40,927 nt of DNA from a virus. Taxonomy: Duplodnaviria > Heunggongvirae > Uroviricota > Caudoviricetes. Below the pieces are notes generated by a model. That model had not been told where the DNA came from, did not search any database, and worked only from the letters and a program-made list of their open reading frames with translations. Positions 1-40,927 of this stretch are shown here, piece after piece. Location: the IMG/VR virus record IMGVR_UViG_2541047877_000008. One strand, written 5' to 3'. Within the stretch, counting starts at the first letter, position 1. The number at the start of each line of letters is the position of its first letter. The position numbers and the translations under genes were made by a program.

Positions 1-516
1 ATGAAATTTAAAAAATGTCTTCTGCCTGTGGCAACGTTAGCGTCATTCACTCTGGCAGGATGCCAGTCAAATGCTGATGATCATGCCGCCGATGTTTATC
101 AAACCGATCAACTGAATACCAAACAAGAAACTAAAACCGTTAATATTATTTCCATTCTTCCCGCAAAAGTTGCCGTAGACAACTCCCAAAATAAACGAAA
201 CGCACAAGCCTTCGGCGCGCTTATTGGTGCAGTCGCTGGCGGTGTTATTGGCCACAACGTCGGGTCTGGCAGCAATTCCGGAACGACGGCAGGTGCAGTT
301 GGCGGCGGAGCTGTTGGCGCGGCAGCGGGTTCTATGGTGAATGATAAAACCTTAGTGGAAGGTGTTTCTTTAACGTATAAGGAAGGCACCAAAGTGTATA
401 CCTCCACCCAGGTGGGTAAAGAGTGCCAGTTTACGACAGGTTTAGCCGTTGTTATTACCACGACGTATAACGAAACGCGTATTCAGCCAAATACGAAATG
501 TCCTGAAAAGAGCTAA
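1..516 (+). CDS. Putative lipoprotein with glycine-zipper motif (signal peptide plus LAGC lipobox); flanking chromosomal gene or prophage-end cargo
   Basis: ORF track 171 aa; N-terminal MKFKKCLLPVATLASFTLAGC lipoprotein signal; Gly/Ala-rich zipper GALIGAVAGGVIGHNVGSGS resembling YcfJ/SlyB-type glycine-zipper lipoproteins (recognition by eye only). Confidence 0.6.
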   Translation: MKFKKCLLPVATLASFTLAGCQSNADDHAADVYQTDQLNTKQETKTVNIISILPAKVAVDNSQNKRNAQAFGALIGAVAGGVIGHNVGSGSNSGTTAGAVGGGAVGAAAGSMVNDKTLVEGVSLTYKEGTKVYTSTQVGKECQFTTGLAVVITTTYNETRIQPNTKCPEKS

Positions 517-531
517 TGATCAGGAGGAGTC

Positions 532-1071
532 ATGAAGAAAGTTTTTCTTTGCGCCATCTTAGCCTCCTTAAGCTATCCGGCTATCGCCTCATCATTGCAG
601 GATCAACTCTCTGCTGTCGCAGAAGCGGAACAGCAAGGTAAAAATGAAGAGCAAAGGCAGCATGACGAATGGATCGCGGAGCGCAACAGGGAAATCCAGC
701 AAGAGAAGCAACGTCGCGCAAACGCCCAGGCCGCCGCTAACAAAAGAGCGGCAACGGCAGCGGCAAATAAGAAAGCTCGTCAGGATAAACTGGATGCCGA
801 AGCCACTGCGGACAAAAAACGCGATCAAAGTTATGAAGATGAGCTACGCAGCTTAGAGATTCAGAAACAAAAACTGGCGCTGGCGAAAGAAGAAGCCCGC
901 GTTAAGCGCGAAAACGAATTTATCGATCAGGAACTGAAGCACAAAGCTGCGCAAACCGATGTGGTGCAATCTGAAGCTGACGCAAACAGGAATATGACTG
1001 AGGGCGGTCGCGATCTGATGAAAAGCGTGGGCAAAGCAGAAGAGAACAAATCGGACAGCTGGTTTAACTAA
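532..1071 (+). CDS. Secreted coiled-coil protein of unknown function
   Basis: ORF track 179 aa; N-terminal signal peptide (MKKVFLCAILASLSYPAIAS), highly charged K/E/A/Q-rich remainder; RBS-like AGGAGG upstream of ATG at 532. Confidence 0.5.
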   Translation: MKKVFLCAILASLSYPAIASSLQDQLSAVAEAEQQGKNEEQRQHDEWIAERNREIQQEKQRRANAQAAANKRAATAAANKKARQDKLDAEATADKKRDQSYEDELRSLEIQKQKLALAKEEARVKRENEFIDQELKHKAAQTDVVQSEADANRNMTEGGRDLMKSVGKAEENKSDSWFN

Positions 1072-1118
1072 GCGATGTCAGTAACTTCAAGCCTATGATT
1101 CGTGAGTATAATAAATAT

Positions 1119-1142
1119 CCTCCGGCATAGCCGGAGGTTTTT
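1119..1142 (+). terminator. Rho-independent terminator after the 532-1071 gene
   Basis: Inverted repeat CCTCCGG-CATAG-CCGGAGG (1119-1137) followed by TTTTT (1138-1142). Confidence 0.6.
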
Positions 1143-1149
1143 CAAATGC

Positions 1150-1862
1150 GCCTATAAGGCTCTCTTACCAGCCGCGCCCTAACAGGCGCACACGATCTGA
1201 CATTTGCATCCAACTTCGTTACTTACGGCCCGTAAACGGGCTGCCCGGATAGGGAATCGATAACTGCTCTCCCATTTTATCCTCTTCAAGCTGGTGCTTT
1301 ATGTAATCCTGTATCTTCGCCGTGTTCTTACCCACTGTATCGACGTAGTACCCTCTGCACCAGAACTCCCTGTTCCTGTATTTGAATTTCAAATCACCAA
1401 ACTGCTCGTAAAGCATCAGACTGCTTTTCCCTTTCAGATATCCCATAAACCCGGATACGCTCATTTTAGGCGGGATCTCCACAAGCATATGGATATGATC
1501 TGCACAGCATTCAGCTTCCAGAATCCGTACGCTTTTCCACTCACACAGCTTTCTCAAAATACTGCCTATTGCTCTACGCTTCTCTCTGTAGAACACCTGT
1601 CTTCGGTATTTTGGCGCAAAAACTATGTGATATTTACAGTTCCATCGGGTGTGCGCTAAGCTCTTTTCGTTCCCCATTGGGACCCCCTTTTGATTTCTTG
1701 TTTGACACTTGCAGTTGCCAGACCGCAAGGTGTTTTAACAAATCAAAAGGGGTTTTAATAACTGGCTCAAAGCTGAAAGCTTTCCGGAACCCCCAGCCTA
1801 GCTGGGGGTTTTCTGTGCACAAAAAACCCTCTGTAGTAACAGAGGGTTTTGTTCATTCATAG
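1150..1862 (-). mobile_element. IS200-like insertion sequence (IS200/IS605 family); boundaries approximate
   Basis: Contains the Y1 transposase gene 1219-1677 and, upstream of it, two perfect stem-loops (1790-1808 CCCCAGC-CTA-GCTGGGG; 1823-1850 AAAACCCTCTGT-AGTA-ACAGAGGGTTTT) typical of the structured IS200 left end; expected size about 0.7 kb. Ends not determined precisely. Confidence 0.55.
1219..1677 (-). CDS. tnpA: IS200/IS605-family transposase TnpA (HUH Y1 transposase)
   Basis: Track ORF 1219-1728; start moved to internal ATG at 1675-1677 (MGNEKSLAHTRWNCKYHIVFAPKYRRQ..., 152 aa) with strong SD AAGGGGG upstream; sequence pattern HxH...Y characteristic of IS200 TnpA. Confidence 0.85.
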   Translation of the reverse strand: MGNEKSLAHTRWNCKYHIVFAPKYRRQVFYREKRRAIGSILRKLCEWKSVRILEAECCADHIHMLVEIPPKMSVSGFMGYLKGKSSLMLYEQFGDLKFKYRNREFWCRGYYVDTVGKNTAKIQDYIKHQLEEDKMGEQLSIPYPGSPFTGRK

Positions 1863-1999
1863 TGCAGGGTCAAATCATTCCCACTCAATTATTTACGATA
1901 ACCATAACCAATTGAGTGATAACATTTTTCCAAATCTCAATTTTTATCGTACCGTTTTATATACCGTCACCGGAAATCAGTACCATGAAAAATGCCATG

Positions 2000-2482
2000 C
2001 TATCTGGTCAGGGTGTCGTACTGTTTTTCACAGACTCTTCCGGCTTCGGCTGCCCGGTCAGCATACTCTGCCAGTTGTCTGTTTCTCTCGAGAGATTTAC
2101 TGAGCACGTCGGCAAGCAAAACTCCGGTGTCTGCGGCTGACGTCCCAGCGCCGACAATGGCGTTATACTGCCTGAGCTGCTCACGGATGGCAACGAGCTG
2201 TTGCTGCAACCGGCCAGCGCGAGCGGCAGCATCAAGAGCATCATTGCGCGCCTGGTCGATCCTCTGCTGCGCTTCACGTTCATTGATCGCTTTCTCCTGT
2301 TCGTAGTGCTGACGAATTCTCTCATCTTCGGTTTTGCGGTCTTCTTTCGCCTGCGCATACCCGGCGTCGTACTGACGACTGCCGTGTACACTCCAGGCAA
2401 CAACTCCTGATATGACCAGAACAGCAAGCACCGCCATGATAATCAACTGTTTCCGGTATGCTTTTACGAATGCCAAGATCAT
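2000..2482 (-). CDS. i-spanin (Rz-like): N-terminal TM helix plus periplasmic coiled coil
   Basis: ORF track 160 aa; hydrophobic [15 protein letters not shown] followed by a Q/R/E/A-rich coiled coil; last gene of the lysis cassette; 4-nt overlap with endolysin stop. Confidence 0.6.
2008..2244 (-). CDS. o-spanin (Rz1-like lipoprotein) embedded in an alternative frame inside the i-spanin gene
   Basis: Within track ORF 2008-2427; internal start [17 protein letters not shown] (ATG at 2242-2244) gives lipoprotein signal plus LAGC lipobox and a Pro-rich, Cys-containing mature part (about 78 aa), fully inside the Rz ORF. Confidence 0.55.
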   Translation of the reverse strand: MMLLMLPLALAGCSNSSLPSVSSSGSITPLSALGRQPQTPEFCLPTCSVNLSRETDNWQSMLTGQPKPEESVKNSTTP

Positions 2483-3108
2483 ACCGCCAGCACCTTACTG
2501 GCATTGATGTATCGCGCGCGCCGGTCGTCGATGCCGTTCCGGCCACCATTGATAATCAGAGTTACACGTGCAATATCGCCGGTATACTTCATGCATCCTT
2601 TGCTGGCAAAGAACCACGCCGCGCTACGAGCCGCGTATTCGTCCTGCGCCAGCAGTTCAGGACTCTCCAGCAGGTCAACCTTAAGACCGTTTCCACAGTC
2701 ACGATAGTTATTCAAACCGGTAACCTGGATAAGCCCGCGCCCACGGTAGTTCCAGCCATCACCAGGGGCATTGTTCCCCATGCGTTTGCTGTACACCAGA
2801 TTGGCAATCGCTCTCTGGCGCTCAAGTGGCAATGGTGGTTCGCCTGCACGTCGCCCCAATGCGTTGGCCTGTCCCTGAGTGAGACGCCCAGCCCGAACAA
2901 AGTTAGCCAGTCCGCTGACGCTGTAGTTGAAATTCTCCTGCAACCGGGTGAAGCCTCCAGACTCATGCCCGACCTGAGCAATAAACATAGCCTGATCTTC
3001 TGGTTTGCTGATACCAAACTCTTTCATCGCAGAAGTTATATGCGAGAACCAGCGTGCGGCCAGTGCCTCGCTGATACCAGCAGCTCGCTGGAATTGTTTA
3101 ATCTCCAT
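2479..3108 (-). CDS. Endolysin, glycoside hydrolase family 19 (chitinase-like) type
   Basis: ORF track 209 aa; motifs [28 protein letters not shown] recognised as GH19-type phage endolysin; position between holins and spanins. Confidence 0.7.
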
Positions 3109-3406
3109 GTTTAGACCTCGATACTTTGAAAATTTGAACGACGTTACCGCGCGTTTTAATAACCGCAGCTAGCATGACAGCGTTGATAATGACCTCAGAT
3201 AAATCCACAGCCATTGGCGTACGTAACCAGATTGCATAGGCGACACGAACAGGAATACTGGCCGCAGCAACAATCAGGAAATAAGCAAGCCATCCTCCCC
3301 ACCTTCGGTGTTGAGAGCCGTTACGCCGGAATGTGACAACGCGAATTGCTATGCCAGTGCAAATAACTGCATTGGTGATAAGCAAAAAAAACTCATGCGT
3401 TACCAT
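3098..3406 (-). CDS. Holin-like small membrane protein
   Basis: ORF track 102 aa with 2-3 predicted TM segments, immediately upstream of endolysin and overlapping it. Confidence 0.5.
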
Positions 3407-3806
3407 CGTCTTTTCTCCCCGGAATTAACTCGCGTGGATTATCGGAACGGTGATAGAGCCATATACCAATACGCACAGCGACAATTGCTGACACGAATGC
3501 GCCTGCAGAGAAAACAATCCCTTTTTCAAAAGAGTCCTGCGTGATGGTAGGGATCAGGCTGGCTATGCCGATAAGAATTGATGCTGCTGGTTTGTAAAAG
3601 AGAAGGCCGCAAAGAAAGCTGAGCATCGACAGGAGCACCCGGCGACGGATGGGGTACTCTACTGCAGAGGTAACAAAAATTACCGCTCCAGCCAAAGCAC
3701 CCAAAGCAACCTCAGGAGGAACTCCTGCTATCACCGCCGCCAGAGAACTCATGCTAAGCCACTGATTTAAAGTTTCACTGGTTAGTTGAGCTGACATGTT
3801 TTCCAC
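3393..3806 (-). CDS. Holin/antiholin-like membrane protein
   Basis: ORF track 137 aa with multiple hydrophobic segments; first gene of the lysis cassette; overlaps next gene by 14 nt. Confidence 0.5.
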   Translation of the reverse strand: MENMSAQLTSETLNQWLSMSSLAAVIAGVPPEVALGALAGAVIFVTSAVEYPIRRRVLLSMLSFLCGLLFYKPAASILIGIASLIPTITQDSFEKGIVFSAGAFVSAIVAVRIGIWLYHRSDNPRELIPGRKDDGNA

Positions 3807-3999
3807 CGTTTATATGCATAACAACCTCCTGAACAGTAAAGCATTACGCATAATAAACCATTTATGGTTTTTTGTTACTTTAACATCGTCAATTCCCTGT
3901 TTTTCATGCCGAGAATAAAGCTCACCTTTTACATGACTCTGAAGAAACAAACAGTGAAGAGCAGGTTGAATACCGCACCATTTAATGGCGCGGTAGCAG

Positions 4000-4296
4000 T
4001 CAAATAGAGAAATAAACACAAAAACAAAAAACAACAGGAACAGCAAAATCCAACAGACTTCCCACATCCCACACGCGTGGATCAAAACCTCCCCACCACG
4101 GCATGTTGATACGTTTCCCTTTCCCAAACTTTTCTATCCAGCGATATTCTGCCTGGGTGTGTTCACGCGCAATGAAGAACGTACAACCGGCTATCGCACC
4201 GTAAGCCCAGTTTCCGGTAAAAATACCAACCAGTACCTGAGCCACAAAAGCGCAAAGCGAGTGAAGAAATGGAGTGACATCAATGCTCTTAATCAT
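4000..4296 (-). CDS. Small two-TM membrane protein translationally coupled to the tailspike gene (function unknown)
   Basis: ORF track 98 aa; start overlaps tailspike stop (ATGA-type overlap at 4293-4296); two hydrophobic segments; followed by an AT-rich 190-bp spacer before the holin gene. Confidence 0.4.
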   Translation of the reverse strand: MIKSIDVTPFLHSLCAFVAQVLVGIFTGNWAYGAIAGCTFFIAREHTQAEYRWIEKFGKGKRINMPWWGGFDPRVWDVGSLLDFAVPVVFCFCVYFSI

Positions 4297-6482
4297 GAAA
4301 CTTCCCCATTGGTTGAAAATATGGCTCCTCCAACGCCAAGTGTATTTCGTGTTGTGCTCAACCTCAGAGGGCTGGAGTCAGAATTAGAATATCCTGTAGC
4401 AGAAATAAAAGATCCTCCACTAATAGTCAACTGCGGAACATCGGCTATATCTGAATAAGTTCTGTCAGCAACAGTATTATTTATAGCCACATATGATCCA
4501 AAAAAACTTCTTATTGTTTGGTTTTTAACTTTACTTCCTTCAATGGTTATCCTACTACCACAGTCGGCAATAAATCCTGAATCTGCATCCAGCGTTGCAT
4601 TCATAAAAGAAGCTTCAGATCTCTCTACATCAATCCATCTAATATCTTTTGTGGGATTTGCACCAAATACATGACAAATATTAGAGTTAAACCTTACACC
4701 ATCTTGGAGGTGCATTAATTTTTTTATATCTGTACCCCATAGCCTTGGAAAATTAACAGATGCTCCTGCATGGCAATCAAATCCCAGCTCAGCCCCTGAG
4801 ATATCTACAGCCTTTCCTGAAATAACAGCACCAGTGTCTGCATTAACGGCTGTTCCACAATTGCGCATATCATTACCAGCAACATCAACGCAACCCGCAC
4901 CATCAATACGCACACCAAGTGCACATCCATAAAAACCTTTTTCAATATTTGGTTCAAGGACTTTACCACTTGTTTCTGCATCACTTTCTTCAACGTCATG
5001 TCGTCTTGCATCAACATATGCTGTATGAATGCAGGTTAATCCACGATATGAGCAATGTATAGTTTTATGGTCGCGTATATTAACATTTGAACCATCTCTT
5101 ACATTCCATCCTATATAACAATAGCTTGCACTTGACCCCTGAAAATCTGCTTTAACATTATAAATACAATTAACTGACGCAACCGTACTCTCTGTGCACC
5201 GTTCAAACTTGCTTACAGGCATTGATGCCTTGACATTATTTACCAGTTGCAGGGAAGAGTATCTGCTATAAGAAAAATCACATACGTAATACCCTTCTGG
5301 CATATATGCAGCAACACTTTCCTCATCAGGAGCACATCCGGTATGATATGCACTAATTTTTGCACCAAAACTACCATGAATTCCAACGTAGAACTTTCGA
5401 GCACCTGAATACGGATAGAAATTAAGTTCAGCTTTTTGAGTTACAATAAATGCACAAACATCGCTATCATCTCTATTTTCTTCGATCTGAATAGCAAATA
5501 CAGGACTTTTTGCTGCATCGCAAATGTAAAATAAATACTTGTATTCGTAATACGTTCTAACGATTTTAGTAAACAAACGAGTGTCAGAGAAAACCACTGA
5601 GTCTTCTGATGTTATTTTAATCCAAGACAAATCAACACCTGAACTGAATTCAATTTGATAGTTGATAATATGCCCGGTCTTAATTCTTATTTCGCAGAAA
5701 GCATTACCACCATCCCACATAGGTCTCATTGACTGGGCTGCAATGATTGCATCTTTGAGTGTAGGGTAATCACCCCATTCGCCAACAGTAATAACAAAAG
5801 TATAATATGAGTTAAAAACAGCGGCATTTTTGCCTTTGGATATCAACTCCTTAATCATAAAAATATTATCTTCGTAATCACAAGGAGAAATTATATCCCT
5901 CATTTTGCTTTGAAATGTTCGTTGTCTTGCCCCGCTTCCTGACGGTATAAACCAACCAAAACCACCAACAACCCCGGCGATTGCAGCATCGACATAATTA
6001 CGCATTGAGCGATTATTTACAGCGTCCTGCTCAAATGATGGATCTGCAAGGTTAGAAATTTTGTTTTGCTTTGCATCGTAATATTTTGCAAGCAAAGATG
6101 GTTTCATCAATGCACGTCTGAACCACCCAAAACATCGCTGGATCAGCATCGTCAGGTAGTCAAATGCATCTTCATGAACTTCGGGGAAAAATTTTCCCTG
6201 ATTGCGAAGATCAGTCTCCTGCACCACATCAAGCACACGCTCTATCGTAATTCGCCAGCCAGCAGCAAGCGGCGACGGGAGAACCACTTCACCGCCACTA
6301 TAAGTGCCCGCTCCAGTTACCTTATAACCGGTATCCAGAACCAATTCTGTTACGTTCCCGTTCAGGTCAGACACCTGAACAACCAGGTCGGTTTTTTTGA
6401 AAATACGGAAGGTATACGGAAATGATGTCGTAACGCCGTTACCGGTGTATTCGTTGTGGTCAACTTCGGTTGAGACCGTCAT
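4293..6482 (-). CDS. Tailspike / receptor-binding protein with T7 gp17-like N-terminal attachment domain
   Basis: ORF track 729 aa; N-terminal about 170 aa (NEYTGNGVTTSFPYTFRIFKKTDLVVQV...) resembles the particle-binding domain of T7-type tail fibers; remainder is Ser/Asn/Gly-rich and encoded by markedly AT-rich DNA (about 4300-5950). Confidence 0.75.
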   Translation of the reverse strand: MTVSTEVDHNEYTGNGVTTSFPYTFRIFKKTDLVVQVSDLNGNVTELVLDTGYKVTGAGTYSGGEVVLPSPLAAGWRITIERVLDVVQETDLRNQGKFFPEVHEDAFDYLTMLIQRCFGWFRRALMKPSLLAKYYDAKQNKISNLADPSFEQDAVNNRSMRNYVDAAIAGVVGGFGWFIPSGSGARQRTFQSKMRDIISPCDYEDNIFMIKELISKGKNAAVFNSYYTFVITVGEWGDYPTLKDAIIAAQSMRPMWDGGNAFCEIRIKTGHIINYQIEFSSGVDLSWIKITSEDSVVFSDTRLFTKIVRTYYEYKYLFYICDAAKSPVFAIQIEENRDDSDVCAFIVTQKAELNFYPYSGARKFYVGIHGSFGAKISAYHTGCAPDEESVAAYMPEGYYVCDFSYSRYSSLQLVNNVKASMPVSKFERCTESTVASVNCIYNVKADFQGSSASYCYIGWNVRDGSNVNIRDHKTIHCSYRGLTCIHTAYVDARRHDVEESDAETSGKVLEPNIEKGFYGCALGVRIDGAGCVDVAGNDMRNCGTAVNADTGAVISGKAVDISGAELGFDCHAGASVNFPRLWGTDIKKLMHLQDGVRFNSNICHVFGANPTKDIRWIDVERSEASFMNATLDADSGFIADCGSRITIEGSKVKNQTIRSFFGSYVAINNTVADRTYSDIADVPQLTISGGSFISATGYSNSDSSPLRLSTTRNTLGVGGAIFSTNGEVS

Positions 6483-6585
6483 GTTAAATCTCCAGATAGT
6501 CGCAGCACCCGTTGCGCCGCATATCCGGTTATTCTATTACCTGAAAAACCACATATGGATAGATAACCCATAAATACGAACAGAT

Positions 6586-6602
6586 ATTACCTTTCAGGTG
6601 AT
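6586..6602. promoter_or_regulatory. Operator-like palindrome ATTACC-TTTCA-GGTGAT
   Basis: Read directly from sequence; member of the TACC-N5-GGTA family; lies in the divergent region between the tailspike start (6482) and the ant-paralog gene. Confidence 0.5.
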
Positions 6603-6677
6603 TCGCAAAACGTGCTGGATAGCAAACAAATTATTTGCTACTGTATAAATATACAGTTATTGCATGGAGAAGATAAG

Positions 6678-6935
6678 ATGCAGCAGTATCACTATCCACT
6701 GGAAGACGGATTTACCGAAAGGATTCACACGCCGGGAGGCGTCAGGTCACTGGTGGAGGGATCGCATTTGATGAAATTACTCCGGGATCTCGATAAGGAT
6801 GGATTTAATGTCGATGGCCCACTTGCCGAACTGACTGCACTGATTAACTACGTCACCAGCTCACAGATGTCTATGCGGGATCTGCAAACACATCTCGACT
6901 ATTGTGCCGAACAATTACGAAAACAAACCAGATAA
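6678..6935 (+). CDS. Small protein paralogous to the C-terminal domain of the antirepressor
   Basis: Within track ORF 6612-6935; ATG at 6678 preceded by GGAGAAG; C-terminal about 55 aa align with the C-terminus of the 7249-7935 product (LMxLL..L..DG..V.G..AELT....Y.......RD.QTH..Y). Confidence 0.5.
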   Translation: MQQYHYPLEDGFTERIHTPGGVRSLVEGSHLMKLLRDLDKDGFNVDGPLAELTALINYVTSSQMSMRDLQTHLDYCAEQLRKQTR

Positions 6936-6938
6936 GGT

Positions 6939-6982
6939 TTGCAATTGCCAAGTGGAGTGCTTATATTTACCTTTGCGGTAAA
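6939..6982 (+). promoter_or_regulatory. Sigma70-like promoter (TTGCAA-17-TATATT) overlapped by operator-like palindrome TTTACC-TTTGC-GGTAAA
   Basis: -35 TTGCAA 6939-6944, 17-bp spacer, -10 TATATT 6962-6967; palindrome 6966-6982 overlaps the -10 element and predicted start site. Confidence 0.5.
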
Positions 6983-7016
6983 TTTACATCGCACTCCTCT
7001 TGTGCCATAGTAATCG

Positions 7017-7038
7017 GGCACTGGCAAAATCCAGTGCC
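7017..7038 (+). other. Stable stem-loop in the ant leader (8-bp stem GGCACTGG / CCAGTGCC, loop CAAAAT)
   Basis: Perfect inverted repeat read from sequence. Confidence 0.5.
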
Positions 7039-7075
7039 GGGATTGGCGTCCCGAGTTACTACAGAGGCACATATG

Positions 7076-7095
7076 CCGCATAAGCGGTTTTTTTT
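7076..7095 (+). terminator. Rho-independent terminator / attenuator upstream of the antirepressor gene
   Basis: CCGC-ATAA-GCGG hairpin followed by eight T (7088-7095), about 100 nt downstream of the 6939 promoter and 150 nt upstream of the ant start. Confidence 0.6.
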
Positions 7096-7248
7096 ATGTG
7101 TAAAGCGCACCTATTCTATGGTGGGCTGTGTGGGGGCACCGAAAGGTGCGCCGGGTCCTTTGTAGCCGGTTACGCCAACCCTGCACAGTTCACCACCAAC
7201 CGATTGGCGTCGGTAGTGGTGATTAACCTAACTACAAAGGTGATCACT

Positions 7249-7935
7249 ATGACTGCTAACGTAACCCCATCTGTTTTTCATTTTGAATCAGAAGCAACCA
7301 TTCGAGCCATTGTTATTGATGGAAATCCTTGGTTTGTTGCCAAAGACGTTATTAAAGCTCTTCAACTGACAAACCCCACTATGTCAATAAAATCTCTTGA
7401 TGATGATGAAAGGGCTAAATTTAACTTAGGCCGTCAAGGCGAAACCAATATTATCAACGAGTCAGGCCTCTACACACTGATCCTCCGCTGCCGCGATGCA
7501 GTAACACCAGGCACTATCCCCTACCGCTTTCGCAAATGGGTTACAGGTGAGGTACTTCCTCAGATCCGCCGCACCGGAAGTTACATTAAAAACTCGCTCC
7601 CGCAAGAAGAACGCATAAAGATGGTTGCCGACCAGGTAGCCAACGCCACGGCGTCAGCAGTGATGCAGGCAATGAAGATAGAGAACAAAACCTACAGCGC
7701 CCCACTGAAGCCCGGCTACCGCAGCCTGATTCACTCGCCGTCTGGTGTTCTCGGCCTGACGGAGAACTCACTGCTGATGAATCTGCTGAACCAGTTACAG
7801 GAAGACGGGCACGACGTATCGGGCGCGGCGGCGGAGCTGACCACCATGTTCTGCTACATCGTCGGTGTGAGTAAATGCCTGCGTGATATCCAGACCCACG
7901 CGGAATACATCAACGACAAAGCAGGGTTCTTCTGA
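7249..7935 (+). CDS. Antirepressor-like protein with N-terminal Bro-N domain
   Basis: Track ORF 7096-7935; ATG at 7249 with SD AAGGTGA; N-terminal IRAIVIDGNPWFVAKDVIKAL matches the Bro-N fold common to phage antirepressors; located between ejection genes and tailspike like P22 immI. Confidence 0.7.
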   Translation: MTANVTPSVFHFESEATIRAIVIDGNPWFVAKDVIKALQLTNPTMSIKSLDDDERAKFNLGRQGETNIINESGLYTLILRCRDAVTPGTIPYRFRKWVTGEVLPQIRRTGSYIKNSLPQEERIKMVADQVANATASAVMQAMKIENKTYSAPLKPGYRSLIHSPSGVLGLTENSLLMNLLNQLQEDGHDVSGAAAELTTMFCYIVGVSKCLRDIQTHAEYINDKAGFF

Positions 7936-7977
7936 CAGCGGCGGCACAGGGATGTGCCTTTAAATAATTCTGTACGA

Positions 7978-8021
7978 TTGCAGACTGGGGGTGAATAGCG
8001 TACTATTACCTTAAAGGTAAA
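7978..8021 (+). promoter_or_regulatory. Promoter (TTGCAG-17-TACTAT) overlapped by operator-like palindrome ATTACC-TTAAA-GGTAAA
   Basis: -35 7978-7983, -10 8001-8006, palindrome 8005-8021; about 25 bp upstream of the strong RBS GAGGAGGAG of the 8047 gene. Confidence 0.5.
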
Positions 8022-8046
8022 CCATGTGTTTACATGAGGAGGAGAT

Positions 8047-8256
8047 ATGGGATTTTGGTTCGCTCGTACAAAAACGAGGGATAATGCACCCAGCCCTCAG
8101 GCAAAAAATGCAGAAGTTCCGGCGTCAGCGCAGGTTAACAAGCGTGGTGGTGTGTATATCTCATCACAGCAAATTTCTGAGCTTCCTGAGGTTAAGGAGA
8201 TGCGTCGTCTCGCTGCTGCAATCGTTAAACAGGATCTTGCCACTGTAAGGAAATAG
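8047..8256 (+). CDS. Small hypothetical protein, first gene of the accessory cassette
   Basis: ORF track 69 aa; strong SD GAGGAGGAG 8036-8044; stop overlaps the GTG start of the next gene (TAGTG). Confidence 0.5.
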   Translation: MGFWFARTKTRDNAPSPQAKNAEVPASAQVNKRGGVYISSQQISELPEVKEMRRLAAAIVKQDLATVRK

Positions 8257-9119
8257 TGTTGTTAGCTCTTCTAATTATCCCCATTCTGGTTAGTGGTTAT
8301 ATTATGATAACCGCTAACCAGTATCATTATTTCCGTTTATACCGACATGAAGGCCAGCTTCTTTATATGAAAGTTGCTGCATTAGGTACATATTGCCTTG
8401 TTGCTTCGGTAATAATTGCCGCATTTATAAAATATAAATATCCTGATTTTCACCTAGTTCACGATATGGTGGAAACTTTTAATGTAACGTCAAAACCAGA
8501 AACAGATAGAATTTACATGTGGCTACTTCTTCTGTCAGTCACATCAATTTGCTTCTCTTTGTGTTATGTATCTTTTGTTTGGCTAAAAGATCTTCTTTTA
8601 GGTTGTTTTTATAAACGTGATATTTATGACAAAATATCAGAGGCAATGAAAGCTAGGGTATTGCGAAAAACGTACTCCCAGGGTTCTTTAGATTTGCTAT
8701 TGCTTGATGCAATCGAATCAGATCCTAAGAAACCAATGTTAATTACTTTATCATCAAATAAAGTATACGTTGGAATAATAAATGGTTCTGGTGAGCCAAC
8801 GGAAAATCAAGGGCCACACCAACACATATCTTTTGTTCCTTTAATGTCAGGGTACAGAAACAAAGAAAATTTATCTGTTACATTTACAAACGCTTACCCA
8901 GGTGAAATCCAAATTAAGCGCAGTGCTGCGATAAAAGGGATAAGCAAAAAGAAAGTTCAAGGTCTAGAAATTATGGTATCTATAGACGAAATAAGTCATA
9001 TATCATGGTTTGACTTTGAAGTATATAAGGCAACAAATAACAAAGTAGAAACAAAGGGTCATGTTGTTAATGTGACCAAAAATGGTCGCAACATATACTA
9101 CAGAAGTGGCAGAAAATAA
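8256..9119 (+). CDS. Membrane protein (about 3 N-terminal TM helices plus about 175-aa soluble domain), AT-rich cargo gene; candidate superinfection-exclusion/defence component
   Basis: ORF track 287 aa, GTG start coupled to upstream stop; hydrophobic segments in first about 110 aa; DNA strongly AT-rich relative to neighbours; no motif recognised. Confidence 0.5.
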   Translation: MLLALLIIPILVSGYIMITANQYHYFRLYRHEGQLLYMKVAALGTYCLVASVIIAAFIKYKYPDFHLVHDMVETFNVTSKPETDRIYMWLLLLSVTSICFSLCYVSFVWLKDLLLGCFYKRDIYDKISEAMKARVLRKTYSQGSLDLLLLDAIESDPKKPMLITLSSNKVYVGIINGSGEPTENQGPHQHISFVPLMSGYRNKENLSVTFTNAYPGEIQIKRSAAIKGISKKKVQGLEIMVSIDEISHISWFDFEVYKATNNKVETKGHVVNVTKNGRNIYYRSGRK

Positions 9120-9135
9120 ATTTTACGCAGTTTAG

Positions 9136-9648
9136 GTGGCTTATATGGATAATACTATCTTAGGCGCATTGATAGGTGCAGTTATTGCTATAGTTTCCAC
9201 TTATATAAATGCAGGACAAGGATACAAAAACAGCATAAGATTAGAGCGACAAAAAATATTAAGGGATAAACGCGAGCAATTATTTATAAATTGTATACTT
9301 ACTAAAAAAGTCATAGATTCAAGCACAATTACCATTCTCAATTTCGTAAAAAATGCCAGATACCACTCTGATAGTAAATTTGACGTATCAAGAGCGAATC
9401 CGTTGCAAACGATGGAAATGCTAATAAACATATACCTTCCTGAGTATAAAAAAGACTTACAAGAACTCAATAATGCGTATCAAGAATTTCACAAATACTA
9501 CTCTCAATATACATGTGCACATACCTTCAAAAATATGCCTGATAATGAGAAGTCGAGGTTTATTGAGGAGGCTGATTTTTATGCAAAAAAGATATATGGC
9601 AAACTTAATGATATTAAGGACAAGATATCATTAAACTCAATAGTATAA
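9136..9648 (+). CDS. Membrane-anchored protein (single N-terminal TM, K/E-rich soluble domain), AT-rich cargo gene
   Basis: ORF track 170 aa; N-terminal ILGALIGAVIAIVSTYI hydrophobic helix; AT-rich; 16 nt downstream of previous gene. Confidence 0.5.
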   Translation: MAYMDNTILGALIGAVIAIVSTYINAGQGYKNSIRLERQKILRDKREQLFINCILTKKVIDSSTITILNFVKNARYHSDSKFDVSRANPLQTMEMLINIYLPEYKKDLQELNNAYQEFHKYYSQYTCAHTFKNMPDNEKSRFIEEADFYAKKIYGKLNDIKDKISLNSIV

Positions 9649-9723
9649 CAGCGATACTGCTGCTGACGGCTCCCGCTGCGGTGGGCGTTCTGCGGATTCC
9701 CGCCCAGGCGGCGGTGGCATTCG

Positions 9724-9750
9724 TTAAAAACAAGGCCGCGAAAGCGGCCT
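9724..9750 (-). terminator. Intrinsic terminator after the lipoprotein gene (end of ejection-gene transcription unit)
   Basis: AGGCCGC-GAAA-GCGGCCT hairpin 9733-9750; on the minus strand it is followed by a T-run (complement of AAAAA 9726-9730); 16 nt past the stop of the 9766-10179 gene. Confidence 0.55.
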
Positions 9751-9765
9751 GTGACATGTCACGAC

Positions 9766-10179
9766 TTATAAAGATGACTGATATTTTACAACTCTGTTCA
9801 TGGCATCTTTTTTCACCGAGCTGATATCAGTTCTTATTTTGGCTTCGTCATTACTGCTTATCATGCTATTAATTTTTTGCACTGACATGCCGTTTCTTTC
9901 AGCCATTGCACATACAGCAGCATCGTATGAAGAACTCGCTGCGATGGATATCACCTTGTTACACTCAAACACAGCACCTTCAGCAATATCAGATGCCGAT
10001 GAGGCTGGCTTGGTATAAGTCTTGACGTAGTGATCAATACAACTATCCTTCGCCGTCTTGGCAAGAGAAAAATCCATTTTAACTTTGTCGCAATATGCCT
10101 TATCAACACCGTCATAAACATCATAGGATGTCGAGCAAGCGGATATCAAAAATACCGATAACAGCAATAATTCCTTCAT
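9766..10179 (-). CDS. Lipoprotein (signal peptide plus lipobox ISAC), AT-rich; possible exclusion/cor-like cargo protein
   Basis: ORF track 137 aa; MKELLLLSVFLISAC lipoprotein signal; SD AAGGAA upstream; AT-rich composition. Confidence 0.55.
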   Translation of the reverse strand: MKELLLLSVFLISACSTSYDVYDGVDKAYCDKVKMDFSLAKTAKDSCIDHYVKTYTKPASSASDIAEGAVFECNKVISIAASSSYDAAVCAMAERNGMSVQKINSMISSNDEAKIRTDISSVKKDAMNRVVKYQSSL

Positions 10180-10188
10180 TGTTGTTCC

Positions 10189-12663
10189 TTATTGCGGAGT
10201 GACATCCTGAGGTCGCCACCAGTATGTCTGGTTAAACTCTTTCTTTGAACGTTGCTCCATTTTACGCAAATAGCCTGGTGAAAAATACTCCTGCATCTGG
10301 TTAAAGATCATGTGATCGAGAGCCGCCTTTAAGTACCAGAGATTCGCACCTGGCATCAGACCTTTCCCCAGCTTAACCAGATCACCACCAGTCTGCTCAT
10401 TCTTCCCTTCCACAGCATTTAACGGTATGCCCTGAGCAATCTTCACTACGTCATCAACCAGACCAGCTACCGGGCCAAGCATCGACGCCAACGCGCCGCT
10501 TCCGTACCTGGTGTGGTCAGAGAAAAGAAAATCACCATACAACCCTGCACCACCACCTTTTAAAAATGCATTTATCCAGAATTTAACCATGTTGTCACCG
10601 GTCATTTCTTTTGGATTTCTCCCATTAATAAGATCAGTAATCTGCATGGAAAGAGCACCAAGCATGGTTGTGCTTGCTAAAAACGTTGCTATATATGCTG
10701 CACGCCCACCAGCAGACGGCATCCCCATAGCTCTATGCCAGTGACGCATAACTACCGAGATAGGGAACGATTTAAACAGGAAAACACTTCTCGTTAATTC
10801 ACCTTTCCATGTTCCACGCTGAAGACCAGACCCTACGAACATCTGTTCACGTGCGCCCGGTGTAATAACAGCCATATCAACTTCTTCAGTTACGGCACCG
10901 AGCAGTTTACGCATTGCCTCAAATTTCACGCGTTCAGGCTCACCAAGATGTTTAACTGCTGAATCAGGGATACGCATAATGCTTTCCGGTGTCAGCATCG
11001 TATTATTACCGTTCCCCCAGTCCTCCTGTTGCGCCAGCTTCCATACGCTCCAGTCTGTGTCAGTAATCCCTTTGCTTTTCAGGATACGAAAATCAGAGTC
11101 ATCGAGGCTACGAAGGTCTGGTGTCCGTGACACTACTTCTCCCAGGCTTCCCATCATGGTTACGCCATAGGCGCGCTTGTGCGCATCTGACCATGCTGTA
11201 AGCCCACTGGCACGCATTACCGCCGTTGCCGCCCAACGAGACACAGACGGCCCCATATTATCCATCGCCCAGCGGTTAACGCTGCCAAGTAGAGATTCCA
11301 TCGCCAGGCCAGCGCGGCGCGCCCGCGCAAGTTCTGTACGGTTCGTTGGGTCCATAGCTTCAAGCTGGTTGCGAAATAACTGGTTCATTGGAAGGTTGGT
11401 AACCTTCGCAGACAGATACATGGTTCCAAGATCAGAGAACGATGACAGCAACGCGGATCCGAGTCTGCTGGCAACCAGCCAGTTGCGGATATTGTCAGAC
11501 CATCGCGCGATGTGCGGATTCGCTACAGGCTGTGTTTTTCCGGAAATAAAGTTGTACAAGTTCTCTGTTTTGTTCGCCAGACGCTCGACGCTACCGGTTT
11601 TACTCGGGTTAGCTGTTGCCGTTTCTGCCTTAACCTGATCAAGAAGGGAGCGGAAAACATGATCGGGGTTTGGGCCATATGTTTCCACCAGTGCAATATC
11701 TTTACTGATACCTTCCAGGTGACCGACCATGATTTCCCATAGAGAGCGATCGCCATAAAGTTGCTGATATTGCAGATAGGAATCTGCATCTTTGAAATGT
11801 ATCTGTCGTGATGCATTACCACGGTTAGCACGTGCGCCGGAAATTCGCATTCCGGTATCAGTAAGCTTATTCAGCCCACCAGTAGCGATCGTGTTATAAG
11901 CCTCTCCAAGAAATTCAGACAACTCGGCATCGTTCATCAGTTGTCCATCGGCTCGGATATAATATTTGCGATCCAGCTTACCTATAACATCGCTAACCCA
12001 CTTATCCTTTGATACCGACCCAACCTTTTCCATAGAATGATGTTGAGGGATCCCCCAGTTTTCGAGATAGCCAATGTCCCCACCAGCATCATTAAACCGG
12101 CGGCGCAGCAGCTCTGTAACTTCTCTCCACGCCTTAGCACCTTTTCTTGCTTTAGCATTGCCAGTATTTTGCCCCCGCATTTCATATACCAGGTCACGCA
12201 CGCCAGCTTCATCTTCAAACAGGCCAAAAAAGCGAGGATCAACTGCTTCAAATGCCTCTTGCAATTGACTCAATGCATAATCACGAGTGGCTTTTGTTCT
12301 GGATTCAACAGAGAGGAAATTCGATTTACCGTCTGCATTAAAAGCAATAGTACGGTTAAGAGCGCCAAGTTTCCCATCAGCCCCTTGATAGCTATTGATA
12401 AATTTATCCAATCTCTGACGTGCGGCTATAGTGAGGGCCACACGACGTTTCTTTAATGCCGCTTCTCGCTGTAATTCTTCAGATGCCAATTGTGCTGCAC
12501 GATACAACCGTTCTGATTCGGAAAGTTGTCGCCACGACATCGGGTCATCACGAGCAATGGAGCGCATATTTCGATAAATGCGGTCTTCAATGTTCTGTAT
12601 TTCTCGCGCCGTTAACGTGCGCTGCGCCGCCTGCTGGACCGCTTGTATACATTCCTGTCTCAT
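10189..12663 (-). CDS. Large internal virion / DNA-ejection protein (T7 gp16-position)
   Basis: ORF track 824 aa; position and size within a run of three giant structural ORFs following tail-tube genes; no direct motif assignment. Confidence 0.55.
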   Translation of the reverse strand: MRQECIQAVQQAAQRTLTAREIQNIEDRIYRNMRSIARDDPMSWRQLSESERLYRAAQLASEELQREAALKKRRVALTIAARQRLDKFINSYQGADGKLGALNRTIAFNADGKSNFLSVESRTKATRDYALSQLQEAFEAVDPRFFGLFEDEAGVRDLVYEMRGQNTGNAKARKGAKAWREVTELLRRRFNDAGGDIGYLENWGIPQHHSMEKVGSVSKDKWVSDVIGKLDRKYYIRADGQLMNDAELSEFLGEAYNTIATGGLNKLTDTGMRISGARANRGNASRQIHFKDADSYLQYQQLYGDRSLWEIMVGHLEGISKDIALVETYGPNPDHVFRSLLDQVKAETATANPSKTGSVERLANKTENLYNFISGKTQPVANPHIARWSDNIRNWLVASRLGSALLSSFSDLGTMYLSAKVTNLPMNQLFRNQLEAMDPTNRTELARARRAGLAMESLLGSVNRWAMDNMGPSVSRWAATAVMRASGLTAWSDAHKRAYGVTMMGSLGEVVSRTPDLRSLDDSDFRILKSKGITDTDWSVWKLAQQEDWGNGNNTMLTPESIMRIPDSAVKHLGEPERVKFEAMRKLLGAVTEEVDMAVITPGAREQMFVGSGLQRGTWKGELTRSVFLFKSFPISVVMRHWHRAMGMPSAGGRAAYIATFLASTTMLGALSMQITDLINGRNPKEMTGDNMVKFWINAFLKGGGAGLYGDFLFSDHTRYGSGALASMLGPVAGLVDDVVKIAQGIPLNAVEGKNEQTGGDLVKLGKGLMPGANLWYLKAALDHMIFNQMQEYFSPGYLRKMEQRSKKEFNQTYWWRPQDVTPQ

Positions 12664-12668
12664 TTAAT

Positions 12669-14471
12669 TTAACCTCTCAAGAAACACGCCACAGCAACAT
12701 CAAACAGGCTGGAATCCTGTATTGCCTGCTCACTTTCCCTGTTCGCTTCATCCAGTACTTCACGCGCACTGCGCGATTGTGGATTACCATCATCATCCAG
12801 CACGGTGATTATCATGTCCGGAGATTCAAGCAGCGAGTCTTCAGCTATACGCAGATCAATATCTCCTGCCGGATCTGCCATCATTTTTTGTTCTGTCTGT
12901 TGCAATATCTTACCGGGCTCAAAAGGAGCTACTTCGTCTGGCGTCCTGACCTCTGCTGTTTTATAGAATGAAACAGCCTGAGCATTAAGTTCACTTTCTG
13001 CCTGCTGTCGCCGTGCCAGTTCTGCTCGAGCTTCAAAAAACTGACCTCCAGGCTCGTGCGGCGCCAACGCGTTACGGGAAAATTCCAGGCGTTCTTGTGC
13101 CTGCCGGATTCGTTGATCAATATCGCGAAGTCTGGCCTGTTTATCTGATCGAGCACGAGACAAAGCTTTACCGCTACCGGTTGGCTCTTCTGCAAGAATT
13201 TGTGCACGCTGTTCAGTGAGATTGTCGATAATTCGTTGGCTATTAGCGATTTCAGACTGGTAAACCTGTCTATCGCCACGCGGCAAAAGCTGCGCAGCCT
13301 GTTCTTCAAGCAACCGATTTTCGATAGCGCGCGCCGTTACTCCATCATCTACAGATGACAGAGCCTCATTAACTGCCTGAGACAGCAGATTCTTGCGCCC
13401 AGGAATTTCACTGAAAGATGCAGACTCAACAATGCTGGCAACGTCTACAGGTCTCCCCTGGCTAACATCAGACATAGCTTTTCGCAGAGCCTGAATGTGA
13501 GAATTGCGCGAAAGCACGTTGATCGGCACGCCGGGAGCAATATCAATTTCAGCATGATGAGCGGCATTCGCCGCCAGTGCAGCATCGATATCAACTGGTG
13601 AAAAATTTGGTGCGCTTGTAGACTCGCCGCGAGAGTTAATAAATCTGCCGACACCACCAAACGCCACCCCAAGAACAGCATCAATAGCAATTGCCTGTCG
13701 ATCCAACACATCATACTGGTTAGCCATTTCGCTATAGCCACCATCACGAAGCGTTTTTGCAGTAAGCCCACGCTGTGCCATACCGAACGCAATATTTGTA
13801 CCTGCGGCATAGGCAATATCTGGCGTTGCACGTACTGCTGTTGCTGCGGCGCGTCGCACTGAACTCTCACCCGTCCGCGCAAGCTGAGCCGCCACACCTT
13901 CCGCCAGCGCACCACCAGCACGTAACCCGAGGCTCATAGGGATCAGTGTTCCGGCACCAGCAGTAATGCCCTGCACTAATCCCGCTTCCTGCGCCGTCCT
14001 GAAATCAACACCCTGTGCTGTCAGCCGTTCAAACTCAGAAAAACCCTGTAGCGAAGTTACCGCCGCTGCACCTCCGACAGGACCACCGAGCGTTGTACCG
14101 ACAACAGCCTGCCCGCCCATATCGAACAACCCATAAAGAACCTGCCCGGCGGTTCCGGTTGTCGCGGCATCAGGCGTCAGCCGCTTAACCTGCTGCTCTG
14201 CTAGTTTTCTCTGCTCAGCAATGTATGAAACTGAAGTGTCATTGAGCGAGGTGTTTTCGTTAACAAACTGAGCAATCGGGGATACGATTTTATCCATCCC
14301 TGCCCATAGCAACTGATCTGGCTTTGCCACCAGCCCGGAGTACAAACCAGACAATGCCGCTCCTACAGCGTTGTCGAAAAAACCAACATCGCTGTTAAAG
14401 CCAGCTGGATTTGATGCTGCTTCGTCAAGCTGCTGATTCTGGTTTACTGGATTAAGGCCAAAGTAACTCAT
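12669..14471 (-). CDS. Internal virion protein (Gly/Ala-rich)
   Basis: ORF track 600 aa; glycine-rich low-complexity segments; structural-operon position. Confidence 0.5.
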   Translation of the reverse strand: MSYFGLNPVNQNQQLDEAASNPAGFNSDVGFFDNAVGAALSGLYSGLVAKPDQLLWAGMDKIVSPIAQFVNENTSLNDTSVSYIAEQRKLAEQQVKRLTPDAATTGTAGQVLYGLFDMGGQAVVGTTLGGPVGGAAAVTSLQGFSEFERLTAQGVDFRTAQEAGLVQGITAGAGTLIPMSLGLRAGGALAEGVAAQLARTGESSVRRAAATAVRATPDIAYAAGTNIAFGMAQRGLTAKTLRDGGYSEMANQYDVLDRQAIAIDAVLGVAFGGVGRFINSRGESTSAPNFSPVDIDAALAANAAHHAEIDIAPGVPINVLSRNSHIQALRKAMSDVSQGRPVDVASIVESASFSEIPGRKNLLSQAVNEALSSVDDGVTARAIENRLLEEQAAQLLPRGDRQVYQSEIANSQRIIDNLTEQRAQILAEEPTGSGKALSRARSDKQARLRDIDQRIRQAQERLEFSRNALAPHEPGGQFFEARAELARRQQAESELNAQAVSFYKTAEVRTPDEVAPFEPGKILQQTEQKMMADPAGDIDLRIAEDSLLESPDMIITVLDDDGNPQSRSAREVLDEANRESEQAIQDSSLFDVAVACFLRG

Positions 14472-16981
14472 TGAGGAATATCTCCGGAGAATCTCTGACG
14501 CTTCTGTGTCAGATTAAGAACAACGGGAGAACCATCGTCTTTCAGCAGATAACCAGTACCAAGTTTCACCAGGTACTGACTATCGCCGTAACTTTGCAAA
14601 CCATACTGACCAGGCGGTGTTTTTATCCCGGAGCCGACAACTTGTTCATTCCAAGCCTGATTAACCTGCTTATCGAATTGCTCTGCAGACATTCCCCACG
14701 GCAAAAGGACATTCCCCATTCCGTTATAGTCATGCACGCCACCTGTAGCTACGTTAACAGCCTGTTTCCAGACATCATTGTCAATTTCGCCTGATACCAC
14801 GCCTTTTTTCGCCATCACACCAGCGTAATAATCCTTTGCGATCTCGTATGCCATTGATGCCCCCTGAGCGTCACCAGCAAATGCATCCTTCACCATGTCA
14901 GAAAACTCAAGGCGAAGATCAGCATCTTTAGGCATCGGAATACCTTTCGCATCATCAGTACCTTTACGAGCCGCCGCGCCAGCAATAATTGTCTGCGCAG
15001 CGGTTTCAGGAGACACGGAAACATCCGGATTAAACCAGTTTTTTTCTGCCAAAATACCACCAGGCTTATCCATCAGTATCCCGGCAACGGCAGCAGATGG
15101 AGCGTTGGCGCTGATCTGCTGTAGTGCTGACATATACACCTGCCCACCACCAGTGCTCTGCCTGATGGTATCGAGATATGCTGCCTGTTGGGAAACGGGC
15201 GCATCACGAAAGAAAACACCGATCTGATTGGCCTCGTCTTTGGAAAAGAACGTCAGTGGAGTGCCATATGACTTAGCAAGGTCACTGACCTGAGCAGCAC
15301 GCAAGGCAACGCTCTGTCCAAAGTTATCCTTATTGCTCATGTCGATAGGCTTTGCCTGTCCGGCGGAAAGAGAGAACTGTACAGGATCAGCCTGTCGCTG
15401 CTTTATCACCTGACTTGCAGCCGACACAACGTTGTCATAAAGAGCGGCTCGTGCCGCATAACCCTCCCCTGTCTCACCAGTATCCGGGCGTAATTGCTCA
15501 ACATATGCTGTAATGCTGCTTGTCGGCATGTTGCGGAAAGAGCCTATATACTGTCCGGCGATTTGCGTATTTCTGAACTCGGTATATCGCAGGTTTCCTT
15601 CTCTTACTCCATAAGCTGCAATAAAATCAGCCTCACCAGGTGGGTTAGGAAATTCAACGCCACGCATATACGCAGCTGTCGCATCGCGAACCTGACTGTC
15701 AATCATCGTTTTATATTCAGCCTGCTGCTGCCGACGCAGTTGACCCGCCTGTCGCATAAAACTTGCCTGCGCCTCAGGAGATGCCGCATCGAATGCTGCA
15801 TTACCGGTATAGCGTTTGGTGTTGGTTGGAATTGTTGATAAACCAAGTGCTGCACTGACACCAGCAGTTAACTGCTGATCACTGTATGGCTGGCTACCGT
15901 TCTCATGATGGATAATGGCTGCACAAAGCGCCTTCAGGGTATCAGGATTTGATGCATCGAGAGGCTCATCAGCAGAAACGCCAAGTTGTTCGCACACCGC
16001 TTTGATATACGACATAGTGTCATTTTTATCAGCAGGCGGTGCCCAGCGATTAATTATCTCGCTGACGGTATCAATACCCTGCCTCTGATACGACATCAGG
16101 TTCCGCCCTAATGCACGAATCCCGTGTTCAGGTGTTTCGAATTTAGCAAATCGACCATCATCACCGGTCTGGCCTACCCACGGATTAGTTTTGCTGTATT
16201 CGAGATTTCCTGGGTTATTGTTGCGTATGCCACGGGCACGCTCGGAAGAGTCACTATCTGCTACAGCACGGCGAGCTCCAGCAGCAGTATCACTTAACTC
16301 GCCATTACTTTGGATGAATGCGGTCGCATTGTTTGCCGACCACTGGGACAATGCAGCATCAGCAACCTTCTCTTTAAACTCGATTTTCTTGGCCTGGATT
16401 TGCTCGTTGCTCCAGCCATGTGCAACACCGTACTCCTCAATTTGCTGGAAAGTTTGCTTGTTAGCCAATACGTATGCGGCGTTGTCGCCATACAATGCTG
16501 CGGCATTTTTACCATTGTTCAGCAGTGTCGCCTGAAACTGGCCTTCTTCGTAGGCATTAATTTGCCCTATCTCGTGTCGCCCGGCCTGCGTAGTGAACTG
16601 AATGCGCTGCTGCTGCGCCTGCTGCATGAAAGCATTACGAGCCTGTTCATCCGGCAGAGACATAGCCAGTTGTTCGACCTGAGCATCAAACTGCTGCGTA
16701 TACTCATGGCCTTTTCCAATAGCATTTTTCCCTTTCAGGTTAAGCAATCCTGTTTCAGGATTATTCAGCAGATCGCTGCTTATCTGACTGAGGTTAAGAG
16801 ATGCCTCCTGAGCCAGAGCGATATTGGCACGCTGTTTTGCCTGCCCCAAAACATCAATTGCCTCTGCCCCTGCCCGAACAAAAGCATCACCAATACCTGG
16901 CTGAGAAAACGTCTGCAAGCCTGCTGACTGAACTCCACGGCTCTGAACCTGACGGCCGGATACTGTTGGTACGACTGGCAT
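14468..16981 (-). CDS. Large internal virion protein, possibly with a virion-associated cell-wall hydrolase domain
   Basis: Track ORF 14468-17056; start placed at ATG 16979-16981 (SD GGAGG; TAATG overlap with upstream stop). Segment RGIRNNNPGNLEY...FETPEHGIRAL is reminiscent of structural lysozyme-like domains (unverified). Confidence 0.55.
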   Translation of the reverse strand: MPVVPTVSGRQVQSRGVQSAGLQTFSQPGIGDAFVRAGAEAIDVLGQAKQRANIALAQEASLNLSQISSDLLNNPETGLLNLKGKNAIGKGHEYTQQFDAQVEQLAMSLPDEQARNAFMQQAQQQRIQFTTQAGRHEIGQINAYEEGQFQATLLNNGKNAAALYGDNAAYVLANKQTFQQIEEYGVAHGWSNEQIQAKKIEFKEKVADAALSQWSANNATAFIQSNGELSDTAAGARRAVADSDSSERARGIRNNNPGNLEYSKTNPWVGQTGDDGRFAKFETPEHGIRALGRNLMSYQRQGIDTVSEIINRWAPPADKNDTMSYIKAVCEQLGVSADEPLDASNPDTLKALCAAIIHHENGSQPYSDQQLTAGVSAALGLSTIPTNTKRYTGNAAFDAASPEAQASFMRQAGQLRRQQQAEYKTMIDSQVRDATAAYMRGVEFPNPPGEADFIAAYGVREGNLRYTEFRNTQIAGQYIGSFRNMPTSSITAYVEQLRPDTGETGEGYAARAALYDNVVSAASQVIKQRQADPVQFSLSAGQAKPIDMSNKDNFGQSVALRAAQVSDLAKSYGTPLTFFSKDEANQIGVFFRDAPVSQQAAYLDTIRQSTGGGQVYMSALQQISANAPSAAVAGILMDKPGGILAEKNWFNPDVSVSPETAAQTIIAGAAARKGTDDAKGIPMPKDADLRLEFSDMVKDAFAGDAQGASMAYEIAKDYYAGVMAKKGVVSGEIDNDVWKQAVNVATGGVHDYNGMGNVLLPWGMSAEQFDKQVNQAWNEQVVGSGIKTPPGQYGLQSYGDSQYLVKLGTGYLLKDDGSPVVLNLTQKRQRFSGDIPQ

Positions 16982-17526
16982 TATAATCCTCCGGGTAATC
17001 TGGTTCCTGCTGCTGCCCCGATTGGCGCAGGGGTGCTTTGAGTAAACGGACTCCACGTCCCACCAAACATCTGGTACGCACCGTATGCCTTCAGAGGCGC
17101 AGTGAGCAATGTTGTTGCTGCTCCCACATTCCCCTGTTTACGGGCTGAACTGGCTTCTGCTTTATAGTTGGCAGCCTGAACCTGATAACCGTAAGCCTCG
17201 CGTTGCGCGTTATTCACCGTCGTCAGCGAATCAAGAGCGCCAAACTGGGCAGTGTCGCCAAATATATCCAGCGCGTTACCGGTAGATAAATCGGCGCCGG
17301 TCGCCCCCATTGTCGCCGCTTGAGTACCAAGCCGCTGTCGGGTCTCTCTGCGCCGTTGCTCAGCTTCAGCGTTACCTCTGTTTATTGCATCATTTGCCTG
17401 AGCTGTGGCTATATCTGCGTTCGCTTCTGCAACCTTCGAGGCATACTTTCCCTGTTGGTACTGGGTGTATGCCTGAATGCCACTCATGGCGAGCATTGCG
17501 CCACCAGCAATAACCGGATCGCACAT
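16981..17526 (-). CDS. Internal virion protein (T7 gp14-position; N-terminal hydrophobic segment)
   Basis: ORF track 181 aa; Ala/Gln-rich; coupled to downstream gene. Confidence 0.45.
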   Translation of the reverse strand: MCDPVIAGGAMLAMSGIQAYTQYQQGKYASKVAEANADIATAQANDAINRGNAEAEQRRRETRQRLGTQAATMGATGADLSTGNALDIFGDTAQFGALDSLTTVNNAQREAYGYQVQAANYKAEASSARKQGNVGAATTLLTAPLKAYGAYQMFGGTWSPFTQSTPAPIGAAAGTRLPGGL

Positions 17527-17990
17527 TATTTTCTCTCCATGTGAAATCTGTGGAAATTAAGACCAAGAGCACCATAAGGCGCGGCTTCTTCAAGCCTGAA
17601 TCCAAGCCAGTGCAGCCATGCTTTGGCAACATGGTTTCGCTCGTCGACGTAGTTTTCCAGGCGCGGATAAACTGCCAGCATCTGCTGCAATACAGGTCGG
17701 CAGTGGCGAAGAAATGTCTTCTGATATTTTTCAATACGGCTGGTTCCGACCAGCCAGGGTGTACCATTGCCACCGATCATTGACGCCGGAGATACACCAA
17801 ACATGGTTACCAGTTCTCCGTTCGCGAACCCTGACCAGGCCATAGTCGCAGTGCGAAGACCAACACGCAGCGCATCTTCGGTAGTCATCAGCGATACCGC
17901 ATACAGTTCGTCAATATCAGCCTGACGAACATCCGGCAAAATCATCTGAAGATGCTCTTCGGTGGCGGGAATAATTCGAACATCGATCAT
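17526..17990 (-). CDS. Hypothetical virion-associated protein
   Basis: ORF track 154 aa; tightly packed between tail tubular B and internal virion genes. Confidence 0.4.
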   Translation of the reverse strand: MIDVRIIPATEEHLQMILPDVRQADIDELYAVSLMTTEDALRVGLRTATMAWSGFANGELVTMFGVSPASMIGGNGTPWLVGTSRIEKYQKTFLRHCRPVLQQMLAVYPRLENYVDERNHVAKAWLHWLGFRLEEAAPYGALGLNFHRFHMERK

Positions 17991-20461
17991 CAGAATCCCC
18001 CAACAGTAAGACGAGGAATAACGGCAAGAACAGACAGCGGCAACGGGTCAAGCTGACGGATTCTTACACGTCCGTTTTTGCCCCAGTTACTGTCCAGTTT
18101 CACTTCTACTTTTCCGGTAGCGTCATCAACAGGATCATCGTAGAACTCGAATTCACGCTGTGGATATTCGTACCATTTACCGCCGGGCGTAGTCGCCCAG
18201 ATGCCGCGACTGGCATTCACAACCAGAGTAACGGACGGGATCACCTGTTTTTTGTCCAGCAGCGTTTCCTGTCCGTTAATGTTGATATCCAGTGTTTCGA
18301 ATTCAGCAGTTATTGGCAGGCCGATGTGCACAACAGCCCCAGGTGATTCCAGCGTGACGGCACCTCCGGAAACCACTTTCTGTGGTTCCACGTTCGCATC
18401 AGAGAGAATGTTTACGGTCTGGCCTTCAAGATGAGACAGGCCTCCAAATGTCCGGCGCGCCATCTGCCAGTTCGTGGTAGCCACATTCCTGAGGGATGGC
18501 GGGACGTTCCTGTTAGCACGAACCACTACAGCGGTATTGCTGGTTACAGAAATGATGTCGCAACGTAATTCTTTTGACACTTCATCGCCAGTATCAGGAT
18601 CAGTTCCGGTATAAGGGAACTGTAGTTGAGCACCGACATCACTACTGGTGAAGTACGCACCACCAGAAACACTGATTGTATATTCCGCGCGGTAATCCCA
18701 TTCGCCAGAACCACCAGTGACGATCATCGTTCTGTCAGACGTATTTCTTCCATCATAGCTAAGGCCAGAATCAACAAAGAAAGCATCTTCATCGCTGGTA
18801 AATAAACGGCTGGACAGTCGCTCTATGTATCTCACTGTTTGCCCGTTAACGGTTCGGTTAACGACGAAATACACCGCATCTTCATTGCCTTCGCTGATAC
18901 TGCATGTGCTTTCATATTTTCCGGTACTGGATTGTGGTGCCCATGCAAAAACCTGCTGATCACGCAAATAGGTCATCACCAGTAATTTACCGTCATCACG
19001 AATGCAGAAGGCGCTGGAGTAAGGGACAATCGAGAAGCACCAGTCAACAATGCTGTGCTTCTGAAAAAGATGATTGGCAAGGATGGTCAGGTCGTTCCCC
19101 TGATAGCCGTCAACATCGAATGAGTAGGCCAGATCACGGACAACACTGCCTTTCTCCTGGACGAACAGAGCAATATTCGCCACGGCAATTGGTGGGACAT
19201 TGCTCGAGCCATTTGATCCCTGAGAGCTGAATGCAAATGATGATGGGGTAAGCACTTTGTTCTGGTCGCCAGTGATGACGTACTCACCTCCGGAAGTCAG
19301 CGCCACCAGCGAACCAACATCAATCAGGTGACGGATCTCATTAACCTGACGCCCGGCATAGGTGTAGATAATTCTGTCGTCATCCTGCGTAGGATTGCTT
19401 TTGCCAAAATCCTTATAATCCCCGGTACGGCTGGCCCAGATAGTCTGAGGGAACGCAGTCGATGCGGCGAAGTAAAGGCGTTGTTGATAATAAACAACAG
19501 TGCCAGGATAACCGTTAATACTGTTCCAGGCATATTTAGCCCATTTATAGCTGGCATTATCCTCGCCAACTACCTGCGAAGGGATATAGGAAATCACCTC
19601 GGCAGTTGCAGTAGTTCCATTTGCAGCAGAGATACGGGCAATGCCAAAACCACTGTGCAGATACTCCCACTCAATGCCGGTATCATCATCACCGGATCCG
19701 CCCCAGCCATCCCATGATGTGCCTTCTGTATGCGAAGGGCGCAAAGTGCCTGTTTTGCCTGCTGTAACGGCGCGATAGTAGTTACTGTCTGCACGGCGAA
19801 TATCGCCAATCGACGTACTCTTACTGGTTTCCCATACCGGCACAGAATCCACTGCAGGCTGTTCCAGATAGAACAATTTGCCTACCTGCTCCGCGCCAAA
19901 AATTGAGGCGCTTGCCGTTAACGTAATTGTCCCGGTGCTGGCGCTGGCATAAACCGTCACTGACTCGTCAATATTGATATCTTCAAATGGCCCGTTCTTC
20001 GTTACCACATCAACCAGTTGCCAGTTGTCATGCGCATAGCGGCGCAACTCTTTCGGCGGGTATGCCGGATGAACCAGCGTAAGCACGTCTGCGCTTTGCG
20101 TGAATTTAATTCGGAACAGATCGGCTTCAGTATATGGCGTGGCAATTTCATAAATAACATTGCTGCTGTTCAGCACCAACGCACCATCTTTGATAACGCG
20201 CATGTACTGGTGTCCGAACTCCAGAGCATAAGTCTGAACCGTCGAGAACTGGAACGGGATTAGGCGGCATTTCCGATTTGGGTATTTGGCGGCACCGACA
20301 AAACGCGTACCAGGTCGATTCTCAACGCCGCCATACTGCCGCACGATAAAGTTATCGCACTTGCGCAATGCCACCTGGTACTTCGCCATGTCGATACGAC
20401 CGTACAACGACGGTCCAATCTCACCACCGGCAAAGCTGGGCTGGATCCAACTGATAGCCAT
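17990..20461 (-). CDS. Tail tubular protein B-like (T7 gp12-type)
   Basis: ORF track 823 aa; size and position immediately after the tubular protein A-like gene; overall podovirus tail architecture. Confidence 0.55.
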   Translation of the reverse strand: MAISWIQPSFAGGEIGPSLYGRIDMAKYQVALRKCDNFIVRQYGGVENRPGTRFVGAAKYPNRKCRLIPFQFSTVQTYALEFGHQYMRVIKDGALVLNSSNVIYEIATPYTEADLFRIKFTQSADVLTLVHPAYPPKELRRYAHDNWQLVDVVTKNGPFEDINIDESVTVYASASTGTITLTASASIFGAEQVGKLFYLEQPAVDSVPVWETSKSTSIGDIRRADSNYYRAVTAGKTGTLRPSHTEGTSWDGWGGSGDDDTGIEWEYLHSGFGIARISAANGTTATAEVISYIPSQVVGEDNASYKWAKYAWNSINGYPGTVVYYQQRLYFAASTAFPQTIWASRTGDYKDFGKSNPTQDDDRIIYTYAGRQVNEIRHLIDVGSLVALTSGGEYVITGDQNKVLTPSSFAFSSQGSNGSSNVPPIAVANIALFVQEKGSVVRDLAYSFDVDGYQGNDLTILANHLFQKHSIVDWCFSIVPYSSAFCIRDDGKLLVMTYLRDQQVFAWAPQSSTGKYESTCSISEGNEDAVYFVVNRTVNGQTVRYIERLSSRLFTSDEDAFFVDSGLSYDGRNTSDRTMIVTGGSGEWDYRAEYTISVSGGAYFTSSDVGAQLQFPYTGTDPDTGDEVSKELRCDIISVTSNTAVVVRANRNVPPSLRNVATTNWQMARRTFGGLSHLEGQTVNILSDANVEPQKVVSGGAVTLESPGAVVHIGLPITAEFETLDININGQETLLDKKQVIPSVTLVVNASRGIWATTPGGKWYEYPQREFEFYDDPVDDATGKVEVKLDSNWGKNGRVRIRQLDPLPLSVLAVIPRLTVGGF

Positions 20462-21069
20462 CAGGACAACCTCGCAATGGTAAACTCGTCAACCGGTGGC
20501 TGTGGTTCCTGTGATTCATTCTGGCTATGCGAGCCAGCACTAAGAATCACGCGATTGTACATATTGAGGGCAAACGTACCGAGGTCTGCATTCCCAGTCA
20601 GTGCCATGTTAATAGCTGCCGCAAGACGCCAGGCCAACGCCTCCATAAAAATGGCATCAAACATGTTCACATCTGAAACGCGAGAGACATACTTGAGCCA
20701 TGCCTGCGGCTGGTCTGTGTAGATCAACTTTCCTGTTCCGTTGGTGTCTGCACCAACTTCGTACTGAACGCGCATTGCTGCTGTTGGATTGCGTACACCA
20801 GGAAGCATAATTTCAGTAATGCGCAGACAATCGGACGGGTACTGGTACGCATATTCCCAGTCAGGCGGTGGATTGCTCGTATCTGCAAGCGCCACGCGTT
20901 TGGTAGCAAAGTTCCAGTCAAAATCAGAAAGAACAGCATCACGGCAGGCCTCAAAGTGCAGCGAACATTCACCCGCTTCCTTGCTGGCTTCCGTCAGGCT
21001 GTTAATACTGCGGCTGTTGCCAATATTGGACAGCGCACGATTACAGATCTCTACTACAGAGGCCATCAC
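20461..21069 (-). CDS. Tail tubular protein A-like (T7 gp11-type)
   Basis: ORF track 202 aa; N-terminal pattern ICNRALSNIG...SL resembles the gp11 family; start overlaps upstream stop. Confidence 0.5.
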   Translation of the reverse strand: MMASVVEICNRALSNIGNSRSINSLTEASKEAGECSLHFEACRDAVLSDFDWNFATKRVALADTSNPPPDWEYAYQYPSDCLRITEIMLPGVRNPTAAMRVQYEVGADTNGTGKLIYTDQPQAWLKYVSRVSDVNMFDAIFMEALAWRLAAAINMALTGNADLGTFALNMYNRVILSAGSHSQNESQEPQPPVDEFTIARLS

Positions 21070-21395
21070 TCACCTCCGTTACCGTACAGAGTTTCAGCCG
21101 CTGATTTTTCTACATCCCTGGAAACAGGAGCGATCGCCATATCAGTGATCTGCAGATCGGCGCTGCGATTAACACCATCGTCAGTTTCTCTGGCAGACAG
21201 GCCTCGAATAACAGCCTTTGCAGTTATCATCACTTCTGTTCCGACGCCCTGAGGTTGCGCCTTCAGCTTATTCAATGTGTCGTTATTAAGAGTGATGCAC
21301 AGCCCCCACGGGTATTCATCGCGAGTTCTGGTTTCTCCGCTCTCATCCTGGTAGCTGTCAGTGCCGGTTTTGAGGTTTACGAGTTCCATATACAC
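21066..21395 (-). CDS. Hypothetical head-tail connector/adaptor-region protein
   Basis: ORF track 109 aa; coupled (4-nt overlap) to tubular protein A gene. Confidence 0.4.
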   Translation of the reverse strand: MYMELVNLKTGTDSYQDESGETRTRDEYPWGLCITLNNDTLNKLKAQPQGVGTEVMITAKAVIRGLSARETDDGVNRSADLQITDMAIAPVSRDVEKSAAETLYGNGGE

Positions 21396-21439
21396 TCCTG
21401 CAATAAAGGGGCCGAAGCCCCTTGTCGGATTCGCGAGGC

Positions 21440-21784
21440 TTACACGCCCAGTTCTTTACGCTTATCTGCGATCTTCTCGCGGAGCGTTTCGGCTTTAGCG
21501 TTATGGTGTGGCTTCTCGTTAAAGAGCAATTCGTACTCTTCACGGAGCTTATCCAGTTCACCATCATCTGACACATCGTTGATGATTTTGGTGCTGGTTG
21601 CTGCCATAGACACCTTTCCTGCTACCTTTGCTTTTGCCTGTCTGGCTGCATCGTTAACAGGTTCCAGTGCGCTACCAGGCTCACCTTCGTATTCGATTTC
21701 TGCCCCCTCCGGCCACAGTGTGTTATGGATATGAGAGAGGCGCAGAACGCGGTATCTTGGTTTCTCACCTGACATCGATATCAC
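21440..21784 (-). CDS. Hypothetical structural protein
   Basis: ORF track 114 aa; followed on the mRNA by a GGGGC-UUCG-GCCCC stem-loop (plus-strand 21406-21423). Confidence 0.4.
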   Translation of the reverse strand: MISMSGEKPRYRVLRLSHIHNTLWPEGAEIEYEGEPGSALEPVNDAARQAKAKVAGKVSMAATSTKIINDVSDDGELDKLREEYELLFNEKPHHNAKAETLREKIADKRKELGV

Positions 21785-21785
21785 C

Positions 21786-22223
21786 TTAACCAGTTACTTT
21801 TGAGCGGATCGGGTACGGCGTATTGGCATCAACATCCAGACTGATACCCGCAGTGAATTTGCCGGCCGTTAGTGGGCCAGTTGCGACGGAGTAGTTAACA
21901 CGCAGATATCGCTGAACACCGGCTGGCACCTTTGCAGAAACAACTCGCTTACCTGCTGTCAGGGTGGCCTTTGCCAACGCACCACTATCATAAATAGTGG
22001 TCCAAGAGCTGTTATTCTCACTCGTCTGCAACTGGATGTTTACAGTTGCCTCACCACTTGCCGTGGCGGCTTCGTTAACCAGCCCCCAAAACTCAAGCGG
22101 GTAACCCACACCGATATCGCGACGGTTTCCATCAATTGGACCGAGATCGATTACGTCAGTAGAAGCCGCGGTATCAGTTACCGCCTGTGCTTCGGAGAAC
22201 ATCAACAGTTTGTCGGTGATCAT
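21786..22223 (-). CDS. Hypothetical capsid-associated (decoration-like) protein
   Basis: ORF track 145 aa directly downstream of the major capsid gene; SD GGAG upstream. Confidence 0.4.
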   Translation of the reverse strand: MITDKLLMFSEAQAVTDTAASTDVIDLGPIDGNRRDIGVGYPLEFWGLVNEAATASGEATVNIQLQTSENNSSWTTIYDSGALAKATLTAGKRVVSAKVPAGVQRYLRVNYSVATGPLTAGKFTAGISLDVDANTPYPIRSKVTG

Positions 22224-22274
22224 CTTCTTTCTCCATTAGTGGGTCTGTTACGACCCACAGGTTAATAACAGGCG

Positions 22275-23267
22275 TTACACCACGCGGGCTTCTGTTTCCA
22301 GAAGCGCATCAGTTTCACGGATTGGTACACCACGGAATGACGTCCACCACTCGCCTTCAGTCTCTTTTACGCTAATCGCCAGAGATGTTTTCTCCAGAGA
22401 CTGCAGATCAAGAGCCTGGCCTACAGTGCGGTTCATGTAGAACACCGGGCGACCCATGCCACGGTTTGGAATGCGATGCAGTGCTTTAACCATCAACTTC
22501 GCAATATTTGCGGCAGAGGAAGGTTCTGAAAGATTGCTGACATCGATGTTTGCAATGCGAACAACATAACGCCAGTCACGCAGAGCAAGTCCGTTATCCC
22601 ATTTGTAATGGGTGCGATAGCCTTCGTACTTGCCGCCATTAGCATCTTCCAGTGTCACCTGGCCTTTATCTTCCATCTGGATGCCAGCCTTCTGCCCTTT
22701 CGGGAAGATGCCATGCACGGTGTTTTCGCCCCACACTACTAACCAGATTGAGGTGTTATCTGTACCCGTGCCACCAGCATCAATGATGTTCTGAGCATTA
22801 CCCGCAGACAGGCTGGAATAGCGGGAGGACAGTCCCATAAACTGCTGAGGGTTAACGCTGGAATCACCATAAAACAGTGTCTGCGCCATCTGCTGATTCA
22901 TCGCTTCAATAAATGCGCGGTCTTCAGACAGGCGGAATTCGGCGGTATTACCGTTCAGATCAGCCAGTGACTTATCGACTTCAGCATAGGTTTCCAGCAT
23001 TCCAACGGAATCGGTGACCTGCACTGTGGTTGATTTGCTTGGCTGTACGCCATAGTTCAGCAAACGCCAGGTGGCTGAAGGTAAACCAGAACGAATGGTG
23101 GTTCGGTGTCCGGTAGGAAGGTTCCCTTCGACAAAAGGCATATCCTGAAGGATCGGGTTAGTTTGACCGAGAAGCTCGATAATCTTATCGACTTTCCCGT
23201 TTGGATCGACGCGCTTACCCCAGTCAGCCAGCGTTAGCGCAGTTAAGCCTTTAACAGCCATTGTCAT
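22275..23267 (-). CDS. Major capsid protein
   Basis: ORF track 330 aa; position after scaffold gene and before a stem-loop (22239-22258); typical size. Confidence 0.65.
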   Translation of the reverse strand: MTMAVKGLTALTLADWGKRVDPNGKVDKIIELLGQTNPILQDMPFVEGNLPTGHRTTIRSGLPSATWRLLNYGVQPSKSTTVQVTDSVGMLETYAEVDKSLADLNGNTAEFRLSEDRAFIEAMNQQMAQTLFYGDSSVNPQQFMGLSSRYSSLSAGNAQNIIDAGGTGTDNTSIWLVVWGENTVHGIFPKGQKAGIQMEDKGQVTLEDANGGKYEGYRTHYKWDNGLALRDWRYVVRIANIDVSNLSEPSSAANIAKLMVKALHRIPNRGMGRPVFYMNRTVGQALDLQSLEKTSLAISVKETEGEWWTSFRGVPIRETDALLETEARVV

Positions 23268-23275
23268 TTCCTCTC

Positions 23276-23977
23276 TTATTTGCCATAGAGCACTTCGGCC
23301 GCACTACGCTGGCCTTCATTACCACCGGTGACCATGCCATCTTCAGACATCGCCTTTCCGATTTTCACGAACGTTTTGACCAGATCAGGGTGATTACCCA
23401 GTCCGGTGGTGTTCAGATATTCTTTGAGTTCAGGTGTCCCGAACTGGTCAAGCGCACGCTGTGCGGCGCTAAGGTTAGAAATCAACTTGTCGCCACCGAT
23501 TTCTTTGTCAGCTTTTACATCCGCAGCCCACTGCTCGGTTGTTTTCTGCCAGGCTTCTGCCTGGCGCTGCTGAACACATGCCAGAATCTTCGGATAAGCA
23601 TCAACCAGCTTTTGCGCTTGCTCGTTGGTCAGGTTTAGTTCTCGCGCCACCGGCTCGAATTCCTTCAACGCTTCTGTATCCAGCTCTACGCCTTCGGCAG
23701 CCTGAAACTCGTACTTCTCAGGCGCACCCTCTGGTTTATCGCCGCCCTTTTTTTCATCCTGCTTATCGTTTTCAGGCTTTTTGTCATCAGCAGGTTTATC
23801 GCCATCAGCAACAGGTTGTGGCTTATCACCTTCCGGTTGTGATGGATCACCAACTGGAGCAGGGTTATCACCTGCAGGCGCTGACGGTTCTGACGCAGCC
23901 GGAGCTGCTCCACCATCGACTGGTTGCTCATTGCAAAGACGGCGATACAGCAAACGCTCAAATAAATTCATGATCAC
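23276..23977 (-). CDS. Scaffolding protein
   Basis: ORF track 233 aa; acidic, Pro/Ala/Glu/Lys-rich low-complexity N-half, between portal-proximal gene and capsid. Confidence 0.5.
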   Translation of the reverse strand: MIMNLFERLLYRRLCNEQPVDGGAAPAASEPSAPAGDNPAPVGDPSQPEGDKPQPVADGDKPADDKKPENDKQDEKKGGDKPEGAPEKYEFQAAEGVELDTEALKEFEPVARELNLTNEQAQKLVDAYPKILACVQQRQAEAWQKTTEQWAADVKADKEIGGDKLISNLSAAQRALDQFGTPELKEYLNTTGLGNHPDLVKTFVKIGKAMSEDGMVTGGNEGQRSAAEVLYGK

Positions 23978-24270
23978 TCCTGTTCACTGGCCTCTTTGGC
24001 CATCTTCAAATACTGTTCAGGGCAATGCGCCATAACGCGCTGAAACAGTTCCAGCGCCAGATTGCGTTGCCCCTCATTAAATGCCATTGCCATAGAGTCC
24101 ATCGGTGAGATAGCGGAAAACACACGGCCTTTCTCCAGCACCGACCAGACAACGCGACGCCCCTGTTCACTGCTCATGACAAAGCGAATGTCATCAATTT
24201 CACGCTGTGCCATGTCACATTGCTTACGGGCGTTTTCTTCTTTCAGTTGATCATCTTCGTAATCTGTCAT
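23974..24270 (-). CDS. Hypothetical head-assembly protein
   Basis: ORF track 98 aa, translationally coupled between portal and scaffold genes. Confidence 0.4.
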   Translation of the reverse strand: MTDYEDDQLKEENARKQCDMAQREIDDIRFVMSSEQGRRVVWSVLEKGRVFSAISPMDSMAMAFNEGQRNLALELFQRVMAHCPEQYLKMAKEASEQE

Positions 24271-25946
24271 TGTGATTGCCCACCCTGACCACTAACTGCA
24301 TTCGCCATAGCTGACAAAACACTCGGCTCCGAAGTTTTAGCTTCGCTTAGCGTCTTGGCACCCTGTGCCGCCGCCATCCCCATCGCCATCATTTGTTGCT
24401 GCTGTTGTTGCTGTGCCCGTTGCTGGCGAGCCTGCTCAACCTGTTCCTGCGGAACAATGACGGTTGGAGACACTCCGGACATATCAGCGAATGCATCGAT
24501 CGCCTGATCAACGTTGAGTTTGTCGAGAGCTTCTGGTTTCGCTTGCGCAAGTTGACCAATGAAGTTAACCGTGGACGCCAGACTGGACAGGCCGATAGAC
24601 TTCTGCGCCTGAGCCATGACGGAAATGTATTCGACCTTCAGGGGCATGCCTTCCATCGCGTCAGGCGGTGGCGGCAACATGTTTTTACGCACCATCATCG
24701 AGAAAGTGCGGTCAATGAGAGGATTAAGACATTCGTCGTTCAGACGCTCCAGAACTGGCCCCAACATCAGAAGTTTTTCTTCTTTCATTTCGATCACCGC
24801 TTCAACAGGCATCGAGCGGGTATTGATGTTCTGCAACATCATGAACAGATCGACAAAGTAGGCGCTGTTAATGATTTGACGAGTGTCCTGAATGTCTGCT
24901 ACCAGATCTGCTGTACTGGGGTTAACCAGATAAGCAGGCCTGAAACCATCCTGACCAGTAATCTGATCGATATACGTGATGTCGCCAGGAAGAAGGGAGG
25001 CGCGCTGATTCTTGAGGGAAGTCGGAGCAACCATCGGCGGATTGGTGGCTTTATCAATCAACTGCGACTTGCGCTTCTGGAGAAGCTGCAATGCCTTAAC
25101 AGGTCCAAGCGCCAGCATACCCGGGCATGATGATCCATAAACATCTTCGCCATTAACTTCCCAGCGCGGAGCCATAATTGGAAACTCATCAAATCCGGAC
25201 TCACGCAACAACTTGTCGTTATCGCCACCAACCTCGTAATAAACCGATTTGAATGGCTTGTTCTTGCTATCCAGCTTCGATGTATCGCGGTCAATGTTCG
25301 GGTAAACCGAATGCATCACGTCAATCCACTTCTCGTAGGTGCCGCTTTCCCACATGCTTTTTACGGATTCGCTGACGTTATTTAGCCCGAACTCCTGAAC
25401 AAGCTGACGAACAGTCATAGAGAACTTGCGAAAACAGGTGTCCACACTGCCACGAGGTGAGTTAGCCAGGTAGTAACTGCCTATCGGGAATGGCATTGTG
25501 CGAATGATGTCCTCGTCATCCTCCAGCACCGCCATTGCACCAGTGCTGTATGTGCCGAGGCTTCCGTATAACTGCGGAAGAGACTGGTAGAGATTCGACT
25601 TATTGAACATATCGTTCATGCGGTTCTGCACCGCCTCGAGCCACAACTTAACAGGACCATAATCCATCATTTCAGGATCTGGCGTAGCCAGGCGAAACCA
25701 CGGACGCGCAGGGCTTGTGATGCCTGACATCATGCCGCTGGCGAGAGTGCGCGCCGCCATAGTCCCGGTCGAATCAATAATGCGTGTATTGCGTCGATCG
25801 TTACGGTTGACCTCAGAAGTCAGAAAGCGGGAACCACGTGGGTTGATGTAATCACTCAACTCGCGCCAGTGCGGCTCGAACGACTGACGCTCGCTTTCAA
25901 GTTGTGCGAACTGTTTGTTCAATCGCTCTTTAGTTGTTTCCGCCAT
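24267..25946 (-). CDS. Portal protein
   Basis: ORF track 559 aa; size and position downstream of terminase; C-terminal Gln/Ala-rich tail. Confidence 0.75.
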   Translation of the reverse strand: MAETTKERLNKQFAQLESERQSFEPHWRELSDYINPRGSRFLTSEVNRNDRRNTRIIDSTGTMAARTLASGMMSGITSPARPWFRLATPDPEMMDYGPVKLWLEAVQNRMNDMFNKSNLYQSLPQLYGSLGTYSTGAMAVLEDDEDIIRTMPFPIGSYYLANSPRGSVDTCFRKFSMTVRQLVQEFGLNNVSESVKSMWESGTYEKWIDVMHSVYPNIDRDTSKLDSKNKPFKSVYYEVGGDNDKLLRESGFDEFPIMAPRWEVNGEDVYGSSCPGMLALGPVKALQLLQKRKSQLIDKATNPPMVAPTSLKNQRASLLPGDITYIDQITGQDGFRPAYLVNPSTADLVADIQDTRQIINSAYFVDLFMMLQNINTRSMPVEAVIEMKEEKLLMLGPVLERLNDECLNPLIDRTFSMMVRKNMLPPPPDAMEGMPLKVEYISVMAQAQKSIGLSSLASTVNFIGQLAQAKPEALDKLNVDQAIDAFADMSGVSPTVIVPQEQVEQARQQRAQQQQQQQMMAMGMAAAQGAKTLSEAKTSEPSVLSAMANAVSGQGGQSQ

Positions 25947-25960
25947 TTCAATGACTCCGG

Positions 25961-26167
25961 TTACTGACCAAGCAGCGTTTTACCGCTGGTCTTAGCGGTT
26001 GATGTGTCGCCCTGAGAACCGGTAAGCAGCGTAGAACTACGACCAGCAGCAGCGCGACGGCGACGAGTTTCTTCGTCGCGGGCATCAACAACGGCGGCAT
26101 CCTGCTCCTGTGGTGCTGCCTGAACTTCTGGTGTTGCAGGCACTGATGGTGAGCTACCCATGCACAT
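25961..26167 (-). CDS. Small acidic protein upstream of portal
   Basis: ORF track 68 aa; ATG 26165-26167 with SD GGAG 9 nt upstream. Confidence 0.4.
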   Translation of the reverse strand: MCMGSSPSVPATPEVQAAPQEQDAAVVDARDEETRRRRAAAGRSSTLLTGSQGDTSTAKTSGKTLLGQ

Positions 26168-26235
26168 ATCAATGACTCCGTACGCAATTAAATTATTACC
26201 AATTTAACCACATATGATTTATTTATCGTAGATAG

Positions 26236-26273
26236 TTGACATTTAACGCACAAATTATTACCTTTCAGGTAAC
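26236..26273 (+). promoter_or_regulatory. Promoter-like TTGACA box with operator-like palindrome ATTACC-TTTCA-GGTAAC, upstream of the tRNA unit
   Basis: TTGACA 26236-26241; palindrome 26257-26273 17 bp downstream (putative -10 TACCTT inside the half-site). Confidence 0.45.
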
Positions 26274-26594
26274 CAAAGAGTTCATTCCGGTTACTAACCT
26301 GACTGGCTTGTCGTTAAATTGAACAGGTGGAGTGAGCTTTTATTTTGAGCAGTACGGCGTATGGCACATGCGCCGATAGCGGTCTGGATACGTTTAAGGG
26401 GCACCCTCCCTTGCTCGGGCAAACGAACCAGGTAGCCGGAATGTGCAAGTCGAGCGGTTTTATTCCGCGCACGGGGATTCACCATCCCGGCGATTCGGTG
26501 TGACGCCTCGGAAGAGACGAGGGTACAACGATGAGAGCATTTATGGAGCCGCGACAAAGTGTGGTGCCTTAACAGGCTAAGTGCTCTCAGCGTT

Positions 26595-26671
26595 GTGGCA
26601 TTAGCTCAGTTGGACAGAGCAACCGCCTTCTAAGCGGTTGGTCGCAGGTTCGAATCCTGCATGCCGCGCCA
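26595..26671 (+). tRNA. tRNA-Arg (anticodon TCT, reads AGA)
   Basis: Manually folded cloverleaf: acceptor GTGGCAT/ATGCCGC, D-stem GCTC/GAGC, anticodon stem ACCGC/GCGGT with loop CTTCTAA, T-arm GCAGG-TTCGAAT-CCTGC, discriminator G, encoded CCA; 77 nt. Confidence 0.85.
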
Positions 26672-26714
26672 GAATCACGCCTAAGGACCGTGATGCCAGA
26701 AGTTCCAGGGGCTT

Positions 26715-26756
26715 GGCGGTGATGGTTTCCCTTGAAGGACTATCACCGCCCTTTTT
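26715..26756 (+). terminator. Rho-independent terminator downstream of tRNA-Arg
   Basis: 9-bp stem GGCGGTGAT / ATCACCGCC followed by TTTTT (26752-26756). Confidence 0.6.
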
Positions 26757-26834
26757 ACAGCAGGACGCCATTGCGATGACTTCATGCTGTAAACCCGTAC
26801 AGCCACGGAAGGCATAACTCATTGCTTCCAGTTC

Positions 26835-26858
26835 GCCCGGTTCGCCGGGCATTTTTTT
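26835..26858 (+). terminator. Second rho-independent terminator
   Basis: GCCCGG-TTCG-CCGGGC hairpin followed by ATTTTTTT. Confidence 0.6.
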
Positions 26859-26863
26859 GCCTG

Positions 26864-26892
26864 ATGACCACAAATTACCTTAAAGGTATAAT
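26864..26892 (+). promoter_or_regulatory. Promoter (ATGACC-17-TATAAT) overlapped by operator-like palindrome ATTACC-TTAAA-GGTATA
   Basis: -35 26864-26869, perfect -10 TATAAT 26887-26892; palindrome 26874-26890 lies between the -35 and -10 elements. Confidence 0.5.
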
Positions 26893-26893
26893 C

Positions 26894-27742
26894 ATGAAAA
26901 ACTTTAAGGTAATTAGTATGTTCGAATCGTTCAAAGAGCTGTTTTTATCTACTGCCAATACTGCCGTGCATCGAGCTAAAAACCCTGTGCTAGGTGCTTT
27001 TGTTATGTCCTGGTGCGCCTTCAACTGGAAATCACTTCTTTATCTATTTTTTAGCAAATCAAATATAATAGATAAAATTTCATACATCTCAGATAACAGC
27101 ACATGGAAAACTGTTATGTTTTATCCATGCTTATCTGTAATTACTATCTGCTGCCTATTACCATGGGTAAACAATATCATTAACGTATGGCAAGCAAAGC
27201 CTCTTGATAATAATGACTCAATCGAAAATCACCGGAAGGCAAGAAAAATACAACGTGAAACACGGCTACAGAGATTGCTGGCTAAAAAAGACATTACTTA
27301 CGAAAAAGTAAAAACAGGCGCTGAAAAAAACATTCAAGACATGAAAGAGGAAATAATTCTTTCAAAAGACAGAATGGGACAACTCACATCTGAATTGAAA
27401 GAGAGGGAGACAGAACTGCGCGCAGCACAAGCTCGTATTTTAGAATTATCTAAGGTTATTCATGAAACAACATCTAAACTAGAAAATCTAGAAAAAGCCC
27501 ACAAAAATTTAAAAAACGAATATGAGTCCTATAAGAAAAACATTCCTTTGGCAACAAATAATACAATTGCTAATGGGTTTGTAGGTCTAAAATCATTACA
27601 AGACCTTAATGAGTCCGTAAAGAAACTTGGCGTTACTGGAATTAACAATCCAGAAATCAGTACATTATTGAATAATCCTCTAGTAAATATAAATGGTGGT
27701 TTAAATTCCACCCATCAAAGAAAATCAAAAACACAAAAGTAA
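26894..27742 (+). CDS. AT-rich membrane-anchored coiled-coil protein (cargo gene; candidate abortive-infection/exclusion protein)
   Basis: Track ORF 26822-27742; start probably ATG 26894 or 26918 (both with AAGG-type SD; 26918 fits the promoter better); two N-terminal hydrophobic helices then long K/E-rich coiled coil; inserted between terminase and portal on the opposite strand. Confidence 0.5.
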   Translation: MKNFKVISMFESFKELFLSTANTAVHRAKNPVLGAFVMSWCAFNWKSLLYLFFSKSNIIDKISYISDNSTWKTVMFYPCLSVITICCLLPWVNNIINVWQAKPLDNNDSIENHRKARKIQRETRLQRLLAKKDITYEKVKTGAEKNIQDMKEEIILSKDRMGQLTSELKERETELRAAQARILELSKVIHETTSKLENLEKAHKNLKNEYESYKKNIPLATNNTIANGFVGLKSLQDLNESVKKLGVTGINNPEISTLLNNPLVNINGGLNSTHQRKSKTQK

Positions 27743-27745
27743 AAA

Positions 27746-29215
27746 TCATTCAAATGGGTCATAGTCTGTTATAGCCCTGCCCTGCTGCTGCCGTGGGTCA
27801 TTAGTTTTCTTGGCTACCGGGAACGCAAACGTCAGCAGTAGCGCATCGCCTTTACCCGGCGAACGCCCAAGCCGCTCCTTGATATCTTCCTTCGGTTCGA
27901 TAACGATTTTACCGTCCACTCGAACTTTGTACTCTGCCGCCGACAGGTCGTCTGCTGTTTCCTGGTCATCCAGCATGCCGCCCAGCCTCAGCCATGTCTT
28001 GCATGAATTGAACATCTCCCCACGCTTGTTGAGCATCTGCGGGTCAGTAGACGCGCCACCGAACGGAACAAGTTGCCATGTACGACCCCATCCGTCACCG
28101 ATTGACTTCAGACCGGTTCCGTAACCGAAGTCGATGAACACCGCGTCAGCCTGATACTGGTCTTCAAAGTCAGCGATACGCTTCGCCATAATCAGATCGT
28201 CGGTAGTCTTGTTGCCAGTCCACAGCACCTTACTGTGTAGCCCCTGCCGCAGGTATATCACCGCGTCATCAACGCCTGAATATGCCGGGTCAACACCGAT
28301 TATCACCGGAGCATGCGCCACCTGCGCAGCGGTTACCACCCGTTTCATTGCCTCATCAGTAAGACCGGTAGGGATAAACTGCAATTCAGATGCATCAGGG
28401 AATATGCCGCGCACACGGATTTTAACGAAGTCGCTGTCTTCCCCGTAGTCATCAACCCATTTCTGCAACTGCTGTTTGTTAGTGCCTTCCACCGTCCGGC
28501 TGTCAATCTGCGCAGTTTTCCAGCGGTGTTTATATTTGCGGAAACATTCGCGGAAACGCCCGGTGTTACGTGTAGGGTTTCCGAATGCCACCCAGATAAT
28601 CTCAGTGTCTTCGTCCGTCAGCGCACCCTCTGCTACCTCCCACACCAGATCGGCAATGTTGGATGCTTCGTCGAATACCACGATGATGCGTTTGCGCTCG
28701 TTGTGTAGTCCGGCGAATGCCTCAGTGTTGTGCTCAGACCAGGGGATTGCGTCAGCTCGCCACCGCTTGTCGTGCCCAGGGTCATTGCTGTACATCGCGG
28801 TAGCGGTACAGGTAAACCAGTCTTTCGTGATAGCAAGGTTCGACCACTTGATAATTTCCGGCCAGGTCTTCGTTCGTAGCTGGTTGTCGGTGTTGGCGGT
28901 CACCACGACCTTACAATCCTCGCAAGTGGACATGCCCCAGTTGATCAGCATTGAGATGAATGCGGATTTACCAATACCGTGACCCGAAGCGCGTGCCAGC
29001 ATAAGCGGCTGATAGCGCGTCTCTGGATTCTGCAGGTGATCACGTATCTCTCGGAACGCATCAGCCTGCCACTGACGTGGACCGGTGGCATGTGCTAATT
29101 CAGTCCCCTCTTCCCCCCACGGGAACGCATAGAGGGCATAGCCAAGCGGATCGTGAGTGAACCCTGCAATATCCTCGATCAACTGCTCTTCAGGAGATAA
29201 CGCTGTATCTGTCAC
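27746..29215 (-). CDS. Terminase large subunit
   Basis: ORF track 489 aa; ATPase/nuclease-type organisation and position adjacent to small-subunit gene; 4-nt overlap with it. Confidence 0.85.
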   Translation of the reverse strand: MTDTALSPEEQLIEDIAGFTHDPLGYALYAFPWGEEGTELAHATGPRQWQADAFREIRDHLQNPETRYQPLMLARASGHGIGKSAFISMLINWGMSTCEDCKVVVTANTDNQLRTKTWPEIIKWSNLAITKDWFTCTATAMYSNDPGHDKRWRADAIPWSEHNTEAFAGLHNERKRIIVVFDEASNIADLVWEVAEGALTDEDTEIIWVAFGNPTRNTGRFRECFRKYKHRWKTAQIDSRTVEGTNKQQLQKWVDDYGEDSDFVKIRVRGIFPDASELQFIPTGLTDEAMKRVVTAAQVAHAPVIIGVDPAYSGVDDAVIYLRQGLHSKVLWTGNKTTDDLIMAKRIADFEDQYQADAVFIDFGYGTGLKSIGDGWGRTWQLVPFGGASTDPQMLNKRGEMFNSCKTWLRLGGMLDDQETADDLSAAEYKVRVDGKIVIEPKEDIKERLGRSPGKGDALLLTFAFPVAKKTNDPRQQQGRAITDYDPFE

Positions 29216-29808
29216 TGATTACCATCCTGACGTTCTTTGAGTCGCTTCCTGGCTGCCGCTATGCGATCAGCAATTGTCACATTCACATTAACATCCAGGC
29301 GTTCTTTGAATGCGTTGACGTCGACGTGCTTACCAATCAGTTCGAGGTTCTTCACCTTGTCAGGCCATTTAATTTTTTTGAGGATTGTCTCTATCGAATC
29401 CTCGTTCATGTTCATGATGGTCGATGACAGATCAAAGCCACTAAGCGTAGTGCGCCAGATTTTCGGCCACTCACGGATTGGTTTAAGGCTCCCATCGTCG
29501 TTGAGGATATCGATCACGTCCATCTGGTCGATCTCCACCAGGCGCATGAGAACGTAATCAGCACTGACGCGCATTCGTTTGTTGCGCTCCTCCATCAACT
29601 CGGCAATCCGTTTTTGAATGCGTTCATCGCGCATCATGACACTGGCTTTAACTGCCGCTGTATTTGGGGAGAATCCTGCGTTAATCGCTGCCTGAGTCTG
29701 GTTTTCAGGCGTTTTGATGTATGACTGGCAATAAGCCTCCTGCATTGCTGTGAGCGGCTTAAATTGCGTTGATTTGCGTTTATAGGTTTTAGGTTCAGCA
29801 GGCATCAT
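29212..29808 (-). CDS. Terminase small subunit
   Basis: Track ORF 29212-29886; start moved to ATG 29806-29808 (MMPAEPKTYKRK...) because a terminator hairpin lies inside the longer reading frame; SD GGTGG upstream. Confidence 0.6.
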   Translation of the reverse strand: MMPAEPKTYKRKSTQFKPLTAMQEAYCQSYIKTPENQTQAAINAGFSPNTAAVKASVMMRDERIQKRIAELMEERNKRMRVSADYVLMRLVEIDQMDVIDILNDDGSLKPIREWPKIWRTTLSGFDLSSTIMNMNEDSIETILKKIKWPDKVKNLELIGKHVDVNAFKERLDVNVNVTIADRIAAARKRLKERQDGNQ

Positions 29809-29850
29809 AACCACCGTGGTAATAGTTACCGTTGTGGTAATAGTACCATG

Positions 29851-29877
29851 CAAAATAAAGCCGCCATAGTTGGCGGC
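29851..29877 (-). terminator. Intrinsic terminator immediately upstream of the terminase small-subunit gene
   Basis: GCCGCC-ATAGTT-GGCGGC hairpin 29860-29877; on the minus strand followed by TTTATTTTG (complement of 29851-29859). Confidence 0.55.
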
Positions 29878-29926
29878 AGTATTCAAAACCCATCAAATTC
29901 ATCATGCATAATCTACTCGTAACATG

Positions 29927-30268
29927 TCACACTATTAATTTCGTTTCATGCCAGCCTTTAGTCACCCAGCATTGCGAGTCACCATTACACGGGCATGAAT
30001 TAACTGGAACTCTCTCGCCGCACTTACCGCAACGTTTTCTGCTGATCGATTTTATACGCCCGTGCACGCGTGCATCATCCTGGCGGATCAATAACGCTAT
30101 ATACTCACCAAATTCGTAAGGCGCACGCCCGGGGCGACGCGTGGCACAGTTACGCTCCAGCATTTCAATTTCCTGAGCATCAAGCACAATTTCCAGCTTA
30201 CGCACACCAGATGCAGCTTGTCTGGCTCTCTGAGCGGCTTTGCGCTCTGCTGCTGATTTAGCCATCAA
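29927..30268 (-). CDS. Small Cys-rich (zinc-finger-like) protein in the late-regulator position
   Basis: ORF track 113 aa; C-terminal CGKCGERVPVNSCPCNGDSQC cluster; last gene before the terminator and terminase genes. Confidence 0.45.
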   Translation of the reverse strand: MMAKSAAERKAAQRARQAASGVRKLEIVLDAQEIEMLERNCATRRPGRAPYEFGEYIALLIRQDDARVHGRIKSISRKRCGKCGERVPVNSCPCNGDSQCWVTKGWHETKLIV

Positions 30269-30560
30269 TATTTACCTTTATCGCGAACACATTTACCGGT
30301 TTATCGCCGAAGTGCGGATGTGTGATTGTCTTGATTTCATACCCTTCATACGGGGCGTCTATTCTACGACTGGAATCGTCGCGCTTCGGATATCCCTTTG
30401 TGATAATCAGGCGGTCATACTTACGGTTAACGAGGCGCTTATTCCAGTAGTCATTACACAAGCGATACTCTTCCGTTTTCTCTCCGCGAATCATGGCATC
30501 GAAGTATTCACCTTTGACTGCAAGTTGCAGGTTAGCCATTACCGCACCTCCAGTCTCCAT
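30258..30560 (-). CDS. Hypothetical protein, possibly ASCH/PUA-like fold
   Basis: ORF track 100 aa (alternative start at 30539); weak resemblance to small ASCH-type phage proteins. Confidence 0.4.
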   Translation of the reverse strand: METGGAVMANLQLAVKGEYFDAMIRGEKTEEYRLCNDYWNKRLVNRKYDRLIITKGYPKRDDSSRRIDAPYEGYEIKTITHPHFGDKPVNVFAIKVNIDG

Positions 30561-30799
30561 ACCGCCTGACCAATCCGGCTGGCATAGGTATCTTTGGATA
30601 CTGCTCCGTCTTTAGCCAGCTCCATAAGAATTTTGCGCAAATCTGCCGAACGCCATTCTTCATCAGGAAATTCCTTCTCCATTGCCAACCGCAAATTCCA
30701 GGTTGCCATCCTGAATGGATATTCCCCGCCGAGAGCTTTATCTTGCAGGGCTGCCCGGGAACGCATCACCTGCAAAACCTTCTCTTTTACATCCATCAT
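30539..30799 (-). CDS. Hypothetical nin-region protein
   Basis: ORF track 86 aa; translationally coupled within operon. Confidence 0.4.
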   Translation of the reverse strand: MMDVKEKVLQVMRSRAALQDKALGGEYPFRMATWNLRLAMEKEFPDEEWRSADLRKILMELAKDGAVSKDTYASRIGQAVWRLEVR

Positions 30800-31554
30800 T
30801 TCGCCTCCTGCGGCGGCTCTGGTAGCGGCATCCAGTGAGTTACGTCATCCAAGATATTTCCTGATAAATACGTGAAAGCTCTATATTTTTTGTAATCAAT
30901 TGGATTTACAACCCAGTTCCAATATGCTGCCACGATTTCACCTTGACTAAATGCCAGTAACATTTTGGTGTCTTCCGGCATTAGATCACTACAGCTTATC
31001 CAACCATCCGGAGTTACCGGATAGTTGCCATTTACATCGAAGTTTGGCTCTGCGTCCTGAACCAGGAGGATGTAACCATTCTTGGCCGTATCAAGTTCTA
31101 ACGCCTCAGTGACGGTGCCGAAATAGCGATTACCTAAATCAGCATCACAAGTGCTTACATCAATGGAAACTTCCATGCCTTCGATTAATTCTGCCAAGTT
31201 GTAAGCTTGGCTTACAGGTTCGGCTTCCAGTTCTGCTATGCGCTTACTTCCATCCGAGATAACACCTTCGTAATACTCACGCTGCTCGTTGAGTTTTGAT
31301 TTTGTCTCCTCAAGCTCAACTCTCAGCTTCCCTACCGTTAGCGCAATATCCTCGTTCTCCTGGTCGCGGCGTTTGATGTATTGCTGGTTTCTTTCCAGTT
31401 CATCCAGCAGTGCCAGCGCGATATCTGGCGAAAAGTGCTTCATAAAATCGTTAAGCGCATTAATTCGCTGATCGAAGGGCATTACAGGTGCTTCACCAGC
31501 AATTTTTGTTTTTTCAGCGATTTCACGAAGCTTTTGATAATCAATCTTGCTCAC
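30796..31554 (-). CDS. Ead/Ea22-like protein with DUF551-like C-terminal domain
   Basis: ORF track 252 aa; N-terminal coiled coil, C-terminal WISCSDLMPE...THWMPLPEPP pattern typical of DUF551. Confidence 0.45.
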   Translation of the reverse strand: MSKIDYQKLREIAEKTKIAGEAPVMPFDQRINALNDFMKHFSPDIALALLDELERNQQYIKRRDQENEDIALTVGKLRVELEETKSKLNEQREYYEGVISDGSKRIAELEAEPVSQAYNLAELIEGMEVSIDVSTCDADLGNRYFGTVTEALELDTAKNGYILLVQDAEPNFDVNGNYPVTPDGWISCSDLMPEDTKMLLAFSQGEIVAAYWNWVVNPIDYKKYRAFTYLSGNILDDVTHWMPLPEPPQEAK

Positions 31555-32312
31555 TGGTTGCCTCCTTTGCGAAGCTGGGCAGCAAAGTCAACTAACCACT
31601 CAGTCATTTCAACCTTCCCTACCAGGTCTGAACCAGGGTGCATACAGCAATCACTCTGCGCCGCTTTGAAATCCTTATACTCATATTCTTGGGCCACCAG
31701 ATTTTTTGCAGCTTCTATAGCAGCATCCACGCCCTGCGCCCGCACTTCAGCCAGGAAGGCGTCAGTGGACGGAGTTTGCACCGTGATGCTGTCACGCAGG
31801 ATGAAGTACGCGTTAAGCATTCCGGTTTCAGGCATCTCCTCTGCATTAAATGCATCGATTGCAGCATCCATTACAGGGCCAAGTGGTTGAGGGTGTGCGC
31901 TACGGATAGCATCACATTCAGCTATGATAGATTTGATTTTATCTACCAGGTCAGATGGTGACACGTCGTCAGCTGACCGATTAAACCCAAGTGCCTCCCG
32001 AACTGCGCACGACTCCGACATTCTTTGGTCTGCTTGCCCTGCTGACATTGAGTAGCGAGCATTCTCAGCAGCCAGAGCCGAAAACTTCTCGTGTGCCAAC
32101 TTAACAGCCGCATCAGCCTGCTTAATTGACTCAATCGCTCTCTGGTGGTCTTCGGCCAGCGCATTAGCACGCACCAGTTGCACTTCCAGTTGCGTTGCCA
32201 AATCGCTGAGCAGCTTTGCCACATTACGCATATCAACGGCACCACATTCTGCTTTCAGTTCCGAAGCCATCTCATGCCCGGCGGCAACGAACCCTTTGAT
32301 ATTACTTTCCAT
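31551..32312 (-). CDS. Hypothetical protein
   Basis: ORF track 253 aa; Ala-rich, coupled to flanking genes. Confidence 0.4.
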   Translation of the reverse strand: MESNIKGFVAAGHEMASELKAECGAVDMRNVAKLLSDLATQLEVQLVRANALAEDHQRAIESIKQADAAVKLAHEKFSALAAENARYSMSAGQADQRMSESCAVREALGFNRSADDVSPSDLVDKIKSIIAECDAIRSAHPQPLGPVMDAAIDAFNAEEMPETGMLNAYFILRDSITVQTPSTDAFLAEVRAQGVDAAIEAAKNLVAQEYEYKDFKAAQSDCCMHPGSDLVGKVEMTEWLVDFAAQLRKGGNQ

Positions 32313-32373
32313 CTTTACCCTCGCTTATCCACATAACTTATTGATTACATTGATAACTAAAAAGATCGTCGAT

Positions 32374-32718
32374 TCAGAACTCTTCGATGTTCCAGCCACC
32401 ACCTGCTTTCTTTGGTTTAACCGTTACCCCGATGATTCGGAACGGATACTGATCTGCGGCGACTTTGGTTTTCACTCTGGCGTCGTCGGTCCAGAAACCT
32501 TTCACTTCGTGCAGTTCCATCTCGCCGGTGGCGAGCATCACAGCAAAATCGGGCGTATAGAACGTGTTGTCAGCTAACCGCAGCTTGATACCCTCGAATC
32601 GATACCAGGCGATTTCCCCTGCACGTTTACGCTGCTCAAGGTGCTGGCAATACGCAGATTCTGTTTTGTTCATCTGGCCTGTTTTGAGTCGACCAAGAGC
32701 CTGTATCTGTTTTCTCAT
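32374..32718 (-). CDS. DUF1064-like phage protein
   Basis: ORF track 114 aa; pattern YTPDF...HEVKGFWTDDARVK recognised as DUF1064 type; SD GAGG inside the upstream palindrome. Confidence 0.45.
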   Translation of the reverse strand: MRKQIQALGRLKTGQMNKTESAYCQHLEQRKRAGEIAWYRFEGIKLRLADNTFYTPDFAVMLATGEMELHEVKGFWTDDARVKTKVAADQYPFRIIGVTVKPKKAGGGWNIEEF

Positions 32719-32720
32719 GA

Positions 32721-32799
32721 TTTACCTCTAAGGTAATTAAAAACCACATAAGACACGAAATCAATAGAGTTTAGAATATTTTGTTACCTGATAGGTAAT
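32721..32799. promoter_or_regulatory. Two operator-like palindromes (TTTACC-TCTAA-GGTAAT at 32721-32737; GTTACC-TGATA-GGTAAT at 32783-32799)
   Basis: Read from sequence; located between the P-like gene terminator and the DUF1064 gene start. Confidence 0.5.
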
Positions 32800-32810
32800 T
32801 ATTGAGACGT

Positions 32811-32830
32811 AAAAAAATGCGCTATCGCGC
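32811..32830 (-). terminator. Weak intrinsic terminator after the P-like gene (tR2-like position)
   Basis: GCGC-TATC-GCGC hairpin (32819-32830) preceded on the plus strand by AAAAAAA (T7 on the minus strand); only a 4-bp stem. Confidence 0.35.
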
Positions 32831-32835
32831 TGGTA

Positions 32836-33636
32836 TTACTTGATAAATCCTGCCACCTTTCCCCGCCTGTATTCCTCCATCAGCCACTGCGCCGGTGTTA
32901 TTCCCCCAAGGGTGGCGGCGTTAGGCATGCACCCGAAACTTCGCCCTGGTGGATGGTAAACGTCTCTCCCTGTGTCCGGAGGCGTACTCATGGGTTCTGG
33001 CTTTGCCTGTATGCTGATCACCGGATCGGGTATCTGCTGTCCGGAAGCCACCTTTTTCGCCCAATCATCGAGCAGCCTGCGCGCGTGTTTCTCAACCTCA
33101 ATCTCGCTAAGCTGGCGCTGATACATTGCACGGCGGGTATCACATACGACCCAGTACATAACCGGATGTCGCCACGGGAATCTTTCGGGACCACCAGGAT
33201 ATAAACTTTTTTCCTTGCTGTACCGGTGAAACTCCGCCATCACATCGTCAATGGTGACGCCAAGAACCATCTTGCTGTCTTTGCACCACTTGATAAATTG
33301 CCCTGGCGACGGCCAGAACGGAGATTCACTGGCGCGGGCGTGGCGCATACCAGCAGAAACCTGTTCACGGGTTCGGATCCCACCTTCGGCAAACGCAGCA
33401 ATCCACTGCTGTTTTGCAGCAACTTCCTGCTCTGGCGTCTTCAGGTTGGTTACCACTGCCGCCGGAAACAGCTGTTTCAGCTGTTTGAAAAGGGCATCAA
33501 CAAGCCTCTCTGCTGACATGTTCACCACATTGTCATTGTTGACGTACTGATGCTCATAACCTGACATGCGAGAAAGGGCTTCTCCGTCACGGTTTTGTAT
33601 CGCGGTAAAAACGTTGTTCACAAGAAATCCTCCCAT
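32836..33636 (-). CDS. Replication protein P-like (helicase loader)
   Basis: ORF track 266 aa; similarity by eye to lambda P (QQWIAAF..GIRT.EQV.AGMR.AR....FWPSPGQF..WC; YP.GPERFPW). Confidence 0.65.
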   Translation of the reverse strand: MGGFLVNNVFTAIQNRDGEALSRMSGYEHQYVNNDNVVNMSAERLVDALFKQLKQLFPAAVVTNLKTPEQEVAAKQQWIAAFAEGGIRTREQVSAGMRHARASESPFWPSPGQFIKWCKDSKMVLGVTIDDVMAEFHRYSKEKSLYPGGPERFPWRHPVMYWVVCDTRRAMYQRQLSEIEVEKHARRLLDDWAKKVASGQQIPDPVISIQAKPEPMSTPPDTGRDVYHPPGRSFGCMPNAATLGGITPAQWLMEEYRRGKVAGFIK

Positions 33637-34433
33637 GCTTCAGGGCTGTTCCAGTGCGGAACGTTGTTATCAGGTAATGTTGATTGCTTCTGTCTGCTAA
33701 TCTGCAGCCGCCTTGCCAGCTTCTGCTCCCACTGTGCCTGATGGTATGCCTTACCCTCAGCCATCCAGTAAATTCTGAACTCTGCAAGTTCCTGTGCCGT
33801 TGGCAGACTGTCCAGGTAGATCCCCTGCAATGAGCTTTTCCGAAGAAAGTCATCTGATGGCTGCCATTGTTCATGCATGACAAATTTGCCTAATTGCCCT
33901 GGCCCACCAGGAGGAACAAAGTTATTCATCACGGCGTTGTTTGCGTTGGGGTCATGATGCACAGAATCCCCGTTTTTTGTCCTGCTCTCCCTCTCTTGGT
34001 TAAATGACTGGTTATATGACTGGTTCTGGATCCCGTTTTTGGGATCATTCAACATCCCGTTTTTGGGATCATTCAACATCCCGTTTTTGGGTATATTCCC
34101 GTTTTCGGTAACATTACCGTTTTCGGGTTCATTGCCCCCCTCCCGGTTGCCTTTAATGTTCCCGTTTTTGGTTATATTAAGAGAGAAAACCCGCACTCTT
34201 TTTGTCGCTCCCTTTCTCTCTCCGGTATCTGAAATAAGCCCCATTTTCATGAGCGATATAAGTCCGGCCTGCACGGTTTTTTTATTCAGGCAAGTGTCTT
34301 TAACGAGGCGTTCTATGCTGGGGTAGCAGAGGTTATATTCATCGGCTCTGTCAGCCATCGAGAGCAGTATGAGCTTTAATGATGAGCTACCTGGATCTGT
34401 CTCCCAGGCCCAATCTGTTGCATGTCTGCTCAT
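33618..34433 (-). CDS. Replication initiator (O-like): N-terminal HTH domain, repeat-encoded middle, DnaT-like C-terminus
   Basis: ORF track 271 aa; N-terminal LKLILLSMADRADEYNLCYPSIERL HTH pattern; internal tandem peptide repeats (PKNGMLND) coded by the iteron array. Confidence 0.6.
   Translation of the reverse strand: MSRHATDWAWETDPGSSSLKLILLSMADRADEYNLCYPSIERLVKDTCLNKKTVQAGLISLMKMGLISDTGERKGATKRVRVFSLNITKNGNIKGNREGGNEPENGNVTENGNIPKNGMLNDPKNGMLNDPKNGIQNQSYNQSFNQERESRTKNGDSVHHDPNANNAVMNNFVPPGGPGQLGKFVMHEQWQPSDDFLRKSSLQGIYLDSLPTAQELAEFRIYWMAEGKAYHQAQWEQKLARRLQISRQKQSTLPDNNVPHWNSPEAWEDFL
33967..34171. repeat. Iteron array (putative phage origin of replication) inside the O-like gene
   Basis: Copies of TCCCGTTTT(T/C)GG at 33967, 34031, 34055, 34079, 34097, 34115 (TACCGTTTTCGG) and 34160; spacings 24, 24, 18, 18 bp in the core. 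Confidence 0.7.
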
Positions 34434-34448
34434 GATTAATCTCCGCTA

Positions 34449-34649
34449 TCAGCTTGAGTGTTGTGGGGAGGAATTAATCATGATCTGCTTAATCTCTGCC
34501 CTGATGCGACGGTTTGATTCCATGGTGCACTCAACACAGTGTCCGTTGTAAACCCAGCGTTCACTGTCATGTCCGTGCTTACATGGTTTTCCGGTGTAGT
34601 AGCGTTTAAGTCCGCGCTTTGCGGCATCAATACGTGTAATGATTTCCAT
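34449..34649 (-). CDS. Small Cys/His-rich protein in the cII position
   Basis: Within track ORF 34449-34712; ATG 34647-34649 with SD AGGG; motif CKHGH...CVEC. Confidence 0.4.
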   Translation of the reverse strand: MEIITRIDAAKRGLKRYYTGKPCKHGHDSERWVYNGHCVECTMESNRRIRAEIKQIMINSSPQHSS

Positions 34650-34728
34650 GGTAAGCCCTGTTATTAGTATTGGGATTACGGTTATTTTGTGCTGACACAA
34701 AAAAAAGATCAACCATATTTGGTTTTTT

Positions 34729-34745
34729 ATTACCTTTGAGGTACG
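34729..34745. promoter_or_regulatory. Operator-like palindrome ATTACC-TTTGA-GGTACG
   Basis: Between the cro-side terminator and the cII-position gene. Confidence 0.4.
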
Positions 34746-34754
34746 AATAGATAT

Positions 34755-34778
34755 GAAAAGACCGCCGGATGGCGGTCT
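34755..34778 (-). terminator. Intrinsic terminator between the Cro-like and cII-position genes (tR1-like)
   Basis: 8-bp stem AGACCGCC / GGCGGTCT with loop GGAT (34759-34778); on the minus strand followed by TTTTCATAT. Confidence 0.5.
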
Positions 34779-34799
34779 ACAGAGGGTTGTGGCTGGATA

Positions 34800-35030
34800 T
34801 CATGAGTAGAAGAAGTATGCCAGTTCTGCTTTTGAGCGCAGCCATTGTCTTGATTTACAGGCTTTAAAAAGCCCATCCATCAATACCTTACCTGGCATTT
34901 TGCGCTTACCTGTTAAGTGAGTCTGGATATAGTGACTCGTCGTTCCGGCTTCCTGTGCGAAGGCTTCACGCTCATCCGGAGTAAGTGCAAGCCAGTGCTT
35001 TTTGAAATCGAAATGTCCGTTATCGCTCAT
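34800..35030 (-). CDS. Cro-like small HTH regulator
   Basis: ORF track 76 aa; divergent from the repressor gene across the operator cluster. Confidence 0.5.
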   Translation of the reverse strand: MSDNGHFDFKKHWLALTPDEREAFAQEAGTTSHYIQTHLTGKRKMPGKVLMDGLFKACKSRQWLRSKAELAYFFYS

Positions 35031-35065
35031 AGCTATTGCCTGATATTTATTTCAGATAATAAATA

Positions 35066-35130
35066 TTCACCTATAAGGTAACAAAAATCAAGGATAGTTA
35101 CCCATGAGGTGCATTTACCTGTTGGGTAAT
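35066..35130. promoter_or_regulatory. OR-like operator cluster (three 17-bp sites: 35066-35082, 35097-35113, 35114-35130)
   Basis: TTCACC-TATAA-GGTAAC, GTTACC-CATGA-GGTGCA, TTTACC-TGTTG-GGTAAT; centre spacings 31 and 17 bp; between the cro-like start (35030) and the repressor start (35185). Confidence 0.6.

Positions 35131-40927: not shown

Follow-up and report, generated by a model that had tools for sequence, protein, structure and literature searches.

The question raised by this locus is whether its long minus-strand reading frame encodes a tailspike of one piece or one put together by exchange, and what the parts of the protein do. Temperate phages of Enterobacteria change host range mainly by exchanging the receptor domains of their tailspikes, and a first-pass annotation had proposed such a case here: a T7-type N-terminal anchor fused to an AT-rich receptor-binding or enzymatic domain. 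The reading frame spans exactly 4293..6482 (729 aa) of the 40,927-nucleotide stretch of DNA that we analysed, hereafter the window, and belongs to an epsilon15-like (Uetakevirus) E. coli prophage, whose tailspike it encodes. The features discussed below are as follows.

5931..6482, minus strand: anchor, tailspike residues 1–184; epsilon15/Uetakevirus-type virion attachment, beta-sandwich and helical neck
5874..5930, minus strand: joint motif RQRTFQSKMRDIISPCDY, residues 185–203, in which anchor-type and distal-type homologies overlap
5620..5873, minus strand: proximal distal module, to about residue 287; AT-rich, without a close relative
4293..5619, minus strand: main right-handed beta-helix body, residues ~288–729 plus the stop codon; predicted to be receptor-binding and probably glycan-degrading
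4000..4296, minus strand: 98-aa protein with three predicted TM segments (phrog_1443), predicted to be translationally coupled to the tailspike; conserved as the 3' neighbour of receptor-binding cassettes
3393..3806, minus strand: epsilon15 gp23-like membrane protein or holin (93% identical to epsilon15 gp23; PF16931)
3098–3406, minus strand: holin (PF05449; phrog_217 / phrog_181 for the holin and endolysin pair)
2479–3108, minus strand: GH19 endolysin (PF00182; phrog_217 / phrog_181 for the same pair)

The slot behind the spike ends downstream at the gp23-like gene. A further open reading frame at 3810..4127 (105 aa, TTG start) overlaps the 98-aa gene and matches no family; it is probably spurious and was left out of account.

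The N-terminal part of the protein and its surroundings are those of a Uetakevirus. Residues 1–165/173 are 66–70% identical to the tailspikes of epsilon15, phiV10 and related phages (epsilon15 gp20, 70% over residues 1–165, E 5e-62; phiV10 gp25, 67%), and residues 1–203 are 91–93% identical to the tailspikes of ZX5, phiv142-3 and EC.W1-9, a likeness that is gone past residue 203. The DNA of the anchor and both flanks of the spike are about 93% identical in nucleotide sequence to phiv142-3 in an epsilon15-like prophage context, and as in the other Uetakevirus genomes the spike gene lies upstream of genes for a gp23-like protein, holin, GH19 endolysin and Rz. Anchor, prophage backbone and gene position are thus held in common with epsilon15 gp20, phiV10 gp25 and phiv142-3 orf6/ZX5, whereas after residue 165–203 the distal domains are unrelated. 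The anchor is an epsilon15/BPP-1-type domain. Among solved structures, sequence homology singles out Dpo31 alone (PDB 8CK1 and related entries), a tail-spike depolymerase of Cobetia phage Carin-1, whose residues 1–207 match tailspike residues 1–202 (E 2e-31) and in which a beta-sandwich at the virion base (D1) is followed by a coiled coil (D2) (PMC13317679); the distal catalytic domain of Dpo31 is unrelated to ours. On this basis residues 1 to ~184 would likewise form a beta-sandwich and a helical neck, fixing the spike to the tail hub; the neck probably trimerises.

Of the proposed T7-type anchor only a remote resemblance survives. The PF03906 (Phage_T7_tail) model scored 15.8 bits (E 0.011) over residues 135–161 only, under its cutoff of 25.2, and did not match the full-length tailspike. 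The BLASTP comparison with T7 gp17 was likewise sub-threshold (E 0.043), and hhalign aligned the anchor colinearly with PF03906/T7 (12–93 against 8–86), a weak match with a probability of 5% and E 0.007. All three methods, BLASTP, Pfam and hhalign, thus gave sub-threshold values, and a direct link to T7 did not emerge from them. The N-terminal domain of T7 gp17 does have the same role, fixing a trimeric fibre to the tail of a podovirus, and one protein, gp24 of Xanthomonas phage SAC, matches both sides (E 3e-14 to our tailspike; E 4.8e-4 to PF03906 over positions 10–149 of 157). As judged from sequence, SAC gp24 may weakly join the epsilon15-type anchor and T7 gp17 as a single intermediate. 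[quoted passage not shown] A genuine PF03906 anchor does occur on a member of the distal family described below (P0012), and the two anchors are therefore distinct modules.

Composition is not uniform across the gene. GC is 0.47 (GC3 0.44) in codons 1–185 and 0.377 (GC3 0.24) in codons 186–729 against 0.483 for the whole window, which bears out the lower GC that had been noticed for the last ~560 residues; only 2% of 1635-nt windows have a GC below that of the distal part, all of them in a second island at ~8000–9650. The low-GC stretch reaches as far as the tailspike stop codon, and GC is 0.451 in the 98-aa gene. Low GC is not special to the cassette seen here: phiv142-3 orf6 has an unrelated distal domain with a GC of 0.364 and a GC3 of 0.256. 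Since other distal cassettes are AT-rich too, GC alone is not diagnostic of transfer.

The nucleotide map is more telling. Reading in the direction of the gene, 6700–5930 is ~93% identical to phiv142-3; 5873 to 5620 has 48–60% identity to the P22-like phage JEP4 and 13–50% to phiv142-3; 5620–4040, about 1.6 kb, is 98–100% identical to JEP4; and 4290–3800 is 73–100% identical to phiv142-3. The JEP4-like identity stops at ~4040, inside the 98-aa gene, and identity to phiv142-3 resumes at ~4290. JEP4 is a Lederbergvirus whose spike begins with the P22 head-binding domain PF09008 and is followed by the same small gene. The relation extends to HZ41 and to protein P0002: residues ~288–729 and most of the small gene are 98–100% identical in nucleotide sequence, and the spike and small genes of JEP4 and HZ41 overlap in the same ATGA-type manner, but the N-terminus is that of P22 and residues 186–285 are only 46% identical. 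Downstream, the small gene of JEP4 is followed by int, and here by the lysis cassette. For residues 186–285, identity to the 22 members of the distal family compared does not exceed 53%. By these alignments the tailspike reads as a three-part mosaic: a Uetakevirus anchor (residues 1–203), a segment without close relative (186–285) and a JEP4-like body (~288–729).

The homologues of the anchor and those of the distal part are two separate sets. The two sets meet at the joint, where likeness to phiv142-3 orf6 runs up to residue 203 and homology to the P22-type and other members of the distal family starts at residue 185; the consensus of the distal family there is RTQHDKNxExxxPxDF, and residues 185–203 are likely an old crossover site. 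That distal family comprises 23 clusters, some lacking a Pfam anchor and the others fused to PF09008, PF18668, PF12571 or PF03906; besides the Uetakevirus anchor it occurs with at least five further types. A copy in an SP6-like Vectrevirus is 48% identical. The mosaic proposed in the first-pass annotation, with horizontal exchange of a host-range module, is thus upheld by the nucleotide map against JEP4 and by the other anchor types.

A gene that evolved in place, its composition shifted by the amino-acid and codon constraints of beta-helix proteins, would account for an equally AT-rich distal cassette in phiv142-3 and for a GC fall that begins at ~codon 100, within the conserved anchor and slightly upstream of the protein junction. 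We consider this extremely improbable: the shift is concentrated at third codon positions, the homologue sets do not overlap, and DNA that is 98–100% identical occurs in a phage of another genus with another anchor. We observed the mosaic map, the shift in composition, the predicted fold and the range of anchor types, and we regard it as very probable that the protein is an anchor plus a beta-helix receptor module, exchanged as a cassette, in an epsilon15-like prophage. Conserved sequence blocks would have been the sites of recombination, with an older junction at the joint motif of residues 185–203. A recent exchange would then have imported, in a direction that we infer, residues ~288–729 and most of the 98-aa gene, the same DNA being found in P22-like phages; its left crossover would lie in the invariant DLSWIKITSED block and its right crossover inside the 98-aa gene.

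What the distal module does was less accessible to sequence searches. Its 544 residues matched no Pfam family even at E up to 10 and had no NCBIfam or sequence-level PDB (phmmer) match; the Pectate_lyase_3, Beta_helix and Pect-lyase_RHGA_epim models did not match it, and a Pfam search found no SGNH/GDSL domain in the tailspike, so that of the domains that had been suggested neither pectate lyase nor SGNH was recovered. Only structure prediction was informative. The monomer model of the distal domain is a beta-helix, as had been envisaged, and resembles known depolymerase tailspikes. The nearest solved fold to the distal family is gp15 of the Staphylococcus epidermidis phage Andhra (PDB 8EGR), at 17% identity and with no detectable sequence homology; unlike our spike, gp15 serves on a Gram-positive host, with a teichoic-acid receptor and another N-terminal attachment.

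On this reading, a long parallel beta-helix, right-handed, would span residues ~204–729, bind a host surface polysaccharide and probably cleave it; a domain acting in this way would therefore set host range. Among beta-helix spikes of podoviruses that infect Enterobacteria, enzymes are in the majority, which counts against the alternative that the distal helix is an adhesin that binds a glycan or protein receptor without cleaving it. The conservation pattern also points to an enzyme. Among homologues 37–89% identical, invariant polar residues include D284, D294, E335, R337, R362, K363, D402, R462, D463, R470, H486, R493, D538, R540 and R580, many of them acidic, basic or histidine residues in the central turns of the helix, and conservation is 50–82% at the centre of the helix against 23–73% at its distal end, as expected for an active-site groove. 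Two relatives (P0014 and P0017) carry an extra C-terminal SGNH domain, and the addition of such an esterase suggests a polysaccharide substrate. Andhra gp15, for its part, is without demonstrated enzyme activity (PMC9710869), and we hold a binding-only spike to be possible but the less probable reading.

The first-pass annotation had further suggested that the distal domain determines O-antigen or capsule specificity. This is not established: besides the missing pectate-lyase and SGNH matches, the O-antigen clusters that we located in two lysogens with identical spikes differ, MS 198-1 being O11 and 118UI O15. Among 60 listed of the 66 genomes with an O11 wzy gene, one is also among the 16 genomes with this receptor domain. 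Because the lysogens are of both types and the O11 wzy overlap is a single listed genome, there is no consistent O type, and we abandoned inference of the receptor from the O type of the lysogen. A literature search returned nothing on HEMP4, JEP4 host receptors, VEc3 or 'Ybl63'; a paper on phiv142-3 orf6 deals with another distal domain.

The 98-aa gene directly downstream overlaps the tailspike gene, its ATG and the tailspike TGA together reading ATGA, and from this arrangement is predicted to be translationally coupled to the tailspike gene. Its product has predicted helices at 8–27, 30–57 and 78–97 (pLDDT 90) and a loop at 44–77 with seven K/R residues. Searches of Pfam, NCBIfam and PADLOC and a fold comparison gave no match. 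The family is large (453 clusters at 50% identity) and consists of stand-alone proteins of ~95–100 aa; none of 67 distant members has a Pfam family. The match of one of the 67 to Phage_holin_8 (E 0.0036) is at chance level. In 10 of 10 contexts examined, in podo-, sipho- and myovirus prophages, the family member lies directly 3' of a receptor-binding gene, and relatives 56–89% identical to ours stand behind receptor-binding proteins with unrelated distal domains.

These data did not support the earlier idea that lysogenic conversion by the 98-aa protein alters the receptor that the spike recognises. Its position invites the idea: the slot behind the spike holds an O-antigen polymerase and an alpha-polymerase inhibitor in epsilon15 and oac in phiV10, the small gene of JEP4 sits between the tailspike gene and int, where P22 has gtrABC, and the protein is predicted to be membrane-embedded. 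The conversion genes of epsilon15 and phiV10, however, are on the opposite strand, with divergent transcription, and the spike gene of epsilon15 is followed by a terminator, whereas the gene here is co-oriented with the late spike gene and overlaps it start to stop, with no promoter or terminator signal between the two (counts in a consensus scan around the junction were at background level and thus uninformative). Nor does the protein resemble the epsilon15 alpha-polymerase inhibitor or the Gtr, Oac or Wzy-type families, and the GC of its gene is backbone-like, not cassette-like. Because members of the family lie directly behind unrelated receptor-binding genes, the protein is not tied to this receptor, and it does not co-vary with spike specificity; a conversion role is very unlikely. 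A general, receptor-independent membrane factor, acting in superinfection exclusion or entry block at the inner membrane or as a late envelope or lysis accessory and doubling as a 3' recombination arm, accords better with the 10 of 10 contexts across three tail morphotypes, with the stand-alone family members, with a strongly conserved motif on the K/R-rich, presumably cytoplasmic loop and with the right crossover of the JEP4-like segment inside the gene. Against it, homology links the protein neither to SieA, Imm, Cor, Llp or HK97 gp15 nor to the holin families, and PADLOC was negative; we put it forward tentatively, at somewhat less than even chances.

Being conserved after receptor-binding genes of many kinds, the 98-aa gene can serve as a 3' homology arm. 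A broader and more doubtful proposal, to which we give little weight, is that phrog_1443 is a widespread class of membrane proteins tied to receptor-binding genes whatever the receptor, with a general function (for example a block, at the inner membrane, to DNA entry by superinfecting phages, or a late envelope role) in addition to that of a 3' recombination arm; if true, it would let receptor-binding cassettes recombine between unrelated phages.

Module swapping at the tailspike is of an ordinary, well-known kind, and current understanding is not overturned by this case. What the locus offers is a clean and datable exchange, in which a near-identical ~1.6 kb is common to an epsilon15-like and a P22-like phage, with each crossover point in a conserved block. 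It also brings to notice two pieces that would be of use in phage engineering and annotation: a beta-helix receptor-domain family without a Pfam model and, behind receptor-binding genes, a very common small membrane gene that is annotated as hypothetical.

The tailspike locus is an ordinary, well-supported instance of modular exchange among tailspikes, with a recent recombination tract that is unusually sharp. By ORF calling and annotation, the tailspike end of the window is laid out as follows:

1-516: host gene yfgH, glycine-zipper/TraT-like
532-1071: host gene yfgI, DUF5384
1219-1728, minus strand: IS200-family transposase, inserted beside the Rz end of the prophage
4000..4296, minus strand: small gene, 98 aa
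4293..6482, minus strand: tailspike gene, 729 aa

With yfgH and yfgI as host genes at one end of the window and the IS200 transposase next, beside the Rz end, the prophage is integrated next to yfgI. The small gene is followed on its own strand by genes for an epsilon15 gp23-like membrane protein (93% identity), a holin and a GH19 endolysin; the remaining sequence belongs to an epsilon15-like prophage with its virion proteins and an integrase at the far end. In RefSeq, the equivalent of window 16981-17526 (L028 33009-33554) is named 'virion core protein, T7 gp14 family' and another virion protein 'Bbp16 family capsid cement protein', names that agree with a deep T7/BPP-1-like origin for particles of the epsilon15 type.

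The first-pass annotation had described a mosaic spike with a distal part of lower GC content, and both points were borne out: we looked for uniform composition and a single colinear homologue family and found neither. A GC scan along the gene gave 0.47 (GC3 0.44) for codons 1-185 and 0.377 (GC3 0.24) for codons 186-729, against 0.483 for the whole window, and backbone composition is regained in the small gene (GC 0.451, GC3 0.414). Of equally long windows, 2% have a GC below that of the distal part, all of them inside a second island at about 8000-9650. PHROG family phrog_5662 ("tail fiber protein") covers the tailspike end to end, while some 20 further tail-spike and tail-fibre PHROGs match only residues 1 to about 166-206. 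Over residues 1-165/173 the protein shares 66-70% identity with the spikes of epsilon15, phiV10, SPN1S and relatives, and residues 1-203 are 91-93% identical to those of ZX5, phiv142-3 and EC.W1-9, with similarity gone beyond 203. When the C-terminal domain was compared with the spikes of other phages, residues 185-729 matched P22-like Lederbergvirus JEP4 (89%; also HZ41 and 92CQ) and SP6-like Vectrevirus VEc3 (48%). Sliding nucleotide identity in 60-nt windows resolved the mosaic into these segments:

6700-5930: closest relative phiv142-3, about 93% identity
5930-5620: without a close relative
5620-4040: closest relative JEP4, 98-100% identity
4290-3800: closest relative phiv142-3, 73-100% identity

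At the protein level, no member of the distal family exceeds 53% identity over residues 186-285, and over residues 286-729 identity to P0002, a P22-type spike, is 98-100%. The left crossover of this recent exchange falls within a DLSWIKITSED block that is invariant across the family, and the right one inside the small gene, about 40 nt short of its end. An older junction lies at a joint motif at residues 185-203 (family consensus RTQHDKNxExxxPxDF). Full-length homologues are exclusively near-identical copies of the same mosaic, found in 11 of 5426 complete E. coli genomes and in Escherichia phage HEMP4; over 4000-6482 the sequence matches E. coli MS 198-1 at 100% identity and HEMP4 at 99.5%.

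Exchangeable distal cassettes are generally low in GC. The distal domain of phiv142-3 orf6, which is unrelated, has a GC of 0.364, and AT-rich cassettes of unrelated types have GC 0.36-0.39 and GC3 0.22-0.29 when set against their own phage backbones (L002 2524-4653, phiv142-3 orf6; L001 4256-6406, JEP4 spike). This shared AT-richness suggests a common low-GC pool of such cassettes.

The anchor had been called T7-type. It is indeed a conserved virion anchor, and kinship with T7 is possible, but the evidence tying it to T7 gp17 is weak: BLASTP gave E 0.043 over one colinear 22-residue stretch, the PF03906 score was 15.8 bits (cutoff 25.2) and the hhalign probability was 5%. Since these matches are mostly sub-threshold, we class the anchor as epsilon15/BPP-1-type, with a distant kinship to the T7 domain possible. 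The two are weakly linked by an intermediate, Xanthomonas phage SAC gp24, which matches the anchor at E 3e-14 and PF03906 over the entire profile at E 4.8e-4. [quoted passage not shown] The anchor family reaches BPP-1 Bbp9, BcepC6B gp18, HTVC010P-type pelagiphages, Pseudomonas Ab31 and others, fused to many different distal domains. A genuine PF03906 anchor is present on P0012, another member of the distal family, so epsilon15/BPP-1-type and T7-tail anchors are alternative modules.

The domain search proposed for the tailspike came up empty, with no Pfam or NCBIfam match anywhere in its 729 aa, and what is new here is in the first place a beta-helix receptor-domain family outside Pfam coverage. 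In a search of 5.8 billion proteins this family comprised only 23 clusters, whose N-termini are PF09008 (P22 head-binding), PF18668 (TSP1/gp66-N), PF12571 (tail-collar), PF03906 (T7-tail) or unassigned; two of the 23 add a C-terminal SGNH esterase. Structure prediction with AlphaFold2 from the family alignment was more productive, yielding a confident, almost all-beta model of repeated strands (pLDDT 93.7, pTM 0.89). Its nearest solved fold, Staphylococcus phage Andhra gp15, has been described as a triangular beta-helix of 534 residues, related to enzymes that degrade polysaccharides and with no activity demonstrated (PMC9710869); next ranked were Vag8, the cyanophage Pam1 spike, Klebsiella K1 depolymerases/lyases, alginate epimerases, CBA120 TSPs and phi29 gp12. 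Invariant polar residues fall mostly between residues 284 and 580, and the central turns are more conserved than the distal end. We infer a domain that binds glycan and, with the odds slightly in favour, also cleaves it.

The O types of the lysogens identified no receptor. MS 198-1 carries an O11-type O-antigen cluster (L029) and 118UI an O15-type cluster (L031), and of 16 genomes that carry the receptor domain MS 198-1 alone is found among the 60 O11 genomes listed out of 66; no consistent O type emerges. MS 198-1 and 118UI have an identical tailspike, different O clusters and very similar neighbouring islands (Ag43, CP4-44-like genes), which would fit one clonal background whose O antigen was switched after prophage acquisition.

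The second novelty is an uncharacterised small gene trailing receptor-binding genes. Its proposed coupling to the tailspike holds, the tailspike stop overlapping the small-gene start as ATGA with a G-rich stretch immediately upstream, and so does the membrane prediction: the modelled protein (pLDDT 90) has three helices, 8-27, 30-57 and 78-97, of which helices 1 and 3 and residues 30-43 of helix 2 are hydrophobic. Residues 44-57 belong to a K/R-rich loop, 44-77, that is presumably cytoplasmic. No match was found in Pfam, NCBIfam, PADLOC or a fold search. The family (428 clusters at 90% identity, 453 at 50%) consists of stand-alone proteins of about 95-100 aa, named "hypothetical" or, once, "Ybl63", that share the motif GRE(H)xQAEYRWI...MPWWGGFDPRxW. 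RefSeq (PGAP) starts the small gene at an ATT codon 12 nt downstream of the overlapping ATG, giving 94 aa (window 4284-4296; L028 20001-20285); the JEP4 record uses the overlapping ATG. A minus-strand ORF of 105 aa with a TTG start (3810-4127) runs from within the 3' end of the small gene into the 190-bp spacer that separates the small gene from the gp23-like gene; it has no NCBIfam match and is probably not a gene.

The 98-aa protein had been proposed as a conversion factor acting on the receptor of the spike. The analogy of position is a real one, with genuine conversion genes occupying this slot in epsilon15 and phiV10, although there they run on the opposite strand and, in epsilon15, stand behind a terminator. 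However, the 98-aa protein shows no similarity to the epsilon15 polymerase inhibitor, and its family follows unrelated receptor-binding genes. All contexts examined have the gene immediately 3' of one for receptor binding, often with an overlap: behind the tailspike in this Uetakevirus prophage and phiv142-3, between the spike gene and int in JEP4, behind side-fibre or S74 genes in lambdoid prophages and Jouyvirus 1H12, behind a gpJ-like protein in a Comamonas prophage, behind tail-collar fibres in Aeromonas and Leclercia P2/HP1-like prophages, in a Salmonella prophage with several tailspikes, and behind distal-family member P0014 in a metagenomic relative. The three upstream proteins compared directly with the tailspike have unrelated distal domains, and the rest differ from it in Pfam architecture. 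Conversion acting on the same receptor is therefore unlikely, and the simplest account is a membrane factor that is independent of the receptor and that, being conserved, also serves cassette exchange as a 3' homology arm.

On the other side of the tailspike gene, before the virion genes, lie an anti-repressor gene and a short ORF (6612-7935), and beyond them the second low-GC island (8001-9650; GC 0.32-0.35, GC3 0.27-0.30) with two ORFs:

6612-6935: 107-aa ORF preceding the anti-repressor gene
7096-7935, plus strand: anti-repressor gene, Ant/BRO-type
8256..9119, plus strand: 287-aa ORF, phrog_3630 (unknown), N-terminal third hydrophobic in translation
9136..9648, plus strand: 170-aa ORF, phrog_36918 (unknown)

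The 107-aa ORF matches only the C-terminal part of anti-repressor families phrog_450 and phrog_15539 and looks like a partial duplicate of the anti-repressor. The island had no PADLOC match, and the 170-aa ORF gave a sub-threshold match (E 0.004) to PF11071, nucleoside 2-deoxyribosyltransferase-like. The island is missing from the otherwise similar MS 198-1 prophage and may be moron or defence cargo.

Follow-up and report, generated by a model that had tools for sequence, protein, structure and literature searches.

A conserved network of dispersed, predicted repressor operators in an ε15-like prophage of Escherichia coli

The closest described counterparts of the prophage examined here are the phages ε15 and SPC32H. 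The RefSeq record of ε15 (NC_004775.2) contains seven dispersed features labeled "protein_bind: repressor", all of the sequence type described below, and for Rep, the primary repressor of SPC32H, binding to palindromic sites in tetrameric form has been reported (PMC9638917). As far as we have checked, the published work on SPC32H covers the Rep-Ant switch and the Rep-Ant structure (PDB 5D50/5D4Z), not a genome-wide operator map. Conceptual precedents for dispersed repressor operators are P1 and L5. In P1, about 15–22 operators of the repressor C1, with the asymmetric 17-mer ATTGCTCTAATAAATTT as operator sequence, are distributed across the genome before lytic and accessory units (PMC8546580). 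Cluster A mycobacteriophages such as L5 and Bxb1 carry 20–30 repressor sites throughout their genomes (PMC6550527); these stoperators, which block elongation, lack symmetry, follow the direction of transcription and are for the most part not located at promoters.

The DNA analyzed in this study (40,927 nucleotides, in the following called the window) is a guaA-integrated phiV10/ε15-like (Uetakevirus) prophage of E. coli. A 17-bp palindrome, ATTACC-N5-GGTAAT, is found at the start of almost every of its transcription units, and 14 sites (Table 1) yield the consensus (A/T)(A/T)TTACCT-N3-(A/G)GGTAA. Nine of these 14, about two thirds, are located outside the immunity region at heads of transcription units. 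The original prediction had listed seven such dispersed sites with at most two half-site mismatches. All seven are present, six of them being perfect (cores at 6968, 8007, 26259, 26876, 32723, and 32785) and one, at 6588, having a single mismatch (GGTG); two further dispersed sites, at 29827 (terS) and 34731 (p42-like gene), had been left out.

Table 1. Positions of predicted operators and associated features in the window.
Feature	Position	Strand	Description
Operator A	6586..6602		ATTACCTTTCAGGTGAT; in the region from which the tailspike and small-ant genes diverge; 20.3 bits
LexA box	6641..6656		CTGTATAAATATACAG; perfect; overlaps putative ant promoter; invariant in 8 genomes
Ant	6678..6935	+	Small antirepressor, 85 aa; 87% identical to SPC32H Ant
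Operator B	6966..6982		Centered on +1 of immI-leader promoter TTGCAA-17-TATATT
P1-type immI leader	7005..7200	+	Rfam matches and terminator
c4-a1b1 targets/IsrK	7005-7094	+	Rfam IsrK 74 bits, c4-a1b1 44 bits
Terminator of immI leader	7075-7095
C4 antisense RNA (predicted)	7114-7200	+	Rfam C4 79.5 bits
Bro-N protein	7249..7935	+	"Antirepressor" of immI-like module; Pfam Bro-N E=5e-20
Operator C	8005..8021		Centered on +1 of TTGCAG-17-TACTAT; "socket" before variable cargo slot
Cargo cassette	8047..9648	+	Small ORF, 287-aa protein with 3 N-terminal TM, 170-aa protein with 1 TM
Operator D	26257..26273		Overlaps −10 TACCTT of outward promoter (TTGACA-17) towards tRNA
tRNA-Arg(UCU)	26595..26671	+	ARAGORN, Rfam tRNA
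Operator E'	26874..26890		Overlaps spacer and −10 of ATGACC-17-TATAAT before cargo ORF
Cargo ORF	26924..27742	+	TM segment and coiled coil; phrog_4780, no assigned function
Operators F1, F2	F1 29825-29841; F2 (degenerate) 29807-29823		Between early-operon-end terminator and terS ATG (29817)
Operators G1, G2	32721..32799	−	DUF1064 unit; G1 32783-32799 (−62), G2 32721-32737 (+1)
Operator H	34729..34745		Directly past cro terminator, ahead of p42-like gene
Cro-like protein	34800..35030	−	ε15 gp39 homolog, 80% identical
OR-like cluster	35066..35130		Between cro and rep; I1 35066-35082, I2 35097-35113 (weak), I3 35114-35130
Rep	35185..35769	+	Repressor, 194 aa, two HTH-type domains; Pfam HTH_3
OL-like pair	35826..35904	+	Bracketing PL; J1 35826-35842 (−62), J2 35888-35904 (+1)

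The exact core TACC-N5-GGTA occurs 11 times in the window compared to 0.23 expected occurrences, a count that none of 100 dinucleotide shuffles reached. For a non-circular check, a symmetrised 19-bp matrix was trained solely on the five sites of the immunity region. Outside positions 35000-35950 this matrix identified nine sites with at least 16 bits, the next-best score being 11.6 bits in a bimodal score distribution, and in 1000 dinucleotide shuffles the mean number of such sites was 0.03, with a maximum of two. The site centers are non-coding in all 14 cases, at a non-coding share of 7.3% for the entire prophage (P~1e-16). The original observation is confirmed. Chance or base composition as source of the matches has nothing in its favor except that the motif is flanked by AT-rich, −10-like sequence, and this explanation was already refuted by the shuffle tests (none of the 100 or 1000 shuffles matched the respective count). 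As the sites are moreover all intergenic and the pattern is replicated in five other genomes, the probability of a chance origin can be considered practically nil.

Seven relatives, with repressors 42–100% identical to the Rep of the window, were scanned beside this prophage. The same half-sites recur in them at the position classes OL, OR, p42, DUF1064/RuvC, terS, gp3, ant/tailspike, immI-ant, cargo slot, and int, the int operator of the present prophage being located just outside the window. In Tyrion, BUCT711, SPC32H, phiv142-3, and TL-2011b, TTACC-N5-GGTAA with at most one mismatch was found 13–18 times per genome (0.5–0.9 expected), with the copies falling into the same position classes; for SPC32H, about 13 of the 18 copies are at operator-class positions. 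Multi-genome alignments revealed footprints in which the half-sites are invariant, whereas N5 and the flanks vary. Operator A forms an invariant island in the alignment of eight genomes, and the half-sites of operator D are likewise invariant in eight genomes together with TTGAC. The F operators are conserved in seven genomes, the operator C module in seven prophages and operator B in five genomes, and operator H is also present in phiV10, phiv142-3, Tyrion, and BUCT711. Positions and half-sites are kept in eight genomes, which supports the regulon that had been proposed.

An exact TACC-N5-GGTA scan of ε15 yielded 13 matches, about 12 of which are at operator-class positions (seven annotated). 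Five of the seven annotated sites are syntenic with sites of the window; operator A corresponds to the annotated site 19895-19911, operator D to 2931-2947 and the F operators to the ε15 site 12-27. Both phages share the 17-bp palindrome, the repressor family (42% identity), and sites ahead of terS and of gp3, in the interval from ant (gp19) to the tail fiber gene, at OL, and ahead of the gene following the replication genes. Since ε15 contains neither an immI/Bro-N module nor a cargo slot, it lacks the B, C, and E' sites. The dispersed palindromes are thus a genuine feature shared by the genus, yet one already annotated for the type phage ε15, where the repressor-site features are presumably predictions. 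The original assessment of this arrangement as unusual holds with respect to λ, which has no operators outside its immunity region, compared to nine high-scoring sites outside 35.0–35.95 kb in the window. It does not hold for this phage group, given the seven sites annotated in ε15 and the precedents P1 and L5.

The densest clusters of the motif flank rep and cro, rep having two to three copies to its left and to its right in an OR/OL-like layout. This resembles λ, in which two to three palindromic CI/Cro operators flank the repressor gene over divergent promoters. The Rep of the window is identical to phiV10 p40 and is an HTH_3/Cro-C1-type protein, not a homolog of P1 C1 (Pfam). It shares 42% identity with SPC32H Rep (PDB 5D50; E=4e-42) as well as with ε15 gp38 (E=2e-54). 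When the identical repressor was overexpressed in a close relative, phage ZX5, transcripts of endolysin and holin dropped by over 99.9% (PMC9782041). NLVNRW, the recognition helix of Rep, does not vary between Rep subtypes, which parallels the invariant half-site. However, the HTH-like segment of the Cro-like protein, AGTTSHYIQ.HLT, is equally invariant across the compared genomes, so that conservation cannot separate Rep from Cro as the binder.

The dispersed sites might accordingly be targets chiefly or exclusively of the Cro-like protein, which would damp early and accessory transcription late, with Rep acting at OR/OL only. Besides its invariant HTH-like segment, this protein shows 59–84% identity across genomes with an invariant half-site, compared to 43–78% for Rep, and in λ, Cro and CI are known to use common operators. 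Nevertheless, we consider an exclusive or predominant role of the Cro-like protein unlikely, as the dispersed sites are indistinguishable in sequence from OR/OL, with some of them scoring higher on the OR/OL-trained matrix, as the recognition helix of Rep is invariant, too, and as the authors of the ε15 record labeled the sites as repressor sites. In addition, int, ant, late, and cargo units need to be silenced in the lysogen, where Cro is absent. It appears probable from the sequence that the palindromes are operators of the primary repressor Rep, which would silence each unit separately, and that Ant would derepress all of them. For the originally proposed regulon ahead of antirepressor, cargo, and tRNA genes, comparative support is strong with regard to conservation, geometry, and intergenic location, whereas we infer that Rep rather than the Cro-like protein is the binder, that it acts as a repressor when bound, and that its tetramer clamps the DNA or forms loops in it.

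At B, C, G2, and J2 the −10 element directly abuts TACC, and in these four σ70-like promoters the operator center is at about +1, covering the start site. Overlap with a −10 element is also seen at D and E', which agrees with the overlaps that had been noted for several sites. An operator positioned just after the −10 element and over the start site points to occlusion of RNA polymerase. The promoters PL (TTGACA-17-AATTAT) and DUF1064 (TTGATT-17-TTTAAT) each possess a partner operator at −62, and in eight of eight genomes G1 and G2 are spaced by 62 bp and have invariant half-sites. As this second operator is about six helical turns upstream and Rep has two DNA-binding units, one Rep tetramer could clamp both sites; by analogy to λ, separated sites are likely to be bound cooperatively. 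The palindromic sites and pairs with fixed 62-bp phasing differ from P1, the asymmetric C1 operator type not being found here, and P1 is a plasmid prophage, in contrast to the guaA-integrated phage of the window.

No recognisable σ70 promoter overlaps sites A, F, and H, nor D with respect to gp3; these sites could act as roadblock, as loop anchor, or by control of activator-dependent late promoters. F and H follow terminators without an evident promoter and, similar to stoperators, could act on elongating polymerase. Unlike stoperators, the sites of the window show symmetry, are confined to intergenic DNA and in most cases overlap promoter-like elements. The late units terS, gp3, and tailspike are without good −35 elements, and as the sites head nearly all units including these, the palindrome could alternatively be an activator element for another phage regulator. 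Several candidates are encoded by the phage, namely the phrog_536 "transcriptional regulator" just before terS, a PerC-like protein, and an AlpA-like protein. However, an operator centered on +1 and abutting the −10 element has the geometry of a repressor site, the clusters around rep and cro are the densest ones, and at tailspike and gp3 a different conserved motif, CATATGTGGTT-N5-GGTAAT, would suit the part of a late-promoter or activator element better. An activator function of the palindrome is therefore highly improbable.

With Rep as the regulator, the prophage would be split into short terminator-bounded units, almost each headed by its own operator: PL, PR/Prep, p42, DUF1064/replication-accessory, terS (late), gp3/tRNA, cargo ORF, immI-type c4-RNA/Bro-N, variable cargo slot, ant/tailspike, and int. 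In the lysogen, Rep, as ortholog of the SPC32H/ε15 repressor, would read the palindromes as a tetramer and silence the lytic, accessory, and cargo units, each on its own; during lytic growth, the Cro-like protein would probably bind the same sites. Upon SOS induction, LexA cleavage would free the small Ant, which would inactivate Rep and thereby derepress all units together. Prophage cargo is usually expected to be expressed during lysogeny, and repression of cargo in the lysogen (e.g., of YafO toxin modules) counts against the assignment of the palindromes as Rep operators.

Two earlier labels at the antirepressor locus had to be revised. The gene at 6678-6935, first taken for an ant paralog, is the ortholog of SPC32H ant with its own perfect LexA box, and the SPC32H gene carries the annotation anti-repressor in its record. 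According to Kim & Ryu in 2013, ant of SPC32H is reportedly under LexA control. What had been called the ant leader corresponds to an immI module of the P1 type in which c4 targets/IsrK, a terminator and a C4 RNA precede the Bro-N protein, whose start was placed after the C4 RNA. The C4, IsrK, and c4-a1b1 matches all follow immediately after operator B and the promoter it overlaps. In P1, Op51 is the primary-repressor operator of the immI operon. As judged from sequence matches, the window appears to share with P1 immI (c4-icd-ant) a C4 antisense-RNA/ant module downstream of a primary-repressor operator, in addition to the dispersal of many such operators ahead of lytic and accessory units. 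With SPC32H, the phage of the window has in common an orthologous Rep and a closely related Ant, but it additionally contains the P1-type c4/Bro-N module and cargo units with their own operators.

The cargo slot behind operator C adds to the prior annotation: a "socket" consisting of terminator, promoter, and operator is conserved ahead of cargo sets of which at least five are unrelated to each other. The cassette found in the window contains members of PHROGs families without assigned function (TM segments from hydropathy), and gave neither a PADLOC match nor a homolog in the phage collection. Homology between prophages stops exactly at operator C, with the different cargos beyond, and class G combines the same promoter-operator module with different downstream genes (DUF1064 or RuvC). 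Together with the RecE/RecT-like proteins encoded by the phage, this would fit a motif that, outside the immunity region, has no regulatory role and serves as junction homology patch aiding recombinational cargo exchange. Junction homology, however, should keep whole blocks and not two 5-bp half-sites around a variable N5, and protein binding is favored by the exact phasing of 62 bp and by the constant place relative to the −10 element. We thus give this explanation little credence; a role in recombination is more likely a by-product of operator conservation.

Operator D, previously described as located before the tRNA, indeed overlaps an outward promoter towards it, but is also the conserved site that precedes the gp3-like late unit, the head of the structural operon, by about 80 bp. 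Further downstream, the core of operator E' and the cargo gene behind it are both retained in Klebsiella phage BUCT711, which has a homolog of this gene, and the start of the cargo ORF is probably 26924, since this ATG is conserved with BUCT711.

Exact TACC-N5-GGTA occurs in the window in 11 copies against 0.23 expected, and 25 copies against 7.5 expected were counted when one mismatch was allowed. A symmetrised 19-bp matrix, trained on the five immunity-region sites alone so as not to be circular, retrieved nine extra sites of 16–22.7 bits (positions in the table), with 11.6 bits as the best score below them, and 1000 dinucleotide shuffles contained a mean of only 0.03 sites of at least 16 bits. 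This supports the original prediction that operator-like palindromes are scattered outside the immunity region, upstream of accessory and cargo genes: all seven sites named there are real, and two further dispersed sites were found upstream of terS and upstream of a p42-like gene. The site centres are non-coding in 14 of 14 cases, in a prophage with 7.3% non-coding DNA (P~1e-16), and the extended consensus of the sites reads (A/T)(A/T)TTACCT-N3-(A/G)GGTAA. A restriction-modification or methylase target was also considered and ruled out, given the enrichment of the motif, its strictly intergenic placement and its constant position relative to promoters. A literature search by motif sequence yielded nothing relevant.

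The Escherichia phages phiV10, phiv142-3, PAS61, TL-2011b and ZX5 match the window at ~96–98% identity, and judged by its sequence the window is a nearly complete ε15-like (Uetakevirus) prophage, reversed in comparison to the phiV10 record. It ends with the integrase gene, which in the near-identical YDC107 prophage (E. coli) is followed by guaA. The integrase region is present in 550 of 5426 complete E. coli genomes (~10%). At the other end, Rfam identified the Hfq-binding sRNA STnc490 (146 bits) immediately left of ~1873, where similarity to related phages starts; it belongs to the host flank or to the left end of the prophage.

Layout of the prophage, operators (matrix positions, full extent in brackets) and further elements
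Feature	Position	Strand
Host flank	1 to ~1870	
sRNA STnc490	1687-1810	-
Lysis genes	2000-3806	-
Tailspike gene	4293-6482	-
Composite motif, A copy	6529-6556	-
Operator A	6588	
Accessory region	6600-9650	+
LexA box	6641-6656	
Small antirepressor gene (ant)	6678-6935	+
Operator B	6968 (6966-6982)	
immI leader	7005-7200	+
c4-a1b1 targets and IsrK	7005-7094	+
C4 antisense RNA	7114-7200	+
Operator C	8007 (8005-8021)	
ORF of 137 aa	9766-10179	-
Virion genes	10189-26167	-
Composite motif, D copy	26190-26215	-
Operator D	26259 (26257-26273)	
tRNA-Arg	26595-26671	+
Operator E'	26876 (26874-26890)	
Cargo ORF	up to 27742	+
terL/terS	27746-29817	-
Operator F	29827	
Early-right genes	29927-34712	-
Operators G1/G2	32785, 32723	
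Relative of composite motif	32742-32751	-
DnaT-like replication gene	33618-34433	-
Tandem-repeat arrays	33997-34133	
Operator H	34731 (34729-34745)	
Cro-like gene	34800-35030	-
Inverted repeat	35040-35066	
Repressor gene (rep)	35185-35769	+
Early-left genes, through to int	after repressor, to window end	

Matches to TTACC-N5-GGTAA with at most one mismatch, of which 0.5–0.9 per genome are expected, were counted in five other genomes. These contained 15 (phiv142-3), 14 (TL-2011b), 15 (Tyrion), 13 (Klebsiella phage BUCT711) and 18 matches (SPC32H), with predicted repressors (Rep) 100, 98.5, 78, 45 and 42% identical to the window's, respectively. Site positions are conserved in relatives, as the same position classes recur in every genome: the divergent tailspike/ant region (A); downstream of ant and upstream of Bro-N or the next unit (B); downstream of Bro-N and upstream of a variable slot (C); upstream of gp3 (D); upstream of int (E; ~45 nt upstream in the YDC107 prophage, just past the window's end); upstream of terS, with one or two sites 18 bp apart (F); paired sites upstream of DUF1064 or RuvC (G); upstream of the p42-like gene (H); OR, with two to three sites (I); and OL, paired and with a third site in some genomes (J). 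A class K, in the divergent lysis/O-antigen region, is found in Tyrion, SPC32H and ε15 only. Where classes G, D, A and F were aligned, the half-sites are invariant and N5 is variable, while the surrounding intergenic DNA has diverged. The G sites are spaced by 62 bp in 8 of 8 genomes; the J sites are spaced by 62 bp in seven and by 63 bp in BUCT711. One half-site is common to all four Rep subtypes (100, ~77, ~45 and ~42% identity). For E', an origin as a duplicated Pint region, with which it shares the identical 17-mer ATTACCTTAAAGGTATA, was rejected because the flanks are unrelated; E' is instead kept with its own cargo gene in BUCT711, where at ~68% nucleotide identity the TACC/GGTA core, the -35 and the -10 are retained.

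In the RefSeq record of ε15, seven features are annotated as 'protein_bind / repressor / lysogeny' (before terS, before gp3, in the gap between gp19(ant) and the tail fibre gene, three at OL, and before the RuvC gene), and their sequences correspond to ATTACC-N5-GGTAAT. Dispersed operators were thus already recognised in the type phage, at least as predictions. The ε15 genome paper reportedly gives the consensus ATTACCWDWWNGGTAAT, in agreement with the annotated features. In every testable respect, the sequence of the window agrees with an ε15-type operator network. The C1 regulon of P1, with 22 dispersed operators (PMC8546580), works alike, but palindromic sites and an unrelated repressor place the window's network outside the C1 family. 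The stoperators of L5 also differ from the window's operators: they are asymmetric, follow the direction of transcription and mostly lie away from promoters (PMC6550527). The arrangement had been called unusual, which holds relative to λ but not in comparison to the ε15 annotation, P1 and L5. Since P1 and L5 are established cases of dispersed operators and those of ε15 were already annotated, the general picture is unchanged.

Two proteins of the switch were considered as binders. The window's Rep is identical to phiV10 p40 and 42% identical to both ε15 gp38 and SPC32H Rep (structure: PDB 5D50/5D4Z). According to secondary literature (PMC9638917, PMC9986798), SPC32H Rep binds palindromic sites in tetrameric form; each DNA-binding dimer draws on both dimers of the tetramer, which the antirepressor Ant disassembles. 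The recognition helix of Rep (NLVNRW) and the HTH segment AGTTSHYIQ.HLT of the Cro-like protein are both invariant across the relatives; as the same half-site occurs in all subtypes and both reading heads are invariant, conservation cannot separate Rep from Cro. In phage ZX5, holin and endolysin transcripts fell by >99.9% when the identical repressor was overexpressed (PMC9782041), which is consistent with the repression model, although indirectly.

The ORF upstream of B, previously labelled an ant paralog, encodes a protein 87% identical to SPC32H Ant, the predicted small antirepressor. A perfect LexA box, CTGTATAAATATACAG, lies before it and is unchanged in all eight genomes, in agreement with what Kim and Ryu reportedly described in 2013. 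This similarity of Ant is high, yet its presumed target Rep shares only 42% identity with that of SPC32H, and ~35–40% in the C-terminal domain, the reported Ant-binding part. Such a mismatch is odd for a specific protein antagonist and suggests that the specificity of Ant is broad or that contact is made through a small conserved patch.

When the surroundings of the sites were scored with a simple σ70 scheme, TACC fell directly 3′ of the -10 hexamer, and the operator centre at ~+1, for B (TTGCAA-17-TATATT), C (TTGCAG-17-TACTAT), G2 (TTGATT-17-TTTAAT) and J2/PL (TTGACA-17-AATTAT); G1 and J1 lie at -62. E' overlaps the -10 of ATGACC-17-TATAAT as well as its spacer. D has an invariant TTGACA (8 of 8 genomes) at exactly 17 bp from TACC, and the resulting outward promoter, with its -10 (TACCTT) within the operator, faces the tRNA. 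In OR, I1 overlaps the spacer and -35 of PR and I3 the -35 of the rep promoter, with the weak I2 at ~-45 of the latter. The scoring detected no σ70-like promoter at F and H, each of which immediately follows a terminator and precedes the start codon of the next gene. A is located ~57 bp upstream of the putative LexA-controlled ant promoter and ~70 bp upstream of TAGAAT, a conserved element preceding the tailspike gene. A, F and H may work as roadblocks, as loop anchors, or by controlling late promoters that depend on an activator.

A terminator-like hairpin precedes most units, so that each would need control of its own. In the mechanism judged most likely, an operator at +1 would repress sterically, and at PL and the G promoter repression would be strengthened by a tetramer clamping two sites six helical turns apart. 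LexA-controlled Ant would then inactivate Rep, releasing every unit at once. The window offers a clear natural case of a temperate phage whose repressor appears to police each transcription unit singly, where λ uses a cascade from two promoters. A function of the right half-site as Shine-Dalgarno sequence is plausible at G2, where GGTAAATCATG is invariant; as a general role it was dropped, since at C the ATG at 8024 is probably not a real start, given the strong Shine-Dalgarno sequence with an ATG at 8047.

A composite motif, CATATGTGGTT-N5-GGTAAT-A, sits 40–50 nt downstream of A (tailspike direction) and D (gp3 direction), and its right part is an operator half-site. All 8 genomes carry the D copy unchanged and the A copy is conserved save two positions; the related TTATGTGGTT lies in the G promoter spacer. 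The motif may serve late promoters or as an activator element; its count of 3 against 1.7 expected is not significant alone. A 9-bp inverted repeat also lies between I1 and the start codon of cro, ATATTTATT-N6-AATAAATAT, which includes a weak LexA-like box, CTGATATTTATTTCAG, and could be another factor's site or a mere AT-rich UP-like element.

Downstream of B, the presumed ant leader turned out to be a P1-type immI module. Rfam searches detected c4-a1b1 targets (44 bits, just under the gathering threshold), IsrK (74 bits) and C4 antisense RNA (79.5 bits), and the leader also contains a terminator. With this leader before Bro-N, the start of the long ORF 7096-7935 is wrong, and 7249 is the probable first position of the Bro-N CDS. 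In P1, the c4/ant module likewise lies behind a primary-repressor operator. The prophage thereby holds two predicted antirepressor modules, the LexA-controlled small Ant and a Bro-N protein under a Rep operator and C4 RNA.

The site at C forms a module, here called a socket, of the hairpin GGCACAGGGATGTGCC, the C promoter and the operator; among 5426 complete E. coli genomes, 299 carry it. In an alignment of seven prophages, the socket is near-identical through the operator's right half, after which similarity collapses. At least five unrelated cargos follow it: YafO toxin modules of two kinds, a DUF4760 protein, two distinct hypothetical proteins, the membrane cassette of the window and small ORFs of phiv142-3. 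Matches of window 7936-9660 to the phage collection are confined to the first 85 bp. The label 'membrane-protein cassette' is reasonable, with three TM segments in the 287-aa protein and one in the 170-aa protein; PADLOC and Pfam searches yielded no function for the cargo proteins and no defence-system match. Similarly, the promoter-operator pair of class G is the same with different genes after it (DUF1064 or RuvC). Conserved operators with exchanged genes behind them place the operators at mosaic junctions, and they appear to wire exchangeable cargo into the switch. The operator finding is real and biologically coherent; the socket/mosaic-junction observation seems to go beyond existing annotation and, together with the invariant 62-bp phasing, is most worth pursuing.

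A more speculative joint reading, which we regard as rather doubtful, combines portable sockets that put cargo under the switch, Rep bridging dispersed operators, and genus-wide immunity cross-talk. A short, conserved cassette with its end exactly at the Rep operator would wire any recombined cargo, be it YafO toxin modules, DUF4760 proteins, membrane-protein cassettes or a tRNA, into the lysis-lysogeny switch, and the cargo would be induction-specific, not lysogen-expressed. Rep tetramers, with two DNA-binding units each, could bridge single operators, leaving the silent prophage looped; the distances are 380 bp for A-B, 617 bp for D-E' and ~340 bp for H-OR. If this joint reading were true, the invariant half-site across 42%-identical repressors would imply cross-talk of immunity throughout the genus, with specificity lying elsewhere (N5, flanks or Ant).

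The operator map is ready for ChIP and RNA-seq on phiV10-type prophages, with the prediction that lysogens keep the variable cargo behind B, C and E' silent and that induction turns it on. Such induction-only expression would affect the screening of these genes for defence or conversion phenotypes. With its operator, the 85-bp socket can also serve as a simple marker to locate cargo slots in prophages of this family.

Two further observations concern the layout. Between the cargo slot and the virion genes lies a 137-aa ORF (phrog_8691, unknown function) with a lipoprotein-like signal sequence, LLLLSVFLISAC, which is a candidate lysogen-expressed moron since it has no operator of its own. Within the DnaT-like replication gene, three tandem-repeat arrays adjoin each other (period 12, 2.4 copies; period 24, 2.6 copies, 100% match; period 18, 3.1 copies); they resemble iterons and may mark an origin of replication within the initiator gene, as in λ O.

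Follow-up and report, generated by a model that had tools for sequence, protein, structure and literature searches.

A proposed pair of tandem antirepressor genes, probably answering to different signals, in an epsilon15/phiV10-type prophage of Escherichia coli

The window, by which we mean the whole 40,927-nucleotide stretch of DNA analysed here, is an epsilon15/phiV10-type (Uetakevirus) prophage of Escherichia coli. The locus beside its tailspike gene is best explained, as a whole, by two tandem antirepressor genes, ant and ant2, which probably answer to different signals. A single prophage would thus connect one effector domain to two inputs, of which LexA relays DNA damage and the other is a lock formed by antisense RNA. 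Both open reading frames were confirmed on the plus strand, and the features discussed below are collected in Table 1. The individual parts are all of known kinds; their tandem arrangement appears to have no earlier description. The order of tailspike gene, ant, a leader of ~320 nt and ant2 is kept in elements of E. coli, Salmonella, Klebsiella and Enterobacter, and in many relatives ant and isrK are separated by an insertion of 1.1 kb that holds an ORF on the other strand. The cargo genes further downstream had no PADLOC or Pfam match.

Table 1. Features of the ant-ant2 locus and of the rep region (window coordinates).
Feature	Position	Strand	Basis or detail
Operator-like palindrome TTACCTTTCAGGTGA	6587..6601	.	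77-91 nt 5' of ant start codon
LexA (SOS) box TACTGTATAAATATACAGTT, ant promoter region	6639..6658	+	CTGT-N8-ACAG match
ant, 85-aa antirepressor, ortholog of SPC32H Ant	6678..6935	+	PDB 5D50 chain E, phrog_450, dN/dS
Operator-like palindrome TTACCTTTGCGGTAA, beside -35 element of putative isrK promoter	6967..6981	.	
Putative promoter of isrK-C4-ant2 unit	6983..7011	+	TTTACA, 17 nt, CATAGT, with TG; consensus scan
IsrK-type RNA	7018..7094	+	Rfam RF01394, 74.2 bits (gathering score 50)
IsrK box b1 GATTGGCGTC	7041-7050	+	
IsrK box a1 CTACAGAGG	7059-7067	+	
IsrK intrinsic terminator	7075-7088 plus U run	+	Terminator scan
C4-type antisense RNA	7114..7200	+	Rfam RF01695, model 1-87 matched over its full length, 79.5 bits (gathering score 45)
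C4 box a2, loop, CCTTTGTAG	7157-7165	+	
C4 box b2, bulge, ACGCCAA	7172-7178	+	
C4 target, ant2 translation-initiation region	7202..7240	+	b' GATTGGCGTC (7202-7211), a' CTACAAAGG (7232-7240)
ant2, 228 aa	7249..7935	+	Bro-N (nt 7300-7560), linker, Ant-like C-terminal domain (nt 7687-7920)
Three operator-like palindromes, divergent region upstream of rep	35067..35129	.	
rep, 194-aa prophage repressor, presumed Ant target	35185..35769	+	PDB 5D50 chain A

The first-pass annotation had noticed that the 85-aa product resembles the C-terminus of the Bro-N protein, and this likeness is confirmed. BLASTP aligns residues 2-79 of the small product with residues 147-224 of the large one without a gap (32/78 identical, 41%, E 2e-16), and profile-profile comparison (hhalign) of 99 homologs of the small protein with the C-termini of Bro-N homologs gives a probability of 99.7% and an E of 6e-27 over 79 ungapped columns. 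The alignment is significant against shuffled controls, with a Smith-Waterman score of 165 versus 26.4 +/- 4.4 in 2000 shuffles (maximum 62; z ~32). The shared region had been put at about 55 residues and is in fact longer, ~78 residues; the R-D-(L/I)-Q-T-H..Y motif that had been singled out falls inside it. Pfam likewise bears out that only the large protein has a Bro-N domain (residues 18-104, E 5e-20; none in the small one). Fifteen residues are invariant in both families (Y4, P7, I16, H17, G21, V22, S29, M32, L35, G42, V45, G47, E51, Y58 and H72), and the residues common to Ant and Ant2 could form the tetramer core rather than the Rep-binding surface. Because the codon-aligned nucleotide identity of ant and ant2 is 48%, and 33% at third positions, we take the duplication to be old and the C-terminal domain of Ant2 to be an ancient paralog of Ant. 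A candidate gene conversion between ant and ant2 in Klebsiella, where both share GHDVSGAAAEL, was rejected, since this segment is found in many small Ants and is ancestral.

The relation between the two genes is, however, the reverse of the one first proposed: it is the large gene that contains a copy of the small antirepressor, and the small gene is no leftover fragment of the large. The product of ant matches PDB 5D50 chain E (phmmer, E 1.4e-46, residues 2-84 against 3-85), which bears the deposited name 'Anti-repressor protein' and was solved together with the phage repressor Rep; it also matches phrog_450 (E 7e-48). Its identity to the ant product of phage SPC32H is 86.7% (tblastn), and the own annotation of SPC32H gives the name ant to the gene of the same length at the same position beside the tailspike gene. 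A ribosome-binding site (GGAGAAG) lies 6 nt 5' of the ATG, and dN/dS is 0.04-0.18 (Nei-Gojobori) in the informative comparisons, that is, those in which synonymous divergence is measurable and unsaturated. The ribosome-binding site, the dN/dS and the crystal structure of its ortholog establish the small ORF as a genuine gene.

These results bear directly on the role that had been suggested for the small protein, that of a free interaction domain acting as a decoy, or anti-antirepressor, that damps the Bro-N antirepressor. The two proteins do have a homologous domain in common, and mixed assemblies are conceivable given that Ant is a tetramer (PMC9638917); nevertheless, the small protein has, at ~87% identity, an ortholog that is a proven antirepressor and whose crystals contained the repressor as well, its gene is predicted to be LexA-controlled like those of other primary SOS antirepressors, and of the two genes it is the Bro-N gene that is lost or broken. 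Moreover, ant occurs alone, with no Bro-N gene, in SPC32H, epsilon15 and other Salmonella relatives, and therefore cannot exist to modulate that gene. We consider the decoy role largely refuted and very improbable. The other suggestion, in which the repressor has the small protein as an alternative partner, pointed in the right direction.

The control region of ant agrees with a function as the primary antirepressor. CTGT-N8-ACAG occurs 3 times in the window versus 0.55 expected, and the near-consensus box in the ant promoter region aligns with TACTGTATGTTTATACAGTG of SPC32H, its position being the same in the window, SPC32H and phiV10. This box is a signature of a primary SOS-induced antirepressor, and we predict that LexA binds it; the hexamers of the ant promoter were not resolved in a consensus promoter scan. 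The presumed target, the rep product, matches 5D50 chain A ('Repressor') over its full length with an E of 4e-42; its identity is 42% to SPC32H Rep and 98.5-100% to the Reps of E. coli relatives. Of the records in the phage database, 35 contain Ant and 36 this type of Rep (at least 80% coverage), and the two sets of records are essentially identical. The pattern TTACC-N5-GGTRA has 36 matches in the window versus 3.2 expected, and Rep presumably binds the operator-like palindromes of Table 1; a further site of this type is at 8006, and Rep may govern the cargo genes as well as ant and isrK-ant2. SPC32H has a palindrome at an equal distance upstream of ant, and an equivalent triplet adjoins its rep. 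The resemblance to SPC32H covers the sequence and length of Ant, its place on the tailspike side, the position of the LexA box and the repressor family, while the two phages differ in the identity of their Reps and in the isrK-C4-ant2 module and downstream cargo genes, which SPC32H lacks.

The Ant-Rep system of SPC32H (PDB 5D50/5D4Z) was reportedly described by Kim & Ryu in 2013 and Kim et al. in 2016. SPC32H Ant is described as a tetramer that engages two dimers of Rep and takes the Rep tetramer apart (PMC9638917), and this class of Ant is under LexA control (PMC7380047). At ~87% identity, the Ant of the window would be expected to form the same tetramer, bind Rep dimers and free Rep from DNA. 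LexA would thus hold ant off in the lysogen; upon DNA damage LexA would be removed and Ant made, and binding of the Ant tetramer to Rep dimers would break the DNA-binding Rep tetramer and allow lytic growth to begin. That ant is an SOS-triggered antirepressor working in this way is, by orthology with SPC32H, almost certain. Its control logic resembles that of the small LexA-controlled antirepressors of Gifsy/Fels-2 and of Tum of phage 186, in which the repressor stays uncleaved and is inactivated by a small protein made upon SOS induction (PMC7380047), although no second, RNA-gated paralog has been described there.

The second gene, ant2, combines a paralog of the Ant domain with an interchangeable 'Bro-network' N-terminal domain, behind a putative promoter of its own and an IsrK plus C4 leader. 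The C-terminus of Ant2 matches 5D50_E with an E of 1.1e-13, and no Pfam model matches this C-terminal module. Its dN/dS is 0.08-0.29 (Nei-Gojobori, informative comparisons), which indicates that the domain is under purifying selection. Many gene callers choose for ant2 an in-frame form of 279 aa starting at ATG 7096. The ORF from this ATG runs into ant2 with no stop before ATG 7249; it has no Shine-Dalgarno sequence, its frame is not conserved in the leaders of phiV10 or Stx phages, and 1-nt indels shift the frame in relatives. The gene is accessory and dispensable: it is absent from SPC32H, epsilon15, PAS61, BUCT554 and BUCT711, and in phiV10 it is frameshifted by a 16-bp deletion.

The two halves of Ant2 differ widely in distribution. 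The Ant-like half is present in 34 phage records, all of them within the set that also carries free Ant and this type of Rep, whereas the Bro-N half is present in 722 records across phyla; the C-terminal domain is therefore the lineage-specific and repressor-type-specific part. Elsewhere, C-terminal domains of the Ant2 type are fused to AntA (phiv142-3), pRha, ORF6N or Bro-N+ORF6C, and always stand at the C-terminus. In the known Bro-N network proteins, too, Bro-N is exchanged for AntA, pRha or ORF6N among relatives and immunity RNAs lie alongside (PMC10111431); the difference here is that the C-terminal module equals a free-standing, structurally characterised antirepressor domain. We lean towards the view that Ant2 acts on Rep, which it would bind through its Ant-like domain.

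Alternatively, Ant2 may not be an antirepressor of Rep at all: its Ant-like domain would do no more than oligomerise a DNA-binding Bro-N protein with a different task, such as regulating other genes of phage or host or hindering competitors. The residues common to Ant and Ant2 may have a structural role, Ant2 is dispensable, and the roles of the Bro network are diverse, including that of a repressor in the Vibrio satellite PLE (PMC10111431). An AlphaFold model of Ant2 (40-sequence alignment) is confident for Bro-N, with a helical C-terminal domain of low confidence (pLDDT 35-67); a Foldseek search of the PDB with it gave weak matches of the Bro-N part to the DNA-binding-like folds SKI-DHD, Mbp1/APSES and DdrC (best E 0.03) and, at this pLDDT of the C-terminal domain, did not recover 5D50. 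We nevertheless regard this explanation as unlikely, for the Ant-like domain is confined to phages with this type of Rep while Bro-N is ubiquitous, the attachment of four unrelated N-terminal domains to the same C-terminal domain suggests that the latter carries the conserved function, and leaders of the C4 type also precede antirepressors in P1 and Gifsy-1.

This leader supports RNA control of ant2. The putative isrK promoter ends 7 nt before the Rfam isrK start and is kept in the relatives with the 1.1-kb insertion. The a2 and b2 boxes of C4 are exact complements of the target boxes, of which a' overlaps the Shine-Dalgarno sequence of ant2 (AAGGTG). In every one of 54 unique leaders, all three copies of a given box agree, with 5 a-alleles and 5 b-alleles in 12 combinations; in the allele class of the window the a1 copy of IsrK is off by one G-U-compatible base. 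By column counts 89.6% and 95.4% of the cells are paired, compared with 23-50% when the partner is slid; 7-8 pairs have changed on both sides, and 0/500 shuffles attained the covariation score. Compensatory changes relative to the Stx-phage copy are also seen in the C4 hairpin. Calculated RNA duplex energies for the complete C4 with its complete targets gave no useful signal (z -1.1 and -2.1). Neither half of Ant2 is related to the Stx-phage Ant that lies behind the same leader; the leader is thus a portable cassette and not part of one conserved gene.

Profiles of C4 and isrK are known as immunity RNAs beside Bro genes (PMC10111431, PMC7313666), and two classical systems help to read the leader. 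The immI locus of P1/P7 (c4, icd, ant1/2) shares with it an Rfam C4 RNA, an antirepressor-type gene downstream, two boxes with complementary copies on both sides, the downstream one covering the ribosome-binding site, and box alleles that differ among phages with the same primary repressor (PMC7313666). It differs in that the protein here consists of Bro-N and an Ant-like domain, an icd-like ORF does not appear to be conserved, the upstream boxes lie within an IsrK-type RNA with its own terminator, and 12 allele combinations were seen instead of the two classical ones. By analogy with P1 c4, the C4 RNA should be processed and should repress ant2 translation in vivo: it would pair through a2 and b2 with a' and b' of the initiation region and block the synthesis of Ant2 in the lysogen. 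The a1 and b1 boxes of IsrK, as a second copy, would compete for C4. Such competition would account for the behaviour of IsrK in Gifsy-1, where, supplied in trans, it pairs with a structured segment and turns translation on (Hershko-Shalev et al. 2016, PMC4825925). The layout of Gifsy-1 isrK-orf45-anrP is similar (IsrK with a leaky terminator, next a structured segment that is conserved, and last the gene of an antirepressor), but orf45 ends there in an AUGA overlap with anrP, whereas the frame from ATG 7096 is continuous into ant2, and the unit described here lies directly downstream of the LexA-controlled ant. Judging from the leader sequences, translation of ant2 is very probably controlled by C4 and IsrK.

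The proximity of the two genes also raises the idea that Ant2 works through Ant, mixed tetramers altering the strength, timing or DNA targeting of antirepression, as an amplifier or as a brake. The homologous domains probably both form tetramers, the genes are adjacent, a scan found no terminator between the ant stop codon and IsrK, and SOS-induced ant transcripts with the IsrK boxes might relieve the repression of ant2 by C4. Against this, the paralogs are just 36-40% identical within a genome (8/8 genomes examined) and have family-specific segments (NYVTSSQ versus YIVGVSKC), which would fit a divergence that keeps them from assembling with each other, and the 1.1-kb insertion uncouples ant from the isrK-C4-ant2 unit in many relatives. 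We therefore find mixed assembly quite improbable.

The window, phiV10 and phiv142-3 have 100% identical Reps and yet different box alleles, the window type being CAAAGG/GGCGT and the phiV10 type AAAAGG/GGCGT. Tentatively, the co-varying alleles may define another immunity specificity, this one carried by RNA and comparable to P1 versus P7: related phages with another allele would escape the resident C4, make Ant2 and neutralise the shared Rep. If so, a near-invariant Rep would be combined with a hypervariable lock made of RNA, of whose box alleles (at least 5 x 5) 12 combinations were observed, and this lock would decide which related phage expresses Ant2 and so override resident repression. 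The arms of the TTACCTTTGCGGTAA palindrome are kept in all related leaders while its 5-nt spacer varies, and its place before the isrK promoter suggests that the resident Rep could also silence an incoming ant2, which would weaken this superinfection model for Ant2. The diversity of the alleles suggests an RNA layer of immunity among prophages that are very common in E. coli, Salmonella and Klebsiella; phages of the phiV10 type, which serve in O157 detection, belong to them.

More speculative still is the combined proposal that the Ant domain of the SPC32H type is the repressor-targeting module of Bro-network 'antirepressors' and that Uetakeviruses have a bipartite immunity in the style of P1/P7. 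If correct, it would show directly which half of the Bro-network proteins does the antirepression. The function of the 'Bro-N antirepressors' is mostly guesswork and the domain that contacts the repressor is rarely known; a domain with a solved antirepressor-repressor complex, found both free and on four Bro-network front ends, offers a handle on the idea that specificity lies in the C-terminal module. As for annotation, the 85-aa 'hypothetical protein' of hundreds of E. coli genomes should be called Ant, and the isrK and C4 RNAs should be marked between ant and ant2.

The immI locus of P22 (mnt, arc, ant, sar RNA) is also an antirepressor locus beside the tailspike gene and a second immunity determinant, built from other proteins and regulators. 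Finally, identities to the window are 42% for Rep and 87% for Ant in Salmonella, and 45% for Rep, 60-64% for Ant and 48% for the Ant2 C-terminal domain in Klebsiella; in these values there was no clear signal of Ant or the Ant2 C-terminal domain tracking the divergence of Rep. That Ant is kept at ~87% between phages whose Reps are just 42% identical complicates the specificity of Ant for Rep.

Searching solved structures with the 85-residue product of the small ORF gave a single match, PDB 5D50 chain E ('Anti-repressor protein', 86 aa; E 1.4e-46, end to end), the Ant protein of phage SPC32H of Salmonella. In the record of that phage the gene is labelled ant, and there, as in the window (a Uetakevirus prophage of E. 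coli, of the epsilon15/phiV10 type), it adjoins the tailspike gene in divergent orientation. SPC32H Ant was the subject of a 2016 PNAS study, which reportedly agrees with the secondary literature. The protein is described as a tetramer which engages two Rep dimers and takes the Rep tetramer apart (PMC9638917). In that system SOS induction and LexA cleavage lead to production of the antirepressor, and the repressor is inactivated by protein-protein contact (PMC7380047). The window's ant has a LexA box, a good ribosome-binding site upstream of its ATG and a cognate repressor homolog, rep, elsewhere in the window, and purifying selection on it is strong (dN/dS 0.04-0.18 in informative comparisons, those in which synonymous divergence was measurable and unsaturated). 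Together with the structural match, these features argue that the small ORF is the primary, already characterised antirepressor of the phage, not a spare fragment. The first-pass annotation had proposed it as a possible decoy for the Bro-N protein, a role for which we found no support; the gene is already known, belongs to the SPC32H family of Ant genes and shows every feature of it that could be tested. This family is narrow, with 147 clusters among 5.8 billion proteins, Enterobacterales in every case, and the phage-database records with Ant (35) and with the Rep type (36, at least 80% coverage) coincide almost completely.

Features of the window, with SPC32H sites for comparison
Feature	Position	Strand	Remarks
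STnc490 (Hfq-binding sRNA)	1687-1810	-	full-length Rfam match, 146 bits (gathering score 56)
LexA box, TACTGTATAAATATACAGTT	6639-6658		near-consensus, from sequence; aligns with boxes of SPC32H and phiV10
ant	6678-6935	+	ORF present, 85 aa
promoter-like site	6983-7011		ends 7 nt upstream of isrK
isrK RNA	7018-7094		Rfam, above gathering score
further box copies inside IsrK	7059-7067, 7041-7050		
intrinsic terminator	7075-7088		at isrK end, then U run
C4 antisense RNA	7114-7200		Rfam, above gathering score
C4 a2 box, CCTTTGTAG	7157-7165		hairpin loop
C4 b2 box, ACGCCAA	7172-7178		bulge
b' box, GATTGGCGTC	7202-7211		includes exact complement of C4 box
a' box, CTACAAAGG	7232-7240		exact complement of C4 box; overlaps ant2 Shine-Dalgarno AAGGTG
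ant2	7249-7935	+	ORF present, 228 aa
cargo ORFs (region 8024-9648)	8047-8256, 8256-9119, 9136-9648	+	phrog_5739, phrog_3630, phrog_36918
tRNA gene	26595-26668	+	Rfam, 69 bits; within prophage
rep	35185-35769		full-length homolog of repressor co-crystallised in 5D50, E 4e-42
TTACC-N5-GGT(A/G)A, three copies	35067-35129		rep-proximal divergent region
same, single copies	6587-6601, 6967-6981, 8006-8020		upstream of ant, isrK-ant2, cargo genes
same, more window sites	26258-26272, 29826-29840, 32722-32736, 32784-32798, 35827-35841, 35889-35903		
same, SPC32H (L006)	34390-34451 and others		

The proposed similarity between the small product and the C-terminus of the Bro-N protein (Ant2) was borne out. 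Residues 2-79 of Ant match residues 147-224 of Ant2 without gaps (41% identity, BLASTP E 2e-16), the Smith-Waterman score of 165 lies far outside 2000 shuffled controls (26 +/- 4; z ~32), and a profile-profile comparison of the Ant family with Ant2 C-termini aligned 79 ungapped columns (E 6e-27, probability 99.7%). The shared domain thus spans about 78 residues, rather than the 55 or so first given. Pfam places Bro-N at residues 18-104 of the large protein and did not find it in the small one, as had been claimed. Third-codon-position identity between ant and ant2 is 33%, and the two copies within one genome are 36-40% identical in all eight genomes compared, from four genera; by sequence the duplication is old. 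Fifteen residues of the Ant2 C-domain are invariant across both families, and these common residues could be only the tetramer core; structure prediction of the domain was of poor quality.

Ant2 belongs to the Bro network. Relatives of its Bro-N half occur in 722 phage records (Actinobacteria, Firmicutes, Proteobacteria), and the Ant-like half in 34, all inside the set with free-standing Ant and the Rep type. When 1.84 billion representative proteins were all scanned with an HMM, the Ant-like domain turned up in just 64 clusters, where it stands alone or forms the very C-terminal end of Bro-N, AntA, Phage_pRha, ORF6N or Bro-N+ORF6C proteins. In phiv142-3, AntA replaces Bro-N and the C-domain is ~84% identical to the window's. 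The N-terminal half is interchangeable, and we infer that it is the C-terminal domain, which is under purifying selection (dN/dS 0.08-0.29, informative comparisons), that corresponds to the Rep family, with the N-domain as a generic partner. In the literature searched, the Ant domain, known as free-standing, appears not to have been described as a C-terminal module of Bro-network proteins.

The leader of ant2 is of the C4/IsrK immunity-RNA kind. Its layout is that of the P1/P7 c4 system, in which a2/b2 pair with a'/b' and a1/b1, and also that of P4 seqA-CI-seqC. C4 and isrK profiles are markers of immunity RNAs beside Bro-network genes (PMC10111431, PMC7313666). In Gifsy-1, supplying IsrK in trans activates translation of the antirepressor AnrP through pairing with the segment downstream (PMC4825925); the box layout in the window would explain this simply, with IsrK mimicking the ant2 target and competing for C4. 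An ATG at 7096, in frame with ant2 (window 7096-7248), gives a 279-aa form chosen by many gene callers. This frame crosses the C4 RNA, lacks a Shine-Dalgarno sequence, and is altered by a 1-nt a-box indel in the phiV10 and Stx-phage leaders; the form resembles the orf45-anrP fusion of Shigella dysenteriae (PMC4825925).

Pairing of the C4 boxes with their targets is supported by covariation in relatives. The 54 unique anchored leaders contain five a-box alleles (CAAAGG, AAAAGG, AAGTGG, AGTAGG, AAAAAGG) and five b-box alleles (GGCGT, TGCAC, GAGAC, GGTCT, GGAAC), combined in 12 ways, and the C4, IsrK and ribosome-binding-site copies agree in 54 of 54, apart from one G-U-compatible difference, between IsrK a1 and a' in the window's allele class. 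In the phiV10-type leader a 1-nt deletion is repeated in all three copies. By column counts, 89.6% of cells are paired for C4/ant2 leader and 95.4% for IsrK/C4, against 23-50% in slid controls, the unpaired cells being mostly alignment shifts in one allele class; 7-8 pairs are altered on both sides, and none of 500 shuffles reached the covariation score. E. coli relatives whose Rep is 98.5-100% identical (e.g. the window, phiV10 and phiv142-3) carry different box alleles, resembling P1 and P7, which have a common repressor and distinct c4 specificities. Neither this extent of box-allele diversity nor the tandem occurrence of both Ant forms in one prophage, one under LexA and the other under antisense-RNA control, appears to have been described in the literature searched.

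The palindrome TTACC-N5-GGT(A/G)A, found in intergenic promoter regions, is in about ten-fold excess both in the window (36 matches, 3.2 expected) and in SPC32H (41 matches, 2.8 expected). It is probably the Rep operator, scattered round the genome like the C1 operators of P1.

We propose that LexA keeps ant off and that DNA damage releases Ant, which by orthology would disassemble Rep, as shown elsewhere. Sequence and covariation support a block of the ant2 ribosome-binding site by C4 RNA, with IsrK bearing decoy copies of the target boxes. Ant2 may bind Rep via its Ant-like domain, providing a second, RNA-gated route to antirepression. The role of this route is less certain: the different box alleles of relatives with near-identical Rep hint at a layer of immunity based on RNA, under which an incoming phage that carries another allele would be able to express Ant2. 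A terminator scan found none from the stop codon of ant to IsrK; more speculatively, ant transcripts made in the SOS response would then carry the IsrK boxes at their ends and might titrate C4. Given the palindromes ahead of ant, isrK and the cargo genes, Rep may repress all three units, which would give positive feedback after Rep inactivation and also restrict Ant2 expression from a superinfecting phage.

Ant2 is an accessory gene. Structural genes directly follow ant in SPC32H, epsilon15 and other Salmonella phages in the database, and ant2 is missing from PAS61, BUCT554 and BUCT711. A 16-bp deletion frameshifts its Ant-like domain in phiV10 and O157 typing phages 9 and 10, so that these working temperate phages have no intact Ant2; in phiV10 (L001) the deletion lies at ~4380-4430, and the annotation splits the broken gene into ORFs of 194 and 29 aa. 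Where ant2 occurs, the order tailspike (-), ant (+), a ~320-nt leader, ant2 (+), variable cargo, structural genes (-) is conserved across elements from E. coli, Salmonella, Klebsiella and Enterobacter. The small ant lies <1 kb upstream of ant2 in 49 of 80 IMG/VR loci; most others have a TL-2011b-type 1.1-kb insertion with ant just beyond it. This insertion, between ant and the isrK promoter (4280-5368 in TL-2011b, L003; at least 17 IMG/VR loci, e.g. L016, L017, L021 and L070), encodes on the opposite strand a cysteine-rich (zinc-ribbon-like) protein with a membrane anchor, and would separate transcription of ant from that of isrK-ant2. Klebsiella phage ST512-KPC3phi13.3 (L013; 1781-2038, 2860-3315) has a DUF1902 protein between ant and ant2, and its Ant2, just 151 aa as annotated, lacks most of Bro-N and keeps an intact Ant-like domain.

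A ~85% identical leader, in which changes in the C4 hairpin compensate one another, lies upstream of an unrelated Ant in Stx phages, which has no similarity to Ant2; the leader is therefore a portable regulatory cassette, in agreement with the published notes on C4 and isrK profiles (PMC10111431, PMC7313666). In Stx phage vB_EcoP_phi296 (L004, 2390-2640) isrK and C4 lie in the nin region with their own a-box allele, GAAAAAGG, and 142 phage records contain this leader at 80-90% identity.

Pfam and PADLOC returned no match and no defence system for the three window cargo genes. Relatives (L008-L011) carry YafO-like toxin, KilA-N or Arc-like genes there, so the slot after ant2 is a variable moron site. 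The STnc490 match lies near the lysis/integration end of the prophage, and the place corresponding to the window's tRNA gene is occupied in SPC32H by a tRNA-Arg, near the terminase genes.

Follow-up and report, generated by a model that had tools for sequence, protein, structure and literature searches.

In the immI region of phages P1 and P7, the operator Op51 and the promoters P51a/P51b are followed, on one strand, by a1, b1, c4, a2, b2, icd and ant1/2. The direct target in P1 is the ribosome-binding site of icd, to which ant is translationally coupled, and the 5' end of the C4 RNA is made by RNase P. Op51, P51a, P51b, a1, b1, c4, a2 and b2 of P1 are annotated from experiments (GenBank), and the model in which a1/b1 compete for C4 goes back to Citron and Schuster 1990, as relayed by Weinberg 2010; the P1 details used here are drawn from the GenBank annotation, Weinberg 2010 and general background. 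A second relevant locus is isrK-orf45(STnc1160)-anrP of the Salmonella prophage Gifsy-1, where read-through of the IsrK terminator has been demonstrated experimentally, short and long IsrK isoforms occur, IsrK trans-activates translation of anrP, and a processed stable RNA, STnc1160, lies downstream of IsrK (PMC4825925). Its authors explained these data by an upstream ORF, orf45, and not by C4, and regarded IsrK as structurally homologous to P4 seqA (Hershko-Shalev et al. 2016, PMC4825925). The P4 system (CI RNA, seqA, seqB and seqC) is by description similar in that a small RNA is processed out of the leader of its own operon and has a complementary site on each side, and differs in acting by premature transcription termination of replication genes instead of covering the ribosome-binding site of an antirepressor gene. 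In immI of P22, transcription of sar runs on the opposite strand, with the RNA overlapping the ant ribosome-binding site in cis, and Arc and Mnt repress Pant.

Here we compare with these systems a 313-bp intergenic gap (6936-7248) in a 40,927-nt sequence of a Caudoviricetes phage (IMGVR_UViG_2541047877_000008, hereafter the window), which extends from the stop codon of an 85-aa ORF (TAA 6933-6935) to the ATG of ant (7249). Judged from its sequence, the gap is a c4-ant module of the P1/P7 immI type, in a form that is also seen at the isrK locus of Gifsy-1. Three Rfam covariance models match it, namely isrK (E 2e-15; 74.2 bits, cut-off 50, covering all 77 model positions at 7018-7094, terminator hairpin included), C4 (E 2.4e-15; 79.5 bits, cut-off 45, covering all 87 model positions) and c4-a1b1 (E 2.4e-09; 44.3 bits at 7005-7057, just below the cut-off of 46.7), an ensemble far above chance. 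No tRNA or tmRNA was found in the gap. The paired isrK and c4-a1b1 matches recur in all relatives tested. The order isrK-terminator-C4-ant, marked in the window by Rfam hits above cut-off for isrK and C4, recurs at 18 further loci in phages of Escherichia, Salmonella, Klebsiella, Enterobacter, Yersinia, Hamiltonella and Actinobacillus; together with the window these form the 19-locus set used below, which includes Gifsy-1 and P1, the latter matching c4-a1b1 and not isrK. Family membership, the structures, the complementarities with their covariation, and the position of the conserved promoter are established by this comparison. Coordinates are collected in Table 1.

Table 1. Features of the antirepressor control region and its surroundings (window coordinates; putative and predicted features are so marked)
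Feature	Position	Strand	Sequence or pairing	Description
LexA-box-like palindrome	6639-6658	+	TACTGTATAAATATACAGTT	2 mismatches to consensus; 0 hits expected by chance
85-aa ORF	6678-6935	+		Paralogue of the Ant C-terminal domain
Upstream promoter-like site	6939-6967	+	TTGCAA-17-TATATT	9/12 consensus positions
Operator-like dyad (putative)	6966-6982		TTTACC-TTTGC-GGTAAA	Repeated in the window; conserved
Conserved promoter (predicted) of the IsrK-like/C4/ant transcript	6983-7011	+	TTTACA-17-(TG)cCATAGT	Promoter scan and 19-locus conservation
-35 element	6983-6988	+	TTTACA	Part of conserved promoter
Extended -10 element	7003-7005	+	TGc	Part of conserved promoter
-10 element	7006-7011	+	CATAGT	Part of conserved promoter
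IsrK-like small RNA (a1b1 leader of the C4 operon)	7018-7095	+		Rfam isrK RF01394
a1	7043-7049	+	UUGGCGU	Loop of IsrK hairpin 2; 7 perfect pairs with a'
b1	7059-7067	+	CUACAGAGG	Single-stranded IsrK stretch; 9 pairs with b', 1 of them G-U
Intrinsic terminator	7075-7095	+	GCCGC-AUAA-GCGGU + U8	Stem 7075-7088; eight T 7088-7095
C4 antisense RNA	7120-7197 (predicted mature ends); Rfam match 7114-7200	+		Rfam RF01695
b'	7157-7165	+	CCUUUGUAG	Loop (11 nt) of C4 hairpin 2; partners b1 and b2
a'	7172-7178	+	ACGCCAA	Single-stranded joint on the 3' side of hairpin 2; partners a1 and a2
Alternative hairpin	7190-7222	+	UCACCAC 7190-7196 with GUGGUGA 7216-7222	Inverted repeat
a2	7204-7210	+	UUGGCGU	4 nt after the Rfam C4 match; 7 pairs with a'
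b2	7232-7240	+	CUACAAAGG	9 perfect pairs with b'; overlaps ant Shine-Dalgarno AAGGUGA 7237-7243
ant	7249-7935	+		228 aa; N-terminal Bro-N; C-terminal domain shared with the 85-aa upstream ORF

An earlier sequence-only reading of this DNA had taken the whole gap for a dedicated control region of ant, in agreement with the IsrK isoforms of Gifsy-1 (PMC4825925), and the features it described are all present, exactly or to within 1-2 nt. As checks it had proposed an Rfam scan, which places isrK and C4 above their cut-offs, and RNA folding, which for C4 gives the Rfam structure as the minimum free energy fold. Its interpretation as a whole is partly supported, as set out below.

The conserved promoter, with a predicted start at G7018, was found by promoter scan. 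Each of the 19 loci, Gifsy-1 among them, has a -35/-10 pair whose end lies 6 nt ahead of Rfam isrK position 1 (predicted promoters), and in P1 the corresponding pair is the annotated promoter P51b (P1c4; GenBank). The CTTGTGCCATAGT segment of this promoter is invariant in the five closest loci; its -35 element is degraded in phiV10, which counts against the reading preferred here. The sequence-only reading had assigned transcription to a 'good' promoter 44 bp further upstream. Both hexamers are indeed there, but alone they do not rise above chance, as the scan of 3.5 kb returned 10 promoter-like sites and shuffled sequence gave 7.5 +/- 2.4. The -10 of this upstream site stays -10-like in Tyrion (TATTAT) and in a Klebsiella phage (AATTAT) while its -35 drifts, so by analogy in position with P51a it may at most be a candidate second promoter.

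A palindrome over that -35 (TTTGCAATT/AATTGCCAA, 6938-6951, 89% complementary) had been proposed as the operator; it exists as described but is weakly conserved, and the conserved, repeated operator-like element is the dyad 6966-6982, which is flanked by the -10 of the upstream site and by the conserved promoter's -35. In five related loci the arms of the dyad are invariant and the 5-nt spacer varies. The motif TTTACC-N5-GGTAAA has 12 matches in the window with at most two mismatches, against 1.3 expected (none of 100 shuffles reaches 12), and these include a pair at 35066/35114 between the divergent genes of a 76-aa Cro-like protein and a 194-aa HTH repressor (35185-35769). The phage's main repressor or Cro thus probably binds the dyad at 6966-6982. 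An outer inverted repeat (6949-6960/6991-7002) is given no role because it is missing from Tyrion and the Klebsiella phage.

Further upstream, the LexA-box-like palindrome is conserved in phiV10, ZX5 and Tyrion, and the 85-aa ORF that follows it is 41% identical to Ant residues 147-224 (E 2e-16). A Pfam search with this ORF gave no significant match, and the protein is not Arc/Mnt-like. No plus-strand terminator is predicted between 6448 and 7075, so none separates the 85-aa ORF from the IsrK-like region, and we infer a functional link of the LexA box and the ORF to the RNA module.

These observations bear on the resemblance to P22 immI that the sequence-only reading had drawn. Under control of that kind, dedicated Mnt/Arc-like repressors and a sar-type RNA from the opposite strand of the ant leader would regulate ant, and both the tailspike gene next to ant and the palindrome overlapping the upstream promoter, as well as a dedicated control region that includes a small RNA, recall P22. 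However, the promoter scan found no minus-strand promoter-like site, sar-like or otherwise, in 6936-7260, the only small ORF in the neighbourhood is the paralogue of the Ant C-terminal domain and not an arc- or mnt-type gene, and every structured element is a plus-strand RNA fitting the C4 and isrK models. Unlike in P22, the RNAs run in the direction of ant and offer short loop complementarities, and no homologue of Arc or Mnt accompanies them. The closest system is instead P1/P7 immI (c4-icd-ant); P22-like control is effectively already refuted and would now be extremely improbable.

In the IsrK-like RNA, two hairpins are followed by a single-stranded stretch and by the terminator hairpin, which carries a U8 tail. 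The stem-loop GGCACTGG/CCAGTGCC at 7017-7024/7031-7038 that the sequence-only reading had noted is perfect over 8 bp. That reading had predicted an sRNA of about 120 nt; a short plus-strand sRNA ending at the same terminator (7076-7095) stands, as with the Gifsy-1 isoforms, while the predicted length becomes 77-78 nt, counted from about 7018. The terminator itself had been called strong. Stem and T-run are both present, but with no more than 5 pairs and a folding energy of -7.5 kcal/mol, 'strong' is an overstatement. Termination is probably modest and leaky, by analogy with Gifsy-1, and leakiness fits the modest hairpin energy. Read-through had been expected to feed ant, which matches the long IsrK isoform of Gifsy-1 (PMC4825925); the further idea that antitermination is needed to express ant does not hold up, since by homology no factor would be required at a weak terminator of a kind that is leaky in Gifsy-1.

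The central element of the gap, the C4 RNA, had been overlooked, and only its GAAA-tetraloop hairpin (GCACC-GAAA-GGTGC at 7136-7149, there put near 7137-7150) had been named, correctly, as an example of further hairpins. C4 folds into a 17-bp outer stem that encloses this hairpin and a second one (7150-7170); the minimum free energy structure (-45.2 kcal/mol) equals the Rfam consensus, and the fold recurs in 19 homologues with compensatory changes. Exposed are the 11-nt loop containing b' and the 8-nt joint containing a'. The mature ends were placed from the annotated 77-nt C4 of P1. An alternative hairpin uses the 3' strand of the C4 outer stem and places a2 in its loop. The downstream strand, GGTGGTGA, or GGTGGCGA where C4 ends in UCGCCACC, occurs in every locus but P1, which has its own complementary pair, CCUGC/GCAGG, at this position; Weinberg 2010 noted that a hairpin overlaps the C4 stem in its 3' half. 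From its sequence, the alternative hairpin may be relevant in the unprocessed precursor.

The same stretch would have to be read differently if the mechanism published for Gifsy-1 applied, in which the read-through RNA folds into an inactive form, short IsrK opens a small upstream ORF, ant is translationally coupled to it, and no separate antisense RNA is needed. The strong isrK family match and the detailed Gifsy-1 genetics (PMC4825925) favour such a mechanism, and the C4 stem has at its start, at 7118-7120, the AUG that orf45 uses (AUGGUGGG). The frame from 7118, however, stops after 15 codons at a UAG (7163-7165) inside the b' loop, which makes coupling implausible because it ends 84 nt before the ant ATG. 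In addition, the frame is shifted by indels in relatives, the stretch has the covarying stems of a full-length C4 RNA, and in the comparison of the Gifsy-1 paper, according to a 2025 review, orf45 is conserved in nucleotide sequence and variable in amino-acid sequence. We therefore consider an orf45-type mechanism very improbable here. Other coding readings of the gap were rejected because indels of close relatives break the frames, Shine-Dalgarno sequences are absent, and RefSeq places the ant start at 7249; these were an ATG at 7096 in frame with ant (a 279-aa extension), an 87-aa ORF (6902-7165), a 32-aa ORF (7128-7226) and minus-strand ORFs at 6899-7081 and 6967-7110.

The exposed parts of C4 have complementary sites in both flanks. 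Counted from the RNA 5' end, a1 lies at +26 in 18 of the 19 loci and at +24 in PhiR26_1, covarying with a' and agreeing in position with Weinberg 2010, and b1 lies at +39 to +43 in all 19. The position of a2 matches that annotated in P1, and b2 overlaps the Shine-Dalgarno sequence of the following gene in 17 loci and its start codon in PhiR26_1 and vB_YpM_41. At these fixed positions a'/a1/a2 and b'/b1/b2 covary three ways across the 19 loci. The b' loop occurs in 15 variants, each matched by its own b1 and b2, with mean scores of 19.6 (b1) and 20.8 (b2) within a locus as compared with 11.6 and 12.5 against other loci; a' occurs in six variants, all matched by a1 and a2, and cross-locus matches reach the own-locus score in at most 1% of pairs. 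This cross-locus control shows that the matches are locus-specific. In phiV10 and ZX5, b' carries a 1-nt deletion that both b1 and b2 mirror, and apart from those at 7043 and 7204 the plus strand of the 41-kb window contains no bipartite a-then-b site. Cofolding of C4 in RNAcofold, with either the ant leader or the IsrK-like RNA as partner, brought no net gain (ddG values of 0 and -0.5); loop-loop contacts are beyond what this program can model, so the result is evidence neither way. A comparison of entire C4 and entire flanks by RNAduplexfold, which ignores intramolecular structure, spotted the core complementarities but otherwise returned meaningless long duplexes.

The gene downstream encodes, as judged by its domains, an Ant-family protein and predicted antirepressor (Pfam Bro-N 5.2e-20; PHROG anti-repressor Ant 8e-57), and our start codon is that of RefSeq. 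The gene adjoins the tailspike gene, as in P22. In phage ZX5, overexpression of ORF4, the protein encoded at the ant position, reduced lysogeny and promoted the lytic cycle (PMC9782041); ORF4 is 39% identical to phiV10 Ant (PMC9782041), and we liken it to the Ant of the window by gene position. Neither PADLOC nor Pfam gave a match for the genes after ant (8047-9648).

Taken together with the experiments on P1 and Gifsy-1, the gap very probably holds a c4 RNA control module of the immI type, as in P1/P7, for the antirepressor gene, with an IsrK-like decoy and with C4 acting on the ant Shine-Dalgarno sequence. Transcription would start at about 7018 from the conserved promoter, at a level probably set by the main repressor or Cro bound at 6966-6982. 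Most transcripts would end at the weak terminator, yielding the IsrK-like RNA that carries a1 and b1, whereas read-through transcripts would contain C4 (~7120-7197), to be cut from the precursor, and then the ant mRNA. C4 would pair through its loop b' with b2 and through the single-stranded a' with a2 in the ant leader. Since b2 covers the Shine-Dalgarno sequence, Ant would not be translated, so that the main repressor would stay active and lysogeny or immunity would be kept. The IsrK-like RNA, or a longer transcript bearing a1/b1, would be a decoy competing for C4; once decoy exceeds C4, ant would be translated and the prophage pushed to lytic growth. Processing of C4, translational repression, decoy action and operator binding are predicted by analogy with the P1 and Gifsy-1 experiments, and for the window we likewise infer the transcription start, termination efficiency, C4 processing and repression. 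If a repressor at 6966-6982 shuts the promoter in lysogens, C4 would be absent there and the logic would change. Two further points weigh against this reading: icd, whose ribosome-binding site is what C4 targets directly in P1, is missing here, and the Gifsy-1 authors account for their data by orf45.

The same complementarities could also act on transcription. In P4-like immunity or autoregulation, C4 would pair with a1/b1 in the nascent leader and enforce termination at 7075-7095, and pairing with a2/b2 would lead to Rho-dependent polarity; control would then be mainly by attenuation and not by occlusion of the ribosome-binding site, with the short RNA a by-product and not a decoy. Such a scheme is compatible with translational control by C4, and we consider it unlikely, though far from negligible. 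The sites a1/b1 lie directly upstream of the terminator in 19 of 19 loci, including P1. Work from the Schuster laboratory reportedly found that C4 action in P1 leads to Rho-dependent loss of ant transcription, which we also count in its favour. Moreover, the Gifsy-1 authors likened IsrK to P4 seqA and STnc1160 to P4 CI RNA, and IsrK in trans raised a transcriptional fusion 8-fold (PMC4825925). The corresponding translational fusion, however, rose 139-fold, and co-expression of STnc1160 gave no relief of IsrK toxicity, contrary to a termination-factor model (PMC4825925). If translation were not controlled, it would be difficult to account for b2 overlapping the Shine-Dalgarno sequence in 17 of 19 loci and the start codon in the remaining two.

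With translational control by C4 as the preferred reading, the locus compares closely with P1/P7. The elements stand in the same order on one strand, C4 has an outer stem and two hairpins, the second loop containing b' and the 3' joint a', the a1/b1 pair precedes C4 and the a2/b2 pair follows it, b2 lying on a ribosome-binding site, the promoter-a1 distance is equal, a terminator-like hairpin with a U-run separates b1 from c4, a repressor operator (putative here) lies just upstream, and an antirepressor is the end product. In contrast to P1, the window has no icd, so that b2 lies on the Shine-Dalgarno sequence of ant itself instead of that of icd; it encodes a 228-aa Bro-N protein in place of Ant1/Ant2; its a'/b' differ from those of P1 (CUGUCAA/UCACUAAC); its operator motif is a dyad as opposed to the asymmetric C1 site; and the phage is a 40-kb integrating podovirus (Uetakevirus), P1 being a plasmid prophage. 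Gifsy-1 shares a full-length isrK with terminator, C4 about 20 nt later, an antirepressor gene with b2 over its Shine-Dalgarno sequence, and an identical a'; b' differs. Its reported behaviour, namely a leaky terminator, trans-activation by a short RNA, a processed downstream RNA and a role in prophage induction (PMC4825925), is that predicted here. Unlike Gifsy-1, the window lacks orf45, its frame closing after 15 codons, and has a LexA-box gene and a repeated operator directly upstream; the Gifsy-1 locus lies downstream of a Q-like antiterminator in a lambdoid prophage, and the module described here lies between tailspike and virion genes.

The Rfam C4 match in Gifsy-1 falls exactly at the place of STnc1160 (L010, 34214-34131), which on sequence grounds suggests that orf45 really is the C4 RNA and IsrK a sponge for it. 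We tentatively combine this re-reading with a three-input switch, a combination that is possible but rather doubtful. As a first input, an SOS-controlled promoter at the LexA box may drive the 85-aa stand-alone copy of the Ant C-terminal domain, which could itself be a small antirepressor. Because no terminator precedes 7075, transcripts from this promoter would bring a1/b1 as an additional decoy, and as a second input such extra transcripts may titrate C4 and unlock translation of full-length Ant. As a third, the operator of the main repressor at 6966-6982 may gate the otherwise constitutive promoter.

At least 80% of the 325-bp region is found in 450 of 5,426 complete E. coli genomes (~8%). 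No RNA was annotated at the region among the records inspected (epsilon15/phiV10-like Uetakevirus group), and the RNA module explains the dubious small CDSs that annotators have placed over the stretch, including an 'ash family protein' in ZX5, orf34 in VT2-Sakai, and a minus-strand CDS in the Klebsiella phage.

The module is a well-supported new example of a known RNA switch, and its general significance is modest because the mechanism is already textbook for P1. For the epsilon15/phiV10-like (Uetakevirus) prophages it provides a concrete, testable control circuit for the antirepressor, and the 19-locus comparison ties the Salmonella IsrK to the classical P1 c4 system. If the re-reading of orf45 as C4 is true, it would unify two systems that are treated as separate in the literature searched.

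The region 6936-7248 is the exact gap between the stop of an 85-aa ORF (6678-6935) and the ATG of ant, the gene for a 228-aa Bro-N protein (7249-7935), with a tailspike-like gene further left on the minus strand. The sequence features that a sequence-only reading had listed for this gap (promoter, operator-like palindrome, hairpins, terminator) are all found in the window, and the Rfam scan it had proposed places two RNA families above cut-off on the plus strand, namely isrK (74.2 bits, cut-off 50) and C4 antisense RNA (79.5 bits, cut-off 45), together with c4-a1b1 under its cut-off (44.3 bits, cut-off 46.7). All three matches are full-length, with E-values of 1e-9 to 1e-15, and follow the order c4-a1b1, isrK, C4; no tRNA was found in the gap. 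The locus has all the sequence-level attributes of C4 and, except for an orf45, those of isrK. We regard it as an unannotated example of an already known kind of RNA module.

The window is an epsilon15/phiV10-like (Uetakevirus) prophage, matched best at the DNA level by phiV10, vB_EcoP_ZX5, Tyrion, and similar phages. No RNA is annotated in the gap in the records of these phages, nor by RefSeq in an identical prophage of E. coli, and at least 80% of the region is present in 450 of 5,426 complete E. coli genomes. In the ZX5 study, overexpression served to test Ant and the repressor; no RNA, LexA site, or operator sequence is mentioned there. In the searchable literature IsrK and c4 are handled as separate systems; their co-occurrence was noted earlier in APSE phages (PMC7313666). 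Several phage records annotate small "hypothetical" or "ash family" CDSs right over the C4 RNA, which are probably annotation artefacts.

Coordinates of features in the window and, where indicated, in comparison phage records
Feature	Coordinates	Details
IS200-like element	1219-1810 (-)	Y1 transposase 1219-1728; Rfam STnc490 RNA 1687-1810 at 5' end
Lysis genes		DUF2514 2000-2482; holin-like 3393-3806
Second palindrome	6620-6640	TAGCAAACAA/TTATTTGCTA; abuts LexA box
LexA box	6639-6658	TACTGTATAAATATACAGTT
Promoter-like site	6939-6967	palindrome over -35
Dyad	6966-6982	TTTACC-N5-GGTAAA
Conserved promoter	6983-6988, 7006-7011	TTTACA, 17-nt spacer, CATAGT; TG extension 7003-7004
c4-a1b1	7005-7057 (+)	Rfam match
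Perfect 8-bp hairpin	7017-7038	
isrK	7018-7094 (+)	Rfam match
a1	7043-7049	UUGGCGU; loop of second hairpin, IsrK-like RNA
b1	7059-7067	CUACAGAGG; single-stranded stretch ahead of terminator, IsrK-like RNA
Terminator-like hairpin	7075-7095	with eight U
C4	7114-7200 (+)	Rfam match
GCACC-GAAA-GGTGC hairpin	7136-7149	
b'	7157-7165	CCUUUGUAG; in 11-nt loop of second C4 hairpin
a'	7172-7178	ACGCCAA; in 8-nt joint after second C4 hairpin
Alternative hairpin	7190-7222	
a2	7204-7210	UUGGCGU; starts 4 nt past C4 match
b2	7232-7240	CUACAAAGG; overlaps ant Shine-Dalgarno AAGGUGA (7237-7243)
Three genes after ant	8005-9648 (+)	69, 287, 170 aa; behind dyad copy 8005-8021
tRNA-Arg (anticodon TCT)	26595-26671 (+)	between dyad copies 26257 and 26874
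Cro-like gene	34800-35030 (-)	76 aa
Candidate main repressor	35185-35769 (+)	194 aa; HTH_3; PHROG transcriptional regulator
Dyad copies (17 bp each)		starts 6966, 8005, 16727, 26257, 26874, 29825, 32721, 32783, 35066, 35114, 35826, 35888
Gifsy-1 (L010) C4	34214-34131 (-)	full-length Rfam match, 69 bits; anrP start 34076
CDSs over C4		ZX5 (L018) 1697-1810; VT2-Sakai (L007) 1563-1736; Klebsiella phage (L003) 1645-1842 (-); a further phage record (L011) 1505-1597

With elements named after the P1 annotation, C4 folds as a 17-bp outer stem around two hairpins, the first GAAA-capped, and exposes two stretches, a' and b', that match sites upstream (a1, b1) and downstream (a2, b2). This anatomy is in line with Weinberg et al. 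2010, and the 41-kb window has no further bipartite a-then-b site on its plus strand. Instead of closing the outer stem, its 3' strand can base-pair with the conserved GGUGGUGA some 20 nt further downstream, as can the corresponding stretch in the other 18 loci compared, leaving a2 in a hairpin loop; where C4 varies, the downstream copy tracks it (GGUGGCGA with UCGCCACC). This alternative hairpin may have a role in processing or in a2 presentation.

Strong support comes from comparing the window with 18 further loci, namely P1, Gifsy-1, phiV10, ZX5, Tyrion, a Klebsiella phage, APSE-2, a Yersinia phage, an Actinobacillus phage, Salmonella phage 118970_sal3, and several Stx and other E. coli phages. 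In all loci an isrK-like element is followed by C4 and then by an Ant/Rha/Bro-N gene, with 20-25 nt between the first two (about 30 nt in P1). Across six a' sequences and 15 b' loops, each locus matches its own a' in a1 and a2 and its own b' in b1 and b2 (19/19). Positions are nearly fixed: a1 lies at +26 in 18 of the 19 loci (+24 in PhiR26_1), b1 at +39 to +43, and a2 at +1 to +6 past C4, while b2 covers the Shine-Dalgarno sequence in 17 loci and the start codon in PhiR26_1 and vB_YpM_41. In phiV10 and ZX5, b' has lost 1 nt, and b1 and b2 each show the matching deletion. Pairing scores averaged 17.6-20.8 within a locus versus 11.6-12.5 with a probe from another locus, and at most 1% of a' cross pairs reached the own-locus score. 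The own-locus matches at fixed positions and this cross-locus control are strong evidence that the a/b pairings are functional. RNAcofold cannot evaluate the C4 loop-loop contacts.

A -35/-10 pair ending 6 nt ahead of isrK model position 1 is likewise present in 19/19 loci, its P1 counterpart being the annotated promoter P51b; in the window, transcription is predicted to start at G7018. The promoter favoured by the sequence-only reading lies 44 bp further upstream. That site exists, but its match does not exceed chance (10 sites versus 7.5 +/- 2.4 in shuffles), and it is best treated as a putative promoter whose position resembles P51a of P1. Between the two lies a dyad whose arms are invariant among five relatives while spacer and surroundings vary. 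The form (A/T)TTACC-N5-GGTAA(A/T) occurs 12 times in the window (1.3 expected), mostly between genes, with pairs flanking the cro/repressor region. Given the invariant arms, the copy number, and the two copies between the cro-like and HTH genes, the dyad is a candidate operator of the main repressor or Cro and would be analogous to Op51 of P1. Together the 12 copies have the look of operators spread through the prophage for its main repressor, much as the C1 operators are scattered in P1. A tRNA-Arg gene also lies within the prophage.

In P1, C4 pairing with a2/b2 blocks icd/ant expression, and a1/b1 are proposed competitors for C4, a proposal that Weinberg 2010 relays from Citron and Schuster 1990. 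In Gifsy-1, some isrK transcripts continue past the terminator and reach the antirepressor gene. This long form is translationally silent, and supplying short IsrK in trans increases antirepressor translation by a factor of more than 100. Downstream of IsrK lies STnc1160, a stable processed RNA with complementarity to IsrK, and prophage induction requires the isrK promoter (PMC4825925). The Gifsy-1 C4 match falls exactly on the STnc1160/orf45 stretch, and the b' loop of this C4 complements a b2 site on the anrP Shine-Dalgarno sequence. By analogy with both systems, the short RNA 7018-7095 would act as a decoy and C4 (about 7120-7197) would repress ant translation. The terminator, previously called strong, has its hairpin and U-run but a modest stem (5 pairs, -7.5 kcal/mol), and this weak terminator would set the decoy:C4 ratio. 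Possibly, as in P4, C4 pairing at a1/b1 also promotes termination at 7095, which is compatible with the decoy model. The published orf45 start codon of Gifsy-1 is the AUG at the C4 stem base; an orf45 reading was rejected for the window, where the homologous AUG 7118 opens just 15 codons, with a UAG stop within the b' loop.

The P22 immI system, to which the region had been likened, is a poor parallel: the locus has neither its sar-type promoter nor Arc/Mnt. P1 differs in having icd, which the window lacks; moreover, the window's Ant is of Bro-N type, its operator motif is not P1's, its host element is a podovirus, and its b2 targets the ant Shine-Dalgarno sequence directly, a trait common to Gifsy-1, Stx phages, and APSE.

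Elsewhere in the window, an IS200-like element is inserted near the lysis genes. The three genes after ant belong to PHROG families of unknown function and have no Pfam or PADLOC match. The slot is apparently a place for variable cargo, since different genes occupy it in phiV10 and in an E. coli prophage that is otherwise identical (with a DUF4760 gene).

Just upstream of the 85-aa ORF is a near-consensus LexA box, kept in phiV10, ZX5, and Tyrion; the palindrome abutting it is unchanged in phiV10 and ZX5 and differs in Tyrion. The ORF (phrog_450, of unknown function) is a stand-alone paralogue of the Ant C-terminal domain (41% identity, E 2e-16), and its product may be an SOS-controlled small antirepressor. 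As no terminator is predicted between this ORF and the IsrK-like region, SOS-induced transcripts could supply further a1/b1 decoy. In Pfam, the candidate main repressor, divergent from the Cro-like gene, matches no peptidase S24 domain (the type for LexA-like self-cleavage), which suggests that antirepressors, and not self-cleavage of the repressor, would bring about induction. Gifsy phages are induced via antirepressors, and a candidate repressor with no S24 match would fit the same pattern.

Follow-up and report, generated by a model that had tools for sequence, protein, structure and literature searches.

Gene content and cargo slots of the prophage

The window, i.e. the whole stretch of 40,927 nucleotides analysed here, was identified by gene content as an integrated Uetakevirus prophage of the epsilon15/phiV10-like kind. 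Genes flanking the cassette described below matched phiV10, phiv142-3 and SPN1S; Uetakevirus is the classification of the annotated relatives phiV10 and phiv142-3. The antirepressors in the window belong to the Bro-N type, with CI-type operators in front of them, and the prophage does not have the P22-like (Lederbergvirus) genome with immI (mnt-arc-ant); a P22-type phage was ruled out. A first-pass annotation had delimited a cassette of four open reading frames between an antirepressor and ejection-protein genes. The same four frames were recovered (orfA, orfB, orfC and a convergent frame at 9766-10179 on the minus strand), located between the antirepressor and internal virion/ejection-type genes. 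The region contains the following features:

7978..8006, plus strand: backbone promoter of slot 1, read from the sequence (-35 TTGCAG at 7978-7983, 17-nt spacer, -10 TACTAT at 8001-8006)
8006..8020, no strand assigned: putative prophage-repressor operator, a perfect palindrome (TTACCTTAAAGGTAA), from a motif scan of the window
8022..9647, plus strand: cargo insertion 1, the orfA-orfB-orfC operon, delimited by homology breakpoints against TL-2011b and phiv142-3
8047..8256, plus strand: orfA, 69 aa, soluble (no hydrophobic segment), phrog_5739
8249..8334, plus strand: predicted junction mRNA structure (folding), whose outer stem GGAAAUAGUG (orfB SD and GTG, 8249-8258) pairs with 8325-8334
8256..9119, plus strand: orfB, 287 aa, inner-membrane protein by hydropathy and AF2 model, whose start codon (GTG) shares 1 nt with the stop codon of orfA
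8286-8321, plus strand: predicted inner 15-bp hairpin of the orfA/orfB junction (folding)
9136..9648, plus strand: orfC, 170 aa from GTG (RefSeq: ATG at 9145, 167 aa), one TM helix at ~6-27
9648..9764, no strand assigned: backbone remnant, 3' part of a small 'transmembrane anchored protein' gene, 97% identity to TL-2011b and phiv142-3
9733-9750, minus strand: GC-rich stem-loop, terminator-like for the minus strand, from a sequence scan
9766..10179, minus strand: 137-aa lipoprotein in cargo insertion 2 (9765-10185), lipobox LISAC with Cys15

Each of the four ORFs has a full-length PHROG family. Because of these families and of the pN/pS values obtained against diverged copies (orfA 0.10, orfB 0.16, orfC 0.72, lipoprotein 0.07-0.35), all four were taken to be real genes.

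Homology to TL-2011b and phiv142-3 broke off at 8021/8022 and restarted at 9648, in the remnant that RefSeq annotates as a truncated pseudogene. The block 8000-9764 travels as a unit and was found with at least 80% query coverage in seven E. coli genomes. At the same slot, TL-2011b carries a YafO-toxin pair and phiv142-3 small ORFs, while the slot of phiV10 is almost empty. The slot thus has constant flanks, with promoter and operator on one side and a terminator on the other, around exchangeable cargo (orfABC, the YafO pair, small ORFs or none), and its conserved flanks were found in ~9% of complete E. coli genomes. To our knowledge, this ant-proximal slot of Uetakevirus has not been described as a hotspot before. 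As read from these comparisons, the flagged region is composed of two independent cargo insertions, 8022-9647 and 9765-10185, in the accessory region of a Uetakevirus.

The earlier observation that all genes except the first are AT-rich was reproduced, with GC contents of 0.343 (orfB), 0.316 (orfC) and 0.394 (lipoprotein) versus 0.48 for orfA and 0.483 for the whole window. The recent acquisition deduced from it holds insofar as the region is accessory and horizontally exchanged; however, the GC-normal orfA is also part of the acquired cargo, since the breakpoint at 8021/8022 falls upstream of orfA.

The orfA-orfB pair and its genomic contexts

An orfA-like gene (57-94 aa) was found immediately upstream of an orfB-like gene at ~50 loci across Proteobacteria, with a spacing of -1 to +24 nt in 50 loci, which makes OrfA the obligate partner of OrfB. 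The orfA HMM, built from 16 seed sequences, yielded matches with E 1e-15 to 1e-27 in the 50 loci and zero stray hits; it also matched in phiES15 and in an IncC plasmid, both outside the seeds. Fusions of OrfA and OrfB, sought as a sign of physical contact, occurred in none of the 208 collected proteins, and no conserved third gene resembling orfC followed orfB across 31 loci. The OrfB family comprises 2,782 representatives at 50% identity and ranges over Gamma-, Beta- and Alphaproteobacteria, phages and IncC plasmids. By these comparisons, orfA and orfB are the conserved functional core and form a large, mobile, uncharacterised two-gene family. The three genes had initially been described as one unit, which is correct for the operon and the insertion, but the conserved unit is orfA plus orfB only and orfC is an add-on.

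OrfC is predicted to have a single N-terminal TM helix followed by a helical, Lys/Asn-rich cytoplasmic part. Only 12 protein clusters were found in 5.8 billion sequences, and all named members are from E. coli. Wherever a contig extended far enough to reveal the surroundings, orfC lay behind orfAB in a Uetakevirus prophage; none of the other orfAB loci examined carried it, and tblastn against 50,697 phage records gave no match. This distribution, together with its pN/pS, marks orfC as a fast-evolving, lineage-specific add-on that is almost confined to E. coli.

The orfAB pair was detected in several types of replicons. In phages SEN4/SEN5 and Klebsiella phage ST15-OXA48phi14.1 it is located in the P2 gpA-gpQ hotspot, in the latter phage at a distance of two genes from bSEFIR (PADLOC 6.9e-103), and in phiES15 and a Citrobacter prophage it lies between int and attP. 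[quoted passage not shown] Further copies reside on IncC conjugative plasmids, and one locus adjoins umuDC. Among ~30 unrelated chromosomal contexts, neighbours included integrases, a CBASS cyclase with NucC and a DpdE/ZorD-like helicase, while many neighbours were housekeeping genes. In 14 Pseudomonas species, orfAB occupies one syntenic chromosomal site, which looks vertically inherited, unlike a mobile defence gene. The distribution itself demonstrates, at the level of gene comparison, that orfAB moves between phages, plasmids and chromosomes, and orfB had a GC content below the local GC in every context checked.

Predicted architecture of OrfB

Hydropathy analysis placed three TM segments in OrfB (1-22, 35-60 and 85-116), as the first-pass annotation had proposed along with a soluble OrfA and a single-TM OrfC. 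The AF2 model of OrfB agrees with three TM helices, at moderate confidence only (pLDDT 70.7), and the positive-inside rule predicts an N-out, C-in topology. In the model, the TM helices are followed by two short helices, a five-stranded Sm/Hfq-like barrel at ~144-221 and extra C-terminal strands. An N-terminal helix with five strongly bent strands, which defines the Sm fold, is present in the model, so that the modelled cytoplasmic domain shows a Sm/Hfq/WYL-like beta-barrel. Invariant residues fall in TM1, loop 1 and the barrel, the conserved motifs are KVYVG and PLMSGYR, and in longer family members TM2 and TM3 are separated by a variable insert.

In sequence searches the family stands alone. 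No cassette product matched any curated family, in agreement with the earlier statement that no motif was recognisable, and the OrfB family as a whole had no match in Pfam, NCBIfam, PADLOC or the PDB. The OrfB-family profile found no PDB sequence below E 0.49, a BFVD fold search returned uncharacterised proteins only, with low TM-scores, and the Hfq, LSM and WYL Pfam models matched neither OrfB nor its 101 relatives. A search of PADLOC-DB v2.0.0, as suggested by the first-pass annotation, was negative for the four proteins; 2 of 101 relatives gave matches at chance level only.

Despite the shared fold, Hfq/Sm/LSm proteins and the WYL sensors DriD, BrxR, CapW and PafBC are soluble, whereas OrfB is predicted to be membrane-anchored by three TM helices. 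Its motifs KVYVG and PLMSGYR differ from the Sm1 and Sm2 motifs of Hfq/Sm/LSm, and it shows neither a Pfam WYL match nor the HTH/WCX regulator association of WYL sensors. The architecture and length of OrfB are instead reminiscent of the channel MscS, which has 286 aa, three TM helices and an Sm-like middle domain. OrfB might then be a physiological membrane protein, a loosely MscS-like channel or stress sensor with a small regulator that is carried passively as a moron. The core-like syntenic locus in the 14 Pseudomonas species and the frequency of housekeeping neighbours would fit such a role, but OrfB has no MS_channel homology and no overall fold match to MscS, and we consider this explanation very improbable.

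OrfA and the orfA-orfB junction

The OrfA family shares a conserved C-terminal motif, (R/K)VxGRGxVxI(D/P)xxE(V/I)...A(K/R)xIV. Searches with the profile and 23 members revealed no relatives in Pfam or the PDB, including none with an antitoxin-type DNA-binding fold (AbrB/MazE, RHH, HTH or Phd). The idea of OrfA as an antitoxin originated in a GRGxVxIPxEE motif that we took to be AbrB/MazE-like; an AbrB/MazE-type swapped-hairpin antitoxin was rejected, as neither Pfam nor the PDB supported it.

The mRNA at the orfA-orfB junction is predicted to fold stably (MFE -32.5 kcal/mol, z = -6.2), and none of 200 shuffled sequences folded equally well. The outer stem is predicted to sequester the SD and start codon of orfB by pairing. 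Relatives with 45-55% protein identity, from Symbiopectobacterium, Providencia, Citrobacter and metagenomes, preserve the inner hairpin, and two of its pairs are changed on both sides; the covariation term of RNAalifold was weak. The hairpin is not a family-wide feature, being restricted to the enterobacterial subclade and missing in more distant clades. We infer that the junction RNA acts as a translational coupler or attenuator.

A layout with a small gene before a larger one, coupled translation and an RNA structure limiting initiation at orfB would also suit a module devoted purely to addiction (toxin-antitoxin) or selfish stabilisation, without any part in fending off phages, in which OrfB would be the toxin and OrfA the antitoxin. 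The presence of orfAB on IncC plasmids and of the YafO toxin pair in the same slot of TL-2011b points in this direction. However, the likeness to type II toxin-antitoxin systems is limited to the two-gene layout and translational coupling, OrfA has no antitoxin-type DNA-binding fold by sequence, and the long syntenic retention in Pseudomonas would be unusual for such a module. We regard pure addiction as quite improbable; as many toxin-antitoxin systems prove defensive, it also overlaps with the conflict module proposed below.

A putatively repressor-controlled promoter upstream of orfABC

Operator control of the three genes had been suggested previously, and a scan of the window supported this. 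The palindrome at 8006-8020 belongs to a motif found at 15 positions of the window (27 strand matches, versus 0.66 expected). The HTH_3 repressor gene (35185-35769) has paired operator sites around it, and further copies at 6587 and 6967 lie upstream of two antirepressor-type genes. The operator at 8006-8020 abuts the -10-like hexamer and shares base 8006 with it. An identical arrangement of -35, 17-nt spacer and -10, in which the final T of the -10 is the first operator base, was found at 6967, 26258 and 35889. The slot-1 promoter itself scores 8 of 12 consensus positions, slightly under the threshold of the promoter scan, and lies upstream of the 8021/8022 breakpoint, within sequence shared with TL-2011b and phiv142-3.

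This backbone promoter is the only one upstream of orfABC. Because it is overlapped by the repressor operator, orfABC is predicted to be repressed, and is probably silent, in a stable lysogen. The module has no promoter of its own here and is wired to the backbone promoter; when repressor is missing, upon induction or just after entry, orfABC would be turned on alongside the antirepressors.

Such timing might equally serve the growth of the phage itself. As a lytic-cycle helper, expressed early with the antirepressors, the cassette could act in host takeover, membrane remodelling, lysis timing or counter-defence. The sole upstream promoter is predicted to be repressor-controlled and is of early-promoter design, and the slot is part of the early/ant region, both as expected for a helper gene. 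On the other hand, orfAB is found far from phages, on conjugative plasmids, beside umuDC and in synteny in 14 Pseudomonas species, it occupies the hotspot of old and tin in P2-like phages (PMC9122126), and phiV10 and other relatives manage without it. Overall, a helper function appears improbable.

The lipoprotein and the comparison with superinfection exclusion

The lipoprotein had originally been grouped with the three-gene unit. This assignment was not upheld: the gene occurs in Citrobacter and Cedecea prophages that lack orfABC, and starts 9 nt past the stop of an 824-aa virion gene, where the late virion operon ends. By its position and distribution it is an insertion separate from orfABC, an independent moron of the late operon. 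The mature part contains four invariant Cys and is predicted to fold as an all-alpha bundle, and Ser at position +2 is expected to direct sorting to the outer membrane. The lipoprotein possibly acts at the envelope. With T5 Llp, phi80/N15 Cor and T4 Spackle it shares the character of a small, disulfide-bonded, phage-encoded envelope protein, but no significant homology or fold match to any of them was found; the sole match to Spackle (E 0.82) was far under the threshold, and a Spackle-, Llp- or Cor-like identity was rejected.

The position of the cassette had also been compared to that of sieA-type exclusion genes in P22-like phages. The positional analogy is fair, as P22 likewise has an inner-membrane protein gene between ejection genes and antirepressor (order: ejection gene 16, sieA, mnt, arc/ant, tailspike), but the prophage is of the Uetakevirus lineage and none of the products resembles SieA. 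With P22 SieA (164 aa) as query, hhalign gave a probability of 0.75% for the orfB family, and BLASTP gave E 3.2 for orfC and E 0.11 for the lipoprotein, so that SieA homology was rejected. SieA acts in the lysogen. P22 sieA has its own annotated promoter, whereas orfABC sits behind a repressor operator, and since the promoter of orfABC shares the design of repressor-controlled early promoters, a sieA-type logic with expression in the lysogen is disfavoured.

Exclusion of superinfecting phages might nevertheless be the function of the cassette. In a SieA- or T4 Imm-like manner, OrfB with or without OrfC would stop genome entry without killing, and the lipoprotein would mask or block an envelope step. 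In agreement with this, OrfB, OrfC and the lipoprotein are all predicted envelope proteins, their position parallels that of P22 sieA, and expression when repressor is missing would shield a cell from competitors after induction or fresh infection. Besides the lack of similarity to SieA and Spackle, it is the conserved part of OrfB that speaks against exclusion, as a cytoplasmic barrel with a cytoplasmic partner is better suited to sensing or regulation than to passive blocking, and orfAB is also present on plasmids and at core-like chromosomal sites. Exclusion seems improbable.

Discussion

The orfAB pair is a good candidate, on sequence grounds, for a new anti-phage or conflict system. We favour a conflict or defence role because of the locations of orfAB in other phages, i.e. 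guilt by location. In the P4 satellite defence hotspot, 6 of 8 randomly chosen unknown loci turned out to be defensive (PMC13586616), and TM proteins of defence systems are usually suicide effectors (PMC9122126). The explanation we put first, with a likelihood just short of even, is a membrane-acting conflict module (abortive-infection or toxin-antitoxin-like) that is off in the stable lysogen and induced together with the antirepressors. OrfB would form a ring via its Sm-like barrel, as Sm/Hfq proteins do, and the TM helices would become a pore-like assembly. OrfA, translated first and coupled to OrfB, would serve as its inhibitor or as a sensor. An infection-linked trigger would free OrfB, the membrane potential would collapse, and infection would be aborted or the cell killed. 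If repressed in the lysogen, the module could offer the lysogen no protection, which counts against this explanation. In addition, none of five phage and plasmid copies of orfAB had a match in PADLOC, and the cassette products showed no homology to any validated system. Literature searches for the accessions, or for Sm-like/Hfq-like together with anti-phage, retrieved nothing.

Among known systems, CBASS Cap15 and Hailong HalA resemble orfAB in combining TM helices with a small cytoplasmic sensor domain, in the two-gene layout and in their occurrence in phage or satellite hotspots (PMC9122126, PMC13586616, PMC12360457). In contrast to these systems, orfAB shows no homology to them and has no cyclase/nucleotidyltransferase, its partner being a protein of ~65 aa without a recognisable domain. 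A comparison by description with 2TM-1TM-TIR, Bandua, Aernus, Toga, Reve and Hailong revealed no published system that fits orfAB. The Uetakevirus slot resembles the P2 gpA-gpQ hotspot (old, tin), in which orfAB itself occurs, and the int-att morons in having swappable cargo. Its cargo, however, is predicted to be under the phage repressor, unlike the lysogen-expressed cargo of temperate-phage hotspots.

A broader proposal, which we hold to be doubtful, is that OrfA-OrfB founds a widespread new anti-phage family with a membrane Sm/Hfq-like ring as effector, and that the slot is a new kind of hotspot with repressor-controlled cargo. Ligands or nucleic acids would gate a pore whose TM helices surround a cytoplasmic Sm ring, and the 65-aa partner would restrain or trigger this effector. 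If so, this would be the first membrane-anchored Sm-fold effector, and the cargo of the slot would be deployed during induction or entry and not in the lysogen.

Taken together, if orfAB is defensive, a large family that is invisible to PADLOC, Pfam and NCBIfam would be added to the defence repertoire, and a swappable cargo slot with unusual regulatory logic would be defined in Uetakevirus prophages. An Sm-like barrel mounted on a membrane anchor of three helices, as predicted here for the effector, is a previously undescribed architecture. If orfAB is non-defensive, it would still be a well-delimited and readily testable two-gene module, and the operator-controlled cargo of the slot bears on the timing at which accessory genes of prophages act.

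Gene content and cargo slots of the region

Four ORFs were confirmed at the coordinates of the first-pass annotation, as was its topology, with transmembrane (TM) segments assigned by hydropathy.

Genes of the region
8047-8256, + strand: orfA, 69 aa, no TM segment
8256-9119, + strand: orfB, 287 aa, three TM segments
9136-9648, + strand: orfC, 170 aa from GTG (RefSeq start: ATG at 9145), one TM segment
9766-10179, - strand: convergent lipoprotein gene, 137 aa, lipobox LISAC and four invariant cysteines

PHROG places each product, over its full length, in a family without known function, and comparison with diverged copies gave pN/pS values of 0.10 (orfA), 0.16 (orfB), 0.72 (orfC) and 0.07-0.35 (lipoprotein gene); the four are therefore genes and not chance ORFs. 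As had been described, all but the first are AT-rich (GC: orfB 0.343, orfC 0.316, lipoprotein gene 0.394, orfA 0.48, window 0.483).

The region had been compared with the sieA position of P22-like phages. The prophage is not P22-like: its flanks match phiV10, phiv142-3, TL-2011b and SPN1S, and annotated relatives have the epsilon15/phiV10 order of tail fibre, small ORF, Bro-N antirepressor, variable slot and virion proteins of 824 aa and 600 aa. They also carry a holin/endolysin block and a tyrosine integrase. The tail-fibre/tailspike gene (729 aa, 4293-6482) has a GC content of 0.40 overall and 0.36-0.39 over 5000-6000, with an N-terminal end near the genome average, a composition suggesting that the receptor-binding part was swapped.

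Homology with the backbone of TL-2011b and phiv142-3 reaches 8021/8022, restarts exactly at the orfC stop codon (9648) and extends to 9764, before returning again inside the 824-aa gene. Since it is broken twice, two neighbouring cargo slots are present.

Cargo slots
8022-9647: slot 1, orfA, orfB and orfC (orfABC)
9765-10185: slot 2, lipoprotein gene

As slot 1 starts at 8022, the GC-normal orfA belongs to the acquired cargo. The same slot is nearly empty in phiV10, contains small ORFs in phiv142-3 and, between the same promoter/operator and terminator, a YafO-family toxin pair in TL-2011b (L003 4184-4883). An E. coli GPEC1186 prophage that also has orfABC carries a YafO pair elsewhere, upstream of the Bro-N gene (L001 9879-10818). 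Among 5,426 complete E. coli genomes, orfB was found in 28, the lipoprotein gene in 22 and the slot flanks in 491; region 8000-10200 was covered to at most ~80% in any complete genome, the best matches ending before the lipoprotein gene. In Citrobacter and Cedecea prophages this gene lies 2-9 nt after the 824/848-aa gene, followed by the antirepressor, without orfABC. The two cargoes assort independently.

The lipoprotein was confidently predicted to be an all-alpha bundle (pLDDT 86), for which no informative structural neighbour was found. Its constant location, closing the virion operon, suggests a putative envelope function of the phage, perhaps exclusion.

orfA and orfB form the conserved unit

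A word-indexed search for orfB recovered only 32 clusters, all from Enterobacterales, whereas a profile search without word index reached 2,782 at E <= 1e-3 and 1,623 at E <= 1e-10, counted as representatives at 50% identity. At 47 genome loci and at metagenomic loci, an ORF of 57-94 aa ends -1 to +24 nt from the orfB-like start. An orfA HMM matched precisely this upstream ORF at 50 loci (E 1e-15 to 1e-27), with no stray matches across the loci searched, and also matched in phage phiES15 and an IncC plasmid, both outside the seed set. No relatives of OrfA were detectable beyond its own family, and no conserved third gene was found beside the pair. The conserved unit is thus orfA+orfB, and not the proposed three-gene unit plus lipoprotein, the latter gene being a separate, independently assorting insertion.

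For orfC only 12 clusters were obtained, with all named members from E. coli; wherever the contig is of sufficient length to reveal its surroundings, it follows orfAB in Uetakevirus prophages. The gene evolves fast: between this prophage and another (9145-9648 against L067 5001-5504), orfC shows 31 non-synonymous and 10 synonymous differences (pN/pS 0.72), while orfB has a pN/pS of 0.16 between the same two, a sign that selection on orfC is relaxed or diversifying.

Predicted architecture of OrfB and the orfA-orfB junction

The AF2 model of OrfB (pLDDT 70.7) contains helices at 2-27, 30-61 and 81-119, followed by two short helices and a barrel of five strands to which further strands are added. 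Judged from the charges in the sequence, the N-terminus lies outside and the barrel on the cytoplasmic side. Positions that are invariant or nearly so occur in TM1 and loop 1 (P9, G14, R30, G33, Y37, G44) and, within the barrel, at K169, Y171, G173, P195, S198, G199 and R201. The predicted periplasmic loop between TM2 and TM3 differs in length among family members, and the extra length of seven members of 310-354 aa (P0039, P0043, P0044, P0073, P0084, P0122, P0171) is a variable insert in this loop. In these members TM1 and the loop-1 motif (LHRYDGQxLYLK) are almost constant.

The orfB GTG start shares one base with the orfA stop codon, and the RNA around this junction (8249-8334) is predicted to fold at -32.5 kcal/mol (z = -6.2). 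In the predicted outer stem the orfB Shine-Dalgarno sequence and GTG pair with 8325-8334, enclosing a 15-bp hairpin (8286-8321). The hairpin is kept, with two compensatory pairs, only in enterobacterial relatives at 45-55% protein identity; it is missing in distant clades, and covariation across the alignment is weak overall. The structure plausibly ties orfB translation to ribosomes completing orfA.

The cargo is predicted to be under repressor control

The palindrome TTACCTTNNAGGTAA gave 27 strand matches at 15 window positions, against 0.66 expected. This 15-bp operator (TTACCTNNNAGGTAA; 0.66 chance matches expected) is spread across the prophage, and operators of this type were reportedly described in the epsilon15 genome paper.

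Operator positions and predicted cassette promoter
6587-6601, 6967-6981, 8006-8020: operator
26258, 26875, 29826, 32722, 32784, 34730: operator
35067, 35115, 35827, 35889: operator
7978-7983: TTGCAG, then 17 nt; 8001-8006: TACTAT; operator at 8006-8020

An HTH_3 (Cro/CI-type) gene at 35185-35769, flanked by paired operators 48-62 nt apart, likely encodes the repressor. At 6967, 8006, 26258 and 35889 a -35-like hexamer, 17 nt and a -10-like hexamer form a common layout, in which the first operator base is the last T of the -10-like hexamer. Two antirepressor-type genes have their own operators (6587 and 6967); they lie in tandem (6612-6935 and 7096-7935), one operator before each. The 107-aa ORF is a free-standing version of a C-terminal domain (phrog_450/15539) with which the 279-aa Bro-N protein also terminates.

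Promoter and operator of the cassette sit wholly in backbone DNA, so slot 1 cargo has no promoter of its own. Judged from the sequence, orfABC should be shut off by the repressor in the lysogen and turned on alongside the two antirepressor-type genes. Repressor control would also fit a cassette that aids the lytic growth of the phage itself, a reading we nevertheless consider unlikely.

Distribution of the pair

The P2-like phages SEN4/SEN5 and Klebsiella phage ST15-OXA48phi14.1 carry orfAB in their gpA-gpQ region, which Rousset et al. (PMC9122126) define as the anti-phage hotspot of P2, the site of old and tin. In ST15-OXA48phi14.1 (L062 4786-7495) a 69-aa ORF and then a bSEFIR defence gene (PADLOC 6.9e-103) come after the pair; all four could belong to a single larger unit or represent systems stacked together. 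Cronobacter phage phiES15 and a Citrobacter lambdoid prophage have the pair between int and attP, and two Pseudomonas phages have it at their genome ends. Other copies lie next to umuDC and on IncC conjugative plasmids of Salmonella. On these plasmids (pSTY1-2010K-1587, L076 2872-5789) a 548-aa AAA-family ATPase is encoded immediately upstream of the pair, and a mer transposon lies beside it. In ~30 unrelated chromosomal contexts, neighbours include three integrases, a CBASS cyclase with NucC, a DpdE/ZorD-like helicase and methyltransferases, as well as housekeeping genes. The comparisons show the anatomy, pairing, mobility and hotspot locations of orfAB.

One syntenic site is common to 14 Pseudomonas species of the oryzihabitans/luteola/duriflava group (L028-L038, L041, L046-L048, L051; GC 0.61, close to the 0.66 of the host). 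This looks like long vertical retention and counts against pure mobility. A physiological channel or sensor is very unlikely. MscS identity of OrfB was rejected, based on the lack of a Pfam match among its relatives and on fold comparison.

A candidate membrane-acting conflict module

No match to Pfam, NCBIfam or PADLOC was obtained for the window proteins or for 101 diverse OrfB relatives, orfAB is absent from the PADLOC defence models, and the family profile found no solved structure; all source names read 'hypothetical protein'. The label of an uncharacterised exclusion or defence candidate stands. Its sieA-type component does not: comparison with SieA ruled out a relative among the cassette products, and exclusion by blocking entry appears improbable. 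By fold the modelled OrfB barrel groups with Sm/Hfq/WYL, while by sequence it is a member of none. In working mode the closest analogues would be the TM-plus-sensor defence effectors Cap15 and Hailong HalA (PMC9122126, PMC12360457), although neither homology nor partner type is shared.

Tentatively, and at slightly less than an even chance, we read orfAB as a conflict module of two genes that acts on the membrane, along the lines of abortive infection or a toxin-antitoxin system. OrfB would form rings via its Sm-like barrel and act on the membrane, possibly as a pore, while OrfA would hold it back or sense a trigger. Such a module may have an anti-phage effect; a plain addiction module is rather doubtful. 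Phage-borne two-gene membrane modules are already known, and the one described here is built on an uncurated, widespread family.

Follow-up and report, generated by a model that had tools for sequence, protein, structure and literature searches.

A conserved structured RNA fused to tRNA-Arg in the terminase-portal island of a phiV10-like prophage

What is a plus-strand island (26236-27742) doing among the minus-strand packaging and head genes (portal, gp3 and terminase) of a temperate phage? The window, by which we mean the whole stretch of 40,927 nucleotides analysed here (IMG/VR record IMGVR_UViG_2541047877_000008), comes from a phiV10-like E. coli prophage, and the island lies between its terminase and portal genes. 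GC content is 0.31-0.36 across the accessory open reading frame (ORF) of the island, against ~0.52 in the flanks, and the stop codon of this ORF is 3 nt from that of the convergent terminase gene, with no terminator between the two. A preliminary description of the locus, made from the sequence alone, had seen a packaging operon interrupted by plus-strand genes, as the gene strands bear out, and a tRNA internal to the prophage rather than at its integration site, in agreement with a prophage that adjoins guaA and has its integrase at the end of the window (PMC9782041). It had read the island as inserted cargo. The individual features that it listed all recur at or near the same positions in our analysis (Table 1), with two corrections: the accessory ORF most likely starts at 26918 rather than at 26894, and what had been taken for a plain 320-nt leader is a structured RNA of high conservation that runs directly into tRNA-Arg. 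We give a probability of about 60% to the explanation that the island as a whole is an early module, which lies antisense in the late packaging and head operon and consists of two repressor-controlled units.

Table 1. Features of the island and the putative regulator of its promoters, with positions in the window.
Feature	Position	Strand	Details
Promoter 1	26236..26264	+	-35 TTGACA 26236-26241, 17-nt spacer, -10 TACCTT 26259-26264; read from sequence
Operator O1	26258..26272	.	TTACCTTTCAGGTAA; overlaps the -10 of promoter 1; perfect core 26259-26271
Structured RNA core	26352..26525	+	Covariance model R1, 136 bits, E 8e-41
P1 hairpin of core	26355-26375	+	Loop GGCAC
Invariant 19-mer of core	26431-26449	+	GGTAGCCGGAATGTGCAAG
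Core hairpin and pseudoknot	26474-26488	+	Loop CACC (26480-26483) pairs with GGUG (26497-26500)
Last core hairpin	26506-26522	+	Loop GGAAGAGA
Module B, long hairpin	26526..26595	+	CAACGAUGAGAGCAUUUA pairs with UAAGUGCUCUCAGCGUUG
tRNA-Arg(UCU), CCA encoded	26595..26671	+	ARAGORN tRNA-Arg(tct); Rfam RF00005 69.4 bits, gathering score 29
Terminator T1	26715..26756	+	Stem 26715-26750, 14 bp, then CTTTTT
Terminator T2	26835..26858	+	GCCCGG-TTCG-CCGGGC 26835-26850, then ATTTTTTT
Promoter 2	26864..26892	+	ATGACC-17-TATAAT; promoter scan
Operator O2	26876-26888		TACCTTAAAGGTA; perfect copy, inside promoter 2
Accessory gene, 274 aa	26918..27742	+	phrog_4780 family; RefSeq start 26894
Prophage repressor gene	35185..35769	+	Pfam HTH_3, 1.2e-9; putative trans-acting factor for O1 and O2

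The operator overlap that had been claimed for both promoters of the island is present: each of these sigma-70 promoters overlaps a perfect copy of the palindrome TACCT-N3-AGGTA. With up to one mismatch, this palindrome occurs at 13 sites in the window against 0.62 expected, a number reached in none of 100 shuffles. Its clusters at 35068-35128 (PR side) and 35828-35902 (PL side) flank the helix-turn-helix repressor gene, where the operators overlap a predicted PR (35084-35056, minus strand) and a predicted PL (35861-35889). Judged from its placement, the palindrome is the operator of the immunity repressor, and control of O1 and O2 by that repressor is predicted; both units of the island are therefore predicted to be silent in the lysogen and to be switched on early in lytic growth. 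A site for a host factor was rejected for Uetakeviruses, because the copies cluster at PR and PL. A phiV10-type repressor has been shown to block lytic genes (PMC9782041), and the epsilon15 counterpart of O1 is annotated ‘repressor, lysogeny’. The -10 hexamer of promoter 1 is weak and the promoter scan did not call this promoter; its layout of TTGACA, 17 nt and operator recurs in epsilon15 and in a Salmonella prophage (L166). The arrangement of promoter 2 and O2 was found upstream of every accessory-ORF allele examined, and O1 and O2 are both kept in prophages of E. coli, Salmonella, Citrobacter and Cronobacter. The immunity regulon of Uetakeviruses is now defined by TACCT-N3-AGGTA and includes sites that precede accessory islands.

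One orphan copy is an exception to the repressor reading. The cassette of a Klebsiella prophage (L139) retains the operator, the resident repressor is unrelated and no further site occurs in the 12.7 kb examined, so this operator cannot serve the resident repressor.

The leader, ~320 nt altogether, begins with a short 5' segment; the pseudoknotted core (~170 nt) comes next and a long hairpin (module B) follows it, and the last base of module B is nucleotide 1 of tRNA-Arg. In an alignment of 45 non-redundant copies, 97% of the cells are paired, as opposed to 28-49% in a control with the partners slid, and the covariation score is 0.256 versus 0.120, a value that 0 of 500 shuffles reached. Compensatory changes occur at 12 pairs of the core, and a pseudoknot pair changes from C-G to A-U in four sequences. 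The helix of module B is kept by compensatory changes across 26 distinct variants (pairs such as GAGAGCA/UGCUCUC, AAGAGCA/UGCUCUU and GAGCGCA/UGCGCUC, and distally UA/UA, GG/CC and AC/GU), and the folding z-score of 26275-26680 is -3.9. Conserved U-G pairs mean that the structure is possible only in RNA from the transcribed strand. RNAalifold replaced the P1 hairpin by a long-range GCACAU/AUGUGC helix; we rejected this and retained the hairpin, because pair 9-21 alternates between G-C and A-U.

In a search of the whole window with Rfam 15 at gathering thresholds, the tRNA was the sole match, with none over 26272-26594; at E values up to 10 over 26150-26900, there were besides the tRNA only chance-level matches, none of them over the core. 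The GGCAC loop could pair with GUGC of the invariant 19-mer, and as both are invariant there is no covariation signal between them. The UGCAAGUCGAGCGG of the window resembles positions about 54-68 of 16S rRNA, a likeness that we dismissed, as most members of the family have CAAGCCA at that place.

The RNA is widespread. It occurs in 86 phage records, including P1, P7, mEp460, cdtI and Stx2c and Stx2a phages, in at least 120 IMG/VR contigs and in 1836 of 5426 complete E. coli genomes, about a third, and no RefSeq feature lies under the match in 40 records sampled across the ranking. A search of species-representative genomes with the 19-mer found 24 contigs, 22 of which are in genera of Enterobacteriaceae or Erwiniaceae; the other two are metagenome bins labelled Bacillota/Oscillospiraceae. 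Three contexts recur among 135 copies: 67 share the strand of a cI-like repressor, of which there are diverse types, and directly follow it, 49 are in the Uetakevirus slot (also in Tyrion, PAT1, a Klebsiella phage, L136 and L166-L170) and 12 are in the ban operon of phage P1. A same-strand tRNA lies within 1.5 kb of 48 copies and of none of the remaining 87; it is tRNA-Arg(UCU) just 3' of the RNA in 31 cases and a tRNA with a CAU anticodon just 5' of it in 17, the latter annotated as tRNA-Ile2 in P1. In the literature on put and HK639, on the tRNAs of phiV10 and epsilon15, on structured RNAs of prophages and on N-less lambdoid phages we found no description of this RNA, which is not proof of absence.

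Relatives show what the first unit can dispense with. In the Salmonella prophage L166, the order is promoter with operator, RNA, terminator and then the cargo's own promoter; a tRNA is missing, plus-strand ORFs do not exceed 37 amino acids, and the RNA is the only predicted product of its promoter. A Citrobacter (L168) and a Cronobacter prophage (L169) likewise have the RNA without a tRNA, with the terminator and cargo promoter as in L166. The RNA is itself modular: P1 has the core without the hairpin, the phage LLS has the hairpin without the core, and epsilon15, whose isolation and sequencing were those of a phage, has most of the core deleted.

The claimed tRNA-Arg(UCU) stands, being recognized by ARAGORN and Rfam alike. 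Its sequence gives a 7-bp acceptor stem, A20, C35, discriminator G73 and an encoded CCA, so that the ArgRS identity elements A20 and C35 are both present. AGA makes up 8.4 per 1000 codons in the ORFs of the phage, about four times the E. coli average, which makes a supply role for the tRNA reasonable, as had been suggested. A special service to the cargo gene had also been suggested, and here the codon counts disagree: AGA is concentrated in the tailspike, ejection and early genes, and the accessory ORF has 4 AGA and 5 AUA in 274 codons. The two intrinsic terminators that had been described downstream of the tRNA are present as well; T1 is kept in phiV10, the Klebsiella phage and L136, and homology to phiV10 stops at 26858, the end of T2.

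We propose that, when the repressor is absent (upon infection or induction), promoter 1 fires and unit 1, from 26236 to about 26858, is expressed as a non-coding RNA operon that would comprise the structured RNA and tRNA-Arg(UCU) and would end at the tandem terminators. RNase P cleavage at 26594/26595 would part the structured RNA from the tRNA, which may then supplement the scarce AGA-reading pool for the AGA-rich genes of the phage. The structured RNA would most likely serve, early in lytic growth, as a stable accessory RNA with a conserved host component as its binding partner; to the claim that the RNA itself is the product we give even odds. Unit 2 (26864-27742) would be a swappable cassette with its own operator-overlapped promoter, a short leader and the phrog_4780 protein.

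The first alternative is that the leader acts in cis as an elongation or antitermination element, like HK022 put or rrn/nut, staying attached to the polymerase that transcribed it and carrying this polymerase through T1 and T2, or through the terminators or Rho sites of the lambdoid PL and P1 ban operons. The RNA is always in sense orientation downstream of a repressor-controlled early promoter, and the 67 copies behind cI-like repressors are at the position of nutL/N or putL. The density of strict terminators in the 900 nt that follow the RNA is 0.60 per kb versus 0.15, four times as high. In phiV10 and epsilon15, the ribosome-binding site of the downstream gene begins directly after the U-tract of T2; this leaves no room for a promoter, so that expression of the gene needs terminator read-through. 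Copies of the core in lambdoid phages and P1 lack a dedicated terminator and are placed in a 5' leader or 95 nt upstream of ban, a setting that suits a cis-acting element and a processed product alike. LLS has no N homologue, its authors suggest RNA-mediated antitermination (PMC12315714), and its early-left genes (yfdP/yfdQ family) are like those of carriers of the RNA such as mEp460. The 3' strand of module B also resembles boxA (UGCUCUUU).

We nevertheless consider a cis-acting element unlikely. In the window and in its Salmonella, Citrobacter and Cronobacter relatives terminators close the unit, a separate promoter serves the next gene, and read-through would run into the convergent late operon. 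Each phage has a single copy of the RNA, none of them in a PR operon. At E values up to 10, model R1 has no match in the putL segment of HK022, which we placed by BLAST to the putL-like feature of HK639, or in the whole of HK639, whose putL-like RNA is annotated. The core is missing from LLS and mostly lost from epsilon15; as LLS carries the module B hairpin only, the core cannot be the general antiterminator of such N-less lambdoid phages. The boxA-like stretch is base-paired and variable (UGCUCUUU in some variants, UGCUCUC in the window), a strand of a covarying helix; in nut and rrn leaders, boxA (consensus GCUCUUUA) is single-stranded and adjoins a boxB hairpin.

A second alternative builds on the preliminary description: a cargo island, here taken as recently acquired, whose tRNA serves the translation of the AT-rich cargo and whose membrane protein, made in the prophage state, acts in abortive infection or exclusion. 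The accessory gene has several marks of a moron: its own promoter, atypical GC (0.34), a position between conserved genes and a slot with alternative occupants in different phages. Its AGA and AUA codons and its hypervariable C terminus, as is common in conflict genes, point the same way. We find this alternative decidedly unlikely, however. The segment 26190-26858, with promoter, leader, tRNA, T1 and T2, is 98-99% identical in phiV10, TL-2011b, ZX5 and others, and in phiV10 it is followed by a different gene of normal GC; conversely, there are relatives with the cargo family and without the tRNA. Comparison with related phages further showed that the slot, the operators and the RNA are common to Uetakeviruses of Salmonella, Citrobacter, Cronobacter, Klebsiella and Enterobacter as well as of E. 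coli, and that swapping of cassettes is confined to the last gene of the island. By this comparative evidence the island is an ancestral module of Uetakeviruses (phages like epsilon15 and phiV10) and no recent insertion. The phrog_4780 family is itself an old resident of the slot: alleles at 45-60% identity occupy it across genera, and the family is its common occupant in E. coli, Salmonella, Citrobacter and Cronobacter, in contrast to the Phage_gp49_66 gene of phiV10 and epsilon15 and a different gene in a Klebsiella phage.

The claimed two membrane helices and coiled coil of the accessory protein are seen as a conserved N-terminal part of 160 amino acids with two hydrophobic helices and a C-terminal coiled coil that is hypervariable in the alignment; the start codon at 26894 was not upheld. 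All 34 aligned homologues begin at the equivalent of 26918, and the ATG at 26894 is 1 nt after the -10 hexamer, on which grounds the start was moved, a correction for a widespread phage gene family. The family profile matches residues 9-281 of the RefSeq call to profile positions 1-268 of 275 (E 7.5e-122). The AlphaFold2 model is all-helical and poor (pLDDT 67, pTM 0.25). Profile searches of Pfam, NCBIfam and the PDB returned only coiled-coil noise, and PADLOC gave no defence-family match outside the coiled coil (best LmuB, 7.6e-5, then DruC and JetC, all at residues ~105-245). The operator on the cargo promoter predicts silence in the lysogen, which makes exclusion by a resident prophage less likely. 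We predict a membrane-anchored coiled-coil protein, whose hypervariable C terminus suggests a changing partner; early superinfection exclusion and host take-over are candidate functions.

That the conserved leader is a small protein gene or a DNA site (a binding array, an origin or pac) instead of an RNA can be all but set aside: it sits in regulatory regions, and short ORFs, ‘hypothetical protein’ in several records, are annotated over or near it in mEp460, Ayreon, Tyrion and phiV10, but these disagree in strand and frame among records, substitutions are compensatory across helices rather than at third codon positions, indels of 1-30 nt in the variable segments are not limited to multiples of three, the U-G pairs make the structure strand-specific, and the leader invariably points the same way as the upstream promoter and adjacent tRNAs.

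Returning to an early module with a trans-acting RNA, we tentatively put forward, as a possibility rather than an expectation, that the core (26352-26525) represents a new class of functional RNA: a portable ‘RNA moron’ of temperate phages of Enterobacterales (P1, lambdoid and Stx phages and Uetakeviruses) that would be switched on once derepressed, would capture a host machine with its invariant single strands and would be made together with rare-codon tRNAs by way of tRNA processing. RNA polymerase, a tRNA- or translation-linked factor and an RNA-sensing defence are examples of such a machine. Should the RNA act on the host, it would be a new kind of RNA for early take-over or against host defences; should it be cis-acting, it would bear on the control of early transcription in lambdoid phages without N (PMC12315714).

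Several known systems resemble parts of this arrangement. One is the tRNA cluster of T4, a virulent phage, which has eight tRNAs and the stable small RNAs known as species 1 and 2 (‘band C/D’). There too, structured phage RNAs are co-transcribed with tRNAs and presumably freed by tRNA-processing enzymes; the RNA described here differs, in a comparison by description only, in that it is under a temperate repressor, is mostly without a tRNA (87 of 135 copies) and occurs in unrelated phage types. GOLLD and ROOL, both Rfam families, are large ornate structured RNAs of phages and prophages that often adjoin tRNA genes. They are reportedly the subject of a cryo-EM preprint (10.1101/2024.12.08.627333). 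GOLLD and ROOL are roughly 580-800 nt in length and typical of other bacterial groups, whereas the RNA here is 170-320 nt and its 19-mer is found almost only in Enterobacterales; the Rfam search of the leader region at E values up to 10 gave no GOLLD or ROOL match.

The RNA shares with putL and putR of HK022 and with the putL-like RNA of HK639 a place ahead of terminators in the leader of an early operon under repressor control. In mEp460 it is at the N/nutL position, and the early-left genes of mEp460 match those of LLS, which has no N. A put RNA renders RNA polymerase resistant to termination in cis, an effect that mutations in the zinc-binding domain of rpoC block. The put RNA is ~70 nt long with two stem-loops (PMC9378689), in contrast to a pseudoknotted core of ~170 nt that is present once per genome and, in Uetakeviruses, belongs to a unit that terminates. 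BLAST shows putL to be unrelated, and with R1 finding no match the core was rejected as a put RNA of the HK022 type.

The ban operon of P1 shares the core itself, ~80% identical (NC_005856 71023-71191), directly after trnI and 95 nt before ban, in a stretch that is unannotated in the P1 record. It is likewise a repressor-controlled early operon that mixes tRNAs, non-coding RNA and accessory genes (C1-controlled Op72: a dicF-like region, trnA, trnT, tciABC, trnI and ban), although its core has no 3' hairpin, follows the tRNA instead of preceding it and is within a long protein-coding operon.

The combination of accessory genes with rare-codon tRNAs, and a cargo with its own promoter and a GC content below that of its neighbours, recalls lambdoid morons and the tRNA genes of Stx phages (ileZ-argN-argO). 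Classical morons are active in the prophage, whereas both promoters here carry the immunity operator, and the unit here is predicted to be early, in contrast to the Stx-phage tRNAs with their place in the late PR' region. Phage tRNAs and accessory genes are thus routine; what is new is a conserved pseudoknotted RNA without an Rfam family, predicted to mark the onset of lytic growth in three unrelated phage architectures and physically linked to tRNAs that read the rarest codons of E. coli, AGA and AUA.

The noteworthy element of the island is a conserved, unannotated, pseudoknotted RNA; there is nothing unusual about the tRNA or the accessory gene. The window is a Uetakevirus prophage (phiV10-like, epsilon15-like) of E. 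coli beside guaA, and the guaA attachment site and the role of the repressor have been described for phiV10-type phages (PMC9782041). E. coli GPEC1186 matches positions 26190-27800 at 100% identity and a further 17 complete genomes do so at 99%; in these the annotated order is portal, gp3, tRNA-Arg, hypothetical protein and terminase, and the integrase adjoins guaA. The stretch 26190-26858 is 98-99% identical in phiV10, TL-2011b, ZX5, typing phages 9 and 10 and others, and homology to phiV10-like phages ends exactly past the T2 U-tract. The island is old, with swapping confined to its last gene.

Features of the window, with coordinates
Feature	Coordinates	Strand	Description
STnc490	1687-1810	minus	Rfam match
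isrK	7018-7094	plus	Rfam match
C4 antisense RNA	7114-7200	plus	Rfam match
Perfect operator	8007-8019		TACCTTAAAGGTA, identical to cargo-promoter operator
ORF	8024-8248		just downstream of operator 8007-8019
ORF	8256-9119		GC 0.34, 13 AUA codons
ORF	9136-9648		GC 0.32, 13 AUA codons
Promoter 1	26236-26241 (TTGACA)		TTGACA, 17 nt, TACCTT; read by eye from sequence
Perfect operator	26259-26271		overlaps promoter 1 -10
tRNA-Arg(TCT)	26595-26671		sole tRNA by ARAGORN; Rfam score 69.4 bits
Terminator T1	26715-26750		then CTTTTT; terminator scan
Terminator T2	26835-26850		then ATTTTTTT; terminator scan
Promoter 2	26864-26892		ATGACC-17-TATAAT; promoter scan
Perfect operator	26876-26888		between promoter 2 -35 and -10
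cro-like gene	34800-35030	minus	
Repressor gene	35185-35769		HTH_3
Predicted PL	35861-35889		TTGACA-17-AATTAT; one operator site on each side

The preliminary description had read the island as a tRNA-Arg(UCU) and an AT-rich membrane coiled-coil gene, each separately controlled; these features were confirmed, and the interpretation built on them was supported only in part. ARAGORN and Rfam agree on the tRNA, and the two intrinsic terminators and two promoters hold, promoter 1 through an arrangement found again in epsilon15 and a Salmonella prophage. In the phage ORFs AGA is used 8.4 times per 1000 codons. It is concentrated in the tailspike (13), in ejection proteins and in early genes; the head genes have none and the cargo gene has 4. 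A role for the tRNA in AGA supply is plausible but has no tie to the cargo gene.

GC falls to 0.31-0.36 over the cargo ORF, which had been noted as AT-rich. An ORF is present at 26894-27742, and its start is most likely ATG 26918, because the RefSeq start at ATG 26894 begins 1 nt past the -10 hexamer of promoter 2 and homologue starts align to the 26918 equivalent in 34 of 34 cases. The product belongs to phrog_4780 (E 7.5e-122), alleles of which (45-60% identity) occupy the slot in other E. coli, Salmonella, Citrobacter and Cronobacter prophages, every copy behind the same promoter/operator; phiV10 and epsilon15 have a Phage_gp49_66 gene there, with its ribosome-binding site directly after T2. 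The N-terminal 160 residues (two hydrophobic helices) are conserved and the C-terminal coiled coil is hypervariable; Pfam, PADLOC, NCBIfam and PDB returned coiled-coil noise alone. In the Klebsiella prophage L139 the cassette has moved into another phage type, bringing with it T1/T2 remnants and operator TACCTCAAAGGTA (L139 5958-5970). The L139 repressor is unrelated, and this orphan operator is the only one in the 12.7 kb examined.

TACCT-N3-AGGTA occurs in the window at 13 sites with at most one mismatch (0.62 expected) and at 29 with at most two (9.4 expected). Three sites lie between the cro-like and HTH_3 repressor genes, one of them inside the predicted PR. The epsilon15 counterpart of the promoter 1 operator is annotated as the site of the lysogeny repressor. 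Both island copies are kept in E. coli, Salmonella, Citrobacter and Cronobacter relatives, and we infer that both units would be off in the lysogen and on upon infection or induction. Three further perfect operators (32723-32797 and 34731-34743) are intergenic in the replication/early-right region, two in the gap from the DUF1064-like to the P-like gene and the third in that separating the cro-like gene from its neighbour; counterparts occur in relatives. Positions 8007-9648 look like a second AT-rich accessory island, probably under the same repressor.

Used as a BLAST query, 26272-26594 found sequences about 80% identical, mostly in unannotated DNA, in very different phages, among them P1, P7, D6, SJ46, the lambdoids mEp460, cdtI, 2H10, Ayreon and Stx2c/Stx2a phages, and also Tyrion, PAT1 and Klebsiella phages. 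An invariant 19-mer, GGTAGCCGGAATGTGCAAG, is present in at least 120 IMG/VR contigs. Species-representative genomes contribute another 24 contigs with it, of which 22 belong to Enterobacteriaceae/Erwiniaceae genera and two to metagenome bins labelled otherwise. Of 5426 complete E. coli genomes, 1836 carry the core (26352-26525), which is found on both chromosomes and plasmids; none of 40 records sampled across the ranking had a feature annotated beneath it, and Rfam had no family match to the RNA region. The window holds one copy. In Cronobacter prophage sequence (L169 6373-6425, L170 3455-3507) an extra partial copy, which covers model positions 102-154 and scores 31 bits, precedes the full one by about 90 nt.

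Alignment of 45 non-redundant copies showed invariant blocks with variable stems between them. The structural model comprises five helices: the P1 hairpin, a long-range helix, a hairpin whose loop is UUCACCA, a pseudoknot in which loop CACC pairs with a downstream GGUG, and a hairpin with loop GGAAGAGA. In this model standard pairs fill 97% of cells, against 28-49% with partners slid by 1-3 columns; 12 of 27 pairs show compensatory changes, and the covariation score (0.256 versus 0.120) was matched by none of 500 shuffles. The pseudoknot C-G pair is replaced by A-U in four sequences. Owing to conserved U-G pairs, the structure can form on the transcribed strand only. A second domain, module B, is a long, richly covarying hairpin (26526-26595) whose final base is tRNA nucleotide 1. 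Phage LLS (PQ299149), an N-less lambdoid, has a module B ending GUUGUGGU in its PL leader (minus strand, about 12150-12060), and lacks the core, which makes core and hairpin separable modules. Epsilon15 (about 2548-2640) retains promoter, operator and P1 hairpin, a deletion having removed everything else in the core as well as the tRNA and T1; its spacer is annotated with 'RNaseIII', 'IHF' and 'repressor' sites.

Diverse cI-like repressor genes precede 67 of 135 copies, on the same strand and at a distance of a few hundred bases (in mEp460 the core begins about 55 nt past a PL-like promoter). Another 49 occupy the Uetakevirus slot, and 12 lie in the P1 ban operon, with trnI on one side and ban on the other. 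A same-strand tRNA lies within 1.5 kb of 48; tRNA-Arg(UCU) is just 3' of 31, and a CAU-anticodon tRNA (tRNA-Ile2 in the P1 annotation) just 5' of 17. The Salmonella unit (L166) consists of operator-promoter, RNA and terminator and lacks a tRNA and any plus-strand ORF above 37 aa; Citrobacter and Cronobacter relatives have the RNA without the tRNA, followed by the same terminator and the cargo promoter. The L166 operator-promoter drives only this RNA, and the Citrobacter and Cronobacter units are alike; by its layout such a unit is a dedicated RNA gene.

We favour, with a probability of about 0.5, the proposal that the RNA itself is the product: it would be released by RNase P beside the tRNA and, during early lytic growth, engage a host partner that is conserved. 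Cis-acting antitermination or control is unlikely: the position in early leaders, the enrichment of terminators downstream and the placing of the phiV10 gene behind two terminators speak for it, but the RNA is single-copy and unrelated to put, and in the window two strong terminators come after it, beyond which the next gene has its own promoter. A riboswitch or some other role takes up the remaining probability.

Elsewhere in the window, isrK and C4 lie upstream of a BRO-N antirepressor gene, and position 6968 has an operator-like site; the P1 immI operon is arranged in a similar way. At 26578-26601 the 3' strand of module B reads UGCUCUC, or UGCUCUUU or UGCGCUUC in relatives, and GUUGUGG comes next. 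The stretch resembles rrn/lambda boxA and boxC, yet the strand is base-paired, with covariation.

Follow-up and report, generated by a model that had tools for sequence, protein, structure and literature searches.

A repeat array inside the replication initiator gene of a temperate E. coli phage of the phiV10 type (Uetakevirus) most likely supplies the iterons of a lambda-type replication origin (probability about 0.78). The window, which here means the whole stretch of DNA that was analysed (40,927 nucleotides, 40.9 kb), is 97–99% identical to phiV10-like phage genomes, and the reading is drawn from sequence comparison. An origin within the initiator gene is an expected layout; the origin of the large initiator family involved does not seem to have been described.

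The repeat array and the element next to it

Six copies of the pattern TCCCGTTTTYGG are found within 141 bp (34031-34171), five of them exact and one with a single mismatch. The copies start at 34031, 34055, 34079, 34097, 34115 (TACCG..., 1 mismatch), and 34160. When at most one mismatch is allowed, the whole window holds seven matches, compared to 0.29 predicted by dinucleotide shuffles, and this count was equalled in 0 of 100 such shuffles. The remaining match, at 37568, is a single copy on the opposite strand and is unrelated to the array. A sequence-only reading of this DNA had reported five tandem copies at spacings of 24/24/18/18 bp, which was confirmed; a further 45 bp leads to the isolated copy. 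That reading had also proposed a tandem-repeat search, and Tandem Repeats Finder placed the top three scores of the window at the array and the neighbouring element, namely a 24-bp unit repeated 2.6 times (100% identity, score 124), an 18-bp unit repeated 3.1 times (score 68), and a separate 12-bp unit repeated 2.4 times at 33997-34025 (score 51).

All features of the array are on the minus strand. Iteron 1 (34160-34171; coding strand CCAAAAACGGGA) is the isolated, promoter-proximal copy and is invariant across 53 haplotypes of close relatives. Iteron 2 (34114-34131; core TACCGTTTTCGG, 1 mismatch) and iteron 3 (34096-34113; core TCCCGTTTTCGG) are 18-bp units, and the former is one of two units with variable sites among relatives. 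Iteron 4 (34078-34095; core TCCCGTTTTTGG) contains the near-perfect dyad ATCCC-N6-GGGTA. It is followed by two 24-bp units, iteron 5 (34054-34077), with the perfect dyad ATCCC-GTTTTT-GGGAT and a copy number of 1 to 5 among relatives, and iteron 6 (34030-34053), which also has a perfect dyad and is the final iteron before the second element. All six direct repeats carry an A5 tract, and the best-preserved ones have the dyad ATCCC-N6-GGGAT; with the outer bases relaxed to ATCCC-N6-GGG(A/T)(T/A), three of the six iterons show internal dyad symmetry within the initiator reading frame.

Seven copies had originally been claimed. Six of them (34031-34171) stand, and the seventh (33967-33980, minus strand; TCCCCGTTTTTTGT) is degenerate and not conserved. 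It has two mismatches to the 12-mer and matches solely as CCCGTTTTTTGT against CCCGTTTTTGGT. Five of its 14 positions are variable in close relatives, where TKNGD, TKSGD, TKTGD, TKTRG, or TKAGD is encoded, and on this comparison it is probably not a functional site.

Directly after the last iteron, three [G/T]AACC units 12 bp apart (33995-34029, minus strand; coding strand CCAGAACCAGTCAT ATAACCAGTCAT TTAACCAAG) form a candidate second origin element, which may serve for DNA unwinding or helicase entry. The three-unit pattern has no other match on either strand of the window. Three [G/T]AAYC units, 11–13 bp apart, also come right behind the last iteron in 61 of the 76 homologous loci described below, against a background of five matches per 733,650 nt elsewhere and an expectation of 0.0006 per 90 nt. 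In at least 15 loci the reading frame of the element differs, an A-run comes after it in many Acinetobacter loci, and phiV10 has one extra unit. A strongly AT-rich stretch like that of lambda was sought next to the array, and only a mildly unstable one was found: the region 33990-34030 is 63% A+T and is locally the least stable duplex, with a 30-bp dG of -35.3 (93rd percentile), compared to -30.7 for the lambda tract.

The initiator protein and its gene neighbourhood

The initiator gene (33618-34433, minus strand) was delimited by its open reading frame, Pfam and PHROG matches, and an AF2 model, and encodes 271 aa. Its product matches phrog_1032 “replication initiation protein” at 1.9e-108 and contains two Pfam domains, HTH_36 at aa 18-67 and DnaT at aa 184-252. 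The protein, earlier named “O-like”, does not belong to the Pfam lambda O family and combines HTH_36 with a DnaT C-terminal domain. By sequence, it is only a remote relative of lambda O.

In the AF2 model, aa 1-88 form a winged helix with the topology H-H-H-H-E-E (pLDDT 94–98). The corresponding coding region (34173-34433, minus strand; aa 1-87), defined from the model and Foldseek, encodes the presumed iteron-binding domain. Foldseek matches of this N-domain are winged helices of the MarR, BlaI, and Rep types, including the plasmid Rep-DNA complex 5kbj, and a search of its profile against PDB sequences returned marginal winged-helix regulators only. The linker (aa 94-163) scores below 50 and is predicted to be disordered, and the C-domain follows at aa 190-255. 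As had been suggested, the repeats are located within the initiator gene and encode its linker: the iterons correspond to aa 88-135, between the N-domain and the C-domain, and are translated as TKNGN, PENGN, TENGN, PKNGMLND, PKNGMLND, and PKNGI. The region 33639-33893 (minus strand; aa 181-265) encodes a DnaT-like ssDNA-binding domain according to phmmer and Foldseek. Among PDB sequences, phmmer matched this domain to 6aep, 9zbt, and 4ou6 (E about 1e-20), and Foldseek also matched 4ou6, with a TM score of 0.80 normalised to the target.

The N-domain family comprises 619 clusters (50% identity, E≤1e-10), and its members are currently annotated only as “helix-turn-helix”, “primosomal protein”, or “DnaT”. 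A homologue search with the full protein yielded E. coli proteins alone, all at least 87% identical to it, and one with the 101-aa N-domain yielded nothing but short fragments. The database name “primosomal protein” for the initiator covers the last third of the protein only.

A gene for a lambda-P-type helicase loader (32836-33621, minus strand; start as annotated in phiV10) lies directly downstream, and its start overlaps the initiator stop. The loader matches Pfam Phage_lambda_P (1.5e-56) and phrog_109 “P-like helicase loader”, and is 31% identical to lambda P (E 5e-36). Upstream, a consensus match of 9/12 marks a pR-like promoter candidate (35056-35084, minus strand) between a divergent repressor gene (35185-35769, plus strand) and a cro-like gene (34800-35030, minus strand). 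From its position, this candidate would drive the cro-like gene, an orf, the initiator, and the loader, and transcription would cross the origin. A terminator-like hairpin (34759-34778, minus strand) separates the cro-like gene from the replication genes and has the position of lambda tR1, and a rho-independent terminator is annotated in phiV10 at the equivalent place. No DnaA box was found within 1.7 kb of the array; the sole perfect box is at 32325, and the count in the window is below chance. The GC-skew minimum near 34–36 kb proves nothing with regard to the origin because it coincides with the switch in gene orientation.

Homologous loci, lambda, and the competing explanations

A set of 76 homologous loci from other species was compared with 287 control windows. 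In these loci, a CC(C)-A-rich-(G)GG motif occurs 3–11 times just past the winged-helix domain. The comparison with relatives that had been proposed at the outset shows that an array of this type recurs at the corresponding position. At gene nt ~260-330, 68 of the 76 loci have four or more copies of a related 14-mer and 62 have five or more, a number reached by none of the 287 control windows. Dyads with matched outer bases occur as ATCCC..GGGAT, GTACC..GGTAC, GTCCC..GGGAC, and GTGCC..GGCAC. Dyad arms of at least 4 nt are found in 47% of all units versus 33% of controls, which is a modest enrichment. Among the 80 closest relatives, all 475 of 475 cores fall in the array and none elsewhere across the 5.3-kb loci. 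Scans of viral contigs returned only near-identical relatives, for the window and for lambda O alike.

The array travels with the N-domain. It co-occurs with a DnaT-like C-domain in the window, with a lambda-O C-domain in phage GF-2, and with other C-domains and a DnaB-like neighbour in AP22. SPN1S has the same C-domain with a different N-domain and shows no cores, and window-type repeats are absent from lambda loci, in which the N-domain differs. The motif follows the N-domain in hosts from Vibrio to Desulfovibrionaceae, and its sequence shifts with the lineage of the domain.

The sequence-only reading had likened the array to the lambda origin, and the layout does mirror that of lambda: DNA-binding domain, linker with the iterons, unwinding-type element, and C-terminal domain come in an order collinear with lambda O and its origin. 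In lambda, O contains the annotated iterons ATCCCTCAAAACGAGGGA immediately past its DNA-binding domain, and the window has ATCCCAAAAACGGGAT at the same place in its initiator. In both phages, direct repeats with inner dyad symmetry and an A-tract are situated about two helical turns apart in the linker-coding DNA that follows a winged-helix domain, and an unwinding-type element, a candidate in the window, is promoter-distal of the iterons. The gene for a homologous P-type DnaB loader is next in order, and the genes are downstream of a cro-side early promoter (in the window, a candidate) and a terminator. Iteron number also differs between relatives in both cases. The lambda origin is located in the middle of O, and the number of iterons is variable, with four in lambda and six in Stx phages (PMC7466680).

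There are clear differences as well. The N-domain is of the HTH_36 family in the window and of the Phage_rep_O family in lambda, and the C-domain is DnaT-like in the former and Phg_2220_C in the latter. The half-sites of the window are 3 bp closer together than those of lambda, and its six sites are arranged at 18/24/45 bp. Instead of the 40-bp lambda tract of roughly 80% A+T, the window has three 12-bp [G/T]AACC repeats with 63% A+T. BLASTP of the window N-domain against lambda O returned nothing, Pfam gave no cross-hits between the families of the two initiators even at E≤10, and an hhalign comparison of the N-domain with lambda O was weak (E 0.009, 4% probability). The two N-domains are linked only through the PHROG families that both match (phrog_678 and phrog_345) and through a published HHpred result (PMC5509034). 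In Edwardsiella phage GF-2, the iteron block is fused to the C-terminal half of lambda O. The block occupies the site of the lambda iterons and AT-rich region, and lambda homology begins immediately to the right of the position of that AT-rich region; judged by this alignment, GF-2 is a natural hybrid whose junction coincides exactly with the iteron block.

Of the competing explanations, the one that survives best, and is still unlikely, holds that the repeats bind the initiator mainly for autoregulation, as a roadblock in the operon, or for titration or handcuffing, and that replication starts elsewhere. Plasmid iterons function in both initiation and control, and the comparative evidence for protein binding fits such a role equally well. 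No pronounced AT-rich region adjoins the array in the window, which would also suit control sites; however, in 61 of the 76 loci the triple [G/T]AAYC element adjoins the last iteron, the position of the GF-2 block is precisely that of the iterons and AT-rich region in lambda, and the window contains no other repeat array.

Less probable still is that replication slippage merely expanded a low-complexity PKNGMLND/xENGNx linker, with DNA that has no function of its own. Every spacing in the window phage is a multiple of 3, so a DNA repeat and a peptide repeat cannot be told apart from the window alone. The 100% identity of the 24-bp units points to recent duplication, the copy number is polymorphic, and the encoded region is predicted to be disordered. 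Furthermore, among close relatives, the lower variability of the cores relative to the remainder of the gene fell short of significance (4/72 versus 80/744 sites, p=0.22). Against this stand the other species, in which 60 of the 76 loci have spacings not divisible by 3 (17, 22, 25, or 46 bp) and the motif therefore appears in two or three reading frames, as expected of a DNA signal and not of a peptide repeat. The encoded residues vary (PKNG, PKIG, PKFG, PIYG, and PENG) while CCC-W-rich-GGG is kept, and within the window, the same codons are used throughout the cores (AAC in 7/7 copies and GGG in 6/7). On these alignments, the repeats are a DNA-level signal that is co-inherited with the N-terminal DNA-binding domain.

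It is likewise highly improbable that the sites are there for a host factor, act as a hot spot of recombination at which modules are swapped, or form RNA hairpins or terminators through their dyads: the mosaic junctions of GF-2 and SPN1S do lie just past the iteron block, and neighbouring half-sites do form two terminator-like hairpins on the plus strand, but the number of terminator-like structures is at shuffle level (4 versus 3.9) with only three G-C pairs in the stems, the Rfam search was empty, the motif changes with the N-domain lineage where a host-factor site would stay constant, and no DnaA box lies within 1.7 kb.

Proposed mechanism, related systems, and significance

If the array is the iteron part of an origin, dimers of the N-domain would bind the iterons and assemble a complex similar to the O-some. 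This complex, together with transcription from the upstream early promoter, would destabilise the 12-bp-repeat element at 33995-34029. The DnaT-like C-domain may then hold the single-stranded DNA, dock the P-like loader that carries host DnaB, or both, and replication would then start in both directions.

Iteron plasmid origins (RK2 oriV/TrfA, R6K, pPS10, and F) contain repeated 13-mers in the unwinding element. Their iterons are located outside the rep gene, usually beside DnaA boxes. The window shares with them a winged-helix initiator, tandem iterons, and adjoining short repeats about one helical turn apart. Unlike these plasmids (Rep_3/TrfA type), its iterons are inside the open reading frame, the nearest DnaA box is 1.7 kb off, and no sequence similarity of the initiator to Rep_3-type initiators was found. 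The C-terminal 85 aa of the initiator share the three-helix fold of the ssDNA-binding domain of DnaT, the primosomal protein I of E. coli, at about 55% identity. DnaT itself lacks a winged-helix origin-binding domain and acts in PriA-dependent restart, not at the origin.

A protein with HTH_36 and DnaT_C, paired with a P-like protein, has been derived from lambdoid O/P (PMC5509034). These DopC/DopE proteins of Cellvibrionales and Oceanospirillales are encoded by resident chromosomal genes, and no iteron-like repeats were found in dopC (Brezellec et al. 2017, PMC5509034). The window has the same two-gene layout, in which an HTH_36 N-domain with a DnaT C-terminal motif is followed by a lambda-P-like protein. 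Unlike the chromosomal DopC/DopE genes without iterons, the window pair resides in a phage and has six iterons, and it looks like the mobile, origin-bearing counterpart of this domesticated helicase-loading pair. In the literature on iterons with HTH_36 or O-like initiators, no description of the origin was found, and the phiV10 and epsilon15 genome papers might mention the repeats; searching papers for the literal core sequence returned unrelated primers only.

A broader and tentative proposal, which we consider possible although on balance doubtful, is that a winged-helix domain, iterons, and three [G/T]AAYC units spaced by roughly one helical turn, in many cases with an A-run behind them, constitute an undescribed conserved origin architecture. 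It would be common to hundreds of lineages of prophages, ranging from Enterobacterales to Desulfovibrionaceae. The units would then be a sequence-specific signal for opening or helicase entry rather than merely an AT-rich tract, would be recognised by the initiator or the loaded complex, and would move with the N-domain in module exchange. Such a sequence-specific signal would be comparable to DnaA-trios or to the 13-mers of plasmid unwinding elements.

The probable origin of phiV10-type phages is thereby placed at 33995-34171. These phages are used as typing and reporter phages for E. coli O157 and are common as E. coli prophages, and the placement is useful for phage engineering, the construction of phagemids, and the reading of induction coverage. 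For the 619-cluster family, an iteron array with three [G/T]AAYC units directly after the HTH_36 domain offers a predictive signature of the origin. The linker tolerates almost any peptide, which explains how coding DNA can accommodate the origin and why its copy number drifts (3–9 cores among relatives). The array is also a clear case of DNA with two messages: from one relative to another, the motif occurs in each of the three frames, owing to the disorder of the linker it encodes.

The initiator gene and its neighbourhood

The window comes from an E. coli phage, a phiV10-like Uetakevirus (epsilon15-like podovirus), which over the region of interest shares 97-99% identity with phages phiv142-3, EC.W1-9, PAS61, and phiV10. 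The initiator is encoded on the minus strand (33618-34433, 271 aa), with 'replication initiation protein' as its top PHROG match (1.9e-108). Pfam assigns HTH_36 to aa 18-67 (N-domain) and a DnaT DNA-binding domain to aa 184-252 (C-domain), and the C-terminal 85 aa resemble DnaT ssDNA-binding domains of known structure (E about 1e-20; Foldseek match 4ou6). An AlphaFold model built from 120 family representatives contains a winged helix (aa 1-88, pLDDT 94-98), a disordered stretch (aa 94-163, pLDDT below 50), and a C-domain of three helices. The next gene (32836-33621) encodes a lambda-P homologue, the putative loader (Pfam 1.5e-56; 31% identity). The same strand carries, upstream of the initiator, a small ORF, a hairpin resembling a terminator (34778-34759), a cro-like gene, and a candidate promoter (35084-35056); a divergent repressor gene faces the cro-side genes and this site. 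The gene order is that of lambda's early-right layout. An 11-nt perfect inverted repeat (TCATGATTAAT / ATTAATCATGA, 34430-34440 and 34473-34483) covers the initiator start codon and the end of the small ORF, and may form a regulatory or translational-coupling hairpin.

Other features of the window were recorded separately. A perfect DnaA box, TTATCCACA, is located at 32325-32333 (+) in the space separating the DUF1064 gene from the following one; the iterons are 1.7 kb away. Relaxed DnaA boxes number two in the window, below the chance level of 3.9. A tRNA-Arg gene (anticodon TCT; 26595-26671, +) lies amid terminase/portal-side genes. Its segment recurs in O157 typing phage 9 and in the prophages of roughly 1,000 complete E. 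coli genomes, so it belongs to the phage and is not host flank. Two low-GC islands (about 4000-6000 and 8000-10000; GC 0.37-0.39 vs about 0.50 elsewhere) suggest acquired accessory genes.

The repeat array and its variation in close relatives

Scanning the 40.9 kb for TCCCGTTTTYGG with at most one mismatch gave seven matches, where shuffles predict 0.29 and none of 100 reached seven. Six of these are clustered in the initiator ORF (34031, 34055, 34079, 34097, 34115, and 34160); the other, at 37568, is isolated on the opposite strand. Start-to-start spacings within the array are 24, 24, 18, 18, and 45 bp, and the first three units contain the dyad ATCCC-GTTTTT-GGGAT, imperfect in the third. The three top tandem-repeat scores of the window, according to Tandem Repeats Finder, belong to a 24-bp unit (x2.6, 100% identity), an 18-bp unit (x3.1), and a separate 12-bp unit (x2.4, 33997-34025). 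By the domain limits from Pfam and AlphaFold, iterons and 12-bp repeats encode the disordered linker; the peptides of the copies are TKNGN, PENGN, TENGN, PKNGMLND, PKNGMLND, and PKNGI. The tandem 24/24/18/18 spacing, the location inside the initiator gene, and the coding of a PKNGMLND linker, all described in the sequence-only reading, are thereby confirmed. Of its seven copies, the six clustered ones hold; the proposed seventh (33967-33980) is weak, with two mismatches.

Close relatives show that the array is dynamic. Escherichia phage BP9 has one 24-bp unit fewer than the window and phiV10 one 12-bp unit more; cores per locus range from 3 to 9 (mode 6) in about 80 near-identical IMG/VR loci. 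Among 80 close relatives, all cores (475/475) fall inside the array, with none elsewhere and none on the opposite strand. Across 53 standard-length haplotypes, the four CCAAAAACGGGA cores are invariant, the six cores taken together are not significantly less variable (4/72 vs 80/744 sites, p=0.22), and the proposed seventh copy varies at 5 of its 14 positions. Units of 24, 18, and 12 bp have been gained or lost in the IMG/VR relatives, so that their initiators measure 263-295 aa; a single product of 231 aa (locus L083) may reflect a frameshift or truncation after the array. The BP9 record (PP488543.1, 131937-138295) is a 138-kb Vequintavirus record with a phiV10-like replication segment at its end, and such a segment also occurs in the 115-kb unannotated PH444 record (PP350014.1); both may be chimeric assemblies or contain co-assembled prophage DNA.

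A DNA signal that accompanies the N-domain

A repeat that is purely peptide-level would fit the window, which cannot separate the two readings because all its spacings are multiples of 3. Distant relatives decide the question. Arrays of CCCAAAATTGGG, CCGAAAACGG, CCCAAATTTGGG, or CCCAAAAACGG occupy the equivalent site in four N-domain homologues (Edwardsiella phage GF-2, Vibrio phage Her, Acinetobacter phage AP22, and the PPompW prophage). When one genome was scanned for each species, 80 homologous loci emerged, from Vibrio, Acinetobacter, Pseudoalteromonas, Marinomonas, Providencia, Edwardsiella, Desulfovibrionaceae, Sphingomonadales, and others. In an unbiased search of 76 loci (gene nt 230-640, up to 3 mismatches), the most-repeated 14-mer reached at least 4 copies in 68 and at least 5 in 62; equal-sized control windows from the same loci (n=287) had a maximum of 4. 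In 60 of the 76, one or more spacings are not divisible by 3 (typically 17, 22, 25, or 46 bp), which puts the motif into two or three reading frames of a single gene. The comparison with related phages proposed earlier thus shows frame-independent conservation, and these out-of-frame arrays contradict a pure peptide repeat. CC(C)-A/T-rich-(G)GG is constant while the encoded residues vary (PKNG, PKIG, PKFG, PIYG, PENG). The best-preserved units are palindromic and their outer bases vary as matched pairs (ATCCC..GGGAT, GTACC..GGTAC, GTCCC..GGGAC, GTGCC..GGCAC); over all units, however, the excess of dyad arms of at least 4 nt is modest (47% vs 33% of controls). By these signs, the array behaves like the binding site of a dimeric protein rather than a peptide repeat.

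The N-domain family comprises 619 clusters at 50% identity (E<=1e-10), and in every case the domain is N-terminal in its protein. All 120 representatives carry HTH_36, 18 a DnaT domain, and two the lambda O C-terminal domain; the other C-termini are unassigned. The array is combined with a DnaT-like domain and P in the window, with the lambda-O C-half and P in GF-2, and with another C-terminus and a DnaB-like helicase in AP22, so that it accompanies the N-domain regardless of the C-terminal partner. No such cores were found in 80 lambda-O loci or in the epsilon15-like Salmonella phage SPN1S, which has just the C-domain in common with the window's initiator. The SPN1S gene (L008, 1030-1845) encodes the same DnaT-like C-domain and a different N-domain. 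It lacks an array of the window's type, no P-like gene follows it, and the SPN1S origin must have a different organisation.

Adjoining element, lambda parallel, and proposed origin

The family has ...GG(G)ACAC(A/G)GAAYC... in common immediately beyond the last iteron; two further [G/T]AAYC (or GATCT) units come next, 11-13 bp apart, and in Acinetobacter loci TAAAAATAAAAA often comes after them. In 61/76 loci, the three-unit pattern is found no more than 90 nt from the last iteron, against 5 matches in 733,650 nt elsewhere. The G of GAAYC is at codon position 3 in 51 unique loci, 1 in 13, and 2 in 2, and the frame often differs between units of one gene. Like the iterons, this is a DNA-level element. 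The window matches the pattern once, in the 12-bp repeat (33995-34029; coding strand CCAGAACCAGTCAT ATAACCAGTCAT TTAACCAAG), which is the least stable duplex locally (63% A+T, 93rd percentile), although lambda's AT-rich tract far exceeds it in instability.

The lambda origin is located within the initiator gene. Gene O contains four annotated iterons (ATCCCTCAAAACGAGGGA and variants) directly beyond the Phage_rep_O domain, and the AT-rich region comes after them (PMC7466680). Both systems use TCCC..A-tract..GGGA spaced about two helical turns; the coding strand carries the A-tract, and the unwinding-type element, a candidate in the window, lies on the promoter-distal side. The suggested resemblance to lambda thus holds in design, with iterons after the DNA-binding domain and a candidate unwinding-type element beyond. 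At the protein level, the initiator falls outside the lambda O family by Pfam, BLASTP against lambda O gave no match, and hhalign of the N-domain was weak; both N-domains match phrog_678 and phrog_345, and an HHpred analysis puts PF13730 at the N-terminus of lambda O (PMC5509034). The GF-2 initiator (L005, 1501-2343) has an N-domain, iterons, and a 3x[G/T]AAYC element of the window's family and continues as lambda O from CGTC(C/A)GAGAATTCTG.CGAATCCTC onward (62% identity over 144 aa, E 2e-67), which makes it a natural hybrid. On the DNA, the switch comes directly to the right of the site that the AT-rich region takes up in lambda, so N-domain, iterons, and element replace lambda's N-domain, iterons, and AT-rich region as a unit.

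That the sites serve control only is possible but less likely, given the conserved element adjoining the array and the position of the GF-2 junction. Since the motif varies with the initiator lineage, it is unlikely to be a host-factor site, and RNA or terminator readings do no better than chance. The sequence data establish the anatomy, the conservation irrespective of frame, the coupling to the N-domain, and the C-domain and loader homologies; the steps of initiation are proposed. For the favoured origin, dimers of the winged-helix domain would bind the six iterons; this complex, with transcription from the early promoter, would open the adjacent element; and the DnaT-like domain would then bind the exposed strand and/or dock the P-like loader with host DnaB.

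A literature search, whose reach excluded the phiV10 and epsilon15 genome papers, returned no description of this origin or motif. What is new is an initiator type in which HTH_36 is fused to a DnaT domain, together with a family-wide iteron signature and [G/T]AAYC element. DopC/DopE, a pair made up of an HTH_36+DnaT_C protein and a P-like one, is chromosomal and derives from lambdoid phages; the authors who described it found no iterons there (PMC5509034). The window looks like the phage counterpart of this pair, with the putative origin retained.
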